A stretch of 64,000 nucleotides of DNA from a virus. Lineage: Duplodnaviria > Caudoviricetes. The notes under the pieces were generated by a model. The model was not told the origin of the DNA and searched no databases. It worked only from the letters and a program-made list of their open reading frames with translations. Below, piece by piece: positions 1 to 64,000 of the stretch. The position numbers and the translations under genes were made by a program. The stretch lies in the IMG/VR virus record IMGVR_UViG_3300050336_000030, one strand, 5' to 3'. Within the stretch, counting starts at the first letter, position 1; every line of letters starts with the position of its first letter.

Positions 1-222
1 AGCGGCTATGAAAGAGGATTAAGAAAACCGGATTCAAATACATTATTGTCTATTGCAAAATTTTATAATGTAACTGTTGACTACTTGCTTAATGATAACA
101 TTTTCGATGAAACATTTGAAGAAGAATTCAAGTGGGATGAGTTATGTGAACAGATTCGGAGTCTTAATAAAACTGAGCAACGAAAAATTTATAAAATTGT
201 TAGTATTTTAATTGGAAAATAA
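1..222 (+). CDS. XRE-family HTH regulator (3' part; truncated by window edge)
   Basis: Frame 1 reads SGYERGLRKPDSNTLLSIAKFYNVTVDYLL (XRE helices 3-5); TAA at 220-222. Confidence 0.8.
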   Translation, partial: SGYERGLRKPDSNTLLSIAKFYNVTVDYLLNDNIFDETFEEEFKWDELCEQIRSLNKTEQRKIYKIVSILIGK

Positions 223-272
223 TTTATAAAAGGTGTGTTTCTATAGATAAGTAAATCATATGAGGTGGTTTA

Positions 273-668
273 TTGACAATGAATACAAATGAAAATGATA
301 TTATTGATTTAAAAAAAATGTATCCTGATAACAAAGTACAATGTCTTTACAGAAATGAAGCTTTATATCGTAGAATTTATAATCATTCTAAAAAACGAAA
401 GCAGAGCATCGAAGATTATTTATATGACTTAGGATTTACGTATACAAGTGGTATTCTTCATGATGAAGATGATATTGAACAAAGCGATTATGAAAAATTA
501 ATATCTATATACCCTGATTGTAAAGTTATAAATATATCAAAAATACCCTCTTTATATGAGGGAATTAAATATCATGCAAAGAAAATGGATTTAACCATTG
601 ATGAATATATAGAAAAATTAGGATTTACAATGATATATCCAATTGGAAATAGGCATCATATAAATTAA
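273..668 (+). CDS. hypothetical protein with two tandem ~55-aa repeats
   Basis: YPDxKV...LY..I..H.KK...I..Y...LGFT occurs twice; RBS GAGGTGG. Confidence 0.7.
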   Translation: MTMNTNENDIIDLKKMYPDNKVQCLYRNEALYRRIYNHSKKRKQSIEDYLYDLGFTYTSGILHDEDDIEQSDYEKLISIYPDCKVINISKIPSLYEGIKYHAKKMDLTIDEYIEKLGFTMIYPIGNRHHIN

Positions 669-797
669 ATAATTCAAATAGAAACATCAAAACACAATTT
701 GAATTACTTTTAGGCTATAACTATGCCTATTTATAGTAACAAATAATACCAATATTTTAAAATACCGTAAAAGATATGTGAAACAATAATAAAAGTG

Positions 798-826
798 TTG
801 ACATGTTCTTTTTGTTATGCTATATT
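798..826 (+). promoter_or_regulatory. sigmaA promoter flanked by operator copies
   Basis: TTGACA-17-TATATT; operator variants end at 784 and 846. Confidence 0.7.
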
Positions 827-1030
827 AAGTATAAGAAATATGAAACGAATACGAATAATCTGATTCGTAGACGAATATACTTTAATATAACAATAAGAAA
901 GGATGTGTCTAAAATTAAAAATTTAACTATTAAACAATTCAAGTGAGCAACATAGCGAGCAAAGGAGATCAAATATGAATAACGAAAATAATGATTCGAG
1001 CTGAATAAAAATTAAAGGAGAGATTTTATA

Positions 1031-1438
1031 ATGTGTAATGAGAGAGTAGTAATTAAAAGAGGAGATATATTTTACATTGACATACCGAAGGATGAAAAAG
1101 ATAAACATAAACAATGGGGTTGCAGACCTTGTATTGTAGTATCAAATGATAAAAATAACGTATATAACAGTAGGATTCAATATGTACCATTAACATCTAA
1201 AATGAATAAAACAAAATTGCCAACTCATGTACCGTTAATTAATACTGAGATGCAAAAAGAATCTACTGCATTATGTGAATGTATAGACTCAATAGACAAA
1301 TCTTTTATAAGAGAGAAAATAGGCAGAGTTTCTAAAAGAGATATGCTTTATATAGAAATGGGAGTAGATATTCAATTACATTCTAAAGAATATTTACAGT
1401 TTATAGTAAAATTTACAAAACAATTTAATTATGCATAA
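1031..1438 (+). CDS. PemK/MazF-family endoribonuclease-like protein
   Basis: KRGDIFY...QWGCRPCIVVSND.NN...VPLTS....KLPTHV...ALCE.I.SIDK motifs. Confidence 0.85.
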   Translation: MCNERVVIKRGDIFYIDIPKDEKDKHKQWGCRPCIVVSNDKNNVYNSRIQYVPLTSKMNKTKLPTHVPLINTEMQKESTALCECIDSIDKSFIREKIGRVSKRDMLYIEMGVDIQLHSKEYLQFIVKFTKQFNYA

Positions 1439-1470
1439 AAATAGTAATATGGAACACTAAAAATCATATA

Positions 1471-1499
1471 TTGACATTCTTTGGAACTAATGATATGAT
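1471..1499 (+). promoter_or_regulatory. sigmaA promoter of the YopQ/YopR-like genes
   Basis: TTGACA-17-TATGAT; operator variant ATAGTAATATGGAAC at 1441-1455. Confidence 0.65.
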
Positions 1500-1536
1500 T
1501 ATGTTACATATGTTTATTCAAAAGGGAGGTTAATAT

Positions 1537-2784
1537 ATGATTGATGATAAAAAATGTAGAGAAGTACTACAGAGAAAGATAGAACAAATTAAACAAACTA
1601 AACCGAGAGCAGCTGTAAAAGAAATATCTCAGGTTATGGCTGACAGATTTAATGTTGATCATGGTAGAACAATGGATATTTTTAATTATCGTGAACCAAT
1701 TGAATCTATGCCATATGATATGTTATATAAATTAATGGAATCTATCAAAAAGGTTTCTATTGATAGATGGAATGAATTAAATCCAGAAGATTTAGATGTA
1801 AGAAGTTATTTCACAGTTTTAGAAATAGAAAAATATAAAGTTCCACTTGAAGAAAAAGATAAAGATTTTGATATTGTTATAAAGAGCGGAAACTGGCATC
1901 ATACAAATATATACCCATATAACTATTATACAATTCATACTGATATTAATGAAGTTGTGAGATGGAGGGATTATAATAAATTAGGGTTTAATCCAGAAAC
2001 TCAAAGAGACTTAATTGTTGTAGAAACTAATGGAATACCAGTTAAAAAATTAGATATTAAACTTAAGTCAATTAAACAAATGAAAAAGGCTATGATTGAG
2101 GGCACGTACTTTCCTGTACAAGGAATAATCAATATTAATCCAGAACATAACGAAAGCGATATAACAATTATCAATGGAGATTTAATAATTAAAAATGATA
2201 TCAAACTTGATTTAGTAGAAGGCTTCCATAACTATTTGTCAGAAACACAAGTAAAAGATGACAATCCAGATTGGAATTTTCCATGCGAATTTAGATTAAT
2301 ATTTATGAACACATCAAGAACTAACGGTGTGATAAAACAAATGGATATAAAAAATCATTTGGCAGAGACACAAACATCTAGTATGGATGAAAACGATGAT
2401 TATACTTATGTCATAACTCAATTAAATACTTCAAGTGGATTTTATTTGAAAGGTTCAATAGATAAAAAAATGTTTGTTTATCTATATAAAATAATTAAAA
2501 GATTATTTGAAATAGATGGAAATAGAGAAAAAATTGCATTTATTAATAATATAAAAGACAAAATAAATAAAATTATTATCAGAACTGATCATTATGATAA
2601 AGCACTTAGTAAAGAAGAGTGGTTTTCATATTTATATATAATACAAAAAACCAACGATGATTCATTTGATAGAATTATTAATAACGATAAACTATATGAA
2701 ACAATATCTGGAATTTCATTTATGGATACTCCAAGTAAAAAACATTATAAATTATTAGATGTATTATTAAAAGAGGTGATATAA
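1537..2784 (+). CDS. ParB/DndB-like (DGQHR-type) protein, SPbeta YopQ-like
   Basis: FNPETQR...I.INI...LDLVEGFHN resembles the DGxHR motif; lies directly upstream of the YopR-like gene. Confidence 0.55.
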   Translation: MIDDKKCREVLQRKIEQIKQTKPRAAVKEISQVMADRFNVDHGRTMDIFNYREPIESMPYDMLYKLMESIKKVSIDRWNELNPEDLDVRSYFTVLEIEKYKVPLEEKDKDFDIVIKSGNWHHTNIYPYNYYTIHTDINEVVRWRDYNKLGFNPETQRDLIVVETNGIPVKKLDIKLKSIKQMKKAMIEGTYFPVQGIININPEHNESDITIINGDLIIKNDIKLDLVEGFHNYLSETQVKDDNPDWNFPCEFRLIFMNTSRTNGVIKQMDIKNHLAETQTSSMDENDDYTYVITQLNTSSGFYLKGSIDKKMFVYLYKIIKRLFEIDGNREKIAFINNIKDKINKIIIRTDHYDKALSKEEWFSYLYIIQKTNDDSFDRIINNDKLYETISGISFMDTPSKKHYKLLDVLLKEVI

Positions 2785-3794
2785 TGGAAATTAAAGAAGA
2801 TTTATATTATAGGGAAACTAAGTATCAGAAAAAAAGATATTTAGAAAACTGTAGATTTGAAGAACCTACACGCGAGGTTATAGATAAGTGGTTTAGAATG
2901 TCGAATGTTGTTGAATCAAAAGAAAATACTGATTTAGCTAACTTTAATAGAAAACAAGTTATGAATCTATACAAAAATTTTAATTCAAAATCCAAGCATA
3001 CATTAATTACAGTATCTTTATATTTTTCTGATTATTATAATTGGTGCATATCTGAGGGATTGATTGATTCTAGGAGTTTTATTAATCAATATGATATTAA
3101 AATGGTTAAAAGTATAATAGATGAAATCATTCCAATTGAATTAATATCAGATAAAGTTATTACGAAAAATGATATTATCAATGTTTATTTGGAAAAAGTT
3201 CCAGATGTTTCAAATAAACTATTGTTATATGCGCCATTTTGTGGCGTATATGGGAATGAAGCTTCTGATTTAGTACTTTTAAAGATTGAAGATATTGATG
3301 AAAATAATAAAACAGTTCGTTTAAATTCATCTAAAGTTTTAAATGTAGACGATTTATTTGTTGAATTAGCAAAGAAAGCTAACGAAGCTAAAAAATATAT
3401 GCCAGAGGGGGTAGCTGGCGAAGTCAGAGCAATAAGACCCGAAAGGTATGTATATGATGAGAGTGATTATATAATAAAAGCTTGCGACACAGGCAAAAAA
3501 GATACACCAGCTAGTTACAAAATGATATTAGCTAGATACAGCTTAATTCAAAAACAGACGGAGAATAGATCTATAAATGGAAATAATTTATATAAAAGCG
3601 GATTAGTAAATTATGTTAAAGAGAAATTTAATGAACGTGGAATCACATTAAAGAAAGCCGTTTATGATAAATATAGTGGAAGAAATTATACTTATTCTAG
3701 TGATATTCAAGAATATATAAATGAGTTTGGATCCAATATGAATGACAGAATGTTTAGATTGAGATTTGGAGAATATTTAGATTTATATGAATAA
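2784..3794 (+). CDS. tyrosine-recombinase-fold repressor, SPbeta YopR/MrpR-like
   Basis: N-terminal SAM-like region (DL.NF...L...Y.WC); FCGVYG...DL..LK..DID and LYKSG in place of catalytic R/HxxR, so probably catalytically dead. Confidence 0.65.
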   Translation: MEIKEDLYYRETKYQKKRYLENCRFEEPTREVIDKWFRMSNVVESKENTDLANFNRKQVMNLYKNFNSKSKHTLITVSLYFSDYYNWCISEGLIDSRSFINQYDIKMVKSIIDEIIPIELISDKVITKNDIINVYLEKVPDVSNKLLLYAPFCGVYGNEASDLVLLKIEDIDENNKTVRLNSSKVLNVDDLFVELAKKANEAKKYMPEGVAGEVRAIRPERYVYDESDYIIKACDTGKKDTPASYKMILARYSLIQKQTENRSINGNNLYKSGLVNYVKEKFNERGITLKKAVYDKYSGRNYTYSSDIQEYINEFGSNMNDRMFRLRFGEYLDLYE

Positions 3795-3876
3795 AAATAA
3801 AGGGTGGATAACCACCCAATATTTTATAATAAAAGCAATATGAAACATCTAGAAATAAAAATTACGGATTAACGGA

Positions 3877-3926
3877 TTGAATAAATAAAAGTAATGTGAT
3901 ATAATAAAAACAAGAACAAACGTTCG
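3877..3926 (+). promoter_or_regulatory. sigmaA promoter with Gram-positive LexA (SOS) box
   Basis: TTGAAT-17-TATAAT (3877-3905); AGAAC-AAAC-GTTCG at 3913-3926. Confidence 0.7.
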
Positions 3927-3943
3927 AAAATTTGCTAAACAGT

Positions 3944-4018
3944 AAAAATTAGAAGTACAGTTAACTTTGGTCGGCAACCTGTACTTCTAATTAAGAACTA
4001 TCAACTCATGCGATAGTC
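3944..4018 (-). ncRNA. putative antisense sRNA to the leader of ORF 4080-4385
   Basis: Minus-strand TTGCTA-17-TATAAT (4053-4025); 14-bp hairpin 3947-3992 followed by a T-run on the minus strand. Confidence 0.5.
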
Positions 4019-4079
4019 AGGATTATTATAGCATAACCCCTCTATCGTAGCAATGAAAATCAAGGGGGATTTACAAAGT

Positions 4080-4385
4080 ATGGTAAATAATTTTAATAAT
4101 TTCTTAAAGCAGCTCAGAAGAAACTTACTTACAAACGATATTACTGAATATGAAATCACAGAGCATTTTGATATAAATGGGGATCGTACATATAAAGTAA
4201 ATAATCTTAACTATGAAATAGAATTTGATATGATATACTTTAAAGACGAAGAAGAAAAATTAATGTATATTAATTATGTTCTAAGAAATTTCATATTGCA
4301 GTCATTGACAGCTATCGATTTTACAAAAGACTTGACTAAGTTGTACTTTGAATCTGGATATATCACAATTAAAACAATTGACTAG
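4080..4385 (+). CDS. hypothetical protein, putatively SOS-regulated
   Basis: ORF track 4053-4385; RBS AAGGGGG favours the ATG at 4080; terminator hairpin 4395-4419. Confidence 0.7.
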   Translation: MVNNFNNFLKQLRRNLLTNDITEYEITEHFDINGDRTYKVNNLNYEIEFDMIYFKDEEEKLMYINYVLRNFILQSLTAIDFTKDLTKLYFESGYITIKTID

Positions 4386-4530
4386 TTTAGTGAATGGCAG
4401 CCTATAAACGACTGCCATATTTTTAAAAATAATCGTAATAGTTATATGAAACGTATTGACAAACGAAATTATTAGTAGTAATATAATGGTATAAGATAAA
4501 GAAAGGGGATAGAAAGGTCGTGAACACAAG

Positions 4531-4692
4531 TTGAGCTATAAAAGATGTAAAAAAGATTTAGAGAGTTTTATTAAATATAATGAAAAGCTAATTGCAAAAT
4601 TAGAAGCCAGTAACGGAGATATACATAAGATAAATAAACTGAAAGAGAACGTGGAATTGTATGAACAGCAGCTGAAAGAATTTGATATGTAA
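4531..4692 (+). CDS. small hypothetical protein
   Basis: TTG-start 53-aa ORF after promoter TTGACA at 4456 and GAAAGG. Confidence 0.5.
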   Translation: MSYKRCKKDLESFIKYNEKLIAKLEASNGDIHKINKLKENVELYEQQLKEFDM

Positions 4693-4777
4693 TAGTGATA
4701 TGAACCAAAAATGTTGAAAGGAATTGTGTGATAGTATTTTACAAATAATAAGGTAGAATAAAATATAAGAGGTAGAT

Positions 4778-5080
4778 ATGAATTTTAATTTCAGTAAATT
4801 AAATAAGTATGAAAAAGTAAGCTATTTGCAGCGTTTTATATTGGTTCATAGTTATATTTATTATGAGTTAGATAAAAATATTATATCAGATAAACAGTAC
4901 GATGAATCAGCTAGATTATTAGCGGAAATGCAGAATGAAGTTGAATTAAATAAAACTGATTACGGATATGTATTTGATGGATTTACAGGAGTAACCGGCT
5001 TTGATCTGTTCAGCAAACTTACAGATAAAGACAAGAATAAAATTGTTGATATATCAATAACAGTAGTAAAGAAGCAATAA
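4778..5080 (+). CDS. stand-alone NAD-dependent DNA ligase N-terminal (Ia)-like domain protein
   Basis: ILVHSYIYYELDKNIISDKQYD matches the LigA Ia YY..D...ISD.EYD motif. Confidence 0.6.
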   Translation: MNFNFSKLNKYEKVSYLQRFILVHSYIYYELDKNIISDKQYDESARLLAEMQNEVELNKTDYGYVFDGFTGVTGFDLFSKLTDKDKNKIVDISITVVKKQ

Positions 5081-5256
5081 TTAGTTAAATAAATGCAAAC
5101 AAAACCGTTTGAAAATTATAAAATTAAACAAAAATGGTTGCAGAAAGGAGATTGTATGATATATGTTGAACTGTCTACTGAAGATAAAAATATTGATATT
5201 CATGAACCTACGCAGGAAGAAATCGAGGAAATGTTTGAAGAGGATGGTGATAATAA

Positions 5257-5532
5257 GTGAATCATCGAAGAATAGTGAATGGAGTTACGGTTGATGATAC
5301 TGAACTATATAAGCAGATAGATTTTCATAAAAGAGAGTCAAATCATTGGAAGCAGATGTATATAGGACTAAGTAGGGATTATATGAAACAATACAAAGAG
5401 TTAAAAAGCTATAAGGAAAAGGCAATTAATAAAACTAAGATATGTTGCAAATGCAACGGAATTATGAAACATATAGATGATTTTGGGTTTTACGTTTGCT
5501 TAAACTGTGGAAATAGTGAGGTGAAAGAATGA
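5257..5532 (+). CDS. hypothetical protein with C-terminal Zn ribbon
   Basis: CCKC...CLNCG. Confidence 0.6.
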   Translation: MNHRRIVNGVTVDDTELYKQIDFHKRESNHWKQMYIGLSRDYMKQYKELKSYKEKAINKTKICCKCNGIMKHIDDFGFYVCLNCGNSEVKE

Positions 5533-5673
5533 TAGAAGAATTAATTATGTGGTTACTAGGAATAGGAATTGTTGGATACATATTATATTTAGTGATAGAA
5601 AATGGATTATATTTACATAAAAAGTATCAAAACAATAGATAAAATATGGAATTGCTTCAGAAAGGAGATTGCT

Positions 5674-5859
5674 TTGAGAATTAAATATTTAATTATAAAT
5701 CTTTTTTATTTATTATGTATTATTGGAACAATTACTATTCCTACTGGAATAATATTATGGATATGGGTCGCTGGTAATTTGGGATTAAAAATTGCCGTAA
5801 CTGGAATTATTATTAGTGTTATATCTTATGGAATTGCAGAAGCTTTAGAAAGTATTTAA
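5674..5859 (+). CDS. small membrane protein
   Basis: Two hydrophobic segments; TTG after AGAAAGGAG. Confidence 0.6.
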   Translation: MRIKYLIINLFYLLCIIGTITIPTGIILWIWVAGNLGLKIAVTGIIISVISYGIAEALESI

Positions 5860-6088
5860 ATTTGGAGATTTGTCTAGAAAGGAGAGTATTGTTATTAAAA
5901 AAGAGAAGAAATGTAAAAATTGTATATTCTCTAAGTATTTACAAGGAGAATCAATACTAGCATCAGGATATATATGTTACAAAAATCCATTTAAACCGAA
6001 AGGTAAGGGATTATTTGGTGGTTGTGGAGATGATAAAGAAAAACAAATGTGAGTCAAATGGAAGTTTTGTAGAGAAAGGATGGGATAA

Positions 6089-6376
6089 ATGAATCCGTAT
6101 AATATGGATGAAAGTAAACAAGATTTAGTTAAACTAGAAGCATTATTTAATGCTCAAGTTGATACACAGGTAATATTGCAGCTTTTGATTGATAAAGGAA
6201 TATGCACTAGATCAGAAATTAATTTACATAGAGAAAAAGTTAAGGAATTACCTAAATATAAAGCCACTGCTGATTATATCAAACAATCTAAAGAAACGGT
6301 TGATTATTATAATAAAAATCCAGAACAACATCTAAGAGATATATTTAAGGCAAAAATGGATGGAAAGATAAAATAA
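6089..6376 (+). CDS. hypothetical protein
   Basis: ORF with RBS, bounded by sites 6053 and 6373. Confidence 0.7.
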   Translation: MNPYNMDESKQDLVKLEALFNAQVDTQVILQLLIDKGICTRSEINLHREKVKELPKYKATADYIKQSKETVDYYNKNPEQHLRDIFKAKMDGKIK

Positions 6377-6405
6377 AAACTAATTTTGATTAAGAAAGGA
6401 ATAAA

Positions 6406-6675
6406 ATGTTTGAATATAAAGACATATATGGGACTCCATGTTTTACAAATGATGGTTGGAAAACTTGTCAAATTGGAATTAAACATCCCGATATACAATA
6501 TATTGGCGATCTTAGTAATTTAAATATAACTGATAAAAATACATATATTGATCAAATTAATTATTATATGGAACATCCAATAGAGTTTATAGAAATGTCG
6601 ACTGGATTAAAATTAAAATGGTATCAAAAATTAGTACTTAAAACAACTTTAAAAAATAATAAAAGGAGGAATTAA
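6406..6675 (+). CDS. hypothetical protein
   Basis: ORF with RBS; C-terminal HPIEFIE...GLKLKWYQK. Confidence 0.65.
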   Translation: MFEYKDIYGTPCFTNDGWKTCQIGIKHPDIQYIGDLSNLNITDKNTYIDQINYYMEHPIEFIEMSTGLKLKWYQKLVLKTTLKNNKRRN

Positions 6676-6677
6676 TT

Positions 6678-6890
6678 ATGCAAGAATTTTCAAGATATGA
6701 ATGTGATTTATTAACAAATTGTGCAGACGAACCGGAGAGATATGGAATTAATATTAATAGTAAAACAAGTGAAGTAACGATAACCGATAAATTACATAAT
6801 AAAAATTGGAGATTAGGAAATGAAAAAGATGTATTGGTTAAATTATTTAGATATTGCCAGATAGAGCCATCCTTTAAAATTAGTAAATAG
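6678..6890 (+). CDS. hypothetical protein
   Basis: ORF with GGAGG RBS. Confidence 0.6.
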   Translation: MQEFSRYECDLLTNCADEPERYGININSKTSEVTITDKLHNKNWRLGNEKDVLVKLFRYCQIEPSFKISK

Positions 6891-6969
6891 TGATAGTAAT
6901 ATAAAACAAATACTTGACACATTATAAAATAAGTGATAATATAATATTGTAGTGATAGTTATATGAAAC
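6890..6969 (+). promoter_or_regulatory. early promoter bracketed by two operators
   Basis: GTGATAGTAATATAAAAC, then TTGACA(6914)-17-TAATAT, then GTGATAGTTATATGAAAC. Confidence 0.75.
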
Positions 6970-6984
6970 GTAACAGAAAGGAAA

Positions 6985-7260
6985 GTGATTAATATTAATT
7001 TAAGTGATAAAGACAAAAAGGAGATGTGCCAATGCCGTAAATGTGGTCGTGTATTTAATCAAAATGAGGTTAAACATGTACATAAAAAGCAACTTGGACA
7101 GAATATTACATATGGGGTATGTCCCGAATGTGGAAGTATAGAATGGGGATTAATTAATTATCCTATTCAAGAAGAAGACTTAATTTACAAGACAGGAAAG
7201 TTTTATTTATATAACGGTAGACATATTAGAAATAACTTACATAAACTTGGAGTGTATTAG
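6985..7260 (+). CDS. Zn-finger hypothetical protein
   Basis: CRKC...CPECG. Confidence 0.65.
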   Translation: MININLSDKDKKEMCQCRKCGRVFNQNEVKHVHKKQLGQNITYGVCPECGSIEWGLINYPIQEEDLIYKTGKFYLYNGRHIRNNLHKLGVY

Positions 7261-7699
7261 AAGAAAGGTGGATTAATATGCAGTATTTATTTAATGAAAA
7301 AGAATTTGAATCATATAAAAGAATGAAAAATGACAGAGAAATTAATTTAAAAGCTTTGGAATTATATCTTGAAAATAATAGTGGCAACAGAAGTATGTTA
7401 AAGGATAGACCGCTATTTGAAGAAGATAGGAAGAAACATAAAGAGGAAAATAGCAAATAAACTGTTTGATTTATTGAGAAAGGAGAATATATTTGGATCA
7501 AAAAATATTAATTAGTTATGCAAAATATGGGTTGGTAGTTCTAATAAAAGAAAATGAAAATGCTGAATTGATAGAAAGACATTACGGAAATGATATAGAA
7601 GCGGAGCAAATACATAAAGAGAATCTGGTTTTTAAAAATGATTTATTGGAATTATCAAAGTAAAATACGGATTCTACGTATAAAATGAAAGGAAAATAT

Positions 7700-8044
7700 A
7701 TGAATTTAAATAAAAGATTAACAGATAGACAATCTGGTGGTATTTGCATGGATGATATTGAAAAAATTATGGAAAAATTAAAGTTTTTTGAAGATACTTA
7801 TGAAGATGGTAAACTCTTAATTTTACCTTGTAAAATAGGTGATGAAATATATTACATAGAGGATAAATATATAAGTTGTTCTGGATGCCCGTATTTTGAT
7901 GATGAAGATAGTTGCGAACATCAAGATAGATGTCCTCAGACAATTAAAAAGATTAAATTTCAGCATAGTATGATTCCTTTTATTAGAACATCATATTTTC
8001 TCACAAAAGAAGAAGCTGAAAAAGAGTTTAATAAATATCTATAA
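7700..8044 (+). CDS. hypothetical phage protein (RLT...FED family)
   Basis: Paralog of the genes at 10164 and 35359; LLILPCKIGD...FLTKEEAEK. Confidence 0.65.
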   Translation: MNLNKRLTDRQSGGICMDDIEKIMEKLKFFEDTYEDGKLLILPCKIGDEIYYIEDKYISCSGCPYFDDEDSCEHQDRCPQTIKKIKFQHSMIPFIRTSYFLTKEEAEKEFNKYL

Positions 8045-8074
8045 AAAACTGATTTCATGAAGAAAGGAAAAAAT

Positions 8075-8344
8075 ATGGCAAGTAAAAGATATTATGTATG
8101 TGATTATTGCAAAAAGGAAGAACAAACTGAAAATAATGGATGGAAACCTAATGGATGGCAAAGCGTTGAGCTAAGATTAGGACAATATAACAGCAAAACA
8201 TTTGATTTATGCTATGAGTGTTCAAAGAAATTAGGTTTGGTTAAAGAAGATAAAAAACCAAAAGATATTAGTGAGCCAACTACATATGAAAAGTTATTTG
8301 ACATTATTTCTGAAATAGTAAATGAAGCAATAGATAATAGATAG
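8075..8344 (+). CDS. Zn-binding hypothetical protein
   Basis: CDYC...DLCYEC. Confidence 0.65.
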   Translation: MASKRYYVCDYCKKEEQTENNGWKPNGWQSVELRLGQYNSKTFDLCYECSKKLGLVKEDKKPKDISEPTTYEKLFDIISEIVNEAIDNR

Positions 8345-8388
8345 TAATATGAAACGTGAAATTTATAGAGAAAAAGAAAGGATAGAAA

Positions 8389-8604
8389 ATGGAAGAAAGA
8401 CTTAGAGTAGAAAAAGCGTTCAAAGATTTAGGTATAAAGATAAAGAGGTTTAGAAGATATAAATCTACATATAGCATATTGAACAGTTTGTCTAAAAAAT
8501 GGAATAAATTGACCAAGGATGATAAAGAACATTATTCTAAAGAAATAGCAGGAGATAAAGATGCTGTCGCATTTAGACATAATATGGATCAAAAAACAAC
8601 ATGA
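8389..8604 (+). CDS. hypothetical protein resembling a tape-measure repeat fragment
   Basis: LGI....YKSTY.IL..LSKKW..LT......IAG. Confidence 0.55.
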   Translation: MEERLRVEKAFKDLGIKIKRFRRYKSTYSILNSLSKKWNKLTKDDKEHYSKEIAGDKDAVAFRHNMDQKTT

Positions 8605-9105
8605 AATCATTCTTCAATTAAGTTATAAGAAAGGAAGCAATATGAAAGATAAAATAAATACGTTTTTAGCATTAATGATTCATTTCTTCGCAATACTATG
8701 CATCGGAGAGGGGGTTGGAGAATTCATAATAAGCCGAAAAGTTACATGGTGCACTTGGCTAAATTTTATTAGTTGTATTGTATTTATATGTTTATATGCA
8801 TACATATCATTTAAGAGTGATATAAAACGAAATGAGTAATTACGTCAAAGAAGAGCTTTGATGAGATTTAATGAAAGGAGACTTTATGTTAGTTAAAGTA
8901 AAATTAATAAGTGATTCTAGTCTTCAGGAAATGTTCCAAGATGTAATTTCAATTACTTCTACATATTATAATTATGTTATTGTAACGGATAAAGCTGCAG
9001 TTGGTGGAGCAAAGTTTTTTGACAAAGAAATTTACTATTTAGAAGTATGCAATTAAAAGACTATAAAAACAACAATCTATGGTCAATTTGAAAGGAGAAA
9101 GTAGA

Positions 9106-9546
9106 ATGAACAATAGTAATGAAGGATTTGTAATATTGACAAATATGATTAAATCAGCCGTAGACGACGTTATGGCATTAGATAACGCTCTTACTGATTT
9201 AAAACAAGAAACAAATAATATTGACAATATAGTAAGAATTAATGGAAATGATTTTACAGACTACGACAAAGCAATAGAATATATAAATAAATTGAAAAGT
9301 AAAGAAGTTGAGAAATGGTATTTACATGATGTTGATTTATTTGGCATAGGTTATGCAATTATGAAATGGTGCCAGGCTAAAAATGTATATTATAACGAAA
9401 ATATACTTAAATCAGCATTAGATGAATATTCAGTAAAATCAGGTGTAATTGGTAGTAATTTTGCTAAAGATGTTTTGCATCTCTATAATAAGATTTCTTC
9501 TTTACCACAGTTTAGAGGAAAAAGATTTGAGGGATTAGTACGATAG
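9106..9546 (+). CDS. hypothetical protein
   Basis: ORF between sites 9063 and 9543. Confidence 0.65.
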   Translation: MNNSNEGFVILTNMIKSAVDDVMALDNALTDLKQETNNIDNIVRINGNDFTDYDKAIEYINKLKSKEVEKWYLHDVDLFGIGYAIMKWCQAKNVYYNENILKSALDEYSVKSGVIGSNFAKDVLHLYNKISSLPQFRGKRFEGLVR

Positions 9547-9597
9547 AAGAGGCATTTTATGCGAAAATTAAAGTTTGATGAAAGGAAATAGAAATTT

Positions 9598-9843
9598 ATG
9601 ACAGTTACAGTATTAAAATCTAGGCTTAATGATATTGAGAAAATTAGAAATGGGTTTAATGTTATGATTAACACTGGTAGAGAAAATCCTGAAAATATCA
9701 AAAAGATGGCTGAGGTTTGTGGGTTTGATAGTCAAAAAGATTTAGAAAACATGCTTAACAATAACTATATTATAAATATGCTTACAAGTGCATATAATGA
9801 CGCAATTGACAATGCGGAATGTCCAAATGTATCAATAGAATAA
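9598..9843 (+). CDS. hypothetical protein
   Basis: ORF with RBS. Confidence 0.6.
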   Translation: MTVTVLKSRLNDIEKIRNGFNVMINTGRENPENIKKMAEVCGFDSQKDLENMLNNNYIINMLTSAYNDAIDNAECPNVSIE

Positions 9844-9883
9844 ACTGAAAGTGGCATAAAATAGAAATTTGGAGGTGATTTAA

Positions 9884-10132
9884 ATGAAAATGACAAAGGA
9901 AGAATTTATTGAGAAGTGCGGTAATGATATTACATTGATGTCAAATGTATCAGGAACTTCTACGGAAGAGTGTGCGGAATCTTTATATGTTACCTATTGT
10001 AGTTTCAATATTGACGAAGACAAAGCAAATGATATTATTGACAAGTTATCAAATTTACCACTTGAGAACCCAGTAAGTGTAAAAGAATTGGAAGATGGAC
10101 TCAAAAACGCAATGAAATATGTTACCAAATAG
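9884..10132 (+). CDS. hypothetical protein (tape-measure-like fragment)
   Basis: ORF with GGAGGTG RBS; LMSNV..TS.EE.A..L......NI....A..IIDKL. Confidence 0.6.
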   Translation: MKMTKEEFIEKCGNDITLMSNVSGTSTEECAESLYVTYCSFNIDEDKANDIIDKLSNLPLENPVSVKELEDGLKNAMKYVTK

Positions 10133-10163
10133 AGGATTGATGCTAAATTTAGAAAGGAGTTTA

Positions 10164-10466
10164 ATGGAGCGATTAACTGATAAAGATGGTCTAAAGGCTT
10201 GTTACTGTAATGGTAAATATTTTGATAAATTAAATGGTCAAACAGAATGTAAACATGAATGTCAACCAATACATGATGCTTTAATAAAATTGCAGCAATT
10301 TGAAGATTTAGAAGAAAAGAATTTAATTGGATGTGCCAATGGTGAGTTAGAAAGAGATTGTAGAAATTGTGATAACATGAGTAGTTGTATAGAACTATTT
10401 GGGTTTTATATCGATGCTAAGAAATGTAGCAGATTTAAATATATAAATAAAACAGAATCAATGTGA
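10164..10466 (+). CDS. hypothetical phage protein (MERLT family)
   Basis: MERLT...KL..FEDLEE. Confidence 0.65.
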   Translation: MERLTDKDGLKACYCNGKYFDKLNGQTECKHECQPIHDALIKLQQFEDLEEKNLIGCANGELERDCRNCDNMSSCIELFGFYIDAKKCSRFKYINKTESM

Positions 10467-10527
10467 TATTTGATTGTGAGTTTAATGTTCCCGACATTGA
10501 TGTCGGAAAGATAGAAGGGAGAATTAA

Positions 10528-10779
10528 GTGGGACAGTATAGCGAAAAGGTAAATAATACGCCAAAACAAAAGAAAATTAAAAAGAAGTTAGAAGAATTAG
10601 GACATACAAATGTAGAAGTTTGGTGGGAAAAATTGCAACCTGCTTGTGAAATGTGTGGTATGGGCGGTGGATATATTTTTTGTTCAGATCAAGAACAAGT
10701 GTATCCTCTTGGATATTCTCTCGAAGATGCCTTATATTCTATTGAAAATTATAAATGGTTAGATGTAAGAGATAAATAA
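10528..10779 (+). CDS. hypothetical protein
   Basis: ORF ending at site 10776. Confidence 0.6.
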   Translation: MGQYSEKVNNTPKQKKIKKKLEELGHTNVEVWWEKLQPACEMCGMGGGYIFCSDQEQVYPLGYSLEDALYSIENYKWLDVRDK

Positions 10780-10839
10780 ATCAGGTGTTTTATTCACATT
10801 ATAAATAAGAACTATATTAAACAATAAAAAGGAGGATAA

Positions 10840-11544
10840 ATGTTAGAAGTAAATAAAATATATAATATGGACTGTTTGGAAGGATTAAAACAGTTGGATG
10901 ATAATAGTGTAGACTTGATTATTACGTCACCTCCATACAATTTGGGAAAACAACACCATACAGGCAATAATAGATTTAAAAGTTATAATGACTATGATGA
11001 TAATATGCCAGAAGAATTATACCAACAATGGCAAGTAGAAGTTTTAGACGAATGTTTTAGAGTTTTAAAACAAGATGGTTCAATGTGGTATAACCATAAA
11101 AATAGAATTAGAGATGGAATTCAAATTACGCCTTACGAATGGATATTAAAATCAAAATTTGCTCACTTAGTAAAACAAGAAGTGGTTTGGTTTAATCGTA
11201 GTCAGAATTTTGATAAGATTCGGTTTTATCCAATGACAGAAAGAGTATATTGGCTGGCTAAAGATGATAAAACTAAAATGTTTAATGCTATTGGTCATCA
11301 TGACGTATTTGATGCAAAGGATTGGAAACCAGAAGGAACTAAGAGTAAATTTAAACGTGCTTATCCTGAGAAGATGGTTGAAGATATAATTAGCTGTTTT
11401 GAAAATGCAAATATAATTCTCGATCCTTATAGCGGTAGTGGAACTACGTGTGCTGTAGCTAAGAGAATGGGTAAACAATACATAGGTCTTGAATTGAGTA
11501 AGGAATATTGTGATATGTCAAATGAAAGAATTTTGATAGCATAA
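10840..11544 (+). CDS. N4-cytosine/N6-adenine DNA methyltransferase (beta class)
   Basis: DLIITSPPY and ILDPYSGSGTT motifs. Confidence 0.9.
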   Translation: MLEVNKIYNMDCLEGLKQLDDNSVDLIITSPPYNLGKQHHTGNNRFKSYNDYDDNMPEELYQQWQVEVLDECFRVLKQDGSMWYNHKNRIRDGIQITPYEWILKSKFAHLVKQEVVWFNRSQNFDKIRFYPMTERVYWLAKDDKTKMFNAIGHHDVFDAKDWKPEGTKSKFKRAYPEKMVEDIISCFENANIILDPYSGSGTTCAVAKRMGKQYIGLELSKEYCDMSNERILIA

Positions 11545-11613
11545 TTACATATAAAATATAGATTGAAATACACATAAAATCAAAGTTTGGTTTGCACTTC
11601 GGGAGGTGATGAA

Positions 11614-12271
11614 TTGGCAAAGAGGAAAGAAACGTTAGAACTAGAAGAGGCATTAACTAAAAACACCAGAGAAAAACGTATTTATGGTTGTGAAGAAATC
11701 ACAATTGGATTTTACAATAATGGACATGGCAATGAGATAGTAGATTTTATGACTATGGATTTTAAAGGAGTAATTAAATGCTATGAACTAAAAGTCACTT
11801 TACAGGATTTAAAGTCTAAAGCAAGGAAATCGTGGTATGGTCATTATAATTACCTTGTAGTTACTAGAGATTTATATGATTCAATAGATGATTGGAATAC
11901 ATACATACCAAAATATGTTGGAATTATAGTAGGTAACAATTTATCGATCGTAAAGAAACCAATAAGACAAGAAATTGGGATTGACACCGAAATGATGTTA
12001 AAAGAAAGTATGATACGTAGCATCTATTGGAAGATAGATAAATATAAAAATGCGAATAACTTAGATAAACAAAAAAGAATTAAATTCTAAGATTCGTAAA
12101 GCAGAAAAAGATAGAGATGAATATTATAAGAGGGCTATTAGTGCTGAGAATATTATTAGCGAATACGAAACATACAAGTCTTATAATGACGGATTAGATG
12201 ATTTTGATTTAAAAGTTGCAGCAAAAGAAGAATATGAAAAATATAAAGTGAAACGCAATAATTCAAGATAG
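11614..12271 (+). pseudogene. MmcB-like PD-(D/E)XK nuclease with a +1 frameshift near 12071-12076
   Basis: E...VDFM...CYELKVTLQD.KS motif; frame stops at 12090, but removing one A from CAAAAAAG opens it to TAG 12269-12271, which coincides with a cassette site. Confidence 0.6.
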
Positions 12272-12329
12272 AATTGCCGTTTCATTTACAAAGAATAAAT
12301 AAAACAAATATAAAAGGAGATTAAAAAGT

Positions 12330-12980
12330 ATGAAAGGTTTAAATGATTATACAAATGAAGAATTATCAATGTTAACAGATTCTGAGATTGAAAATTTAAT
12401 TGACGTAGAGTGTATGAAAGCCGGAGTTCCTTTATCTATTACACCAAAGCCTACACTAAAAGAAGTACCTGAAATTAAAGATCCTACAACTGAAATTTTT
12501 CAGGTAGATAATTATTATTTTACTGATAGCAAAGAAGCTAATCAATTAGCTACAATGTTATCTTCGATTACATCAAGAGTAACACTTGATTATAATTATA
12601 ATTCTGGTAGTAGTAATTACAAGTACTATAAGAAATACGAAACTCCTACAGACATTAAAAAGACTAAATGCTATTCAAGAGAAGAATATAATGATTTAAC
12701 AGATATTTTAAAGGCAAGAAAAGACATTGAAGATTATAATAGAAATATTACAAAAGAATATGAAGATGCTGTGTCGGAAAGAAGATATATTGTTGATTCT
12801 GTATGGGATGCTATTAGTGAAGCTCAGTATGAAATGAGAAAAATCAATGAAGCTCTTGATATTTTTAAGAAATATGTTGAATTGTCAGATGGAGACGAAG
12901 AAATCGCGAAGAAGTTCTTTAGTCAAAATGAAAAGGTTTCAGAATATATGGATGATATATTAAAGAGGTATAGTAAATAA
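12330..12980 (+). CDS. hypothetical protein
   Basis: 216-aa ORF with RBS, ending at site 12977. Confidence 0.75.
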   Translation: MKGLNDYTNEELSMLTDSEIENLIDVECMKAGVPLSITPKPTLKEVPEIKDPTTEIFQVDNYYFTDSKEANQLATMLSSITSRVTLDYNYNSGSSNYKYYKKYETPTDIKKTKCYSREEYNDLTDILKARKDIEDYNRNITKEYEDAVSERRYIVDSVWDAISEAQYEMRKINEALDIFKKYVELSDGDEEIAKKFFSQNEKVSEYMDDILKRYSK

Positions 12981-13013
12981 AATCGTCGAATTTATGAAGA
13001 AAGGAGAAATATT

Positions 13014-13379
13014 ATGAATGAGCAAGAATTAGAAGATGAAGTATTTAAATATTATGATACTCCGTTTATAAATAAGTGTAAAGATTTGTTACGGGAAATA
13101 TCGGTTACTTTAAAGAATTTTGGATTTGTTGATAAATATTTTGAATATAAAGAAGATAAGATTACTAAAGAAGAGTTAGAAAATTACTTTTATGATACAC
13201 TAATTAAATTAGATGAATATAGAAGACATGATTTAAATGAATTGTCTAAAATGTTATCATCTTCAAATTGTGGATGGTATGAATATAAGATTGGTGAAAT
13301 AATACATAATCAGTTAATAAAAATTTGGTTTTTAGATGAATTTAAAGATAGTAATATGAAACAAATGCTTGACAAGTAA
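13014..13379 (+). CDS. hypothetical protein
   Basis: ORF with AGAAAGGAG RBS. Confidence 0.65.
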   Translation: MNEQELEDEVFKYYDTPFINKCKDLLREISVTLKNFGFVDKYFEYKEDKITKEELENYFYDTLIKLDEYRRHDLNELSKMLSSSNCGWYEYKIGEIIHNQLIKIWFLDEFKDSNMKQMLDK

Positions 13380-13425
13380 ATTCAAATGATGTATTATAAT
13401 ATTGTAAGTAATAGTTATATGAAAC
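13346..13425 (+). promoter_or_regulatory. promoter upstream of the replication operon, bracketed by operators
   Basis: Operator, then TTGACA(13369)-17-TATTAT, then operator. Confidence 0.75.
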
Positions 13426-13629
13426 AGTAAAATGAAAGGTGGTGAGTACAATGAGTATGGAGCAACTTGACTGGCTGGATAGAAGAGGAGTCAACAATCC
13501 TGGCGAATATAAGTTAGTACGCCAAACAAAAACGCATGTTTATTTAAGACATCGACAATATGGATATGTAATTGAAAGAAAAAAAGATATGCCAAATTGG
13601 GTATTTTAAGTAGAAAGGAGAAAATTACA

Positions 13630-13983
13630 ATGAAGATTTATTCATCAGATGGAAAAGAATTTGGAAAAGATAATATGACTATGGAAGAATTGGCGGATGC
13701 TTTTAAAAAATGTAGTACATATGAGGAAGAATTAAATAGTAAAAAAGCTAAAGCTGAAGCTGAAAAGAAAGAGAGGGAACAAAAGAAAAAGATTTTATAT
13801 GAGCAGATTAAATCAGAGATGGATAAAATTAATAAATTGCTAGATGAATATAAAAAATCTGATGGCAGACCTCTTTGGGTTGGATGTGATAATGGAAAAA
13901 TTTATGTAGATGAATATATTTCTTGTTCAAGTCTAAATTATGATTGGGTGAAAAATTTTAGAGAAGCATTAGAAAGTTTATAA
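13630..13983 (+). CDS. coiled-coil hypothetical protein
   Basis: ORF with RBS. Confidence 0.65.
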   Translation: MKIYSSDGKEFGKDNMTMEELADAFKKCSTYEEELNSKKAKAEAEKKEREQKKKILYEQIKSEMDKINKLLDEYKKSDGRPLWVGCDNGKIYVDEYISCSSLNYDWVKNFREALESL

Positions 13984-14062
13984 ATCAAGTTTTTTATTTA
14001 GAAATTATAGTAATAGTAATGTGAAACATAAAAATAATACATATTAAAGGAGAATAAAGAAT

Positions 14063-15310
14063 ATGGGTTTAACATTTGAAATGGTAGGAAAAATAAGTTT
14101 AGGAAAGGATACAGAAAAATTCCATCCTTATGAAGAAAAAACTTATGAAAAGTCTGGATGGTCAAACAAAACTATAAGATTCAATGTGACTAGTGGAGAC
14201 AATAGACATCTTTTGCAAGTTAAAGCTGGTGCATTTGCTGATGGTCATGGGGATGTTTATTCTTATACAAAAGGATATACTAACGAAAGTGGAACAAAGG
14301 TTAAAGGTGAATCCATTAAAATACCCTTTAAAGATAGATTGACATCAAAAAGATTGCCTGAGATTGCAGAATTTAAAAAGTTTGTATTTGATTTGGAGAA
14401 ACCTAATAGAAGATACAAACTTGAAAAAGCTGCGGAAAAAGTTAAAGAAGGAACTAGTTTAACAGATGAAGAATTGAAAGATTTGGAAATTGAATCAGAA
14501 GATAATTTAATTACTGCTATTGAAAAAAGCAAAAAGAAACGTCATGAATTTATTTCCGAATGGGATTTTGTTGAATTTATAAAAAAAGTAATTGATAGTG
14601 GAAAGTATTCTAATAATAAGTTTTTTATTAAAGGAAACGGAGATTATTCTTATTCTGAAGATAAACAAAAGATTTATGAAAATTATATTCCAAATAGAAT
14701 TTATCTTGCTTCCGATGATGCCGAAGAATATTCTCATGCAACTTTTACCATTTTATTCAATCAAGATTCTTTTGATGAAATGTCTTTGGAAGAAAAAAAT
14801 AAATATTATGTCAATGGTTGGATGATGGAATATGATCAAAATAGAAAATCAAATATTCCAGTTCCCGTAACCGTCGTTATTAATAATGTTGATGAAACAG
14901 ATAAAGATGCTGTAAAGAAATTAAATGCAACAAAGAGAAAATTTGTAGTTGAAGATGAAAAACTTTATGAGTATGGATGTGTAGTTAATATGCTCAATGG
15001 AGCACAAAAAACAGAAATTACAGATGATATGCTGACAGACGAACAAAGGGAAGATTTGGAATGTGGTCTTATTACAATGGATGATATTAGAGCAGAATTA
15101 GGAGGTTCTGTTTATGGTGATAGAATACAAGAATATCAGTTTTTAAAAGTTGCAAAAGGATGGAGTAAAGGAAGAAATGCAACAGTGTTTACTACTGACG
15201 ATATGAGAATTAAGCCAATTGAAAGTAATGTGGATTCTGGCGAAGAAATTGAAAATCTATTTGAAGAAGATAGTATTGATGAAGACGCGTCCGATGATGA
15301 TGATTTATAA
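14063..15310 (+). CDS. putative ssDNA-binding protein (SPbeta YorF-like)
   Basis: First gene of the replication operon; beta-rich, with an acidic C-terminal tail. Confidence 0.55.
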   Translation: MGLTFEMVGKISLGKDTEKFHPYEEKTYEKSGWSNKTIRFNVTSGDNRHLLQVKAGAFADGHGDVYSYTKGYTNESGTKVKGESIKIPFKDRLTSKRLPEIAEFKKFVFDLEKPNRRYKLEKAAEKVKEGTSLTDEELKDLEIESEDNLITAIEKSKKKRHEFISEWDFVEFIKKVIDSGKYSNNKFFIKGNGDYSYSEDKQKIYENYIPNRIYLASDDAEEYSHATFTILFNQDSFDEMSLEEKNKYYVNGWMMEYDQNRKSNIPVPVTVVINNVDETDKDAVKKLNATKRKFVVEDEKLYEYGCVVNMLNGAQKTEITDDMLTDEQREDLECGLITMDDIRAELGGSVYGDRIQEYQFLKVAKGWSKGRNATVFTTDDMRIKPIESNVDSGEEIENLFEEDSIDEDASDDDDL

Positions 15311-15386
15311 AATTTAGTTGAGCGAAAGCTATTTCAAATAGATAATTAATTTTTAGTTGTTAAACAAAAAGGAGGATTATTGTATT

Positions 15387-16544
15387 ATGGCTAATTATGG
15401 TAAGAAAAATAAAGTAAAAGATGGACTTGAAAACTATTCAGTAGCTCTTTTTGGTGAAAGTGGAATTGGTAAAACTACACTGATGTATGAAGTTTGCGAG
15501 AAATTATTCGGTTCAGATGGATATATGATATTCAATGCAGGTAAAGAACAGGGTATTGATTGTTTGGAAGATGCATCATATGAAGATATTGAAAATTTCA
15601 AAAAATTTGACGCTGTTGTTTCTGATATTATAAAAAATAAAAAATCTGATTATCCAGATTTAAAAGTAGTTGTATTAGATACTCTAGATCAAATCATTGA
15701 AATTGTTGAACCTGAAATAGTAAGACGTTATAATTCTGAAAACCTAGGAGTAAAAGATTTTAAACCAGCAAAAACAATCAATGGAGCTTATGGCGGTTTT
15801 CAAAATGGTCAAGATGAATGTATTAAATTAATCTTGAATAAAATATGGGATTTACAAAGTGTTGGAGTGCGAGTTTGGTACACTGGACACGTTAAGACAA
15901 AAGAGTCAATTGATCCTTATACAAACATGTCGTTTACATCTTTGTCAACAAATATTTCTAACAAGTATTTAAATGGATTTAAGACAAAAATTCATGCATT
16001 AGGAATTGCTTGTATTGACAGAACAATTGAAACAGAAGATACAGGAAGAGAAAACATTGTTACCCACAAGAAAATTACAGTAAATAAAGTAAAAGCGGAG
16101 AAAAGGAAAATAGTCTTTAGAGACGATAATTATTCAGTCGATAGTAAGTCAAGACTTGCTGATATTGTAGACGAAATATCTATGGATTCTGATGCATTTA
16201 TTAAGGCAATTGAAAATGCTATTGAATCAGCAAAAAATAAAAAAGTAGTAAGTAAATCAAATACGTCTAAAAAGAAGTCAAATAAAACTTATGATGAAGA
16301 ATTAAGTGATGATAAAGAGAATTTAGATGATATTGAAAATACTAATGATATTGATGACGTATTACTTGATTCAGAGAACAGTAATTATCCAGAAGATTTA
16401 GTTGAAGAAACAAGAGCACTATTTCAAAAATGCAAAGACAATGTGCTAAAAACTGAAGTAAGAGAAACAGTTAAATCGTTTGGTAAATTTACCGACGTTC
16501 CAGAAAATGAACTAAAATCATTATACGACAAATTGTCTAAGTAA
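15387..16544 (+). CDS. AAA-family ATPase (Sak4/YorG-like recombination protein)
   Basis: GESGIGKTT Walker A; VVVLDTLD Walker B; TGH. Confidence 0.8.
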   Translation: MANYGKKNKVKDGLENYSVALFGESGIGKTTLMYEVCEKLFGSDGYMIFNAGKEQGIDCLEDASYEDIENFKKFDAVVSDIIKNKKSDYPDLKVVVLDTLDQIIEIVEPEIVRRYNSENLGVKDFKPAKTINGAYGGFQNGQDECIKLILNKIWDLQSVGVRVWYTGHVKTKESIDPYTNMSFTSLSTNISNKYLNGFKTKIHALGIACIDRTIETEDTGRENIVTHKKITVNKVKAEKRKIVFRDDNYSVDSKSRLADIVDEISMDSDAFIKAIENAIESAKNKKVVSKSNTSKKKSNKTYDEELSDDKENLDDIENTNDIDDVLLDSENSNYPEDLVEETRALFQKCKDNVLKTEVRETVKSFGKFTDVPENELKSLYDKLSK

Positions 16545-16589
16545 TACATATTAACTACTAAAGGGTTCAATCCCCTTTAGTAGTATTAG

Positions 16590-17075
16590 GTGGTGATAAT
16601 AATATTAGTAAAATGTAAATCATGTGGAAATAAAATAGAAAAAGATAAAGCATATAAGGTTACTGTGTCAGGCAAAAACTCTTATTATTGTAATAAACAG
16701 GAATATGAAACAATAGTTAAAAATAGAGAATTAAAAAATAATACATATGAAATAATTTATCAAATATTTCAACGTGAAGTAACAAATACAGCTTTATTTA
16801 AAGAAATTAATTCCCTCGTTGAAGTTTATGGATATGAAAAAATTTATTTGTATCTGATAGATAATAAGGAATATTTAATAAGTGTTTTACAAAAGTCTTT
16901 CCAAAATGAATATTCAAAAATTCGATATTTCTCAGCTATTTTAAGAAATTCGTTAAGTGATTATTCGATACCCGAAAAAAAAGAAGAAAAAGTAATTGAA
17001 ATTGAGTTTGTAAATATGGATAAGCAAACAATCAGGAAAAGAAGAATATTAGCAGATATGGAGGATGATTTATAA
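16590..17075 (+). CDS. Zn-finger replication protein (YorH-like)
   Basis: VKCKSCG...YYCN; located before the helicase. Confidence 0.6.
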   Translation: MVIIILVKCKSCGNKIEKDKAYKVTVSGKNSYYCNKQEYETIVKNRELKNNTYEIIYQIFQREVTNTALFKEINSLVEVYGYEKIYLYLIDNKEYLISVLQKSFQNEYSKIRYFSAILRNSLSDYSIPEKKEEKVIEIEFVNMDKQTIRKRRILADMEDDL

Positions 17076-17076
17076 T

Positions 17077-18627
17077 ATGAAAGTATTTTTAACAGGTGTT
17101 GAAGAAAAATACCATCCTCAACTATTAAAAGGTAGACTTGAAATTGAAGGTAATGTAATTAGCTGTTTTATGAAAGATATGCTTTTACTTGATGAAACAA
17201 AATTAGAAAGCGAAAGTTTTTTAACATTAGATGGTTTATTTTATTTTTCTCTTTTAAAGAATTTGAGAAAAAAAGGTTTTTATTCTTTAGATGAAATTAC
17301 AATATTAAGTAATTCACCAGAAGATGTTATCGAACGATTTGAATCGTGTGGTGGATGGGAAACAATTCAACACCAAATAGATATTATTAATGAAAAGAAT
17401 TTTGATACATATCTTGATATTTTATATCGTGAAAATATATTGATTCACATGCATGATGATGGATTCAACTTATTGAAAGAAATAAAAATCAATAATAAAA
17501 AAGTCTCTCCTTTAAAACTTTTGAGAAAATTAACAGCAGAAGAGGTAGTGGATTGGTACTCTGCTAGAATAGAAACATATGATTGTGGACAGTCCAGTAG
17601 TATTTTAGAAGAAGAAGAAATTGATTTTGATGACAAATTCATTGAATCATGTTCAGATGGTGAAGAAAATGGTATTGATTTTGGTAAAGCCGGAGATGAT
17701 ATAAATTTAGAAGAAATAAATTGTTTCCCATTCTTGTCGAGTCAAATTAATGGCTTATTGCCAGGAACATTTACAATGATGGGTGGATTTTCATCAACAG
17801 GTAAGTCTACATGGTGGATAACTGTAATCGCAGCACTATTATATAGAGAAAGAAAAGTTTTAATAATTACAAATGAAGAAAACGTAAAGAAATTTAAGAT
17901 GAAAATTCTTGTTTGGATACTTGGAAAATACTGTAGATATTATAAGTTAACAAAGAAAAAACTCATGAGTGGCAACATTACAGATGAGGATAGAGAATAT
18001 ATAGCAATTGCAAAAAAATATTGGCAAGAAAATTACAAGGGTAATTTAAAAGTTATTTCAACAAACACATCAAATTTATCAATATACAAGAAAAAGATAA
18101 GAGAAAATGTATTAAGATATGGCTATGATACGGTTTTAATCGACACATTCAAACTTCAAGAAAATGATTTTAAAGGTCAGAGGCAAGACTTAGCCCTAGT
18201 AAGAGATAGTAGAGAACTTGATAAGATTGCAAAAAAATATAATTTAATTATGCTTGGTTCTGTTCAATTATTGGAAAGTATGAAAGGCAAATTGTTTCTC
18301 GATTCATCAGTATTGGTAAATAGCAAACAAATAAAGGAAGTTCTTGAAAATTTATTTTTTATGAGGAATGTATATGAAGAAGAATTAGATCCTAAGAGTA
18401 AGTATTTTTGTAATCCGTTTCAGTTAAAAAAAGTACAGGATAAATGGATTGAAGAAGAATATCATCCAGATAGAAATGCAGTTTGGCGTATGGTGTTTGT
18501 TGAAAAATGTAGGTCTGGAGCAAATTCATCTGATACAGGTATATGTTATATGCTTAAATTTTCTGGTGATTATGCAATATTTAGAGAAACTTGTCAGTGT
18601 AGACCAAAGCATGGAGAAATAAAATAG
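17077..18627 (+). CDS. DnaB-like replicative helicase (YorI-like)
   Basis: GFSSTGKST Walker A, NEE, IDTFK, QL, EKCR motifs. Confidence 0.85.
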   Translation: MKVFLTGVEEKYHPQLLKGRLEIEGNVISCFMKDMLLLDETKLESESFLTLDGLFYFSLLKNLRKKGFYSLDEITILSNSPEDVIERFESCGGWETIQHQIDIINEKNFDTYLDILYRENILIHMHDDGFNLLKEIKINNKKVSPLKLLRKLTAEEVVDWYSARIETYDCGQSSSILEEEEIDFDDKFIESCSDGEENGIDFGKAGDDINLEEINCFPFLSSQINGLLPGTFTMMGGFSSTGKSTWWITVIAALLYRERKVLIITNEENVKKFKMKILVWILGKYCRYYKLTKKKLMSGNITDEDREYIAIAKKYWQENYKGNLKVISTNTSNLSIYKKKIRENVLRYGYDTVLIDTFKLQENDFKGQRQDLALVRDSRELDKIAKKYNLIMLGSVQLLESMKGKLFLDSSVLVNSKQIKEVLENLFFMRNVYEEELDPKSKYFCNPFQLKKVQDKWIEEEYHPDRNAVWRMVFVEKCRSGANSSDTGICYMLKFSGDYAIFRETCQCRPKHGEIK

Positions 18628-18639
18628 AGTAGGTGAAAT

Positions 18640-19653
18640 ATGCTCGAAGATATTAAGAGAGAACTGATTAATAAGCCTGAAAAACTGAAATCTTTATTAG
18701 AATATTATTGTTATGAAAATATAAAAATCAGAGATAAATATATTCAATTTGGTAGAGATGAGTACTCATCACAAAAATCAATAACTATTAAACTTGATGA
18801 TAATCCATATCTTTATGTTAAAGATTGGGCAAGAAATATATCGCAAGATTTAATAAATTATATTATAGAACAACGAAAAGTTGAATTTATAGATGTTATG
18901 AATTCAATTAAAACCATTCTTGGCATAATTGATTATTATAACCACTATGAAGAAAGAGGAATATTTGGTGGAATTTATAACAACATAAGAAAAATTAAAG
19001 AAAACAAATTGAATACATATAATAATAATTTTTTAAATTCATATAACAGAATAGGAAATTTGCGATTTCTTCGGGACAATATTTCACTTGAAACTCAAAA
19101 ATATTTTGAAATTGGATATGATATTGAAACACAAGGAATTACAATTCCAATTCGTAGTCAACTTGGAGAATTAATTGGCGTAAAGATAAGAGTTAATTAT
19201 GATGTAGAAGATGGAGAACAAAAGTATTATTATTTGTTGCCATGCGCAATGAGTAAAACATTGTTTGGCTATTCACAAAATTATAAGTACTTAGTTGGTA
19301 ATACAATATACATATTTGAAAGCGAAAAATCGGTAATGCAATGTTATTCATATGGAATTAGAAATTGTGTTGCATTGGGGAGTGGAAGTATTAGTAATCA
19401 GCAAGTAAAAATGATATTAGAATTAAATCCTAAAAGTGTTATTTTTATGCATGATTATGGATATGAGTTTGAGAATATTATTGCAAATATTAATAAACTG
19501 AAAAGATATTCAAGGTTTAATGATTTTGACATAGGCTATTGGGATTGGAAAATAAGGAAATTTGATAAAAAATATTCTCCATCTGATTTAGGAAAAGATA
19601 TTTTGATAAAAATTATTGAAAATGAAATAAAAATATATAATGGAAAGGAGTAG
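18640..19653 (+). CDS. DNA primase (TOPRIM, YorJ-like)
   Basis: ITIPIR...G..IG...KY...IFESEKSV...ALG...D. Confidence 0.8.
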   Translation: MLEDIKRELINKPEKLKSLLEYYCYENIKIRDKYIQFGRDEYSSQKSITIKLDDNPYLYVKDWARNISQDLINYIIEQRKVEFIDVMNSIKTILGIIDYYNHYEERGIFGGIYNNIRKIKENKLNTYNNNFLNSYNRIGNLRFLRDNISLETQKYFEIGYDIETQGITIPIRSQLGELIGVKIRVNYDVEDGEQKYYYLLPCAMSKTLFGYSQNYKYLVGNTIYIFESEKSVMQCYSYGIRNCVALGSGSISNQQVKMILELNPKSVIFMHDYGYEFENIIANINKLKRYSRFNDFDIGYWDWKIRKFDKKYSPSDLGKDILIKIIENEIKIYNGKE

Positions 19654-19693
19654 GAGTAATAAATAGTTAAGTGTTTATTACTCTTATTATAAA

Positions 19694-21307
19694 ATGCATA
19701 AACATTTTAAGATTTTAAATGATTGTAGAGGATTTAAATCAGAGGATATTTTTGATATTATCTTAAAGCAAAGGGAAATTGATGATATAAACGAATTTCT
19801 ATATCCATCAGAAAACAATTTATTACCTTTGGATTCTCTCTTAAATATTGATAAAGCATATGAGTTAATAATTAAACATATGAATCATAAAAATATTATT
19901 GGTATACTATGGGATACTGATACTGATGGAATTGCATCCGGCACAATTATGACGAGATATTTGAAAAATTTTATAGATAACGATAATATAAAGTGTTTCA
20001 TCAATGAAGGAAAAGCTCACGGATTAATAGATCAAGATATAGATAAATTTATTGGATTGGATTTATTAATAATTGTAGATAGCTTAGACAAAGATATTTC
20101 TCAATATAAAAAATTAACAGAAAGTGGAATAGAAATAATTGTTTTAGACCATCATGTTGTAAATAAGGAAATAACTTATGATGAATATATAACACTTATA
20201 ACTTCTCAAATAAATTATGAAAATCCTCAATTATCCGGTTCAGGGGTTGTATGGAAGTTTTGTAAGTATATAGATGAACAAGAATTAACTGAATATGCTG
20301 ATGATTTAGTTGATTTAGCAGCCTGTGGTTTAATTGGAGATATGATGGATATGTCTGTTATGGAGAATAGATTTATTGTTAATCAAGGACTAAATAATCT
20401 AATTAATCCAGCAATAAAAAAAATATTGAGTGGATATGAGTTTAATTCAACTGCTATCGCGTTCAGTATAGCTCCTTTAATCAATGCCGCTAATAGAATG
20501 TTTGAAAATGAATCCGCTATGAAATTATTTTTAGCAGACGATAATAAAGATGTTTTAAAGTACAAAAAAGAGTTAATTAGTTGTAAAGAAGCACAAAATG
20601 AGGAAGTTGCAAGGATTATGCCTTTAATAATGGAGCAATCTGAAAATCAAACAAATAAGACAATGATTGTAACTCAAATCGAAACACCTTATGGAATTAG
20701 TGGATTAATTGGAAATAAATTATTGGAAATATATAAAAAGCCAATTTTAGTATTAAAAGATTGCAAAAATAAATTTTCTGGATCGATGAGAGCAGTTGGT
20801 ATAGATGATTTTAGAAAAATTTGCAACGAAAGTAAACTGGCAGAAGCCAATGGACATGAATTAGCAAGTGGTATAGAAATTGTTAAAGATAATTTTAATA
20901 AATTTATTGATTATATTGATGCAGAACTATCAGATATAGAATTCACTGAACAAGATACATTAGTAGATATACAAATTAATATTGAAGATATAACAAGAGA
21001 ATTGGTAGAAAAAATTAAATTAATTGATAGAATATCTGGAACTTCATTTAAACCAATTAGATTCTACATAAGTAATATTAAACAATATGAGATAAGTAAT
21101 TTTAGTAATTATAAGCATTTAGTTATTAAGCCACAGGATAATATTTATGTGATTGAATGGAACACAGATAAAAACTTCGAAGAGATGGAGGATCATTCTC
21201 TATGTGAAGATAGAATTTCATGTATTTGTACATTAGATAATGGATTTTTTGGAAGAAATTTTGTATTAAAAGCAATATGCGACGAAATATGGACGGAGGA
21301 TGAATAA
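19694..21307 (+). CDS. recJ: RecJ-like ssDNA exonuclease (DHH family)
   Basis: DTDTDG, LDHH, GDMM, PLINA..R, GSMR, GH..ASG. Confidence 0.88.
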   Translation: MHKHFKILNDCRGFKSEDIFDIILKQREIDDINEFLYPSENNLLPLDSLLNIDKAYELIIKHMNHKNIIGILWDTDTDGIASGTIMTRYLKNFIDNDNIKCFINEGKAHGLIDQDIDKFIGLDLLIIVDSLDKDISQYKKLTESGIEIIVLDHHVVNKEITYDEYITLITSQINYENPQLSGSGVVWKFCKYIDEQELTEYADDLVDLAACGLIGDMMDMSVMENRFIVNQGLNNLINPAIKKILSGYEFNSTAIAFSIAPLINAANRMFENESAMKLFLADDNKDVLKYKKELISCKEAQNEEVARIMPLIMEQSENQTNKTMIVTQIETPYGISGLIGNKLLEIYKKPILVLKDCKNKFSGSMRAVGIDDFRKICNESKLAEANGHELASGIEIVKDNFNKFIDYIDAELSDIEFTEQDTLVDIQINIEDITRELVEKIKLIDRISGTSFKPIRFYISNIKQYEISNFSNYKHLVIKPQDNIYVIEWNTDKNFEEMEDHSLCEDRISCICTLDNGFFGRNFVLKAICDEIWTEDE

Positions 21308-24300
21308 TGTACGAAACTTTGATTAAAATGATAATTCCAAAATTAAAATTTAAATTTCCTTATTCATTTGATGATTATTGCAATAACTTATATTTTGAAG
21401 ATTATCATTGCCATAAGGCATTTTCAAATGTATATACTGCTGATAGTGGAGAATTAGTAAGTGCTTATGTTGACAGAATAAAAGAGTTAAATGCTAAATG
21501 TTTATTCTCAGGGGAGCATGGATCACAAGGCAATCAATTCGAAATTTATACTATAGCAGAAAAGGAAAAATTAAAATATAGACATTCAACCGAAGCATAT
21601 TGGGTAAAAAATAGACATGAAAAAGATAAAACAAATTGTCATATGGTTATAGTCGCAAAGAATAAACAGGGAAGAGAAGATATTAATTATGTTTTATCAA
21701 TGGCAAATATTGATGGTTATTATTATAGACCAAGAATTGATTTAAATTTATTATTTGATATACCTAAAGACAACGTAATTGTGACATCTGCTTGTATTGC
21801 CGGATGGGGTTATAAAGACGCAGACGATATTTGGATTAAAATACATAATTATTTTGGAAATAATTTTTTCTTTGAGTTACAAGCAAATAATACGCCAAAG
21901 CAGATTGAGCTAAATAAGTATATTCTAGAACTATCTGAAAAATACAATATACAAATTATTGCGGGATTGGATAGTCATTATATTAGCGATTCTGGAAATA
22001 TAAAACGAGAACAAATTTTAAAATATAAAAAAGTTTCATATCCAGAAGAAGAAGGATGGTATATGGACTATCCAGATGTTCATACTTTGATACATAGATT
22101 TAAAGAACAGGGAGTATTAAATGAAGAACAAATTTTAACATCAATTATGAATACAAATGTATTTGTGGAAGAATGTGAAGAAATTGTTCTTGATAAATCA
22201 TTCAAAATTCCAAATATTTATAAAGGAAAATCATATGATGAGAGAGTAAAAATATACCATAAAATTTTAAATGAAAATTATGCTAAAGAAAGTCTTAAAT
22301 CAAAAGCAAAGGCTGATGGAATAAGATATGAAGCAAATGAAGTTACTGAGTCTGGAGTAGTTGATTATTTTTTAGATAATTATAAGCTTGTTGATTTGGC
22401 TGTAAATAAATATGGTGGAATACTAACTACTACTTCAAGAGGAAGTGCTGCATCTTTTGTAACAAATAGATTATTAGGCTTTACAACTGTCGATAGATTT
22501 AATTCAGATATACCAATTTATCCTGAAAGATTTTTAACGAAAGAAAGAGTTATGGCTGGTCAAATGCCAGATATCGATTTAAATGTTGCCACTCAGGAAC
22601 CGTTTGAAAAAGCAGGAAAGGAGTTATTTGGTGAAAATGGATGTTATCCATTAATGGCAGTCGGAGTTCTGAAAGAGAAATCAGCATGGGCATTATATGC
22701 CGGAGCAAACGGAGTATCTTCGCAAGATTCTTTAAAGATTTCAAAATATCTTGATGAATACAATAAAGCACTTAAATATGCTGAAGAAGATGAAAAAGAA
22801 TTTATTCAAGCAGAAGATTTTATTCCTGATGAATATATAGAGCTATATAATAAGAGTAAAGAATATCAGAGCATAACTATTAATTTAACAAAACATGCTT
22901 GTGGGTATATTCTTTTAGATGGAGATATCAGAAGAGAAATTGGATTAATTAGTGCAATTTCTGAAACAACAGGAGAAAGAACTCTCGTAGCTTGTGTTGA
23001 GGGTAAATATCTTGATGATTTTGGATATGTAAAAGATGATTTTCTTATAGTTGATAGCGTACATTTAACATACAAACTTTTTAAAAGTATTGGAATGGAT
23101 GTTCCTAGTTTCGAAGAATTAAAAACAATGATTGCGAATGATAAAAAGACTTGGGAAATTTATGAAAAAGGAATTACTTGTTGTGTTAACCAGTGTGAAC
23201 AGCCAAAAACAATATATAAAGTTATGAAATATAAGCCTAAATCCTTGGCTGAGCTATCGGCATTTATAGCTGCTATTCGGCCAGGTTTTGCATCTTCATT
23301 AAAAACATTTTTGGGTAGAGAATCATATTCTACAGGAGAAAAATTAATAGATGAATTATTAAAAGATACTTCTCATTTTATGTTATATCAAGAATCTATA
23401 ATGAAAGTATTGTCGTTTCTTGATATGAAAATGAATGATACATATGGCGTTATCAAAGCAATCTCTAAAAAAAAATATAAAGATCATCCAGAAAAACTTG
23501 CAGAGTTAAAAGAAGGATTATTGGAAGCGTGGAAAACAAAGATATCTAATATTAATAATTTTGAGACAGTATGGAAGATTATTGAAGATTCAGCATTCTA
23601 TGCTTTTAATTCTCCACATGCGTATAGTATGGGAGGAGATAGTGCTTATCAAGCATGGTTTAAAGCTAATTATACTATGATTTTTTATGAAGTAGCAATT
23701 AATCATTATCAAGAAAAAGAAAAGAAAAATAAAATTGATGCACTTATTAAAGAATGTATAAAATTTTATGGGTTAAAATTAGGTGGATATAAGTTTGGAA
23801 AAGATAATAGAAAAGTTACCATAGATAATGAAGAAATGACTATATATCCTAATTTATCAAGTGTAAAAAATTTTGGAGAAAAAGTTGTCACTGAACTTTA
23901 TGAAATAGGTAAAAGAAAATATGATAATTTTATTGAAATATTAAAAGTAATATCAGAAACATCAATAAATAGTTCAAGAGTTGAAGATTTAATTAAAATA
24001 GGATATTTTAGTGAATTTGGAGACGTTAATAAGCTTCTGACTATAAAGAAATATTATGAATTAATTTATAATGCAAAAGTATTAAAAAAAGACAAAATTA
24101 AAGAGAATAGTTTGAACGAATCTATAATTGCTAAATATGGCCATGAAACAGCTTCTCAATATAATCAATTAGATAATGTTAAAATATTAAATGAGTTAAT
24201 ATATAATATTGAATATAAACCATTATCTATTAAAGAGAAATTAGATATTGAAAAAGATATTCTAGGAATAATAACAACGAAAGATTCATCTATCAGTAAG

Positions 24301-24618
24301 AGAATATATTACGTATCAGAATTAGAAGTTTTGAAATCTATTGTTAATGTAAAACTATATGAAATATATAGCGGTATAACAAGAGAAGTTAAAATGTGGA
24401 CTAATGCATATAACAGAAAACCATTCAATGAAAAAGATGTTTTACATATATCAGTATTAGAAAAGAAAAATAAAAAAGAGCCGACGGGAGAAATTGATGA
24501 TAAGACTGGAAAGAAAATATACATGGATGTTCCAGATAAATTTGAATTTTGGCTCTCAAAGTATTTCATAAAACAAAATATAGAGGAGAATAATAATGAA
24601 ACATTATTATACAGATAA
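21307..24618 (+). CDS. dnaE: DNA polymerase III alpha subunit (PHP + Pol III)
   Basis: HCH...EHG PHP domain; SRGSAAS; PDIDLN; YAFNSPHA. Confidence 0.92.
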   Translation: MYETLIKMIIPKLKFKFPYSFDDYCNNLYFEDYHCHKAFSNVYTADSGELVSAYVDRIKELNAKCLFSGEHGSQGNQFEIYTIAEKEKLKYRHSTEAYWVKNRHEKDKTNCHMVIVAKNKQGREDINYVLSMANIDGYYYRPRIDLNLLFDIPKDNVIVTSACIAGWGYKDADDIWIKIHNYFGNNFFFELQANNTPKQIELNKYILELSEKYNIQIIAGLDSHYISDSGNIKREQILKYKKVSYPEEEGWYMDYPDVHTLIHRFKEQGVLNEEQILTSIMNTNVFVEECEEIVLDKSFKIPNIYKGKSYDERVKIYHKILNENYAKESLKSKAKADGIRYEANEVTESGVVDYFLDNYKLVDLAVNKYGGILTTTSRGSAASFVTNRLLGFTTVDRFNSDIPIYPERFLTKERVMAGQMPDIDLNVATQEPFEKAGKELFGENGCYPLMAVGVLKEKSAWALYAGANGVSSQDSLKISKYLDEYNKALKYAEEDEKEFIQAEDFIPDEYIELYNKSKEYQSITINLTKHACGYILLDGDIRREIGLISAISETTGERTLVACVEGKYLDDFGYVKDDFLIVDSVHLTYKLFKSIGMDVPSFEELKTMIANDKKTWEIYEKGITCCVNQCEQPKTIYKVMKYKPKSLAELSAFIAAIRPGFASSLKTFLGRESYSTGEKLIDELLKDTSHFMLYQESIMKVLSFLDMKMNDTYGVIKAISKKKYKDHPEKLAELKEGLLEAWKTKISNINNFETVWKIIEDSAFYAFNSPHAYSMGGDSAYQAWFKANYTMIFYEVAINHYQEKEKKNKIDALIKECIKFYGLKLGGYKFGKDNRKVTIDNEEMTIYPNLSSVKNFGEKVVTELYEIGKRKYDNFIEILKVISETSINSSRVEDLIKIGYFSEFGDVNKLLTIKKYYELIYNAKVLKKDKIKENSLNESIIAKYGHETASQYNQLDNVKILNELIYNIEYKPLSIKEKLDIEKDILGIITTKDSSISKRIYYVSELEVLKSIVNVKLYEIYSGITREVKMWTNAYNRKPFNEKDVLHISVLEKKNKKEPTGEIDDKTGKKIYMDVPDKFEFWLSKYFIKQNIEENNNETLLYR

Positions 24619-25126
24619 AAAATATAAAGATCTTATTTCACATATGGTTATACTACATGATTCACGTGAACAAACCTCAAATCACATACTAGAATATTTT
24701 GACAAACATAATATTAAACATGAAAAAAGAGCATTAAAAACAGGGGATTATTCATTTAAAATTGAGGCGTGTCCCGAATTGGGATACCTTATTGATACAT
24801 ATTTTACAGACGAATTGTGCATAGAACGTAAAAATGGAATTAACGAGATTGCTGGCAATATATCCGAAAAAGATGATAGGTTTTTAAAAGAAATAAATCG
24901 CATGATTAATATTCAAGATTGCTATATACTTATTGAAGATGACCGAATAGATGGTATAATAGAACATAATTATGATACAAAACTAAATGAACTATCGTTG
25001 TTGCGAACATTATTAACTATCCAGAAGAGAAGTAATTTTTATCCTAACTTTGTTAAAAAAGAAAACATGGGAAAAATGATTTATGAAATATGCTTAAGTT
25101 CATTAAACAGTAAAATATTAAAATAA
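24596..25126 (+). CDS. ERCC4-domain nuclease
   Basis: DSREQ...L.TGDY...IERK...RF..E..R. Confidence 0.85.
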   Translation: MKHYYTDKKYKDLISHMVILHDSREQTSNHILEYFDKHNIKHEKRALKTGDYSFKIEACPELGYLIDTYFTDELCIERKNGINEIAGNISEKDDRFLKEINRMINIQDCYILIEDDRIDGIIEHNYDTKLNELSLLRTLLTIQKRSNFYPNFVKKENMGKMIYEICLSSLNSKILK

Positions 25127-25254
25127 GTGATAGTTTTATGAAACGATAGTTGACATCATGAAAAATCTGTGCTATTATTAAATCATACCAAAGAAAAGGG
25201 GTTGAAATTAATAATATCACAGATTTTTAGCACATTGTGATAGTTATATGAAAC
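25127..25254 (+). promoter_or_regulatory. promoter bracketed by operators, with an internal inverted repeat
   Basis: GTGATAGTTTTATGAAAC, then TTGACA(25150)-17-TATTAT, then GTGATAGTTATATGAAAC. Confidence 0.75.
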
Positions 25255-25306
25255 TTAATAAAAGTTAAATTCTATCTGCATATTAGTAATAAAAAAGGAG
25301 AAGATT

Positions 25307-26326
25307 ATGGATTTTAAGAAATTATTAGATACAAAAGAATATGAATTTTTGAAAACAGATGAGCATTTAGGAAATAAAATTATCTTATTGGGATTAGGGG
25401 GATCACACGCTTATGGAACCAATATTGAAGGTAGTGATGTAGATATTCGTGGCATAGCTTTAAACAGCAAATCAGATTTAATCGGAATGAGTAATTTTGA
25501 ACAGAGAGTAAATGAAGCAACCGATACTACTATTTATGCCTTTAATAAGATTATTGAATTATTACTTAATACTAATCCAAATACAATTGAGATGTTAGGA
25601 CTTAAACCGGAGCAATACTTATATATCTCACCAATTGGTCAGGAATTACTTGACAATAAAAAGCTGTTCTTATCAAAAAGATGTATTTATTCATTTGGAG
25701 GATATGCAAATCAGCAGCTTAGAAGATTGCAAAATGCTATCGCTAGAGATACATTAACACAGACTGAAAGAGAAACACATATTTTAAACACTATAAAAAA
25801 TATGATGTTTGATATTAAATCAAGATATGAACAGTTTGAAAACGGTTCAATTAAATTGTATACGGATAAGGCAATTCAAGAAGATATGGATACAGAAATA
25901 TTTATGGATATCAATTTAACTCACTATCCATTAAGAGATTATAAGAGTATCTGGTCTGAGATGAATAATGTAGTAAGAGATTATAGTAAAATTGGTAAGC
26001 GTAATAATAAGAAAGATGATTTACACCTGAATAAACACTGTATGCATTTGATCAGATTATATATGATGTGTTTAGATATTCTTGAAAAAGAAGAAATTAA
26101 TACTTATAGAGATAAAGAACATGATTTACTTATGAATATTCGCAATGGTGAATATATGCATGAAAACGGAACTATGAGACAAGAGTTTTGGGATTTATTA
26201 AATGAATATGAAAAAAGATTTGAGTACGCAAAAGAAAACACAAATCTTCCTGCTAATCCAGATTACAAGAAAGTGGAAGAATTTGTGATTAGCGTAAATG
26301 AGAGGGTGGTAAGAGGTGAATATTAG
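25307..26326 (+). CDS. Pol-beta-superfamily nucleotidyltransferase (YcgL/RlaP-like)
   Basis: GGSHAYGTN...SDVDIRG; NPN.IE.L; K...HLIRL. Confidence 0.85.
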   Translation: MDFKKLLDTKEYEFLKTDEHLGNKIILLGLGGSHAYGTNIEGSDVDIRGIALNSKSDLIGMSNFEQRVNEATDTTIYAFNKIIELLLNTNPNTIEMLGLKPEQYLYISPIGQELLDNKKLFLSKRCIYSFGGYANQQLRRLQNAIARDTLTQTERETHILNTIKNMMFDIKSRYEQFENGSIKLYTDKAIQEDMDTEIFMDINLTHYPLRDYKSIWSEMNNVVRDYSKIGKRNNKKDDLHLNKHCMHLIRLYMMCLDILEKEEINTYRDKEHDLLMNIRNGEYMHENGTMRQEFWDLLNEYEKRFEYAKENTNLPANPDYKKVEEFVISVNERVVRGEY

Positions 26327-27659
26327 ATTTAATTTACCTATAGAGGTAGAAGAGATATTACGACTACTTAATAAAAACGGATATGAAGCGTATATCGTAG
26401 GAGGTTGTGTAAGAGATAAAATATTAGGCAGAACTCCTCATGACTATGATATCTGCACATCTGCCAAACCAGAAGAGGTTATTAATGTGTTTGAGTATTT
26501 TAAAGTAATTGAAACTGGATTAAAACATGGGACAGTAACAGTAATGATTAATAATGAGCCATTTGAAATCACTACATACAGGATTGATGGTAAATATTCA
26601 GATAATCGTAGACCAGATAGTGTAGATTTTACATTGAATTTAGAAGATGATTTATCACGTAGAGATTTTACGATTAATGCAATGGCTTATAGTAAAGAAA
26701 AAGGATTGATTGATCCGTTTCATGGAATGTACGATATTCAAAACAAAGTAATTAGGTGTGTAGGTACTCCTGAATATAGATTCCAAGAAGATGCATTGAG
26801 AATATTAAGAGCAATGAGATTTTCAATTCAGTTAGGATTTAAAATTGCAAGATCAACATTTGAAGCAATGATTGATAACAAGAATCTAATATCTAATGTT
26901 TCTTATGAAAGAATTAATGCGGAGTTAATGAAAATGCTTGAATTCCGTAAGCCAATATTAGAACATTTCAATGGTTGCAGAGATATTATAGCTGAATTTA
27001 TTCCTGAATTTGTTCAGTGTTTCGATTTTAAGCAGAATAATCCATATCACTTATATGATGTTTATAATCATATTTTACACGCCGTAGATAACTATATTGG
27101 CGATGATATGAAAATAAAACTGTCATTGTTGTTACATGATATAGGTAAACCGGATTGCTATTCAGAAGATGAAAACGGTGGACATTTTATAGGACATGGA
27201 ATTGTAAGTTCCGATAAAGCAAAAGAAATATTAATAAGATTGAAGTTTGATAACGATACTATAAAATCTGTTACAGAATTAGTGTTATATCATGACTCTA
27301 CTATCGAACCAACAAATAAAACAATTAAGAGATGGTTGAATAAAATTGGTGAAGAACAATTTAGAAGACTAATAGAAATTAAAATGGCAGACATGACAGC
27401 ACATTCAAATACTGGTTTAGACGTTAGATTAGAAAAACATAAACAATTATGTGAAATACTAGAAAGCGTTTTATTAGAAGAACAATGTTTTTCCATGAAG
27501 GATTTAAAAGTAAATGGAAAAGATTTATTGAATATAGGATACAAAGAAGGAAGACAATTGGGTGCTGCGTTACAAGGATTGCTAGATTGTGTGATTGCAA
27601 ATGAAGTAGAAAACGACAAAGAAAAATTGTTGATATTGGCGAAAGGATGGATTAAATAA
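26316..27659 (+). CDS. cca: CCA tRNA nucleotidyltransferase with HD domain
   Basis: VGGCVRD, DYD, RRDFTINAMA, EDALRILRA.RF, ERI..E, LLHDIGKP. Confidence 0.9.
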   Translation: MNIRFNLPIEVEEILRLLNKNGYEAYIVGGCVRDKILGRTPHDYDICTSAKPEEVINVFEYFKVIETGLKHGTVTVMINNEPFEITTYRIDGKYSDNRRPDSVDFTLNLEDDLSRRDFTINAMAYSKEKGLIDPFHGMYDIQNKVIRCVGTPEYRFQEDALRILRAMRFSIQLGFKIARSTFEAMIDNKNLISNVSYERINAELMKMLEFRKPILEHFNGCRDIIAEFIPEFVQCFDFKQNNPYHLYDVYNHILHAVDNYIGDDMKIKLSLLLHDIGKPDCYSEDENGGHFIGHGIVSSDKAKEILIRLKFDNDTIKSVTELVLYHDSTIEPTNKTIKRWLNKIGEEQFRRLIEIKMADMTAHSNTGLDVRLEKHKQLCEILESVLLEEQCFSMKDLKVNGKDLLNIGYKEGRQLGAALQGLLDCVIANEVENDKEKLLILAKGWIK

Positions 27660-28549
27660 TGAAGTGTTTCTATCATGGAGATAAAGACGGAGAATGTGCT
27701 GGATTTTGGGTTTATTTAAGTGCTGGTTTATATGATGGATATGAAACTGATAGTAAGTTTATAAGAATAAATTATGGTATGGATTTTCCGTTTGATGATA
27801 TTAGAGAGAATGAACAGGTTTATATCGTTGATTATTCAATTTCTCCAGACGAAATGAGAAAGCTGCTTGCAATAACAAAAGATGTAACTTGGATAGATCA
27901 TCATAAGACAGCAATAGCAAAGTATAAAGATTTTGAATATGATTTGCGTGGAGTTAGATATGATGGTGTAGCCGGATGTATGCTCACATACTGTTATTTA
28001 CACCACATGACAGAAAGAGGTCAAGGAGAAATTAAACCTTTTGATTTATCAATGACGAAAGATGCACCAATGTTTACAAAATTACTGGCAGATTATGATG
28101 TTTGGACTTTTGAATACGGTGATGATACAAGATATTTTCAAACTGGTGTAAATTCTTATGATTTTGAACCTGAAAATAAAAGATGGTACGATTTGTTAGA
28201 CGATGGATCGGAACAGACATACATCGAAGAAGGTAAAATCATGATTAAATTCAGAGATAATTGGGCAAAAGATTATTGCGAATGTAAAGGATTTCAAACA
28301 GAATTTGAAGGACATAAATGTTATGCTATGAATTTGGGTTTGTGTAGTAGCGAATATTTTAAATCTATTGATGATGGTACTTACGAAATATTAATTGCTT
28401 TTTCTTATAACGGTAAAAGTTGGTCGGTAAGTTTATATTCAAAAACGGTTGATGTATCTGATATTGCTAAAAAGTATGGCGGTGGAGGACATAGAGGAGC
28501 TGCCGGATTTAATAGTGATGAGTTATTATTTCAAAAAGACGGTCAATAA
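27659..28549 (+). CDS. DHH/DHHA1 phosphoesterase
   Basis: YH.D.DG, VD, IDHH, GGGGH.GAAGF. Confidence 0.85.
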   Translation: MKCFYHGDKDGECAGFWVYLSAGLYDGYETDSKFIRINYGMDFPFDDIRENEQVYIVDYSISPDEMRKLLAITKDVTWIDHHKTAIAKYKDFEYDLRGVRYDGVAGCMLTYCYLHHMTERGQGEIKPFDLSMTKDAPMFTKLLADYDVWTFEYGDDTRYFQTGVNSYDFEPENKRWYDLLDDGSEQTYIEEGKIMIKFRDNWAKDYCECKGFQTEFEGHKCYAMNLGLCSSEYFKSIDDGTYEILIAFSYNGKSWSVSLYSKTVDVSDIAKKYGGGGHRGAAGFNSDELLFQKDGQ

Positions 28550-28551
28550 GT

Positions 28552-28597
28552 ATACAACATATAGTAATTGATATTATAAAGATACTATATATTGATT
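28552..28597. promoter_or_regulatory. tandem NrdR-like boxes (pair 1)
   Basis: ATACAACATATAGTAA and ATACTATATATTGATT, 30 bp apart. Confidence 0.55.
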
Positions 28598-28645
28598 GAA
28601 AATGCACATAAAACACTGTTTTTATGCGGTTAGAAAGGAGATAAA

Positions 28646-29239
28646 ATGACTGATAAAGAAAGAATGGAAGAGATTAAATCAGATTGGTTTTCAAAACACA
28701 AAGCTACTTATCAAAAGTTAAGTGATGAAACATCGGTACTTACATGGAAAGAAGACGGGACATCGATGTATCATGTTAGATACGTATTCGACAGAAATAG
28801 ATTATTTATAACAGGAGATATAGGAGATGCGGTATTTGTACTTACTGAGAAAGCTAACTTCAAAACCATAGCTTCTGAATATAGTATGCATTATTTATTT
28901 GGAAAACTTAGAGCAGATAATGAAGCATATGACTTTGATAGTGAGAAAGCTATTGAAACACTTAAAGATCATTTTAAAGATTATGAATTTGATAATGACG
29001 AAGACAAAAAAGAGTTTAATGAAATGGCAGAAGAAATTTATTCGTGCATACGAGAGGAATGTAACACAGAAAATCAATGGGCTACTGCTCTAAATTGTGA
29101 TTATTACGATAAATTAACTGAATACGACGTGGATTGTTGGGAGTGGATTTATGCTATTGGCAAAGAGTTAAGCTGGCAAGCATTAGGTTGGGTAGTTGGA
29201 TTGCAGATGGCTTATAAACAGTTAAAAGATTCACTATAG
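28646..29239 (+). CDS. conserved phage hypothetical protein
   Basis: W...GT..Y.V.Y......L.ITGD.G.AV. Confidence 0.75.
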   Translation: MTDKERMEEIKSDWFSKHKATYQKLSDETSVLTWKEDGTSMYHVRYVFDRNRLFITGDIGDAVFVLTEKANFKTIASEYSMHYLFGKLRADNEAYDFDSEKAIETLKDHFKDYEFDNDEDKKEFNEMAEEIYSCIREECNTENQWATALNCDYYDKLTEYDVDCWEWIYAIGKELSWQALGWVVGLQMAYKQLKDSL

Positions 29240-29265
29240 AAAGATTTAAGAAAGAAGGTAATAAT

Positions 29266-29520
29266 ATTTTTACTACATATAATGATGAGTATGTTTTTAT
29301 AAAAAATGAAGATATTGAAAAATGTACATTTAAAGATAGTAGAGTATTAGCAACAAAGGTAACTGTTGGATGTAAAGCAATTTGTGATAAAACTATCTTA
29401 GATGAATTACTTATTAACGATTTGATTAAAGATAATTTCTCTCTAAACATAGCAAAAGAAGATAATTATTATTCGGTTTATTTTGGAGAGAAAAAGGATT
29501 ATGATGTGAAATGGTTTTAA
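29266..29520 (+). CDS. hypothetical protein with putative ATT start (absent from ORF track)
   Basis: 84-codon open frame fills the gap; GAAGGT 6 nt before ATT. Confidence 0.5.
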   Translation: MFTTYNDEYVFIKNEDIEKCTFKDSRVLATKVTVGCKAICDKTILDELLINDLIKDNFSLNIAKEDNYYSVYFGEKKDYDVKWF

Positions 29521-29568
29521 AAATGTAAATGGAAAGAATATTTGGAGTGGTTTTAGAAAGGAGTATAG

Positions 29569-29808
29569 ATGAATGAAACGGGATTATTGGATTGCTATGG
29601 TAATATGATACACGTTGGCGACATCTTGCTGAATCCAATGATGTGTGACTTATGGAAAGTGGAAGAAGATGAACATGGTGAGTTTACTGCAAATCTAATT
29701 CCTAATAGTGGTTATGTTGGTCATCCTGAGAGTGCTAAATATCCATTGTGTGTCGAGGATTTAGATATGATAAACAACGTATTTGAAATTTATAAAGAAG
29801 ATAAATAA
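29569..29808 (+). CDS. YopX-like fragment / hypothetical protein
   Basis: TGL.D..G..I..GDIL. Confidence 0.6.
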   Translation: MNETGLLDCYGNMIHVGDILLNPMMCDLWKVEEDEHGEFTANLIPNSGYVGHPESAKYPLCVEDLDMINNVFEIYKEDK

Positions 29809-29843
29809 CGTATTATATTATGAGATCTAGGGGGATTGATGCA

Positions 29844-30050
29844 ATGAAAGAACAAAAATTATATGTATGTGATTATTGTGGAACACAATATAAAGATAAA
29901 GATGAATGTAAAAAATGTGAGCAAGGGCACAATACACCAAAAGAAATAACTGGTGCGAATTATATATCTTTAAAAAGTAACGGAAGTGGGTATCCTACAC
30001 AAATTCACATTAAAATGAGCAACGGAGAAACAATCACATATAAGAGATAA
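29844..30050 (+). CDS. Zn-binding hypothetical protein
   Basis: YVCDYCG..Y.....C..CE..H. Confidence 0.65.
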   Translation: MKEQKLYVCDYCGTQYKDKDECKKCEQGHNTPKEITGANYISLKSNGSGYPTQIHIKMSNGETITYKR

Positions 30051-30089
30051 ATTGTTAACAGAATCGGTCTTTTATATAGAAAGGAAAAT

Positions 30090-30566
30090 ATGAGAGTAGA
30101 ACAAAAACCAAATTATGAGTTAATCATTAAAACTAATAAATATACTGGAAACTTTGAGAGAGAATTAATTAGTTATTCTCTAGGTACTCTGGATAATGTA
30201 CAAATGGAACTAGGAGATTTCCATGGAGATTATGAAATGGATCTTTTTTGGGAAGAGGAATTTAACACCACCAGAAAAGATTACTATGATGACTATGAAT
30301 TAAAAGATGAATATCTTTTTGAAACGTACCAAGATGTAGATGATTGGGAGCAAATGACTTTTTATCATATAGTTGATGGGAATTCTTTGGCGGTGCAACT
30401 TATTAAACCCTTAAATGAATATTGGGAAGAAATAGTGGTTAGAAGAATTAAAAAGTTCTTTGATGTTCATCCGTGTAAATATACTTGGACACTTCCAGAA
30501 GACGGAATTTTGATAGAATTATATTTAATTGATAAAAATGGAAATGTAATTAAAAAATATATTTAG
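30090..30566 (+). CDS. hypothetical protein
   Basis: ORF between sites 30058 and 30570. Confidence 0.7.
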   Translation: MRVEQKPNYELIIKTNKYTGNFERELISYSLGTLDNVQMELGDFHGDYEMDLFWEEEFNTTRKDYYDDYELKDEYLFETYQDVDDWEQMTFYHIVDGNSLAVQLIKPLNEYWEEIVVRRIKKFFDVHPCKYTWTLPEDGILIELYLIDKNGNVIKKYI

Positions 30567-31092
30567 CAAACCAAATTGTGAATTCATTTTGAAAGGAGGC
30601 AGAAAATGAAAAAATACGAATGTGTTAATGATTTAAATGTAGACTCGGATAAAGATGGTTTAACTTATGTATGCGGAGCGAAATACACAAGTGATAGTTG
30701 CATAATCAGAAAAGAGGGATATTGTGATTTCGGTTATTTTGATAAAAATACAAACACAATACGTTGTAGTAGTATAGATTATTTGAAAAAAGTATAAAAT
30801 CAATCATTTATATTGAAAAGAGGATATATGTTTAAAGCAAAGTTTAAATCAGGAGTATCAGAATCAGTATTATATTTTTATGATTGGATGGTCGAAATTG
30901 AAATATATGATACAAAGATAATTGACAATAGTACATTTTTCTTAGTAAAGCCTTTATATGTTATTAAAAATAAAAAGTGGATATGGTTAAACAGTAATTT
31001 ATTTATTTGATAGGCTGCATTTAGTGCTTAGTGAACTCTAGGTATTAGGCGTAGATTGAAGATAAATATAACATAAAGAAAAGGAGTCTATA

Positions 31093-31377
31093 ATGAAATT
31101 TCTAAATTTATGGAATAGGATAGGAAAACAACCAATAAAAGATACAAAGAAATTAGATGTGGTGGTAGAAACAGAAGATGGAAGATATATAGTCACAAAA
31201 ATCAATTACTTAAATGGCAAATTGTATAGCTTACAGGCAGAACGAATTACATGTAATAACTGTAAAAATTCACCTCAAAATAACAATGGATATTGTCCTC
31301 CACATACCTGTGATATATGCACATCGTTGGATGAGGAAGAGGAGTTTGGAATGTGGAACTTTAAACAAAATAAATAA
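31093..31377 (+). CDS. Cys-rich hypothetical protein
   Basis: ORF with RBS, ending at site 31374. Confidence 0.65.
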   Translation: MKFLNLWNRIGKQPIKDTKKLDVVVETEDGRYIVTKINYLNGKLYSLQAERITCNNCKNSPQNNNGYCPPHTCDICTSLDEEEEFGMWNFKQNK

Positions 31378-31955
31378 AACAGTTGATTTATAAAGAAAGG
31401 AGATAATTATGGGATTAGATATAGTTAGTATTTTTAATCCACCCAAAGTAAAAGGGTTTGATTACGAAAACATTGAAAGGGATATTATGCAGTGGAAAAC
31501 TGATATTGAAGAAATGTTAAAAGTTAATAAATACGACATGAATAATTTATGTGTCAACGAGGTATTAGGAACTGTGATTTGTTTAATGCAAGATAATACA
31601 ATATATGAATAATAAAAGGTCTTATGATTACTTTGAAAGTGAGGAAGTTATATGGGAAAGAAAGATATGTCTAAAACCTGCGGATTTAAGGATGCTGAAA
31701 TGGATTATATGGCAGGAAAAGAAATTACATATGAAGAAACAGAAAAATGGTACGACGAAAATTGCAGACAGTGTATATGGGCTAGTGATATTTGTATGTT
31801 TGGAGAAGAATAAATGAAAAAATGTAAATATTCAAATAGTAAATGTACGGATTGTAAATTATGTGAACCAGAAATCGAATTAAATGAAGAACAAATGATA
31901 GTTATATTAAACATTATTGAAAGTGAAGAAAATAAAAAAAGAAAGGATAACATAG

Positions 31956-32170
31956 ATGAACCATAAAAGCTTTATTGATAAGAAGAAAGAAACAGAAGAA
32001 ATAATCGTATGTCTTATTGTAATGGGTTGGGATATGAGGTTGAAGAAAAGAGAATTAACTGGAATGAAACTGACTACATAAGAAAACAATGTTATTTATG
32101 TAAAGGAAAAAGAGTAGTTAATAAAAAGATAACTACTGAATATCTAGAAGTTACGGATATAGATAATTAA
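31956..32170 (+). pseudogene. DnaJ-type Zn-finger small protein with a 1-bp deletion near 32013
   Basis: Joining the frames gives VC[x]YCNGLG...CYLCKGK. Confidence 0.45.
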
Positions 32171-32300
32171 CCAAATTCTGAATATTTTAATAGAATGCAA
32201 AATTGATAAATAAAAGAATATATGAAACAATAAAAAGCGGTTGCAAACGCTTAAAAAATGGAATGCGCATTCCTCTTATATGAAGATAGGAGGAAAAAAA

Positions 32301-32698
32301 TTGAGTAGTACAAATAGAAGCAATGCAAGAGAAGAACATGTGGCTGATTATTATGTTACGCCGATAGAAGATATTGAATTATTTTTAAAAGAGTTTCAAA
32401 AGGTAGAGTGTATAGATTGGGTAAATAATACAATACTTGATCCGTGTGCCGGAGGAAATGAAGAGATACCAGAATATGAAACATATCATCCCATGAGTTA
32501 TCCAACTGCAATACAAAATATTGTTTTGTATACCACAAGAGAATTGGATTTACTGATAAGAAAGATAAAGATACAGGAAAATTGATTCTTGATAAAGATG
32601 GTAAGCCAAAGAAAGGTTCAACTGACAGCATTGAATACTGTCACATGATTTGGAAGAAAGGGGTATATCCTGAGTTTACTCAGTTAAAAGTAATATAA
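32301..32698 (+). pseudogene. DNA methyltransferase pseudogene with an internal deletion
   Basis: N-terminal DYY.TP...ILDPCAGG is fused out of frame (at about 32513-32520) to C-terminal KR..F...GSTDSIEY.H..W.KG; the NPPF segment is missing. Confidence 0.6.
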
Positions 32699-32726
32699 AA
32701 TATCAATTTTGTTCACATTTTAGGAT

Positions 32727-32969
32727 GTGAAAACAATTAATAAAGAACTAATAAAACAACTAAAAGATGAATGCAGCAAGCTTTATCCAAACGGTTGTCC
32801 AATACAACCTAGAGGATGCGGAAAGACATATTTGTATTTAAGTCATTTTCTAAGATATTCTGCCTACCAGTTATACTGTCAAGTGTATGAATGTTGTAAT
32901 TATGAAATTACTTTAGAATCAGCTCATAAAGACATAGATGAATTTGTATTGGCACAAATGCCAATATAG
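32727..32969 (+). CDS. hypothetical protein (P-loop-like PRGCGKT)
   Basis: ORF following site 32695. Confidence 0.55.
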   Translation: MKTINKELIKQLKDECSKLYPNGCPIQPRGCGKTYLYLSHFLRYSAYQLYCQVYECCNYEITLESAHKDIDEFVLAQMPI

Positions 32970-32980
32970 GGGGTGGTAAT

Positions 32981-33241
32981 ATTACACGTAAAATTGAATG
33001 TCCTGTATGCGGAAATGAAGTTGAAGAAACCATTTATTCAAGTGAATGGGGAACAGAGGAAGAATATTATCATTGCAGTAATTGTGACTATGGTTATGAA
33101 TTTGCTTATGGAAACTATTTAGAATACATAAATGGAAAAGAATTTGGCTATACATATAGGACTAAAGAAGAAGATTTAGTTGATATGAATAAAGAGTACG
33201 ACGATATGAGAAATAAATATAACAATAATATAACACAATAA
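32981..33241 (+). CDS. Zn-ribbon protein with putative ATT start (absent from ORF track)
   Basis: GGGGTGG RBS; CPVC...CSNC; stop coincides with site 33238. Confidence 0.6.
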   Translation: MTRKIECPVCGNEVEETIYSSEWGTEEEYYHCSNCDYGYEFAYGNYLEYINGKEFGYTYRTKEEDLVDMNKEYDDMRNKYNNNITQ

Positions 33242-33280
33242 AAATATCATTTGCTTTATATTTTATAAGAAAGGAGTATT

Positions 33281-33544
33281 ATGGGAAAATCGGTATATAT
33301 AGTGTTAGTTATGATAGATAGCACGGTTGAAGTTGACTCAGTATGGTGGAATAAAGTCAAGGCGAAGAAAAGAAAATCAGATATAGATGAAAATTCAGAT
33401 GGAGCCGCATTGATTATTGATAAATGGGTAAATCCCAAAATTCTATTGAATTCTAAAGAATATACACAATCTAGAATTACAAAAGAAAAATTTTTAGATA
33501 GTCCGTTAATTTTTGACAATAGAGTTTTAAAGCTATTAAATTAA
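33281..33544 (+). CDS. hypothetical protein
   Basis: ORF with RBS. Confidence 0.6.
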   Translation: MGKSVYIVLVMIDSTVEVDSVWWNKVKAKKRKSDIDENSDGAALIIDKWVNPKILLNSKEYTQSRITKEKFLDSPLIFDNRVLKLLN

Positions 33545-33794
33545 AAGGGGAATGTTATGACTGTCAAAGAAGCAAATAATATAATTACTGAAATTGAATA
33601 CATAAGAAATGAGTTAAGTATATATACGGGAGAACACAAGGCAGAGTTAGAAAAAAGTTGTGATTTTTATACTGCTTTAAAAGAATCTTTCGACTACTTA
33701 AATGATTATAAAAAGATATTAGAAAAGAAGATTTTAGATGCAACATTAGATATATGAAATTATAGTTTTATACTATTAGAAAGGAAATTGAAAA

Positions 33795-34133
33795 TTGAAA
33801 TTAGAGTATGTTAATGATAGAAAAGGTAAACTTGAGTCTCATGAAATTCGTATGATTGAAGAAGATGTAGATGATATATTAAACATGTTTATTGATGGAT
33901 ATGGAGAAGATTTGTATGAGGCGTTAATTGAATATACTAAAAACATATTATTATTAAAAAACAAATTAGATAATCATATTGAAGAACTATTATCTGGTAA
34001 TATTAAATTTATTGATAGAAGAAAAAATGAGGTTACGGTAGAGATAATAGACAATTATTATACCGGAGAATTAACAAAAAACAATATAGATGATGTTTTG
34101 AAAAAATATAAAGAACATATACAATCAAGGTAA
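33795..34133 (+). CDS. hypothetical protein
   Basis: ORF between sites 33754 and 34130. Confidence 0.65.
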   Translation: MKLEYVNDRKGKLESHEIRMIEEDVDDILNMFIDGYGEDLYEALIEYTKNILLLKNKLDNHIEELLSGNIKFIDRRKNEVTVEIIDNYYTGELTKNNIDDVLKKYKEHIQSR

Positions 34134-34173
34134 AATTCCACATTTATGCAGATTTTAAGAAAGAAGGTGTAAC

Positions 34174-34488
34174 ATGAGATTTTTCTATGAGAACGGGTAT
34201 GGAGATACAGGATATTTTTCTGAAAAAGATATTATAAAAGCTGTTTATACTGCATGGAATATTGATGCTGATTTATGGTTATTAAATGATGGATTAAGAA
34301 AACTTGATCCATATAAATTTACATCAGAACAAGCTAAAATTGTATTTGCTTCACCAGAAGGATATTTATTTAATAGTGATGTATTAAAAGAATTTGGTTA
34401 TTACATGAATGAAGATAATGAGATAAGAAAAATTAGTACAGATGAAGTTGTTAAATATGGTTGGTCAGAAGTTAAGCAACTAATATAG
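34174..34488 (+). CDS. hypothetical protein
   Basis: ORF between sites 34130 and 34489. Confidence 0.65.
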   Translation: MRFFYENGYGDTGYFSEKDIIKAVYTAWNIDADLWLLNDGLRKLDPYKFTSEQAKIVFASPEGYLFNSDVLKEFGYYMNEDNEIRKISTDEVVKYGWSEVKQLI

Positions 34489-34948
34489 ATGAAATCAGGG
34501 ATTTATTATGAATGGAAAAGGAGTGGGTAATATGTATAGTGAACAATTAAAAAGAGTAGCAAATGAACTAGAAAAATTACGATTAGGTATTTATCAAGAA
34601 ACTGAATCAGAAGAATTTCACCAAGAAGTTGACGATGAGTTATTTTCTTTACAATCGCAAGTAAGGAGTGTTGCAGAAAAAGTAAGTTGGTATGAGTAAA
34701 ATAACTCTTTTATCAAGAAAGGAAGTGAAAAATTTGATTTATTCAATAATTTACATAATTATAGCATTGACTACAACCGGATTATTATATTGGTTTTTAT
34801 ATGATAATAACGATAGCGAGATAATAAGTATATTTGGAGGAATTGTATTTCCTTTAACAATTATTATTCTTTTGTTTAGTTTACCAGTGTTATGTGTCAA
34901 TAAAATAAAACAACGTAAAAGTTGAGTTTCATCGAGAAAGGAGTCAAG

Positions 34949-35314
34949 ATGAAAATATATCAAATACATAAGTCAGGTGGTTGTTATGAAGATCATTATG
35001 ATTATATAGAGTTTTCATATTTTGATTACAATAAAGCGGTAGAAAAAAAGGAAAAATTAGAAGCACAAGAACTAATTGAAAGAAAATGTAACGAGTGTCC
35101 ATTGGAATATTGTAATGATGAGTATTGTAACGAAGATTGTGCAACTTGTTTTGAAGAAAAAAGAATGGCTGATGCAATGAAATATTGCGATAAGTGCGAT
35201 ATTAAATTTACTACATATGAAGATGATGAAGAACCGACACTTGGATGCGTAAATAAGGTATCTCACTGGGATGATAACTATTTTAGAATTGAAGAAGTTG
35301 ATGTAATAGAATAA
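34949..35314 (+). CDS. Cys-rich hypothetical protein
   Basis: ORF between sites 34915 and 35315. Confidence 0.65.
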   Translation: MKIYQIHKSGGCYEDHYDYIEFSYFDYNKAVEKKEKLEAQELIERKCNECPLEYCNDEYCNEDCATCFEEKRMADAMKYCDKCDIKFTTYEDDEEPTLGCVNKVSHWDDNYFRIEEVDVIE

Positions 35315-35358
35315 ACAAATCAATGGTTCTATGATCTTACTTGAAAGGAGAAAATAAG

Positions 35359-35679
35359 GTGGAGCGATTAACTCAAAAGCAAAGTAATGGATATGACTTA
35401 ATTAGAATGAATGGAGATTGGTGTAATAATTATTGTGAAAAACAAGCTATAGAAACATGTAGAGATTGTACAATATTTGAAGCAATCCAAAAGTTAGCTA
35501 AATACGAAGACTTAGAAGAAAAACTATATAGTTTATGTAGAAACGATGACGAAAACATTGTAGAAAACATCATTAATATCTTTATTGAAACAATATTCCA
35601 GGGACAAAAACATGAAGGATTCGAAATCTTAACTAATGAAGACGCAGCTCTGTATAATGAATGGTTAAAGACAATATAG
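35359..35679 (+). CDS. hypothetical phage protein (ERLT family)
   Basis: VERLT...KLAKYEDLEE. Confidence 0.65.
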   Translation: MERLTQKQSNGYDLIRMNGDWCNNYCEKQAIETCRDCTIFEAIQKLAKYEDLEEKLYSLCRNDDENIVENIINIFIETIFQGQKHEGFEILTNEDAALYNEWLKTI

Positions 35680-35774
35680 AATGTGATTTTTATTAAGAGA
35701 TAGAAATATGAAACGATACTAAAATAATCCTGCCTAAACAGATTTATATAAATATAACACATAAGGAGGTAAAT

Positions 35775-35987
35775 ATGATTAAATTTTATTCGACGGGCTG
35801 TCCTCAATGTAATCAAATAAAAGCAATGATGGATAGTAAAGGTATTGAATATGAATACATAACAGATATTGATGAAATTATGAATGTTGCAGATAAACAC
35901 AATATTAAATCGGCTCCATTCGCTGAAGTCTTTGATGAAATCATGACAGCATCGACATTAATAAAATATATAAACACAAAACAATAA
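35775..35987 (+). CDS. glutaredoxin/NrdH-like redoxin
   Basis: YSTGCPQC...I.SAP; upstream of nrdD. Confidence 0.8.
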   Translation: MIKFYSTGCPQCNQIKAMMDSKGIEYEYITDIDEIMNVADKHNIKSAPFAEVFDEIMTASTLIKYINTKQ

Positions 35988-36001
35988 TAAGGAGACAATA
36001 A

Positions 36002-37771
36002 ATGAATAGTAGTAAAACAATAGTTGAAGGATATTTAAAGAAACAAGATTGGAGAGTAAAAGAAAATTCCAATTCTCCATATTCTTACGGTGGGCTTGGA
36101 AAACATATGATAGCTGAAGTGTCAAAAGATTATTGGTTAAGAGAAGTATATCCTAGTTATATAGCAGAAAGATATGTAAGTGGTGATATGCACATCCATG
36201 ATCTTGGAGGATTAACGTTATACTGTTGTGGATTTTCTCTAAAAAATATTATAACAATGGGAGTTCAGGGTATTCCTAATATTCCTACATCAAGCCCGGC
36301 AAAACATTTTGATTCTATATTAAATCAGATTGCTAACCTGGTAACTATCTATCAAAATGAAATTATGGGTGCAGTTGCATTTTCATCATTTGACACATTA
36401 TTGGCACCATTTGTTAAAAATGATGAATTAAAATATAGTGAAGTAAAACAGTCAATGCAAAACTTTATTTTTAGTATTAACTCAAATAGCAGAGGAGGAG
36501 CTGAACCAGCGTTTTCAAATATTACATTAGACCTAACTCCTCCAAATGATTTATTAAATGAATATGCTGTAATAGGGAGTGGATTGTTAGATTTTACATA
36601 TAAAGACTGTCAAAGAGAAATGGATATGATTAATAGAGCATTTTGCGAATTAATGATTAAAGGCGATTCAAAAGGGAAGCCGTTTGCATATCCAATTCCT
36701 ACTTATAATATTCATGAAAGATTTGATTGGGATAATAAAAATAATGATCTGCTATGGGAAATGGCGGGAAAATACGGATATCCTTATTTTGCAAATTTCT
36801 TAAATAGTGATATGAAACCAGAAGATGCAAGGAGTATGTGTTGTAGACTTAGGCTTGACCTCACTGAATTACAGAAACGTAATGGAGGATTATTTGGTAG
36901 CGGCGACAGTACTGGGTCAATTGGTGTTGTAACAATTAATTTACCTAGATTAGCATATAAAAATAAAGGTAATAAAGATGCATTTTATAAAGCATTAGAT
37001 GAATTACTAATAATAGCTAAAGATAGCCTTGAAATTAAACGTATTTGGCTACAAAAGAATGTAATTGAAACAAGATTAATTCCGGCTTTCAATACTTATG
37101 TTGGCACAATGAGAAATCATTTTTCTACTATTGGAATTGTTGGAATGAATGAAATGTGTGAGAATTTCTTTGCAAATAAAAAAGATATATTGTCTGAAGA
37201 TGGTAAATTGTTTGCTATAGAGGTTGGGAATCACATAAGAAATAAATTATTAAAATTTCAAAAAGAAACCGGAAATCTATACAATTTTGAAGCAACTCCC
37301 GCCGAGTCAACTGCCTATAGGTTGGCATTAAAGGATGCTAAAGAGTTTGAAGATATTATTACGAGAGGAACTAAAAAAGCTCCATATTATACAAATAGCT
37401 GCCATATACCTGTATCCAAAGTAAAAGGAATTAAAGATACTTTTGATCATCAAGAAGATTTACAAATTTTATTTACAGGTGGAACGGTAATACATATATA
37501 TTGCAATGCAGCAATAAGTGGTGAAACCGCAAAAGAAATTATAGATACAGTTTGTAAAAATTATAAAGTTCCTTATGTCAGTATATCTCCATTAAACAGA
37601 TATTGTCCAGAACATGGATATATAGCTGATGATGTAAATGAGTGCCCTATATGTCATAGGCCAGTACAAAAGTATCAAAGAATAACTGGATATCTCAGAT
37701 GTGTGGATAATTTTAATGAAGGGAAGAAAGCTGAATTCAATGAAAGAAATCAACTTAGACTCGAATATTAG
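36002..37771 (+). CDS. nrdD: anaerobic (class III) ribonucleoside-triphosphate reductase
   Basis: HIHDL, YC, SMCCRL, EATPAES, YTNS, C..HG...CP.C, RITGY glycyl-radical motif. Confidence 0.92.
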   Translation: MNSSKTIVEGYLKKQDWRVKENSNSPYSYGGLGKHMIAEVSKDYWLREVYPSYIAERYVSGDMHIHDLGGLTLYCCGFSLKNIITMGVQGIPNIPTSSPAKHFDSILNQIANLVTIYQNEIMGAVAFSSFDTLLAPFVKNDELKYSEVKQSMQNFIFSINSNSRGGAEPAFSNITLDLTPPNDLLNEYAVIGSGLLDFTYKDCQREMDMINRAFCELMIKGDSKGKPFAYPIPTYNIHERFDWDNKNNDLLWEMAGKYGYPYFANFLNSDMKPEDARSMCCRLRLDLTELQKRNGGLFGSGDSTGSIGVVTINLPRLAYKNKGNKDAFYKALDELLIIAKDSLEIKRIWLQKNVIETRLIPAFNTYVGTMRNHFSTIGIVGMNEMCENFFANKKDILSEDGKLFAIEVGNHIRNKLLKFQKETGNLYNFEATPAESTAYRLALKDAKEFEDIITRGTKKAPYYTNSCHIPVSKVKGIKDTFDHQEDLQILFTGGTVIHIYCNAAISGETAKEIIDTVCKNYKVPYVSISPLNRYCPEHGYIADDVNECPICHRPVQKYQRITGYLRCVDNFNEGKKAEFNERNQLRLEY

Positions 37772-38228
37772 ATATAAAGTTATTGAATCAGAAAGGATTG
37801 AAGACGCTCCCTTTGTAGGGGCGTTGATATCCGCCATAGATTGTAATTTTAATTGTTCTAATTGCTTTAATCAATCAATAAAAAGTTTACCTACACAAGA
37901 AAAGTCGGCGATAGAAATAATTAATTGTGTAAAAAGTAATAGTTTTAACAAAGGAATTATATTAGCTGGATTAGAATGGACTTATTTGCAGTCATACGAA
38001 GCTATTGACTTAGCTTATAATGCAAAAGAGAATGGATTAAAAGTAATGCTTTATACTGGAAGAAATTTCGATGACACAAAAATTCAGGCATTATTGTCAA
38101 CTGGAGTTTTTGATTACATAAAATGCGGAACATATAGAGAAGAATTAAAAACAATCAATCACATAGAATATGGGGTTACATTAGCAAGCAGTAACCAACA
38201 CATTTATAAACAAGGAACAGATTTCTAA
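37740..38228 (+). CDS. nrdG: NrdG-like radical SAM activase
   Basis: CNFNCSNCFN; YTG; D....G.Y; SSNQ. Confidence 0.85.
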   Translation: MKEINLDSNIRYKVIESERIEDAPFVGALISAIDCNFNCSNCFNQSIKSLPTQEKSAIEIINCVKSNSFNKGIILAGLEWTYLQSYEAIDLAYNAKENGLKVMLYTGRNFDDTKIQALLSTGVFDYIKCGTYREELKTINHIEYGVTLASSNQHIYKQGTDF

Positions 38229-38337
38229 ACCAAGCTATGATTTGATAAAGAAATTATAAAAGATATATGAAACAAATACATAAAGAAAGGTAGAATAATC
38301 CTAGGTAAATGGTTGCGCAACCGATAAAGGTGGATTA

Positions 38338-39282
38338 TTGGGATTTAATGTATTAAGTTTATGTGATGGAATGTCATGTGGACAGATAGCCTTAAAAGAA
38401 CTTGGAATTGAAATAACTAATTATTTTGCAAGTGAAATAGAACCAAATGCAATTAAAACAACATTAGATAATTTTCCTAATACAAAGCAATTGGGAAATG
38501 TTATGGAATACATATTAGAAATAAAAGATAATAACAAAATTATTTTAAACGAAGATAAGTTGCGAATACTTCCTAAAATTGATTTAGTAATTTTCGGTTC
38601 GCCTTGCAGGTCACTATCTAAGGCAACAGCCGGAAGAAAAGATTATAATAACGGATTAGATGGAGTATCGTGGTTATTTTATCCGTGCAATGCCATTCTT
38701 CAATGGATAAAGAAACATAACAATCCAGAAGTTGAATTTATGGTTGAGAATGTAGATAGTAATAATAAAGAAGATTTAAATGAGATAAGCACATTATTAG
38801 GAGTTCAACCTGTATTGATTGATAGTAATTTATTTTCTGCTCAAGATAGAAAGAGAAACTATTGGACTAATATTGATATTCCTGAATTACCAAAGGAAAA
38901 TAAATTGGTTTTACAAGATATACTCGATGAAGAAGTAGATGAAAAATATTATTATTATCAAAGTTTTGATTTTAAAGGAGAAGATCATAAAGTAGCAGCA
39001 ATATTACATATTAACGGACACGACATATTAAAACGTGTTAATAGCAAATACTTCAAAGCTCCAACACTAACTTCGTGCAGAGGAGGTAATACACAAAAGA
39101 AAGTTTACGACAATGGAAGATGTAGAAAGCTTACACCTAATGAGTATAGAAAACTTCAAACAATTCCTAACTGGTATATTATGAATATTGCAAATAGTAA
39201 TATTTATAATATTTGTGGTGATGGATGGACGATTGAGGTAATCAAACATATTTTTAAAGGATTAAAAGTATACAATATATAG
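38338..39282 (+). CDS. C5-cytosine DNA methyltransferase
   Basis: LSLCDG, GSPC, ENV, Q.RKR.YW, R.LT..E...LQ, GDGW. Confidence 0.9.
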   Translation: MGFNVLSLCDGMSCGQIALKELGIEITNYFASEIEPNAIKTTLDNFPNTKQLGNVMEYILEIKDNNKIILNEDKLRILPKIDLVIFGSPCRSLSKATAGRKDYNNGLDGVSWLFYPCNAILQWIKKHNNPEVEFMVENVDSNNKEDLNEISTLLGVQPVLIDSNLFSAQDRKRNYWTNIDIPELPKENKLVLQDILDEEVDEKYYYYQSFDFKGEDHKVAAILHINGHDILKRVNSKYFKAPTLTSCRGGNTQKKVYDNGRCRKLTPNEYRKLQTIPNWYIMNIANSNIYNICGDGWTIEVIKHIFKGLKVYNI

Positions 39283-39316
39283 TATATAAGCATTGTATAA
39301 ACACAATATATTGATT
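39270..39316. promoter_or_regulatory. tandem NrdR-like boxes (pair 2)
   Basis: ATACAATATATAGTAT and ACACAATATATTGATT, 31 bp apart. Confidence 0.65.
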
Positions 39317-39364
39317 AAAAATCTTGATGAAACAGCTATTTTATACAGAGAGGAAGGAGTGTTT

Positions 39365-39661
39365 ATGACAATCGAAGAAAGATATATGAAATCTTCAGAT
39401 AGAGGCGAATTCAAGTATGAAGTATTAGAAGCAGATGAATGGACTGGAAGAATCGCATTAGAAGAGTGTATTTATAACGGTAAATCAGTGGGTACAATAA
39501 GAAATAATTGTGGTGAATATGAAGTAGAAATAGACAATCTTATAAATGATCCTGTTTATATTTTTGAAACTAGATCATCTCGAAAATTAGCTAGACAATT
39601 ATTAGAGCGAATTATTAATAACGATATTTCTAATAATGGAAAGAACAATAAATATAGATAA
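39365..39661 (+). CDS. hypothetical protein
   Basis: ORF between sites 39327 and 39658. Confidence 0.6.
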   Translation: MTIEERYMKSSDRGEFKYEVLEADEWTGRIALEECIYNGKSVGTIRNNCGEYEVEIDNLINDPVYIFETRSSRKLARQLLERIINNDISNNGKNNKYR

Positions 39662-39691
39662 AAGTATATTTCGATAATGAAAGGAGTTTGT

Positions 39692-40006
39692 ATGTCAATT
39701 ATATTAAAAAGTGATACATATCAAGTAGTTGGAATAAACAAGAAAACTAGTGTTAAATTCTTTAAAAATCTAAAACTTGGTAGCTTAATAAAGTTTGAAG
39801 TTGAATTAAAACGAGCCGGTAGTGGTAACCATGGAACTTATGCAACATACATAAAAGCTACAAATTTAAATACAAAAGAAACCATTGATAAATCATTTAA
39901 TCAAATGGCAAGAATATTAGATAATTATGAACTTGCAGATGGTAATAGAATTAGTTTATTACCGTTTCAACCAACAGAAAAAGAAATGTTAGATTGGACA
40001 GAATAG
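39692..40006 (+). CDS. hypothetical protein
   Basis: ORF with RBS. Confidence 0.65.
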   Translation: MSIILKSDTYQVVGINKKTSVKFFKNLKLGSLIKFEVELKRAGSGNHGTYATYIKATNLNTKETIDKSFNQMARILDNYELADGNRISLLPFQPTEKEMLDWTE

Positions 40007-40014
40007 GAGGAAAC

Positions 40015-40737
40015 ATGGCTAGATATATGCAACGTTATGTTGGTACATATAGGGTATTAGCTGATTATGATAAGACTAAAAATGATTTTCCTAGAGTAAT
40101 GGGTGGATGTAATGAGGGAAATTTAGATCCGTCATTTGATGATTTATATATAGTCTGTGCATCAGGAGCGAAAATTTATCATTATGGCGGGAATAAGTTG
40201 CAAGCTTATATACCGTCAATAGGAAAAGGTCATAATATCATAAAGGCTATTTATAATGAAGTAATTGGAAATATAGAGCCGCTAGGAAATAATTATAAGT
40301 TAATATACAAGCAGCTTATGGACAATGGACTAATATTTGATATTGAAGAAACTGATATGGAGATTTTATTTAAATTTAAGGCTAATAATATTGAAACAAT
40401 AGCAAAATATATGAAACCTAAAACAAGCGGTGTATCAATTTCTCCGTTCAGTAATAAGAATCTTACTCGTCAAAAGTATCATATACCATTAGAAGATTTA
40501 GCATTATATAAAGAAATTACGGCTTCAATTCCACAAGACGATTTACACATATACATAGATATAAATAATGGTTTTTTAGGTAAATTAGCGACTAAAAAGC
40601 ATAGAGATATAGACGAAATTAAAAAAGAAATTAAGACTAAAGGATTAAAGCAAAAAGAGTATTTTCATTCATTAGGGAAAGACATTTGGAATGATTATAT
40701 TAAATTTATTAAAGAATTTTTAAACAAGGAGATGTAA
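40015..40737 (+). CDS. conserved phage hypothetical protein
   Basis: GGAGG RBS; 240 aa. Confidence 0.75.
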   Translation: MARYMQRYVGTYRVLADYDKTKNDFPRVMGGCNEGNLDPSFDDLYIVCASGAKIYHYGGNKLQAYIPSIGKGHNIIKAIYNEVIGNIEPLGNNYKLIYKQLMDNGLIFDIEETDMEILFKFKANNIETIAKYMKPKTSGVSISPFSNKNLTRQKYHIPLEDLALYKEITASIPQDDLHIYIDINNGFLGKLATKKHRDIDEIKKEIKTKGLKQKEYFHSLGKDIWNDYIKFIKEFLNKEM

Positions 40738-41268
40738 ATGAAAAGAATAGCACAATTTTACAAAGTAAGCTTAGAACAATTTAAAAAAGATTGGTTAGAT
40801 ATATTTGGTGCACATGAATTTGAAGAGGGTAATTACGAGAACATATATAATTCAATAATACTGCCTAAGAGGGCTACTCAAGGAAGTGCGGGGTATGATT
40901 TTGTTATGCCTGTAAGTTGGAAATTATTTCCCAACGAAACGCTTAAAATTCCTACTGGAATAAGAGTAAAAATGGATGATGAATGGGTATTGAAATGTTA
41001 TCCACGTTCTGGGTTAGGTTTTAAATTTAGATTGCAGCTTAATAACACTGTTGGTATAATAGACGGGGACTACTATTTCTCTGATAACGAGGGTCATATC
41101 TTTGCAAAGATAACCAATGACACAAACGAAGATAAAGTAATAGAACTAAAACAAGGAGATGGCTTTATGCAAGGAATCTTTGTAGAATACGGAATTACAG
41201 TTGATGATGAAACAGAAGAAAAACGCAATGGAGGATTTGGAAGTAGTTCAGGAATGAATTTATTATAA
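40738..41268 (+). CDS. dut: trimeric dUTPase
   Basis: SAGYD, PRSGLG, GIIDGDY, QG, RNGGFGSS. Confidence 0.92.
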   Translation: MKRIAQFYKVSLEQFKKDWLDIFGAHEFEEGNYENIYNSIILPKRATQGSAGYDFVMPVSWKLFPNETLKIPTGIRVKMDDEWVLKCYPRSGLGFKFRLQLNNTVGIIDGDYYFSDNEGHIFAKITNDTNEDKVIELKQGDGFMQGIFVEYGITVDDETEEKRNGGFGSSSGMNLL

Positions 41269-41276
41269 AAAATATA

Positions 41277-41405
41277 GTGATAGAAATATGAAACAGTAGT
41301 TGACAAGTACGAAATAGTGTGTTAATATATATTCAACAGCAAAGGATAATGCCTGAAGAATACTATAAAACACACTATTTTTACAAAGTAATAGTTATAT
41401 GAAAC
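41277..41405 (+). promoter_or_regulatory. promoter bracketed by operators, with an internal inverted repeat
   Basis: Operator, then TTGACA(41300)-17-TAATAT, then operator. Confidence 0.75.
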
Positions 41406-41428
41406 AAAATAAATGAAAGGAGAAGAAA

Positions 41429-41791
41429 ATGCATACAAAATCAAATAATCAAAGTTATAACGTAATAATAGTTCCAGAGGGAACAGATGAGGTGGTTAGA
41501 ATTAAAGATATTGAAATACCACCAGGATATTATCAAACTAGAGTAAAGAAATATAAAATTGATAAAGTTGTAGATTACTATAGGGAGTACGGCACACTAG
41601 ATAAACCTATTAGTATTGCAACTGAAATTGCACATAACAATACACTAAGAGGATGTAAAGCAAATAAACTACATCTAATTGACGAATATTCTAGATACAT
41701 AGCTGCGAAGTATTATTTAAGGTTAAAAGTAGTTCCTGTAAAGTACATAGATTTAGATACATTTGAATTTGATAATGGTAAGTATGAGTGA
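41429..41791 (+). CDS. ParB/Srx-like small protein
   Basis: I.DI.IP...G.LDKPI...L.DEY.RY.AA......VPV. Confidence 0.55.
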   Translation: MHTKSNNQSYNVIIVPEGTDEVVRIKDIEIPPGYYQTRVKKYKIDKVVDYYREYGTLDKPISIATEIAHNNTLRGCKANKLHLIDEYSRYIAAKYYLRLKVVPVKYIDLDTFEFDNGKYE

Positions 41792-42034
41792 TATGGAACG
41801 AAAGGATGAATGTATGAACAAATATTTTATAGCATTTGCATTTACCGATAAAAACAACATACCTCGTTTTGGAAATTGTTTTTATACATGTAATAAAAAT
41901 ATAGAAGACGTTGAGTATTTGAATATGGTCACGCAAGATATTTCTAAGGCTAATAATATTCAAGATGTTGTTATAATGAATTACAATAAAATATAGTTAA
42001 AATGAGGTTTTGGTTGTGAGTTAGGAGGTGAAAT

Positions 42035-42598
42035 GTGAAGATAATATTTTTAGATATTGATGGTGTTCTAAATGGATACAATAAATGGACATATCGAATA
42101 ATTAATATTTCTAAGGTATTACATATTCCAACAAAAATAATAAGAAATACCTTAAGGATATTCGAAGTAAAAGAAAAGTACGTTAAGAGACTAAGCAAAA
42201 TTGTTAAAAATACTGGAGCAAAAATAGTAATGTCAAGTTCTTGGAGACATGGATATTGGAACACTCCATATGAAGAAAAGTATAGAGATCAAAAAAGACT
42301 ACATGATTTACTAGATAAATATAGTTTGGAAGTGATAGATATTACCCCTAGCAGTAAAAATGGAAAACGAGAAGACGAAATAAATCAATGGCTCCGTGAG
42401 ACGAAATTTGCAATAGACAGCTTTGTAATACTAGATGATGAGTCTTATGATTTACAATCGTTTATTGGAAAAGAGTTAGTTAAAACAAGTAAGGTAATAG
42501 ACGGTGATATGATTAAAGGACTCCCATATGAAGATACTGGATTAAAAAGAAGTCATGTTAAACAAGCAATAAAAATACTAAATCGTAGGGAGAATTAA
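42035..42598 (+). CDS. HAD phosphatase (RNA-repair Swiss-Army-knife type)
   Basis: FLDIDGVLN, IV.SSSWR, R..EI..WL, VILDD. Confidence 0.8.
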   Translation: MKIIFLDIDGVLNGYNKWTYRIINISKVLHIPTKIIRNTLRIFEVKEKYVKRLSKIVKNTGAKIVMSSSWRHGYWNTPYEEKYRDQKRLHDLLDKYSLEVIDITPSSKNGKREDEINQWLRETKFAIDSFVILDDESYDLQSFIGKELVKTSKVIDGDMIKGLPYEDTGLKRSHVKQAIKILNRREN

Positions 42599-42818
42599 TT
42601 GATATGATAGCTAAAGCAACATTAAAACGGGCTTTACCTGAGATAGAAGAAGAATATGCAACAGCAAGAGATTTGTTTGATGAAGCATGGCATAGAAAAT
42701 ATAATGGAGTCCAAACTGATTTTGATGATAAATATTGTCATTTGGCTGTGAAATTAATTCAAACATTAGGATATCTTATTGATGCTGCGGATGAAGATTT
42801 ATAGGAAAGGAGTAGCTA

Positions 42819-43097
42819 ATGTTTAGAGCTAGAAAGTTAAAATTTCATCACGGAAGAATGAATAAAGACGGAATACATATAGAAATGCTAAAAGATATAT
42901 CTATGTTTACGGAGTACATGATGGCATTATGCACAGAATCTAATAAAACAGTTAAAACGCAATTTATTAATGTTAAAGTAGATGCATACGACAATTGGAT
43001 TATTAAAATAAAGACTAAAAATAAAGATTATTTCAATATAATTATTCAACGGTTTATTAAACATTTTGGAGAAGTAATTACTGAAATTGAGTTCTGA
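42819..43097 (+). CDS. hypothetical protein
   Basis: ORF with RBS. Confidence 0.6.
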   Translation: MFRARKLKFHHGRMNKDGIHIEMLKDISMFTEYMMALCTESNKTVKTQFINVKVDAYDNWIIKIKTKNKDYFNIIIQRFIKHFGEVITEIEF

Positions 43098-43620
43098 ATA
43101 AATTTAAGGTATCTATCAAAACTTTAGAAAGGAAAAATTAATAATGAAAGACGAAAAACAGCGTATGTACGCATATTATGAAAATATGATGAAAAATAAA
43201 TGTTATACAAGAGGTATAGATGATAGCAAGACTAAAAGCAAAGTATTAGCTACCAAAAGAGAAAATTATTTTAATCCAGATGATTGTTATTTTGCTTATG
43301 TCAGTGAATTACCATTTGGAACTTGCTATGTTGATTCAGAATAATTTGATCAAAGATACAATTTATTAAGAAAGGAGAATCAGATGAACGAAGATAGATT
43401 GATTGGTTCATTCGTTATTAATAACAATTCATATTTTGAGTATCCAGACGGGACTAAAATTTATTTAAACGAAATTATTATTGATGCTTATAAGAGTAAA
43501 TTAAAAGACTATTGTAATAATTGCAGTTATATGATGAATGATTGTGATATTAATGGAAAGTGTAAAAAATTCAGCCCACTATATAAATGATGTATTTGAA
43601 ATAGAATTGAAAGGAGTAAT

Positions 43621-44832
43621 ATGAAAGCAATTAGAACAGAAATACATATACTTAATCGGGGTCACCCTATGTGGAAATCCTGTGATGAATTATGTTTTCA
43701 ATCAAAAAATATGTATAACCTGTGTAATTACACGATAAGACAAGAGTTTATATCTAGTGGTAAAGTGATGAAATATGGTGACCTGAATAAGATTCTTAAA
43801 AAAACAGATACGTTTAAAGAACTTGGATCAAATTCCGCACAAATGGTTACTCAAATATTATGTAAATCGTGGAAATCATTTCTTGTAGCGGTTAAAGATT
43901 ACGCAAAAAATCCTGATAAATATTTAGGAAAACCAAGAATACCAGGATATAAAAAGAAAGATGGTAGATTTATTTGTACACTAACAAATTGTCAAACAAG
44001 AATAATTGATGGCTATTTACATTTTGGATTTAAACGATTGCATCCATATAATAAAATGTTTAAAACAAAAGTTGATGGATATCATTTATCAACTAGAATA
44101 GTTCCAAGTGGCGGTTGTTACGTACTAGAAATAGTTTATGAAAAAGAAATAGAACAACTAGACTTAAACAAAAATAATATTGCATCGATAGATTTAGGAG
44201 TAAATAACTTTGTAACAATGGTAAATAACATAGGCATAAAACCTATTGTTATTAATGGCAGAGGTATTAAATCTTATAATCAATACTGGAATAAACAAAT
44301 TGCAAAATATCGAAGCGTTCTAAAGAAAACAAATAAACTCGATTGGAGCAAACGACTTCAAAGGATGACGGATAAACGTAATTTCAAGATGGATTACTTC
44401 ACGCATTGTGCTTCTAAGTATTTAGTTTGGTATTGTATTAACAATGATATTGGAACGATTGTTGTTGGTAAGAATAATAGATGGAAACAAGAAAGTAAAA
44501 TGTCTACTACAAACAATCAGAAGTTCATTCAAATACCATATGATTTGTTTATTAAAAAGTTGAAATACAAGTGTGAAGAAATAGGTATAAACATCATTGA
44601 AAATGAAGAAGGATATACTTCTGGAACATCTTTCTTAGACAATGAAGAACCTATTAAATCAAATTACAATAAGTCAAGAAGAATACATAGAGGATTATTT
44701 GAGAGCAACAATGGTATTAAAATAAACGCAGATTGTAATGGTGCATATCAAATAATGCGGAAAGTATTCTCAAATGTAAACGCAAATGAGATAGTGGATG
44801 TACATTTACATCCGGTAATTATAAATCTTTAA
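43621..44832 (+). CDS. tnpB: TnpB RNA-guided endonuclease (IS200/IS605-IS607 superfamily), no adjacent TnpA
   Basis: SKNMYN; RuvC residues D (IDLGVNN), E (EEGYTS) and D (NADCNGA) all intact. Confidence 0.9.
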   Translation: MKAIRTEIHILNRGHPMWKSCDELCFQSKNMYNLCNYTIRQEFISSGKVMKYGDLNKILKKTDTFKELGSNSAQMVTQILCKSWKSFLVAVKDYAKNPDKYLGKPRIPGYKKKDGRFICTLTNCQTRIIDGYLHFGFKRLHPYNKMFKTKVDGYHLSTRIVPSGGCYVLEIVYEKEIEQLDLNKNNIASIDLGVNNFVTMVNNIGIKPIVINGRGIKSYNQYWNKQIAKYRSVLKKTNKLDWSKRLQRMTDKRNFKMDYFTHCASKYLVWYCINNDIGTIVVGKNNRWKQESKMSTTNNQKFIQIPYDLFIKKLKYKCEEIGINIIENEEGYTSGTSFLDNEEPIKSNYNKSRRIHRGLFESNNGIKINADCNGAYQIMRKVFSNVNANEIVDVHLHPVIINL

Positions 44833-44895
44833 TTACAAAGTTTAAAAAACAACATAAATGAGTCGTTTTATCTTGATTTAAGAAAGGAGCAAAGA

Positions 44896-45111
44896 ATGAG
44901 ATTAATAGATGCAGATAGATTAAAAGAAGTGTTTGATAGGAATGTTGTAAGCGCAGGTGTTTGGAATGAAATTATTGATAATCAGCCTACTGCCTATGAT
45001 GTGGGAAAAGTAGTAGGAAAATTAAAAGAGTCTGATTTTTATATAGACCAAGAGCAATGCATAACCGTTGAGGATGCAATAAATATTGTGAAAGGTGGGT
45101 TAGAGGTATGA
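44896..45111 (+). CDS. phage hypothetical protein (MRLIDAD family)
   Basis: MRLIDAD...IDNQPTAYDV. Confidence 0.7.
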   Translation: MRLIDADRLKEVFDRNVVSAGVWNEIIDNQPTAYDVGKVVGKLKESDFYIDQEQCITVEDAINIVKGGLEV

Positions 45112-45569
45112 ATGAGATAAATTTATTGCGTTCTCTCTATAAAATGAGTTGCAATATGGTAGATGGAAGATTGAAAGGTGGATTTATTAATCACGATGAC
45201 CCAGTGAATAAAGCTATTGATACTGCCATATCCGCCCTAGAAGCACAGCAAGCCGATAGGTGGATTTCCGTATCAAGTGGTAGACTTCCTAAGAATGAAG
45301 AAAGAGTTATGATATGTGCTAACAGAAAGACATATAAAGGAGATATAATAAAAATAAGGACAATTGCAATGTATGAAGATGGTACGTTACATACTGACAA
45401 TAGCGGTTATAATTGGAATGAATGTGAATTTGAGTACTGTGATGATACTGAAGATTACATTATTCCAGAAGGATGGTGGGAACAAAGTATGTATTGTGAA
45501 CAATTTGCCGCAGTAGATGATTTTGTTACACATTGGAAACCACTTGACAAACCATGTAAGGAGGAATAA
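45108..45569 (+). CDS. DUF551-like protein
   Basis: WISV..RLP...VTHW.PL..P. Confidence 0.7.
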   Translation: MNEINLLRSLYKMSCNMVDGRLKGGFINHDDPVNKAIDTAISALEAQQADRWISVSSGRLPKNEERVMICANRKTYKGDIIKIRTIAMYEDGTLHTDNSGYNWNECEFEYCDDTEDYIIPEGWWEQSMYCEQFAAVDDFVTHWKPLDKPCKEE

Positions 45570-45841
45570 TGAACTGCGAATATTGTAAAGATAAATGTAA
45601 CACTTGTATACATAAAGATGAACAAGTGGATATTTCAGATGAATGGGAAGATGAAGATCCGATTCTAATAGATGGTTGTGATCATGATTATAAAGACTGC
45701 GAAAGATATAAACCAGATGGATATTATTGCAAGATGTGTGGTTATCCAATTAAAGAAATTATAAACAGGCAACCATTACCGACTCCGCCATCCCCTTTAA
45801 AGATGTATGAAACATTAATAGGGAACACATTAAAACATTGA
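45569..45841 (+). CDS. Cys-rich hypothetical protein
   Basis: ORF with GAGG RBS. Confidence 0.6.
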   Translation: MNCEYCKDKCNTCIHKDEQVDISDEWEDEDPILIDGCDHDYKDCERYKPDGYYCKMCGYPIKEIINRQPLPTPPSPLKMYETLIGNTLKH

Positions 45842-45853
45842 TTTGGAGGTGAT

Positions 45854-46042
45854 CTTACGGAAGATTTATTAAATAATTGCCCTAAATGTAATGGAGAAGC
45901 CGAAATAATAGGACATTATATAAAAGGAGTAGCTAATAGGTATCACTATTTTGTTAAGTGTAAATCATGTAAGTTCAGAAAAAGTAATGAATATAAGAAA
46001 AGAGAAAAAGCAATATTCGCATGGAATAACCAGAGCAAATAA
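45854..46042 (+). CDS. Lar-like restriction alleviation protein with non-canonical start (absent from ORF track)
   Basis: CPKC...V.C..C...AI.AWN; GGAGGT RBS followed by CTT/ACG. Confidence 0.55.
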   Translation, partial: LTEDLLNNCPKCNGEAEIIGHYIKGVANRYHYFVKCKSCKFRKSNEYKKREKAIFAWNNQSK

Positions 46043-46175
46043 GATTTTGATTAACAAGAAATACATAAATAATATTATATTATAATAGTTAATAATTTAG
46101 AACCAAAATATTGAATTGACATATAATAATCAAGTAATAGTAATATGTAACATAAATATAAGTCGGAGGATTATT

Positions 46176-46748
46176 ATGAACGAAAAATTTAATTATAATT
46201 TTTGTAAATATTCTTATGGTAAAAAAGAATTTGATTTTGATAGGTGTTATAAATGTGAAAAAACATGTCCTAGTGTAAGCAATTTACTTTGGACGATTCC
46301 AATAATAAATCAAATTAATAGTTTATATCACAAGATTTCTTGGAATTTTGAAGCAAAGAAATATGAAAAAGATAGTATAAATGAATACGAAACAAAATCA
46401 ACGAAACATATATGGGGAATTAAATCCTGGGACGATTTAACGGGTAGCGATTGTAATTTATACACAATGAATGATATAGATTTAATTTATTGTAAAGACA
46501 CAGACGATTACGTAATTAGTATTGAAACAATTTATGATTTTAGATCAGAAAATGGAGATAAAAAGTATCTACAAGAAATATTAGGAGCTTTCACACAATG
46601 GATGAATAATAATGGATATCAAACCAATCATAATCTTTTATTACATGAGATATTTACAAAAGGATATAATATTAATACTCATTTTAAAACAATAGAAGAA
46701 TGTTATGCTAATTTTAAATTATTAGTAAATGGATATTGTAATGCATAG
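46176..46748 (+). CDS. hypothetical protein
   Basis: GGAGG RBS; flanked by operators. Confidence 0.7.
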   Translation: MNEKFNYNFCKYSYGKKEFDFDRCYKCEKTCPSVSNLLWTIPIINQINSLYHKISWNFEAKKYEKDSINEYETKSTKHIWGIKSWDDLTGSDCNLYTMNDIDLIYCKDTDDYVISIETIYDFRSENGDKKYLQEILGAFTQWMNNNGYQTNHNLLLHEIFTKGYNINTHFKTIEECYANFKLLVNGYCNA

Positions 46749-46774
46749 AGATAGCGATATGAAACGATAAGGAT

Positions 46775-47530
46775 GTGATGATTATAAAATTTATGGGTTC
46801 TAAAAGCAGAATTGCAAAGTACATCGTTCCAATTATTCAACAATACATAGATGAAAACAATATAGAGTACTATTATGATTCGATGTGCGGCGGATGTAAT
46901 GTAATTGATAAAATTAAATGTAAACACAAGTATGCTTCGGATATCCAGGAATATTTAATTGAATTATATAAGAATCTCGACAAAATAGATGAGTTACCTG
47001 AGATGGTTACGAGAGAACATTATTCTGATGTACGAGATTGCTATAATAAAGGATTAGATAAATACCCAAAGTGGTATGTTGGAATGGTTGGATTTTTAGC
47101 AAGTTATAATGGACGTTTCATGTCAGGAGGATATTCAGGCATAGTTACCACTAAAACTGGAAAAGTAAGAAATTATTATGATGAAGCAAAAAGAAATCTT
47201 GAAACACAAATACCAAATTTACAAGATATAGAATTTTCATGTATGGATTACAGGAATTTAAAACCCAAAGCGCGATCAGTTATTTATTTAGACCCGCAAT
47301 ATAAAGACACAAAACAATATGAAATGAGTAAAAACTTTAATCACAAAGAACTGTGGCAATGGGTTAGAAATATGAGTAAAGAACATACAGTAATAGTAAG
47401 CGAATGTCAAGCACCAGAAGATATGACTTGTATATGGCAGCAAGAAGTATTAAGGACAGTAGATAATACCAAAAGAGTTAAAAGTACAGAGAAGTTATTC
47501 ATATATGATAGTAATATGAAACGAAAATAA
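46775..47530 (+). CDS. Dam/D12-class N6-adenine methyltransferase
   Basis: KFMGSK, MCGG, IYLDPQY (variant of DPPY), VSE. Confidence 0.8.
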   Translation: MMIIKFMGSKSRIAKYIVPIIQQYIDENNIEYYYDSMCGGCNVIDKIKCKHKYASDIQEYLIELYKNLDKIDELPEMVTREHYSDVRDCYNKGLDKYPKWYVGMVGFLASYNGRFMSGGYSGIVTTKTGKVRNYYDEAKRNLETQIPNLQDIEFSCMDYRNLKPKARSVIYLDPQYKDTKQYEMSKNFNHKELWQWVRNMSKEHTVIVSECQAPEDMTCIWQQEVLRTVDNTKRVKSTEKLFIYDSNMKRK

Positions 47531-47547
47531 AAACTAAGGAGCCAACG

Positions 47548-48252
47548 ATGAGAAGAAAAAGTTTACTAAGTGGCAGCATTATTGTTATTGCCACGACAAC
47601 ACTTCTAATCTCTGAGTGGAGGGCACAATCACAACCGTCTTCCGTTCAATATGAGAGCAGAAGACTAATATCAATACAGAAAGAGGTTTATTATACCAAT
47701 CCGGTGATTAGTAAACCGGAGCAAACGTCAGAAGACGATGATTATAAATCTATTACTGTAACACCCACCCCTATAATAGTCGGAGAACGTGAGCTTGTTG
47801 GAATTGGTAGCACATTAGTATCCGACTTAAAGATAGAAAAGAAAGTTGAAAAACCTGTAATAAAAAACAGATGGAACATAGAGTTAACGGATGATGAAAT
47901 AGATTTACTTGCAAGAATAGTATGGATAGAAAGTCGTGGAGAAAGCGACGAAGGAGAATGTGGAGTAATTGAAGTTATATTAAATAGAATGATACATTGG
48001 GATTTTAAAGGTAGCTTATATGATGTGCTAAGTAAAGATGGAGAATTTTGTTCATGGAGTTTAAGAGACAAAGCAGAACCGACAGAGAAAGAATACAAAA
48101 ATATCAAAAAAGTACTCAATGGAAAAACAGATATTTTAGGGTCTAATAAAGTTTATTTTTCTACCAGTCCAAGAAATGATATAAATCCAAAACAAATAGG
48201 AAATCATTGGTTTTGTGACTACGAATATACAAACAAAGAAGATAAGAGGTGA
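47548..48252 (+). CDS. SleB/Hydrolase_2 cell wall hydrolase with N-terminal signal/TM segment
   Basis: LLARIV..ESRGE...VILNR...F; IGNHWF. Confidence 0.8.
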   Translation: MRRKSLLSGSIIVIATTTLLISEWRAQSQPSSVQYESRRLISIQKEVYYTNPVISKPEQTSEDDDYKSITVTPTPIIVGERELVGIGSTLVSDLKIEKKVEKPVIKNRWNIELTDDEIDLLARIVWIESRGESDEGECGVIEVILNRMIHWDFKGSLYDVLSKDGEFCSWSLRDKAEPTEKEYKNIKKVLNGKTDILGSNKVYFSTSPRNDINPKQIGNHWFCDYEYTNKEDKR

Positions 48253-48671
48253 TACATATTAGAGATTTTTATGATACAGATAATGAGGAAAAATATTTAT
48301 ATGAAGAAAGACATTCATTAATTGAAGTAAATAGATGCAAGCACTGTGGCTGTCCGTTGATAAAAATGAATGAGTGTGGTGAAGCCTGGGGTAGCGATTA
48401 CATAGAAGAACTTTGGATTTGTCCGGTCTGTGATTAAAGGAGGTATTACATATGGGAGTATTGGTTATTTTAAGTGCCATTGCTTTAGTTGTTATAGTAT
48501 GTGCTATAGCTGCAAGCATTGGAGATGATGAACTAGAAAGAGTTAATCAAATCAATAAAGCTACATTGGAAGATTGTTTATTCAATAATATATTAGGATA
48601 TAGTGCAGTTATTGAAAATGGTAAAGTAGTGGATTTTATTAACGAAAGAGATGAATTTATCAAATAACTAT

Positions 48672-48718
48672 ACACAATATATAGTGGTTAAAGAAATAAT
48701 AAACACAATATATAGATA
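48672..48718. promoter_or_regulatory. tandem NrdR-like boxes (pair 3)
   Basis: ACACAATATATAGTGG and ACACAATATATAGATA, 31 bp apart. Confidence 0.65.
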
Positions 48719-49010
48719 TAAAATATGCATGAAACTAACGTTTTATCAAGATAAGAAAGGATATTATTAATATGAACAATAATTATTGGTGTACACATAA
48801 AGAATTACAGTCAATAGATGATATAAATAGATGCACATTAGGAAATAATGGGTTTTACGATGTAACATCTTATTATAGATGCATGTGTTGTGGAAGAAAA
48901 ATTAAAAAGCACGAACATCAAGAAGGTGATGAAAATGGAATTACAAAATCAATAATAACAATTGAAGTAATAAGTTAACCAATGGAGTATTTGGTTTAGA
49001 AAGGAGAAAA

Positions 49011-49547
49011 ATGAATAATACAATAGTAGTGAATTTAATAGCAGCACCCTCATCCGGTAAATCAACACTTATGGCTGACATATTTGCAAAATTAAAGTGG
49101 GAGAATATTGATTGCGAAATGGTTTCTGAATTTGCAAAAGAATTAGTTTGGGAAGAACGCCAGGAAACATTTAAAGATGAACTTTACATATTTGCAAAAC
49201 AGAATCACAGATTATTTAGGGTTAATGGAAAAGTAGATGTAATCATTACTGATAGACCTTTAATACTTACTATCTTTTATAATAATAAATATGGAAAATG
49301 TTCTAGAGCGCTGGATGATTTAGTTTATAGCGAATTTATGCAATATAATAATTTAAACTATTTTATAAAACGTAAGAAACCATATAACCCTAATGGAAGA
49401 AATCAAACAGAAAAAGAATCGGATGAAATTGCCAATGAATTAATAAATATACTTTATGATTATTCAATATATTTTAAAGTAGTAGATGGAGTACACGAAA
49501 CAGCAGATTTGATTATAGAAGATATAAAAAAATATATAAATAAATAG
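49011..49547 (+). CDS. P-loop nucleotide kinase-like protein (NadR/AAA_28-like)
   Basis: APSSGKST; E.AK; TDRP; GR.Q. Confidence 0.75.
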   Translation: MNNTIVVNLIAAPSSGKSTLMADIFAKLKWENIDCEMVSEFAKELVWEERQETFKDELYIFAKQNHRLFRVNGKVDVIITDRPLILTIFYNNKYGKCSRALDDLVYSEFMQYNNLNYFIKRKKPYNPNGRNQTEKESDEIANELINILYDYSIYFKVVDGVHETADLIIEDIKKYINK

Positions 49548-49572
49548 CAATATGAAACATAAGGAGAATTGA

Positions 49573-50220
49573 ATGAAAGTAATAGAATCAAATGTAGAAA
49601 TATTAACTCCTATCAATGGAGAAGAAATATTAAAGTTAATTGAAATAATAGCAAGAACTTGTTATAAAAGCGAAGATAAAATAACTAATGACTCAGCTAA
49701 GAAAATGATAGCAATGCTAATTAGAAATGGTCACGAGGCTATGCTAGAGCATTTTAATATTACGGTCAAATTCATCGTGGATAGGGGAATTTCACATGAA
49801 ATAGTTAGACATAGAATGGCAAGCTATGCTCAAGAAAGTACAAGATATTGTTCTTATGATAAAGATAAGTTTGGAAATGAAATTACAGTGATTAAGCCTA
49901 TTGAGATTGAAAAATATAGTATACATGATATTTACACAAAAGAATATATTGAATGGCATAATTCTTGTAAAGCCGCTGAAGATTCATATTTCTATTTACT
50001 CAATCACGGGGTTAAACCACAATCAGCACGTTCAGTATTACCTACATGTTTAAAAACTGAAATTGTTATGACCGCGAATTTAAGAGAACTAAGACATTTT
50101 CTTAAATTAAGGACAGATAAGGCGGCTCATCCAGATATACAACATGTATCAAAAATGTTATTGAATAAATTAAGAAAATTAATTCCAGTAGTTTTTGATG
50201 ATATTACAACGGAGGAATAA
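49573..50220 (+). CDS. thyX: FAD-dependent thymidylate synthase
   Basis: H.AMLEH; RHRMASYAQESTRY; ARSVLP; LR. Confidence 0.92.
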   Translation: MKVIESNVEILTPINGEEILKLIEIIARTCYKSEDKITNDSAKKMIAMLIRNGHEAMLEHFNITVKFIVDRGISHEIVRHRMASYAQESTRYCSYDKDKFGNEITVIKPIEIEKYSIHDIYTKEYIEWHNSCKAAEDSYFYLLNHGVKPQSARSVLPTCLKTEIVMTANLRELRHFLKLRTDKAAHPDIQHVSKMLLNKLRKLIPVVFDDITTEE

Positions 50221-50222
50221 CT

Positions 50223-50753
50223 ATGAAGATAGTATTGATATCAGGGAAAGCTCAAAACGGGAAAGATCAATCCGCTATATTTTTAAAGGAATTGATGGAA
50301 TTAGATGGGAAAAAAGTATTGTTAACACATTATGCAGATTTACTAAAATACATATGCAAGACATTTTTTAACTGGAATGGTGAAAAGGATGTTTTAGGAA
50401 GACAAATTCTTCAAAGAGTTGGGACAGATGTCATAAGAAATCAAAATCCTGATTACTGGGTAAACTTTATAAATGATTTCTTGTTTATGTTTCAAGACGA
50501 ATGGGATTATGTTTTAATACCTGATTGTCGGTTTCCTAATGAAATTAATAAAATGTTGGAATATGGATGGGATGTTTTTTCACTTAGAATCAATCGTATA
50601 GATTTTGAAAGTAATTTAACTGAAGAACAAAAAGAACATATATCGGAAACAGCATTAGACAATTATCAATTTGATTACATAATAAATACTATTAGCGATT
50701 TGGATTATCTTAGAAGCTATTTGACAACGATGTATAAGGAGGAATTAAACTAA
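50223..50753 (+). CDS. deoxynucleoside monophosphate kinase-like protein
   Basis: SGKAQNGKD; R..LQ..GT; DCRF.NE; H.SE. Confidence 0.8.
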   Translation: MKIVLISGKAQNGKDQSAIFLKELMELDGKKVLLTHYADLLKYICKTFFNWNGEKDVLGRQILQRVGTDVIRNQNPDYWVNFINDFLFMFQDEWDYVLIPDCRFPNEINKMLEYGWDVFSLRINRIDFESNLTEEQKEHISETALDNYQFDYIINTISDLDYLRSYLTTMYKEELN

Positions 50754-50907
50754 ATGTCAACACAAGATGAAATTCTAAAATCTTTTGAGAAACAATGTAA
50801 TATGATGAGAGATCAACTTATACATGGTTGCTATGAAAATGCTGTGAAATCAGCAGAAATTATGGCTACATGGTTAAAAGTTAAAGTAAACGAACTCGGA
50901 GAAAGGG

Positions 50908-51498
50908 ATGGTGATTTACATTAAAGATAAAATTAGTTTATTTGTTGATTTCGATGGTACCCTTGTTAATAGTATAAAAAAAGTAGTAGAACTCTACGAC
51001 CAAGATTATTCATCGCATGACAATTATAAAAATGTTCATTGGACTTCTATTGATTCATGGGATTTCAAAGAATTAAAATTGTTAAATAAAGAAGATGTTG
51101 ATAACTACTTTTGTGATATTCGTTTCTTTCAAAATCTTGAATATATGGATTCCGCATATGAAGTAATTAATCGATTAAAAGATTGTTTTGATATATACAT
51201 AGTAAGCATGGGGCTGACAGTTAATCTCGCATTAAAAAATACCTGGCTAAAAAAGAATTTACCCTTTGTCAAATTTATTGGGTGTAATTTTAACGACGTA
51301 AAAGATAAGTCTCATATTGATATGATTAACGGAATTTTGATAGATGATGTTGCAGAAAATTTAGATTCGAGTAATTGTTTTGAGAAGATTGTCTTCGGGG
51401 ATACTTATCCGTGGAATGCTGACAGCAAATATACGAGAATGTACAATTGGACAGATTTAGAAAAGTATTTGATGAAGAAATATAAGTATAATGAATAG
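50908..51498 (+). CDS. 5'(3')-deoxyribonucleotidase (NT5C, HAD)
   Basis: DFDGTL; K..WL; LIDD; WN. Confidence 0.8.
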   Translation: MVIYIKDKISLFVDFDGTLVNSIKKVVELYDQDYSSHDNYKNVHWTSIDSWDFKELKLLNKEDVDNYFCDIRFFQNLEYMDSAYEVINRLKDCFDIYIVSMGLTVNLALKNTWLKKNLPFVKFIGCNFNDVKDKSHIDMINGILIDDVAENLDSSNCFEKIVFGDTYPWNADSKYTRMYNWTDLEKYLMKKYKYNE

Positions 51499-51544
51499 CA
51501 AATAATCATAATTATGAGTAAGTAACTCAAAGGAGGAGTTTTTA

Positions 51545-51742
51545 TTGGCAATAAATGATTTAGATAAAATGTTAAAAGTGTCTGACATTCAAAAACATCT
51601 TGGAATCAGTAGAAAGAAAGCTTATTCATTAGTTTCTTTAAAAGGATTTCCTAAAATACAAATAGGAAGAAATTTTTACATACCAGAAGAACAATACAAA
51701 AAATGGATAGATGAAAATTTAAAACATACTATTATTTTATAA
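51545..51742 (+). CDS. excisionase-like HTH protein
   Basis: L.V.D....LGISR..AY.L.....FP.I.IG; adjacent to attP. Confidence 0.8.
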   Translation: MAINDLDKMLKVSDIQKHLGISRKKAYSLVSLKGFPKIQIGRNFYIPEEQYKKWIDENLKHTIIL

Positions 51743-51748
51743 TAAATT

Positions 51749-51781
51749 AGGGGTAGCATTTAGCTACCCTTTTCTTTTTTT
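51749..51781 (+). terminator. intrinsic terminator (likely bidirectional)
   Basis: GGGTAGC-attta-GCTACCC followed by a T-run. Confidence 0.7.
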
Positions 51782-51785
51782 ATTA

Positions 51786-51858
51786 AGCTGAAAAAGGGAC
51801 TTGAACCCTCGACCTACGCATTACGAGTGCGTCGCTCTACCATCTGAGCTATTTCAGC
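51786..51858 (-). tRNA. tRNA-Thr(CGT), CCA not encoded
   Basis: GCTGAAA...TAGCTCAGATGGTAGAGC, anticodon arm ACGCA-CTCGTAA-TGCGT, T arm GAGGG-TTCAAGT-CCCTT, ...TTCAGC-T. Confidence 0.92.
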
Positions 51859-51879
51859 ATATTCAATTATAAATCTAAT

Positions 51880-52165
51880 TAGGGTAGAAAATAAGGTAGA
51901 CAAACTTATAAGAAAGCCTAAACCTATTGATTTTACTACGAATGTTAAGAAGATAATACTTTCATTACGAGTGAATAGTTTATGGAATTTATTTTATATA
52001 TACAATGTACTATTTACATTGAAAACACAGTGATTATGCATAATATAACAGTTCTACATTCAAAAACATATACTATTAAGTGATACTTAATTATATCGAA
52101 TTATATTACATATAGGGTAGAAACAGGGTAGAAAAATAGTAGATAATATAAAACTAGGGTAGAAA
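51880..52165. other. attP: core TTCATTACGAGTGAA (51961-51975) with TAGGGTAGAAA arm repeats
   Basis: Arm-type repeats at 51880, 51892, 52113, 52124, 52155 flank a core identical to a tRNA-Thr(CGT) anticodon arm; lies between xis and int. Confidence 0.75.
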
Positions 52166-52235
52166 AATATTTTTGCTTATGGTATAATATAATTATAGCT
52201 TGTCCACTGTATTTTGTAAATAGGGAGATGAAAGT

Positions 52236-53453
52236 ATGCCAGCAAAAAGAAGAAAAAATGGTGAAGGTTCATGGGGAGAAAAAAAGATTAAAGGAGTGGT
52301 TTATAAATATTTTAGAAAACAATATAACGATGTCGATAAATACTTTTATGGAAAAACTGAAAAAGAAATCAAAGAAAAAATTAAAGCATATGAAAACGAT
52401 AACTCAATTGTAATTGACAAAGATATTAAGAAACAAATATTTGGAGACTACTTATTAAATTGGTTAAAGACTATTAAACAACCTGCTATTAAACGTAGAA
52501 CATATGATAGTTACGAAGATATAATTAACGTACAAATCATAAACTATAAAGGATTTGATATATCTGGTAAACAAATAGCAACATTAAGCGATGACATGTT
52601 TCAAAAATATTATAATGATTTAGCTTCTAAATATTCAAGGGCAACTATAAGAAAAAATTACGTAATAGTCAAACAATGTCTAGACTATGCCCTTGATAAG
52701 AAACATATACTAGAAAACTATTTAGAAAAAGTAACTATACCATCTGAGGATCTTGTAAAAGTTAAGAAGAAAGAAATCCAATTTCTAACTGAATCAGATA
52801 TGAATAAATTGTACGAAGAATCTAAACGAGTTAACACAGAGGGATTTAATTTTGGTGGTAAGATAGGAGAGCCCGTATATGGAATTAATGCATATGCAGT
52901 AGTTCTTATAATGTACACTGGAATGAGAATTGGCGAAGCAACAGCATTAAAATGGGCAGATATAGATTTAGAAAATAAGTTTTTATACGTTAAAAAAAGT
53001 ATTTCTTCTATAAAAAATCGAGACAAAAAAACCGAAGATGATCCTAAGTATATTAAAGAGGAAACAAGTGTTAAAACTAAATCTGGATATAGAGCCATAC
53101 CATTGTCAGAACGTGCTATTGAAATGATTAATATATTAAGTGAGAAAAATCCAAACCATAAACCAAATGATAATGTATTCATTAATAAAAATGGGAATAT
53201 GGTTAATCGTGCCAATGTTACAAGAACATTAAAAGCTATGCTTACCAGAGCTGAATGTGAAGTATCGGAATGTGGATTACATGCACTTCGTCATACTTTT
53301 GGTAGTTATTTAATATTACACAAAATTGATATTAAAGTGGTGTCTCAAATATTAGGACATAAAGATGTTACCGTCACATACAATATTTATGTTCATTTAA
53401 TTGAACAGCAAATGATTGAAGCTGCTAATGTATTTGATAAAATCAAAATATAA
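52236..53453 (+). CDS. int: tyrosine integrase
   Basis: TGMRIGE; K; HALRHT; LGH; Y.H; N-terminal RRKNGEGS arm-binding region. Confidence 0.93.
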   Translation: MPAKRRKNGEGSWGEKKIKGVVYKYFRKQYNDVDKYFYGKTEKEIKEKIKAYENDNSIVIDKDIKKQIFGDYLLNWLKTIKQPAIKRRTYDSYEDIINVQIINYKGFDISGKQIATLSDDMFQKYYNDLASKYSRATIRKNYVIVKQCLDYALDKKHILENYLEKVTIPSEDLVKVKKKEIQFLTESDMNKLYEESKRVNTEGFNFGGKIGEPVYGINAYAVVLIMYTGMRIGEATALKWADIDLENKFLYVKKSISSIKNRDKKTEDDPKYIKEETSVKTKSGYRAIPLSERAIEMINILSEKNPNHKPNDNVFINKNGNMVNRANVTRTLKAMLTRAECEVSECGLHALRHTFGSYLILHKIDIKVVSQILGHKDVTVTYNIYVHLIEQQMIEAANVFDKIKI

Positions 53454-53509
53454 GTCGTAAAAAAATAAGGAGTAGAATTATTTCATCTACTCCTTAAATA
53501 TTTTACGAC
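53454..53509. terminator. bidirectional terminator between the convergent arms
   Basis: TAAGGAGTAGA...TCTACTCCTTA, extended by GTCGTAAAA/TTTTACGAC. Confidence 0.7.
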
Positions 53510-53663
53510 TGTGACACATACGGTCATAAAGCAAAATACGCTTTATTCCCTTATTCTCCGGCTAAAAAACATAGCCGTCGAAAATAAAATTTGTCTAATT
53601 AAACGTGCTAATATAAATAATATAATGTATAAATATAATATTAACATGTATAAATAGACAAAT

Positions 53664-54710
53664 TTATAATTTAACCAACTTTTCAGCTATTTTTCTTTGA
53701 ATCGAAATATACGAGCTGTTTGGAACATAAACATTAACACAATCCAATGGAAGTATGCCTATTTCTACACCATTATTAATGCATAATTTATCATATTCTT
53801 CTTGGAATTTATTTAACAGATTAGCATGATGAGTTTCTGCATTCTGGTTTATTGCATCGACAACTTTATTATTTAGTTCAATCTTTTGTTGCATTTGCAA
53901 CAGTTGTTTTTCTGTTCTAGGAATTGCATCTATTATATTTTCTTTTTTGTATATCAATCGATAATATATACAAGTTTCATCCCATTGAAATTCATCGTAT
54001 AATTTATCTCTCAGTATTTCATAAAACTTTTCAGTTTGATGATAGAAATAAATATCTCTCAATGAATCATATTTTTCAGGTTTGTCTTCGTCAAATCCCA
54101 TTTGTTTCATAACTTCATATTTTATAGCAGTAAAATTTCTTATTTCATCTTCATCAGCTACCCATTTTTCAGACTTACCTGTTTCTTTATTAATAGCTTT
54201 GATATGTAATTCTTGATGCCAATTTAATAAACACCTTCTCTGCAAATTATTTAATGCACTAAAAAGTATTCTATCTAAAATACGGTATGCCCTACCATCA
54301 AATTCATCGATGTCACGTTGTTTAAATTCTTTGTTTTTGACAAGCAGAGTCCTATAATATTTATCAATATAATTTTTAGAAACTATTCCAAGTTTTAACA
54401 TTAGATAATTCTTTGTACAAACAAGAGTTTGATTTACTTCTTGTGATAATAGGTAAAGCAAAATTGTTTCAATATATTTTATATAAATGGCATTATTACC
54501 TTTGTTTCTTTTATCTAATTTTTCCATAGGAACTTCATACACATCCTCAATTATATATTTATGACCTTGTTTTCTATATTTAAAATATCTTTCCCAATCT
54601 TTAATTTGAGATTTTTTAGATTCACCAGTCTTTTCTTTTTCATTTAACAACAAACATAATTCTTTATAGTTTTTTACGATTAAACCATTACATATACTGT
54701 CTAATAACAT
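53664..54710 (-). CDS. phage DNA-binding/replication-initiator-like hypothetical protein
   Basis: KNYKELC.LL.E....G.SK..Q...W..YF motif; AGGAGG RBS; long inverted repeat at its 3' end. Confidence 0.55.
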   Translation of the reverse strand: MLLDSICNGLIVKNYKELCLLLNEKEKTGESKKSQIKDWERYFKYRKQGHKYIIEDVYEVPMEKLDKRNKGNNAIYIKYIETILLYLLSQEVNQTLVCTKNYLMLKLGIVSKNYIDKYYRTLLVKNKEFKQRDIDEFDGRAYRILDRILFSALNNLQRRCLLNWHQELHIKAINKETGKSEKWVADEDEIRNFTAIKYEVMKQMGFDEDKPEKYDSLRDIYFYHQTEKFYEILRDKLYDEFQWDETCIYYRLIYKKENIIDAIPRTEKQLLQMQQKIELNNKVVDAINQNAETHHANLLNKFQEEYDKLCINNGVEIGILPLDCVNVYVPNSSYISIQRKIAEKLVKL

Positions 54711-54742
54711 GTATTCCTCCTTAAAGTTTTCCAATAAAAAAC

Positions 54743-54970
54743 CTAGGATTTTCTCCTAGGACTATTCGCTTCCCATATTTTAAGGGAATTTAAAAAATTA
54801 ACATTCTTATGAAATAACCAAAATTTTTTATTTGTGTTTGGATCAATAGCTATCAATAAATATTTGCATCCTTGGTTTAATGCAAACTTCATTAAATTTG
54901 CAGAATAACACCTATAAAGCATATCGTTAGTTATAATAACGTCTTCGCTAATATTAATCATTCCTTTCAA
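54743..54970 (-). CDS. small hypothetical protein (DUF5659-like)
   Basis: CYS.NL..F....G.......P.T...FW.F. Confidence 0.55.
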   Translation of the reverse strand: MKGMINISEDVIITNDMLYRCYSANLMKFALNQGCKYLLIAIDPNTNKKFWLFHKNVNFLNSLKIWEANSPRRKS

Positions 54971-55217
54971 TTTAAATTAAATTTTCATAAAATGCCCAAT
55001 GAGTTCCATAGGTTGACGATTTAAGTCCTTTACAACATTTCAGAATATCTTCTATATAAAGGCTTTCGCTATGGCTTGCGTCGCTCACATCATTAAATAT
55101 TTCTCCCGTATCCAAACATACAACTTTAACGTTTTCTCGCATTAAATTTCCTTTCTAAATTAAAAAAGAGTAGCCAACAATAAAGTAAGCTACTCTCCAT
55201 AAAATATCTTTTCTATA

Positions 55218-55847
55218 TTAATAATTCTTAAGTAACTCTTTCAAAGCAATGGATCCTAATTTACCATTAGAACTCCATCCATTTTTATTTCTAAACAAAT
55301 TAACTGCATCAGTAGTTCTCTGTCCCCAATCACCATCAACAACTAACTTAACTTTTAAATCATTACCAAGATATTTATTCAATGCATTTTGAATCATCTT
55401 AGTAACAAAGGCATTATTATTTGCTTTTGAGTATTCATCTTCGGTAGTACTAACACCTTTAATCTGAAAATGAGGCGAGTCAGGAGAGGAAGACCAATTT
55501 GCACCTGCTTCAAAGCCGTATTTAGTCATAATAGATATAATCTTTAAAGTTTCTTTATCTTTAGAATTCCATATGGCTGTCATCTTACCATTTACACTTC
55601 TTTGTGGTATAACATCAACCGCATTTCTTAAGGTATGTATAGAATTTAAAGTCCATGTTATTTTATTACCAGGAGCTGTTCTGCCTTGGGCATATAAATA
55701 ATTTTGTCTAGTTTGAGGTCTATAGGTTTCAACTAATAATGGATTAACCCCTTTTTCTTTTATCTCTGCAAAAGCCAAGTCTAATAAAGTAGCACATAAC
55801 GAATTAAGTTCTTTTTTATCTTTACAAGCTTCAGTTATATTTGACAT
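55218..55847 (-). CDS. endolysin: M15 L-Ala-D-Glu peptidase plus peptidoglycan-binding domain
   Basis: ETYR...RQ..LYAQGRT; S.H....AVD; D.PHFQ; VDG.WG..T. Confidence 0.88.
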   Translation of the reverse strand: MSNITEACKDKKELNSLCATLLDLAFAEIKEKGVNPLLVETYRPQTRQNYLYAQGRTAPGNKITWTLNSIHTLRNAVDVIPQRSVNGKMTAIWNSKDKETLKIISIMTKYGFEAGANWSSSPDSPHFQIKGVSTTEDEYSKANNNAFVTKMIQNALNKYLGNDLKVKLVVDGDWGQRTTDAVNLFRNKNGWSSNGKLGSIALKELLKNY

Positions 55848-55912
55848 ATTAATTACTTCCTTTCATAAAAATAGGGCAGTAGTGAACTGCCCATAGATTG
55901 TTATAACTTAAT

Positions 55913-56278
55913 TTATTTCACTGTAGTTCCAGAAACTCCGTTAACCAACTCATTAACTTTTTCATTTTCTGCTAATAGCTCTTTCATCTTATCTAATGCT
56001 TCGTCAACCCATAGACTAAAAGTTTCAAATGAAACAATCTTAGCAGCAACAGGAAACTTAGTCATAAATAAATCATAAACAATTCTTAATTTCAAAGTTC
56101 CAGTTCCACTTCCGAGTTCTTTTTCTGCTCGTGTTACTGCAAGTAATAACCATTCTTTGATTTTCGATACCTGTTCCGATGTCGGAAGTCCTGCAAATTT
56201 ATAAACTACAAAACCAGCTACGACTAAGATTGCAACAATAGCTACTAAAACTGACCAATTATTAATAAACCATTCCAT
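55913..56278 (-). CDS. holin (LL-H-like)
   Basis: N-terminal TM; AV..AE...GSG.G..K; adjacent to the endolysin. Confidence 0.7.
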   Translation of the reverse strand: MEWFINNWSVLVAIVAILVVAGFVVYKFAGLPTSEQVSKIKEWLLLAVTRAEKELGSGTGTLKLRIVYDLFMTKFPVAAKIVSFETFSLWVDEALDKMKELLAENEKVNELVNGVSGTTVK

Positions 56279-56336
56279 AATAAAATCCTCCTTAAATTAA
56301 AAAAGAACCTATAAACTAGGCTCAACAATAGTAAAA

Positions 56337-56657
56337 TCATTCACTTTGAATATCTTCATATATACTTTCTGTTAAATCTGATTTCAAGTTTTCGGTTATG
56401 TTTTCTTTAATAACTTCATTAGCATTTTCTTTATCGATTTCTTTTAAAAGCTGAATCTGGTGATCTGATTTGCTCATATTATAATAAAAGGCTCTAGCAA
56501 TTCCGTATGCCGTCCAACTTGCCAAACAAACCATACTTATGTCTTTATCAAATATAATTAAAATTAAAATATAAATAATCGTAAGTATCCAACATTCAAT
56601 ACGAGCATAATCACATAGTTTCTTACTATATGCGGTAAAAGTCTTTTCTTTTTTCAC
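56337..56657 (-). CDS. membrane protein, putative holin
   Basis: Two TM segments; in the lysis cluster. Confidence 0.55.
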   Translation of the reverse strand: MKKEKTFTAYSKKLCDYARIECWILTIIYILILIIFDKDISMVCLASWTAYGIARAFYYNMSKSDHQIQLLKEIDKENANEVIKENITENLKSDLTESIYEDIQSE

Positions 56658-56665
56658 AAAATCAC

Positions 56666-57064
56666 CTACTTTATAAATTGTTTAACTATTTCTATAATTG
56701 CATATATGAAGCCACCACTAAAAATAACAGGTAAAATTTTTGGTTTGATAATTTCATTCCATATGTCAATTTTGCCTTTAGAGTCAATATCATCAACTTT
56801 CTTTTTTACATCTGCAATTTGTTCATCCATTTTGGTAGTTAAATCTTTTTGCCCCTGTTTTACTTCAATAAGTGATTCTTTCATAGCACCCATATCTTGT
56901 GCAATTAATTTAACAGAGGTAGCAATATCATAAATAGCCTTTTGTTCATATCTAATTTCTTTTACCTCATCCTTTAATTCTTCAATTTGGTGAGTATTAC
57001 TTTTTGACCGCTCAACCACCTCTGTTAGTGTTATTAAATCTTTATCATCCATGTTACATTCCAC
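56666..57064 (-). CDS. XhlA-like coiled-coil protein with C-terminal TM
   Basis: ERSKSNTHQI.EL; C-terminal hydrophobic segment. Confidence 0.65.
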   Translation of the reverse strand: MECNMDDKDLITLTEVVERSKSNTHQIEELKDEVKEIRYEQKAIYDIATSVKLIAQDMGAMKESLIEVKQGQKDLTTKMDEQIADVKKKVDDIDSKGKIDIWNEIIKPKILPVIFSGGFIYAIIEIVKQFIK

Positions 57065-57366
57065 CTCATCCTTTCTTGTAATATAGATCGGAGTGTGCTA
57101 TAATATAGTTACACAAGCTCCATTTGTGTATGGGGACTAATTTGGTATTTAGGGTATTTGATTAGTCCCCAACCCTCATAAAAATGCATTAAAAAAGAGC
57201 CATTTAAGGCTCTATTATTTTTCATTTGTATTAACTACCTAATTAATATTAAACTGTCTTTAAACCTTGATTACACATCTAAAATCATTGATTATATGAC
57301 TAAAACCATTATGCATAAAACATCTCTTTTATCTTGAGCTGCGTCGCATTTTTTACCAATTGTGTA

Positions 57367-58953
57367 TTACCAGTATCCTAATTCATGGCCACGTTTATAA
57401 ACAAGTTTTCCAATTGCATCATATCCATAGTTATTATAATGAATATTACCAGAATCAATTCTAAGACTTGTTGGGACATATCCCGTTGCAATATCTGCTA
57501 AGTCTTGTGCTGTAGCAGTCAATCCCTCATCATTTAATCCATAACTTGACACGATTGTTTCTCCGTCATAAATTGGTGATGATAAATATTGTCTTAGGTT
57601 AATATAATGTCTACCAAACTCTTTATACATCAAGGTTTCGCGAGAGGATCCCTGTGATTCTGTTACGTTTGTTGTTCCTAAAATAAGGTATTTTTTTACA
57701 TTTGCGATATCTAGCATCTTTTTATGCTGATATATCAATTCTGCACTGTCTGCGAATCCTCCGTTTGTACCCATCCATATAATAGGAATATATGTACCTG
57801 TTAGTATCTGTGACGCGGGAATAAGCGATGAAGGACGATTTATAACCTTAGATGTTCCTGCTACTGACCTTGTAAAGTAATAAACTCCACTGCTATATGA
57901 TAAAACTCCTTGAATGTCTTCTATAAAGCATGGATTTATACCTTTTACACCGGATGAATCTTGTAATAATGGGGCTACCGTCCCACCGTCATCAGACAAT
58001 AATGTTACTGCTACTGATGTAGTCCCTGCAGGAATTGTTATTCCGGGCTGTACAATATATAGCATTCCACCTTGTCTGCCAGAAATGGTTTTTGTTGTTT
58101 CTCCCCCAACTCCGTAATTTAAAACTTCGTAATTACTTCCTAATAAGTTTTGCAAAACTGTAGGATATGGAGTATATCCGTCTCCCATAGTTAAACTATC
58201 GCCCCAACAGATAACTTTCTTTATTGTATCATCTAATGATTCTATGGGTATGCACTTTAAAGTTGTAAGAGTTTGTTTTCCATATGGTGCATATGGAAGT
58301 AATATATCGCCTTTATTAAACATAATATTTATTCCGATGTTAACCGTTGCAATTTTTAATCTTATTTTCCTAACCGTACTATTGCTTGACAGTGTTAATA
58401 TCCCGTTAGTATTTGTAGTATAGGAAATATAATTACCTGTTTCACCATAATATAATATTGCAGTTATTGGATTTGCAACACCTAAATAGGTGTATTTATA
58501 CGTTATTCCTGCTTCAACTGGTATAAAATCAGATGCATACCATGAAGAACTTATGCTTAATTCTCCTGTGGTTGTACTTAACGATCCCGACACAGTAGTT
58601 GATTTATCGTATAAATTTTTTGATTTTTCAAAAAATGTAGTTTTTTCTTCTGTAATGCTATTGTCGGTTATCCCAGTTCCGTTGGCTTGTATATTTGTAC
58701 TTATCCATCCGTTATTGTAAGTGTAAATCATTCCATCTTCCAATACGGAATGATTATATATGTCTCCAGTAGGATAAGCTGTTTGTAACAATGCTAAAGT
58801 ATTATAACTTTCTTTATAAGACAAACTAACCTGTTGTAGCTCGTCTTTTGTCGCCTTAGAAGCCAATTCCGACGAAACTTTTTGTAAATTTTCTGGTACT
58901 AATCGTTCTAAATTTTTATTTATATTTCTAACTAAAATATCTGATAAACCCAT
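57367..58953 (-). CDS. tail-associated SGNH/GDSL hydrolase
   Basis: CWGDSLT; GVGG; GTN; D...IH.N..GY. Confidence 0.8.
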   Translation of the reverse strand: MGLSDILVRNINKNLERLVPENLQKVSSELASKATKDELQQVSLSYKESYNTLALLQTAYPTGDIYNHSVLEDGMIYTYNNGWISTNIQANGTGITDNSITEEKTTFFEKSKNLYDKSTTVSGSLSTTTGELSISSSWYASDFIPVEAGITYKYTYLGVANPITAILYYGETGNYISYTTNTNGILTLSSNSTVRKIRLKIATVNIGINIMFNKGDILLPYAPYGKQTLTTLKCIPIESLDDTIKKVICWGDSLTMGDGYTPYPTVLQNLLGSNYEVLNYGVGGETTKTISGRQGGMLYIVQPGITIPAGTTSVAVTLLSDDGGTVAPLLQDSSGVKGINPCFIEDIQGVLSYSSGVYYFTRSVAGTSKVINRPSSLIPASQILTGTYIPIIWMGTNGGFADSAELIYQHKKMLDIANVKKYLILGTTNVTESQGSSRETLMYKEFGRHYINLRQYLSSPIYDGETIVSSYGLNDEGLTATAQDLADIATGYVPTSLRIDSGNIHYNNYGYDAIGKLVYKRGHELGYW

Positions 58954-58965
58954 GATTCACCTCCT

Positions 58966-59298
58966 TTATCCAACTAATCTACCAATAACTGTAACTGTTC
59001 CAGAAACGCTTACTAATTTTACCCTTATGTAACTCCAACCAATTAAATCGGTTTGCCAAGTATTAAATGTATTTAGTTGTGTAGACACTTCAAGTGTTTT
59101 TAAATCACCTGCACAAATTTCATCCCAATCGCTTTTATATGATGTTTTACCCTCTATAGTAGCCAAAAATGCACCAGTACCTATAAAATCTATATTTATG
59201 GTTGATGCATCAGATGTAATCATATATTCCAATCCTACAGATGGAGAAGTTGCATTTGTGTGAAATTCAACTTCAGCTATCGAACGATTTCCTGCCAT
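58966..59298 (-). CDS. hypothetical tail-region protein
   Basis: Beta-rich, with RBS. Confidence 0.6.
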   Translation of the reverse strand: MAGNRSIAEVEFHTNATSPSVGLEYMITSDASTINIDFIGTGAFLATIEGKTSYKSDWDEICAGDLKTLEVSTQLNTFNTWQTDLIGWSYIRVKLVSVSGTVTVIGRLVG

Positions 59299-59310
59299 AA
59301 TATCCCTCCT

Positions 59311-60537
59311 TTATGATATTGTTGTTTCATAAGTTGATAGGTTATACGTAAACGTAACTGACTCACCTGTGTTCATGGTTCTTACCTCAGTTACAATATC
59401 TCCGTTATATGTATAAACGTCTTCTCTGATAATTACATTGTTTAAATCTACATGTTGTATTTTTTGTATGGTATCATCGGTATTTAAAATTGTAGTTTGT
59501 GTTGTATTCCTTAAATAATCTTGAGTAAGAGAGAAGTCTAAGTCTTTTAATGTTTGTGTTGCTTCGAGCTGAAAAGTTTGATACCATGATGGTACTGGAT
59601 TTTCAGGTGTTCCGTCTACTTTTAGATTTTCGATTACATCAAATTGAGCAGCTTTAGATTGCAGAATATAAAATTCACCTAATTCGTTATACCCAATAAC
59701 TTCTAAAGCAAACGATACTTTTCCATCTTTTGAAGCAACATGATCTGTCATAAGCCAATTGAAAGATAGAGTAGTATCATCAATGGTTAAATTACAAATT
59801 CGTGATCTATCACCTTCACCATATTCATTTATAAACTTTATACATATCGTTTTAGTTGAAATATCAATACCATCTATGAATCTAGGGGTCTGAAATGGTA
59901 CAATTCTCGACCTTGTATCTTGTTGAACCAAATCGGTTTTTATAGTTATTGGAAATATTAAATCTCTATCTACAAGAGTAATTGGTGCATCTAATGAATA
60001 CATTTCGCTGTATACTGTAGAATTATCATTGTTATTATAAAACGCTATATCATATGTATAATCACTTCCCGTGGCATTTGAACCGACTGAAAATGTAGGC
60101 AACACAGCAAATGTAGTTTCTCTCGTTTGCCACCTATAAATCGTTGAATATGAATTAACGGTATAGAAATCAACCTTTATTTTTACATTTCCACTATATA
60201 CTGATACTTCGCTTGGAATAGTCCAAAGAAATGAGAGAGTAGTTTCATCTGTTGTAAATTGAGATATATTGGTATAACCTTTCATATTAATTGAATTTAC
60301 ATAACATACCCTGATTGTTTTTTGTGATAAATCAACTCCATCATAATACCTACTAAAACTAAATTTTATAATTCGGCTATTTGTATCGCCCTGTACGGTT
60401 ACAATGGTATTAAGTGGTATGTTAATAGTTCTATTTATTACAGTAAATGTGGTATAATCTGTTGAAACTGAAGTCAAGGAAGTACTTTCAGTTGTAGAAA
60501 GAATATTTAATGCTTCTTCATAATTAGTTGCGCTCAT
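59311..60537 (-). CDS. tail/baseplate protein with two BppU-like repeats
   Basis: QGDT.SR...F...R..DG.DLS occurs twice. Confidence 0.65.
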   Translation of the reverse strand: MSATNYEEALNILSTTESTSLTSVSTDYTTFTVINRTINIPLNTIVTVQGDTNSRIIKFSFSRYYDGVDLSQKTIRVCYVNSINMKGYTNISQFTTDETTLSFLWTIPSEVSVYSGNVKIKVDFYTVNSYSTIYRWQTRETTFAVLPTFSVGSNATGSDYTYDIAFYNNNDNSTVYSEMYSLDAPITLVDRDLIFPITIKTDLVQQDTRSRIVPFQTPRFIDGIDISTKTICIKFINEYGEGDRSRICNLTIDDTTLSFNWLMTDHVASKDGKVSFALEVIGYNELGEFYILQSKAAQFDVIENLKVDGTPENPVPSWYQTFQLEATQTLKDLDFSLTQDYLRNTTQTTILNTDDTIQKIQHVDLNNVIIREDVYTYNGDIVTEVRTMNTGESVTFTYNLSTYETTIS

Positions 60538-61081
60538 TTATTCTCACCTCGATTTCTTCCATATCCTTTAACATTTGTGTCACTAATTTAGCCACTTCTA
60601 ATGTCTTATTATACTTATCTGTAATTTGAGCCAATTTTTGAGTAAATTCAAAATTATATTGTTCCATTTTTACTTCATGCAATTCTATTAAAGATAATTG
60701 AGAATCAGTTAAATAATCCGAAATCTTTAAATGTGATGAAATAAGAATAGTAGTAGTACCAGACTTAATTAAAATTCCGTTTGTATCAACGATTTCAATC
60801 CAAACAGTTATATCCCCGACACTTTCAGTCATCTTTATTGGAATAGGAATATTATATTGAAGATAACCTGACCGACACTCATTAAGTTTTGTTGCCAATA
60901 TAATATCGCCCTGGTTTATACTATTAATCCAATTAAAATTAATTGAATAATTTTCAAGCGAATAATTGTTATAAACTTGCGGTAATAATAATGTGAGAGA
61001 TTCACCTGATTCACCAACATAAATCTCATTTGTTATAGTCTTTCGCAATGATTTATCATCATTCATTATTATGGTAATCAT
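60524..61081 (-). CDS. BppU-like tail protein
   Basis: AGGAGG RBS before MITII; T...G motif. Confidence 0.6.
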   Translation of the reverse strand: MITIIMNDDKSLRKTITNEIYVGESGESLTLLLPQVYNNYSLENYSINFNWINSINQGDIILATKLNECRSGYLQYNIPIPIKMTESVGDITVWIEIVDTNGILIKSGTTTILISSHLKISDYLTDSQLSLIELHEVKMEQYNFEFTQKLAQITDKYNKTLEVAKLVTQMLKDMEEIEVRINERN

Positions 61082-61231
61082 GAATACCTCCTTTCTAAAA
61101 ATAAGCATAAAAATAACACGAATTATTAGCATAAAAGTACAATCAATACTAGTAATTCGTGTTATAAAACTCTGTAAATACAATATTAAGTTGTTAAATT
61201 TCTTGATAAAACACCGAATTTATGCTATATA

Positions 61232-63559
61232 TCAAACTTTATACCAATTAGTTCCATCGCTCACCAATGTTAATGTTGAATTTGGAGTAGCAGAAAAATT
61301 AGATGCTAATTTAATATTTCCGGTATTATTAACTGTCAATGTTCCATCAAAAATCATAGTGATTTTATATCCACTTGGTTTAATACTTATATTAGTAATT
61401 GCTGTTGTTCCTGTGATGTGAAAAACTTCTCCAGTACTAGGCGTAATTGTAGCCGCAGAAGCAATAGCCGTAGCAATATTACCCAAATTATTCAAGTAAA
61501 CAATATCACCCGTTGATCCATGATTTAAAATAAATTTATCACTACTCTGGAATCCTAACATATTGTTATTAAGGATGCTTATATTATCAAATGATCCTGA
61601 ATAAATTTCTATAACTCCTCCATTTCTTAATGTTCCACTAGTAAATATATTCTCGTCAAATTGCAAATTAGTCGCTCCTGCTGAAATTGAACCTATTACA
61701 ATATCATAAACACCAGTAGAATTTAAAGTATTATTATTCTTGAATTTATTCCCAATAAAACTAATGTTACTAAAATTTGAATTTAATGAAACTGCTTGTG
61801 CTTGAGTTAGTTCTATAGTGCATGAATTAAAAGACACTTCACTAACATTTGCGCTTATGTCTATTCCAATAACTCCGGTTCTTATTTCACAATTGTTAAA
61901 TTTAAATCCACCGAAAGTGGTACCTGTTCCAAGGATAGTTACTGCTCTTAATTTATTATCATCAAAATAACAATTATTAAAATAGTTTCCAATATTTTTG
62001 TTTGCACCATCTAATACTAATGCATAATTAGTTCCTTGTACATGGCAGTCGCTAAACCATAATCCATCACTACATAAAATATGATATCCAACATTTACAG
62101 GGTAACCTTCTCTGAGTGGTAAAGCATCACATTGAGAAAATTTACAACTTACAACCATTTTTACGGAAGTATTCTCGTTATATTTTACCGTATAGTAAGA
62201 ATTTCCATTTAGCCCAACCGTATGGCTACACCAGATATTCCTAAAATCTATTCTTGCACTTGCTTCAAGAGTTAAACAATCATACCCTGCATCAATATGT
62301 AAATCCTCAAACAATCCATCTTGACAGTCTAATACTCTTAAGTGAGATCCAGACGTCATTTCATTTATTTTTTGACCTATGAACATATGAAACATGCCAC
62401 AACCATGAGCGCCACTAAGATTAAATAAAACTGTATCGTAGTCAGTAGTAAATGCAGCTAAACTTCTTACTATCATCGAAACCCATCTACCTGCACCATA
62501 TAAATAAACATTAGGATTCAACACTTTTATAGTTGATGAAACTAAATATTTACCAGCAGGGAACCAAACAATTCCTCCTCCATGTGTTCCTACATAATTA
62601 ACTGCATTCTGAATTGCCATAGTATCATCAATTATACCATCCCCTATTGCACCAAAATCTTTAACACTAATAACTAAATTATTAACTCTTTTTGCAATTT
62701 CTTGTAATGCTGAATTTGCATCATCAGTCGTGTAATAATTTCCTGTGTCTATGATAGGTAATTGAGCGGCATTAGCGATATTTCCACCTGAACTAGAAAT
62801 ACATATCCAGTTAGCATTATCGGTGTTATATGATGGTGAAACCCCTTGACATGGAACGATATTCTTATATGAGCTATAAGTTCCGTTGTATTGTAATGTA
62901 ACTTTATTGTTTACCACGTATGGTTTACTTGGATTATATACTTCATATAAATTTCTTGCATTTTCATTATTAATCCTCGTATTCTCTTTTGAAACACGAT
63001 CCGATTCAGCGTTACTAACTGAAGTTTCAAGATTAACCATGTTAGTAATTTCAGTTCTTGCGTCTTGCGTTGCCGAATTGGTATTATCTGTAGCAACTAT
63101 CGCATTTGCTGTAGCTGTATTAACTTCTTCTGTCAAATCACCTAGAGTATTGAGCGCATTTTGAAATGCTATAAAATCATTTGAAGATTCAATTGCGTTT
63201 GCTATATTATTATCATCAACATTAATGTTAAAAGTTTTTGATGTCCTCCATTTTGTTCCATTAGTAATTTGAAAATTACATTCGACTTCTCCTTTTACCG
63301 CATATACTTGATTGGTCAAATCAAAAACAAAATAATTATCAGAAATCGTAGAATGAATATATCCATCAGTATTGTCTTTTTTTTTAAAATAAAAATAAGC
63401 CATTTCTGAACTAGGCGTTAATATTTCTGAATCTTGAACGATTTGTAATTTGAATCCATTTCCAGAATCATCTACAGAACCATGATAATGTTTAAATAAC
63501 GTGTTGTTATTTAAATTCCATTGTATCACTGGATAACTTTTACTAAAATCCAATGCCAT
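61232..63559 (-). CDS. tail spike: BppU-like N-terminus plus right-handed beta-helix (pectate lyase-like)
   Basis: VKDFGAIGDG..DDT.AIQ.A...FPAG.Y. Confidence 0.8.
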   Translation of the reverse strand: MALDFSKSYPVIQWNLNNNTLFKHYHGSVDDSGNGFKLQIVQDSEILTPSSEMAYFYFKKKDNTDGYIHSTISDNYFVFDLTNQVYAVKGEVECNFQITNGTKWRTSKTFNINVDDNNIANAIESSNDFIAFQNALNTLGDLTEEVNTATANAIVATDNTNSATQDARTEITNMVNLETSVSNAESDRVSKENTRINNENARNLYEVYNPSKPYVVNNKVTLQYNGTYSSYKNIVPCQGVSPSYNTDNANWICISSSGGNIANAAQLPIIDTGNYYTTDDANSALQEIAKRVNNLVISVKDFGAIGDGIIDDTMAIQNAVNYVGTHGGGIVWFPAGKYLVSSTIKVLNPNVYLYGAGRWVSMIVRSLAAFTTDYDTVLFNLSGAHGCGMFHMFIGQKINEMTSGSHLRVLDCQDGLFEDLHIDAGYDCLTLEASARIDFRNIWCSHTVGLNGNSYYTVKYNENTSVKMVVSCKFSQCDALPLREGYPVNVGYHILCSDGLWFSDCHVQGTNYALVLDGANKNIGNYFNNCYFDDNKLRAVTILGTGTTFGGFKFNNCEIRTGVIGIDISANVSEVSFNSCTIELTQAQAVSLNSNFSNISFIGNKFKNNNTLNSTGVYDIVIGSISAGATNLQFDENIFTSGTLRNGGVIEIYSGSFDNISILNNNMLGFQSSDKFILNHGSTGDIVYLNNLGNIATAIASAATITPSTGEVFHITGTTAITNISIKPSGYKITMIFDGTLTVNNTGNIKLASNFSATPNSTLTLVSDGTNWYKV

Positions 63560-63614
63560 TACTTTACCTCCTTTATGTAAAAATATATAAGCGTAATATC
63601 ATAAAAGTGTTAAT

Positions 63615-63968
63615 TTATTTAGACTGTATAGTTACTTCAGTATCATCTTCAATCATTGCCTCTAAGATGAATAGGAGATTAGGTTCTATATCTCTACCAT
63701 CTAAATCAGAAAGCTTAACCTTTAAGATATCAATCGTATTTTCACAATTTAGCAAGTCGTTTCTTTCTTGATTAAATGTTTTAATATGAGCTGGAGCAAT
63801 TCTATATTGATTATTATCAAATATTTTTACCTTTCCAGATTCATCTTTAATTGCATATTGTTCAACTAATTTGTTTTCACACTCGTAATATAGCTTTAAA
63901 AGTGGTTCAATCTTTTTCATGTTCTTAGAAAGGTTCCAGCCCGCCTTAACCGGAAGTTTAACTTTCAT
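63615..63968 (-). CDS. phage hypothetical protein (may start beyond the window)
   Basis: LPVK..W.L..N...I; tail region. Confidence 0.55.
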   Translation of the reverse strand: MKVKLPVKAGWNLSKNMKKIEPLLKLYYECENKLVEQYAIKDESGKVKIFDNNQYRIAPAHIKTFNQERNDLLNCENTIDILKVKLSDLDGRDIEPNLLFILEAMIEDDTEVTIQSK

Positions 63969-64000
63969 TATTTCTCCGAGTGCCTGAGCTGTATTTAATA

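Follow-up and report, generated by a model that had tools for sequence, protein, structure and literature searches.

Tyrosine-recombinase core sites consist of partly symmetric arms around a 6–8-bp central region where exchange occurs (PMC5357621), and in T4-type phages the elements termed PeSLs have been proposed as spots for recombination crossover between variable genes (PMC2839356). We analysed a 64,000-nucleotide stretch (the window) of a 140-kb SPbeta-like phage whose genome has 28% G+C, and in which a junction motif adjoins about one third of the early genes. The geometry of these sites matches that of tyrosine-recombinase core sites, with a conserved arm length of 6 bp as against about 11 in Xer sites. 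Xer/dif sites and the dif modules of Acinetobacter are a closer likeness than integrons, and SPbeta itself has 29 junction palindromes of like kind. An earlier note on this DNA had described integron-like arrays of gene cassettes, an interpretation that is partly supported. In our best explanation, to which we give a probability of roughly 0.58, the sites are fixed crossover joints, arranged in a set order, between genes or small groups of genes that can be exchanged in an SPbeta-like clade.

We confirmed that the junction motif in the window is genuine and not a chance pattern. Across the early arm, 94 intergenic segments totalling 8.3 kb contained AYNRA-N8-TYNRT 36 times, against 3–14 times for other spacers and 6.8±2.7 times (maximum 15) in shuffles. 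The density was thus 4.3 per kb versus 0.77, and coding DNA showed no excess (0.83 vs 0.92 per kb). Between 5639 and 48995 there were 70 matches, with spacers of 0–20 yielding 30–54 and Markov-1 to Markov-3 simulations yielding 42–43±7 (maximum 63). This excess was wholly junctional: 35 of the 70 matches lay at −25 to +60 of a stop codon (3–15 for other spacers), and 12 had a stop codon inside the left arm (0–3 for other spacers). About 48 sites had originally been counted in this range. We retain about 27 strict junction sites and three variants, the remaining 35 or so strict matches being intragenic background; some of the sites first listed were coincidental, such as that at 8349, which overlaps a promoter-linked repeat, and all six quoted as examples lie where they had been placed. 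The excess was far stronger in the co-oriented early arm, where 42 of 143 genes had sites, than in the late arm (13 of 83). Among junctions of at least 18 nt, a site was held by nine of 17 in the 5.6–14.1 kb block, one of four in the replication block, ten of 15 in the 25.2–39.7 kb block and four of nine in the 42–49.1 kb block.

The full form of the site is AYVRAW-N6-WTYBRT, 18 bp with 6-bp arms and a 6-bp centre. Columns outside the search pattern were symmetric too: across 35 sites, position 6 was A or T in 34 and position 13 in all 35, position 3 was never T, and position 16 was A just once. The arms did not covary, either here (164 Watson-Crick pairs vs 158.8±4.0 in permutations) or in a pooled set of 90 sites (409 vs 406.6 expected), and the 5-bp/8-nt hairpin had a mean energy of +0.84 kcal/mol, with seven of 45 below zero. 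The absence of covariation and the unstable hairpin indicate that the site is not an RNA stem, nor one that folds as attC does. These data support a dyad-symmetric, duplex-type site that fits a dimeric protein better than an RNA stem, in agreement with the independent arm variation and the protein-DNA site proposed in the earlier note. Sites occur in the interval from a stop codon to the Shine-Dalgarno sequence (SD; Table 1) that follows it. Of 26 SD-linked sites, about 14 have a right arm that ends 3 nt before GAAAGGA, a constant distance that may point to a function in expression. Among left arms spaced N8 from an SD-linked right arm, at least 14 were not stop codons (ACCAA six times), versus about 1.6 expected. 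Sites without a following SD exist (13980, 35676 and late-arm sites), early promoters bear another repeat that is distinct from the junction motif, and no Rfam family matched the motif.

Table 1. Sites and genes in window coordinates, except where genome coordinates are stated; matches in other lineages are given as lineage:position
Feature	Position	Strand	Remarks
Junction site ATAAA-aactaatt-TTGAT	6373..6390		Stop codon in left arm; SD 3 nt past right arm
Junction site ATAAA-ctgtttga-TTTAT	7457..7474		Left-arm stop codon; SD at 3 nt; central 6-mer tgtttg common to L098:6818, L107:5166
Junction site ATAAA-aaactgat-TTCAT	8041..8058		8-nt centre identical in L107:6940; flanking ORFs unrelated
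Junction site ATGAA-atcattct-TCAAT	8601..8618		Left-arm stop codon TGA; SD at 10 nt
Junction site ATAAA-aacaacaa-TCTAT	9063..9080		5' of 146-aa gene; central 6-mer also L105m:23876
Junction site ATAGA-agaggcat-TTTAT	9543..9560		Left-arm stop codon TAG; centre also L098:9695; L105m:24869 with 1 mismatch
Junction site ACCAA-atagagga-TTGAT	10124..10141		Stop codon in spacer; SD at 10 nt
Junction site ATCAA-tgtgatat-TTGAT	10457..10474		Perfect 5-bp arms; stop codon TGA in spacer
Junction site ATAAA-tcaggtgt-TTTAT	10776..10793		Central 6-mer common to L098:10691, L107:10676
Junction site ATAAA-atcaaagt-TTGGT	11574..11591		8-nt centre identical in L098:11834, L107:11151, L109:960; every flanking ORF unrelated
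Probable site ATAGA-attgccgt-TTCAT	12268..12285		Inside 239-nt gap; identical 8-nt centre 3' of L098 RNA ligase gene
Variant site ATAAA-N9-TTTAT	12977..12995		9-nt spacer; left-arm stop codon; SD at 3 nt
Junction site ATAAA-tcaagttt-TTTAT	13980..13997		Left-arm stop codon; then promoter-linked repeat, not SD
Junction site ATAAA-agttaaat-TCTAT	25258..25275		Left border of RNA-repair module; centre also L109:13945
Junction site ATAAA-acactgtt-TTTAT	28608..28625		Right border of RNA-repair module; centre also L109:14461 (left arm ACCAA there)
Junction site ACAGA-atcggtct-TTTAT	30058..30075		Non-stop left arm; SD at 3 nt
Junction site ACCAA-attgtgaa-TTCAT	30570..30587		Non-stop left arm; SD at 3 nt
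Junction site ATAAA-atcaatca-TTTAT	30794..30811		Left-arm stop codon
Junction site ATAAA-acagttga-TTTAT	31374..31391		Left-arm stop codon; SD at 3 nt
Junction site ATGAA-attatagt-TTTAT	33754..33771		Left-arm stop codon TGA
Junction site ATGAA-atcaggga-TTTAT	34489..34506		Begins 1 nt past stop codon
Variant site GTAAA-ataactct-TTTAT	34696..34713		Position 1 is G; SD at 3 nt
Variant site GTAAA-agttgagt-TTCAT	34915..34932		Position 1 is G; SD at 3 nt; among the earlier note's examples
Junction site ACAAA-tcaatggt-TCTAT	35315..35332		Begins 1 nt past stop codon
Junction site ATAGA-atgtgatt-TTTAT	35676..35693		Left-arm stop codon; 8-nt centre also L103:5103, with other arms and flanks
Junction site ATAAA-agtatatt-TCGAT	39658..39675		Left-arm stop codon; SD at 3 nt
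Junction site ATCAA-agatacaa-TTTAT	43349..43366		Non-stop left arm; SD at 3 nt
Junction site ATAAA-tgagtcgt-TTTAT	44854..44871		3' of TnpB-like gene, 22 nt past stop codon
Junction site ATGAA-actaacgt-TTTAT	48729..48746		SD at 8 nt
Junction site ACCAA-tggagtat-TTGGT	48978..48995		Perfect arms; site base 1 is last base of stop codon; SD at 3 nt
Site ATAAA-tagacaaa-TTTAT	53650..53667		Convergent early/late junction; overlaps stop codons of both converging genes
Xer-like tyrosine recombinase, YopP position	Genome 59,248-60,232		About 5 kb upstream of window
YopQ-position protein, 415 aa	1537..2784	+	Kept in all related lineages; weak match to SPbeta YopQ, E 7e-4
MrpR (YopR)-type recombinase-fold repressor	2784..3794	+	Pfam MrpR_N_CB, E 4e-13; SPbeta YopR 23% identical, E 4e-8
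Sak4-like AAA_24 annealing protein	15357-16544		Domain match
tRNA-Thr	51786-51858	-	Next to integrase gene
Conventional phage integrase	52236..53453	+	Pfam Phage_integrase and SAM_3; adjoins tRNA-Thr

Junction sites were also present in seven related phage lineages and missing from more distant kin. At N8 the eight lineages had 42, 14, 11, 10, 24, 9, 11 and 13 intergenic matches, with most other spacings at 0–8. The N8 excess was absent from L092, L110 and a whole 158-kb contig (G001:C62, 28.6% G+C), as well as from L008 and L010 (29% G+C), the two unrelated carriers of a shared gene examined in this manner; total N8 counts in L008–L013 showed no excess. Between lineages, we found 19 identical 8-mer centres in 14 families, versus 1.4 expected (maximum 5–6 in 500 column shuffles), and 36 identical central 6-mers versus 4.3 expected. 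Within genomes, by comparison with 5.1 expected, no pair of centres differed by one mismatch or fewer (P=0.004). Among the controls, cross-lineage identity was 5 versus 3.0 expected for the 8 nt directly 5' of the left arm and 1 versus 1.25 for intragenic pattern matches, and the SD-containing 8-mer recurred 14 times within genomes and 14 times between them. Site order was concordant in 38 comparisons and discordant in one. The sequences show a centre that is unique to each site within its genome, yet the centres persist in related phages with their order unchanged.

At 11 of the 14 centre families there was no protein similarity on either flank, and direct protein comparisons of flanking ORFs at shared centres gave nothing at E≤100. 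In particular, no protein alignment was obtained at this threshold for the downstream ORFs at 9543 and L098:9695 or for the upstream ORFs at 10776 and L098:10691, and the upstream reading frames at 12268 and its L098 counterpart were unrelated. With one pair taken per family, identity was 11/11 across positions 5–14 and near background outside. Where L098 and L107 share blocks of 85–92% identity, some homology starts at the border between arm and centre (ATAGA vs AGCAA ahead of the same centre), and another block ends at right-arm positions 16–17. DNA beside the centres, the variable arm positions included, has been replaced by unrelated sequence up to the centre borders, and the alignment of relatives suggested in the earlier note gave the picture it anticipated, a private centre kept while arms and flanking genes changed. 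The joints at 25258 and 28608 enclose a 3.3-kb RlaP/CCA-enzyme/DHHA1 module of three genes (3350 bp between sites); in L109 the same two joints are 516 bp apart, with one 137-aa ORF between them. The junction in L096 (9960) that is orthologous to 9063..9080 holds a site as well, and the site at 30058 was absent beside homologues of its downstream gene in unrelated phages. Certain mosaic edges are located at other points of the junction, directly past the SD or on a start or a stop codon, and several shared joints carry 8–25 nt of extra conserved non-coding flank. The breakpoint in a spacer foreseen earlier was seen once, in a 537-bp deletion polymorphism (L096 to L095) with one end in the centre of a site, but this deletion is flanked by 15-bp direct repeats. 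Seven repeats of at least 14 bp within 2 kb occur in 20 kb of L096, a frequency at which simple slippage accounts for the deletion.

That private centres keep their order although the genes around them are unrelated implies that the sites behave as fixed joints between exchangeable genes, and they are probably directed crossover joints. Since every site of a genome differs from the others in its centre, exchange is predicted between related genomes at matching sites and not as shuffling within a genome. It would take place when two related genomes meet, in co-infection or as phage and prophage. A tyrosine recombinase dimer would bind both arms and cut at both centre borders, and strand exchange would be completed only with a partner site of identical centre. 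Everything on one side of the joint would be swapped, leaving genes unbroken, each SD with its gene and the gene order intact. Because the arms are short and pattern matches within genes frequent (about 0.8 per kb), the arms alone could not confer specificity. The extra conserved flank and the Sak4-like protein mean that short-homology recombination could give the same picture.

Such recombination is the exchange route in a different explanation, which we regard as unlikely, where the sites mainly serve a dimeric DNA-binding protein as operator-like punctuation (a roadblock or silencer with a stoperator-like role) and gene exchange is a by-product, conserved islands of 10–23 bases letting a Sak4-type annealing protein cross over. 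Mycobacteriophage stoperators (PMC9283540) and PeSLs (PMC2839356) are precedents, and the dyad symmetry with independently varying half-sites, the intra-operon placement at gene ends even where no SD follows, the AAA_24 gene, the block edges outside the site and the extra flank at some joints would all be expected. However, if a regulator reads the arms, it is not explained why the unread centre is conserved better than the arms between phages, nor why centres are over-dispersed within a genome (P=0.004); the different repeat at early promoters leaves no operator/stoperator pairing, and the identity tracts are often just 10–15 bp, short for annealing-protein recombination. An mRNA-level element, a weak hairpin or bipartite protein-binding element tuning re-initiation, translation or processing of polycistronic early transcripts, is improbable. 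It would suit the 3-nt gap to the SD, the left-arm stop codon in at least 12 sites and the stronger excess in the early arm, and the motif's position resembles that of SAS/ESAS of cluster K mycobacteriophages, inverted repeats 5' of start sites (PMC3203893). Against it stand the missing covariation, the hairpin energies, the sites without an SD and the lack of an Rfam match, and it leaves unexplained both the reverse-complementary base rules in two halves that do not pair, which a single-stranded reader would not require, and the ordered private centres amid changing genes.

The literal integron-like system, in which a dedicated integrase captures single-gene cassettes with a 3' site, excises them as circles and reorders them, is highly improbable, although the sites are found where co-oriented, mostly promoterless ORFs end, the phage has a tyrosine recombinase and one deletion has an end within a site. 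No attC-type folding is seen, the units between shared joints hold anything from a single ORF to three genes and often comprise several, cassettes that are paralogous or duplicated were not found, and the recombinase is nearer XerH than IntI. We found no evidence for the proposed capture or excision of single cassettes; without shared centres in a genome, no excision is to be expected from one site to its neighbour, and the collinear site order speaks against the proposed within-genome shuffling. That the motif arises from base composition, through A-flanked stop codons and AT-rich leaders, has a likelihood close to nil. The pattern is degenerate, with about 40 chance matches in the range, and the left arms ATAAA, ATAGA and ATGAA are A-flanked stop codons, but the excess is confined to N8 spacing, non-stop left arms are far in excess, non-selected columns are symmetric, and the equally AT-rich L010 and G001:C62 have no excess. 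The controls (other spacings, shuffles and outgroups) refuted this explanation.

For the crossover joints, the earlier note had named a YopP-like gene outside the window as a candidate enzyme, and a tyrosine recombinase with all catalytic residues was found there. Its best PDB match was XerH (E 7.5e-16), with a partial match to IntI4 (E 4e-5). Five homologues (49–58% identity) all retain R184, K210, H277, R280, H303 and Y313, and the protein is catalytically complete and conserved in the clade. It lies upstream of PemK-YopQ-like-MrpR, at the same position in three lineages. L112, chosen by recombinase homology alone, shows the site excess, and G001:C62 has neither a recombinase orthologue (best match 26% identity) nor sites; co-occurrence comprises three positive lineages and one negative. 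This recombinase is the best candidate enzyme; we infer that it acts on the sites, and tentatively suggest that it may catalyse the exchange. Alternatively, it could serve multimer resolution of a plasmid-like prophage. The fold at 2784..3794, earlier described as inactive-looking, is indeed a repressor of the MrpR type, with N in place of Arg I (in G-N-E), and we rejected it as the site enzyme. The YopQ-position gene is translationally coupled to the repressor gene.

We placed the window at bases 64,937-128,936 of a single phage contig of 139,975 bp (28% G+C) with a 55-bp terminal overlap. The early arm consists of plus-strand genes from 41 kb to 118.6 kb of the genome, and the remainder runs leftward. 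Gene order agrees with that of SPbeta over yopQ-yopR and yorF-yorL, and the repressor-like protein shares 23% identity with SPbeta YopR (E 4e-8). The PemK/YopQ-like/MrpR-like block was headed by PemK in all related lineages from which the region was recovered (L098 and L107 excepted; L-numbers denote contigs of other phages). No antitoxin was identified for the PemK toxin gene.

Positions of features, in window coordinates unless a genome or another contig is named
Feature	Position	Remark
Xer-like tyrosine recombinase gene, 328 aa	genome 59,248-60,232 (window -5,688 to -4,704); L111:14249-15235	YopP position
PemK/MazF-type toxin gene	1031-1438	Pfam E 4e-21
MrpR-type repressor gene	2784-3794	coupled to a 415-aa gene within the window
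Gene of the 146-aa cassette protein	9106-9546
Coding-like gap, 239 nt	12090-12330
Replication block		Sak4-like AAA_24 protein, DnaB-like helicase, RecJ-like DHH protein, DnaE
Replication-block hairpins	16544-16590; 19653-19694
RlaP/CCA-enzyme/DHHA1 block	25258-28625	within the window, as are NrdD, three DNA methylases and a TnpB-like gene
Gene common to L008-L013	30090-30566
TnpB-like (OrfB_IS605) genes	43621-44832; genome 63,100-64,341
Integrase adjoining tRNA-Thr		within the window
Junction sites with partners in relatives	include 8041, 9543, 10776, 11574, 25258, 28608, 35676
Variant junction sites (three)		one with an N9 spacer, two with G at position 1
(G)TRATAGTTATATGAAAC copies	4435, 6890+6952, 13345+13408, 25127+25237, 41277+41388
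Further (G)TRATAGTTATATGAAAC copies	8338, 14010, 35697, 46748, 47505
Relatives' promoter-near repeat	L098 2920, 3543, 6011, 6396; L107 4366, 4750; L105m 13486, 16522, 17482
Mu-like element	L095:12119 onward	also L097, L099, L100

We evaluated the 18-bp dyad AYNRA-N8-TYNRT, found between a stop codon and the next Shine-Dalgarno (SD) sequence, by its dependence on spacer length. Within 5639-48995 it matched 70 times, against 30-54 matches for other spacers of 0-20 and 42-43±7 in Markov simulations. Half of these matches (35) lay at gene ends, where other spacers gave 3-15; in 12 of them a stop codon flanked by A formed the left arm. The intergenic DNA of the early arm (8.3 kb) contained 36 sites, compared with 3-14 for other spacers and 6.8±2.7 in shuffles, and coding DNA showed no N8 excess (0.83 vs 0.92 per kb). 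The late arm had a weaker excess (13 of 83 genes vs 1-10). Left arms lacking a stop codon, namely ACCAA (six times), ATCAA, ACAGA and ACAAA, stood at exactly N8 from SD-linked right arms in at least 14 cases, with about 1.6 expected, so the left arm is not merely a stop-codon effect. At columns that the pattern leaves unconstrained, the 35 curated sites had A or T at position 6 in 34 and at position 13 in all 35, never had T at position 3, and had A at position 16 once. This symmetry at unselected columns (3/16 and 6/13) defines the element as AYVRAW-N6-WTYBRT. Information was limited to 6 bp per arm, the outer columns being at background except for an A-rich stretch on the coding side. The earlier note had counted about 48 sites across this range, which is too many because about 35 strict matches are background within genes; the corrected count is about 27 strict junction sites, plus three variants.

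Relatives were reached through homologues of a small cassette protein, the 146-aa product, which gave L096 (with a second haplotype, L095), L098, L103, L105/L113 and L107; L109 was obtained through a DnaE homologue. The family features are a PemK/YopQ-like/MrpR head and early arrays like those of this phage. Intergenic N8 counts in six relative lineages were 14, 11, 10, 24, 9 and 11, all in excess, since most other spacers gave 0-8. DnaE searches otherwise returned distant kin only, L092 (75% DnaE identity), the 158-kb contig G001:C62 (64%) and L110 (67%), none with an N8 excess, and scans of IMG/VR, genomes and metagenomes for close relatives by DNA or DnaE likewise gave distant kin without the motif. 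Megablast against the phage collection gave no hit to this phage, and a scan with the promoter-linked repeat returned single chance matches only. The clade is a low-G+C (28-31%) branch of the SPbeta-like phages, known from metagenome-derived contigs only. One gene of the array region is common to the unrelated phages L008-L013 and has no such sites around it there; this is ordinary gene-level mosaicism without sites. The 20 N8 matches of another contig, L006, all fell within genes and were taken as chance.

We then compared the centres of 134 sites pooled from eight lineages, with expectations from column-preserving shuffles. Identical 8-nt centres recurred between lineages 19 times, in 14 families, where shuffles expect 1.4 and never exceeded 6; identical central 6-mers numbered 36 against 4.3 expected. 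Within genomes, no pair of centres differed by one mismatch or fewer, with 5.1 pairs expected (P=0.004). As controls, the 8 nt directly upstream of the left arm gave 5 recurrences against 3.0, and intragenic pattern matches 1 against 1.25. A limited vocabulary of centres was rejected, since recurrence was confined to comparisons between genomes (19, with 0 within), unlike the SD-bearing 8-mer (14 between and 14 within). The order of common sites was collinear in 38 of 39 pairwise comparisons. Fourteen of the 42 sites of this genome have a partner in small samples of relatives. The genes around partner sites were another matter: in 11 of the 14 families the flanking ORFs had no detectable homologue on either side, and four direct comparisons of flank proteins gave a best E of 72 (a two-residue match), the other three having no alignment at E≤100. 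With one pair taken per family, identity was complete over positions 5-14 and fell close to background in the variable positions of the arms and further out. Gene duplication as a source of the junction similarity was rejected because the cassette proteins have no paralogues in the genome. Taken across these contigs, the comparisons show a scaffold of dyad sites in which the centres outlive the surrounding genes and replacement borders lie at or adjoining the centre.

Replacement edges could be located between L098 and L107, whose common blocks are 85-92% identical. One block starts at the arm/centre border (position 5|6), where left arms ATAGA and AGCAA are followed by the same centre, atagaggt; its other end lies within the right arm of the next site, at positions 16-17. 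A third edge is of the same kind, and further edges lie directly past the SD or coincide with a start or stop codon. Joints 25258 and 28608 enclose a three-gene RNA-repair block of 3.3 kb (RlaP, CCA-adding enzyme and DHHA1) in this genome and one unrelated ORF of 137 aa in L109; the block forms a single exchangeable unit with a conserved joint at each end. In this genome and in L096 the 146-aa gene is flanked by two sites and has different neighbours; in L098 and L107 a site adjoins it on at least one side. The 537-bp deletion that distinguishes L095 from L096 is bounded on each side by a 15-bp repeat, which is a junction site at one end and a look-alike within an ORF at the other. We downgraded it from strong evidence because direct repeats of at least 14 bp within 2 kb are common in this DNA. 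In the coding-like gap, which has no called ORF and ends in a junction site, the centre of that site recurs in L098 at the site following an RNA ligase gene; the reading frame in the gap is not similar to this ligase.

Two readings of the dyad as a folded element can be set against these data. A selected RNA stem predicts pairing between the arms, and arm complementarity was at permutation level (164 vs 158.8±4.0; perfect 6/6 pairs, 4 vs 5.2), also when pooled over 90 sites (409 vs 406.6 expected). The 5-bp/8-nt hairpin had a mean energy of +0.84 kcal/mol and fell below zero in 7 of 45 cases, and Rfam matched no RNA family at the sites, tRNA-Thr being its only match. The absent covariation and positive hairpin energies exclude both an RNA stem and an attC-like folded strand. 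What remains is a site on duplex DNA read by a dimer, as the earlier note had preferred. Its comparison with integrons fared less well. An attC site acts as a folded single strand with covarying paired boxes, and cassettes are excised and reinserted at attI beside intI. The phage sites share with attC/IntI a position at the 3' end of promoterless ORFs, degenerate arm boxes and the presence of a tyrosine recombinase; unlike integrons, the phage shows neither the covarying fold nor excision and reinsertion at an attI. Reordered or duplicated cassettes were also not found, given the collinearity, the lack of paralogues and the lack of common centres within a genome. A literal integron model therefore fails on fold, reordering and excision.

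The genome contains two Phage_integrase genes, one of which adjoins tRNA-Thr, and no serine recombinase. The other encodes an Xer-like protein whose best solved relative is XerH (E 7.5e-16); a match to IntI4 is partial (E 4e-5). Its catalytic residues R184, K210, H277, R280, H303 and Y313 are invariant in five homologues, and no homologue above 34% identity was found in named phages. The gene lies inside the early arm, not at the array head, and a few kb upstream of the PemK/YopQ-like/MrpR genes here, in L112 and in L113. No dif-like master site was seen beside it. L112, selected through the recombinase protein alone, has a site excess of 13 against 1-6, and G001:C62 has neither a recombinase orthologue nor sites. 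In L112 and L113 a small HTH_3 gene comes after the recombinase gene; here a promoter-like TTGAAT-17-TATAAT does. The MrpR-like protein was rejected as the enzyme because it lacks Arg I, which fits the role of SPbeta MrpR as a repressor rather than an enzyme (PMC10516654). The sites are the putative target for binding and cleavage by the Xer-like candidate.

The precise fit of phage mosaic borders to gene boundaries is an old open question, on which there are two views, random illegitimate joins filtered by selection or special 'linker' sequences. Non-coding punctuation that outlives its neighbouring genes is evidence for directed joints across a whole phage clade. The shape of the sites and the conserved, intact recombinase point to a site-specific mechanism. 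We infer that the simplest mechanism is crossing over directed to matching sites of related genomes. The geometry is that of tyrosine-recombinase core sites (PMC5357621). Partner centres must match, and such a requirement would explain both the conservation of centres between genomes and their avoidance within one. We tentatively propose, with a probability of about 0.35, that SPbeta-like phages have a natural system of recombinase-mediated exchange, in which dozens of heterospecific core sites, comparable to mutually incompatible lox variants and each tagged by a private 6-bp centre, would be served by a YopP-type Xer-like enzyme that crosses over solely between matching sites of two related genomes. 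Trading of modules at gene boundaries would then be frequent and would cause no deletions, inversions or loss of order; the over-dispersion of centres within a genome would be a trace left by selection against recombination in cis.

The main rival explanation is that a regulatory dimer site doubles as a short-homology island for Sak4-type recombination. Such use of short homology has a proposed precedent in the PeSLs of T4-type phages (PMC2839356). If the private-centre logic of site-specific exchange is true, it would explain how accessory genes turn over in large temperate phages while the essential order stays unscrambled, and it would provide a natural set of orthogonal recombination sites. 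Since SPbeta has the same word, and the recombinase YopP in the matching position, existing genetic tools in Bacillus subtilis make the idea directly testable.

Among known systems, the pdif/dif modules of Acinetobacter plasmids (PMC6449649, PMC13141974) also have many short core sites of tyrosine-recombinase type, with two arms around a 6-bp centre, bordering accessory modules whose content varies among relatives, and there too exchange is inferred mostly from comparisons. Modules bounded by Xer-type sites with differing neighbours in relatives were found here in the 146-aa gene and in the differing cargo that this genome and L109 carry between the same two joints. Unlike pdif, which has asymmetric 11-bp XerC and XerD arms, modules flanked in inverse orientation and host enzymes, the phage sites conserve 6 bp per arm, are quasi-symmetric, have private, ordered centres and a candidate enzyme encoded by the phage itself, and lie on a phage replicon of 115-140 kb. 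The phage sites showed neither XerC/XerD asymmetry nor inverse flanking, and no C/D polarity can be assigned because both arms draw on the same variant set. Xer/dif, XerH/difH and XerS/difSL (PMC5357621, PMC5241119) have partly symmetric arms and a 6-8-bp central exchange region, a geometry that AYVRAW-N6-WTYBRT reproduces, with an inner end rich in A in the left arm (ATGAAAA in difH; PMC5357621) and rich in T in the right arm, and XerH is the closest solved relative of the phage recombinase, which has the R-K-H-R-H/W-Y set. Exchange at the centre borders between sites with common partner centres is suggested on comparative, not enzymatic, grounds. Those systems differ in having one dif per replicon, used for dimer resolution, with the recombinase gene adjoining in single-recombinase systems, whereas the phage has dozens of sites per genome and none beside the recombinase gene; the roughly 11-bp informative arms of Xer/dif are also not seen, the 6-bp-per-arm pattern occurring at 0.83/kb within genes.

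PeSLs (PMC2839356, PMC4122927) are likewise short conserved non-coding elements; they stand on either side of variable small ORFs in hyperplastic regions and mark the positions at which close relatives differ. They are promoter-plus-terminator composites, similar to each other within a genome, and are presumed to recombine by homology, also in cis (mini-circles), whereas the phage sites are 18 bp long with mutually different centres. Neither sigma-70-type promoter hexamers nor a stable terminator stem-loop was found in the site; promoters here occupy separate, longer gaps with a repeat of their own. Stoperators of cluster A mycobacteriophages (PMC9283540) and SAS/ESAS of cluster K (PMC3203893) also occur in dozens of short copies throughout the genome of a temperate phage, located in narrow gaps between genes or immediately before start sites. 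Unlike the phage sites, stoperators are asymmetric, orientation-dependent 13-mers of one consensus identical to promoter operators, ESAS are 17-bp repeats with a single consensus per genome, and neither has private centres held in order across relatives. The site here is symmetric, and the repeat carried by the promoters, GTGATAGTTATATGAAAC, is unrelated to it.

Intergenic copies of TRAAW-N6-WTTYA number 29 in SPbeta (NC_001884), where most other spacings give 2-5 and N10 gives 20. This genome has 23, with 0-8 copies for most other spacings and 13 for N10. The SPbeta TAAAA-N6-TTTTA palindromes are the same word at the same stop-codon/SD junctions, in a neighbourhood that shares the YopP/YopQ/YopR positions and a yorF-yorL-type replication module; the arms of this clade (AYVRAW) are looser. 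Some SPbeta copies are annotated merely as stem_loop, and no published function for them was found in the literature searched. Spacer 12 shows a second intergenic excess of the pattern (17 copies here and 11 in the L105-lineage sequence L105m, vs about 3-7), to which the SPbeta N10 form is a parallel; overlapping ATAAATAAA left arms may account for it, or it may represent a second site class.

Another repeat, (G)TRATAGTTATATGAAAC, is present in about 25 copies, every one oriented with transcription. Pairs of copies flank sigma-A-type promoters: TTGACA is immediately preceded by one copy, and the other follows the -10 box. By analogy with the SPBRE of SPbeta, this repeat is probably the operator of the MrpR-type repressor. 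The relatives have a promoter-near repeat of their own, ATAACATATAAAACAAT or TAATATAAAACT, unlike that of this phage, as expected if repressor specificity diverged. At two replication-block junctions, real and stable hairpins replace the 18-bp site; one is a 12-bp stem containing G+C, and the other a perfect 10-bp inverted repeat, GAGTAATAAA-N10-TTTATTACTC, with a core resembling the junction-site arms. The two TnpB-like genes have diverged and sit as ordinary array genes with their own SD; TnpB genes also occur in the early arrays of L103, L105 and L112. The Mu-like transposable element of haplotype L095, which carries a DDE transposase, a TniB-like ATPase and GemA, separates the start codon of an early gene from its SD, the insertion point being 18 nt past a junction site.
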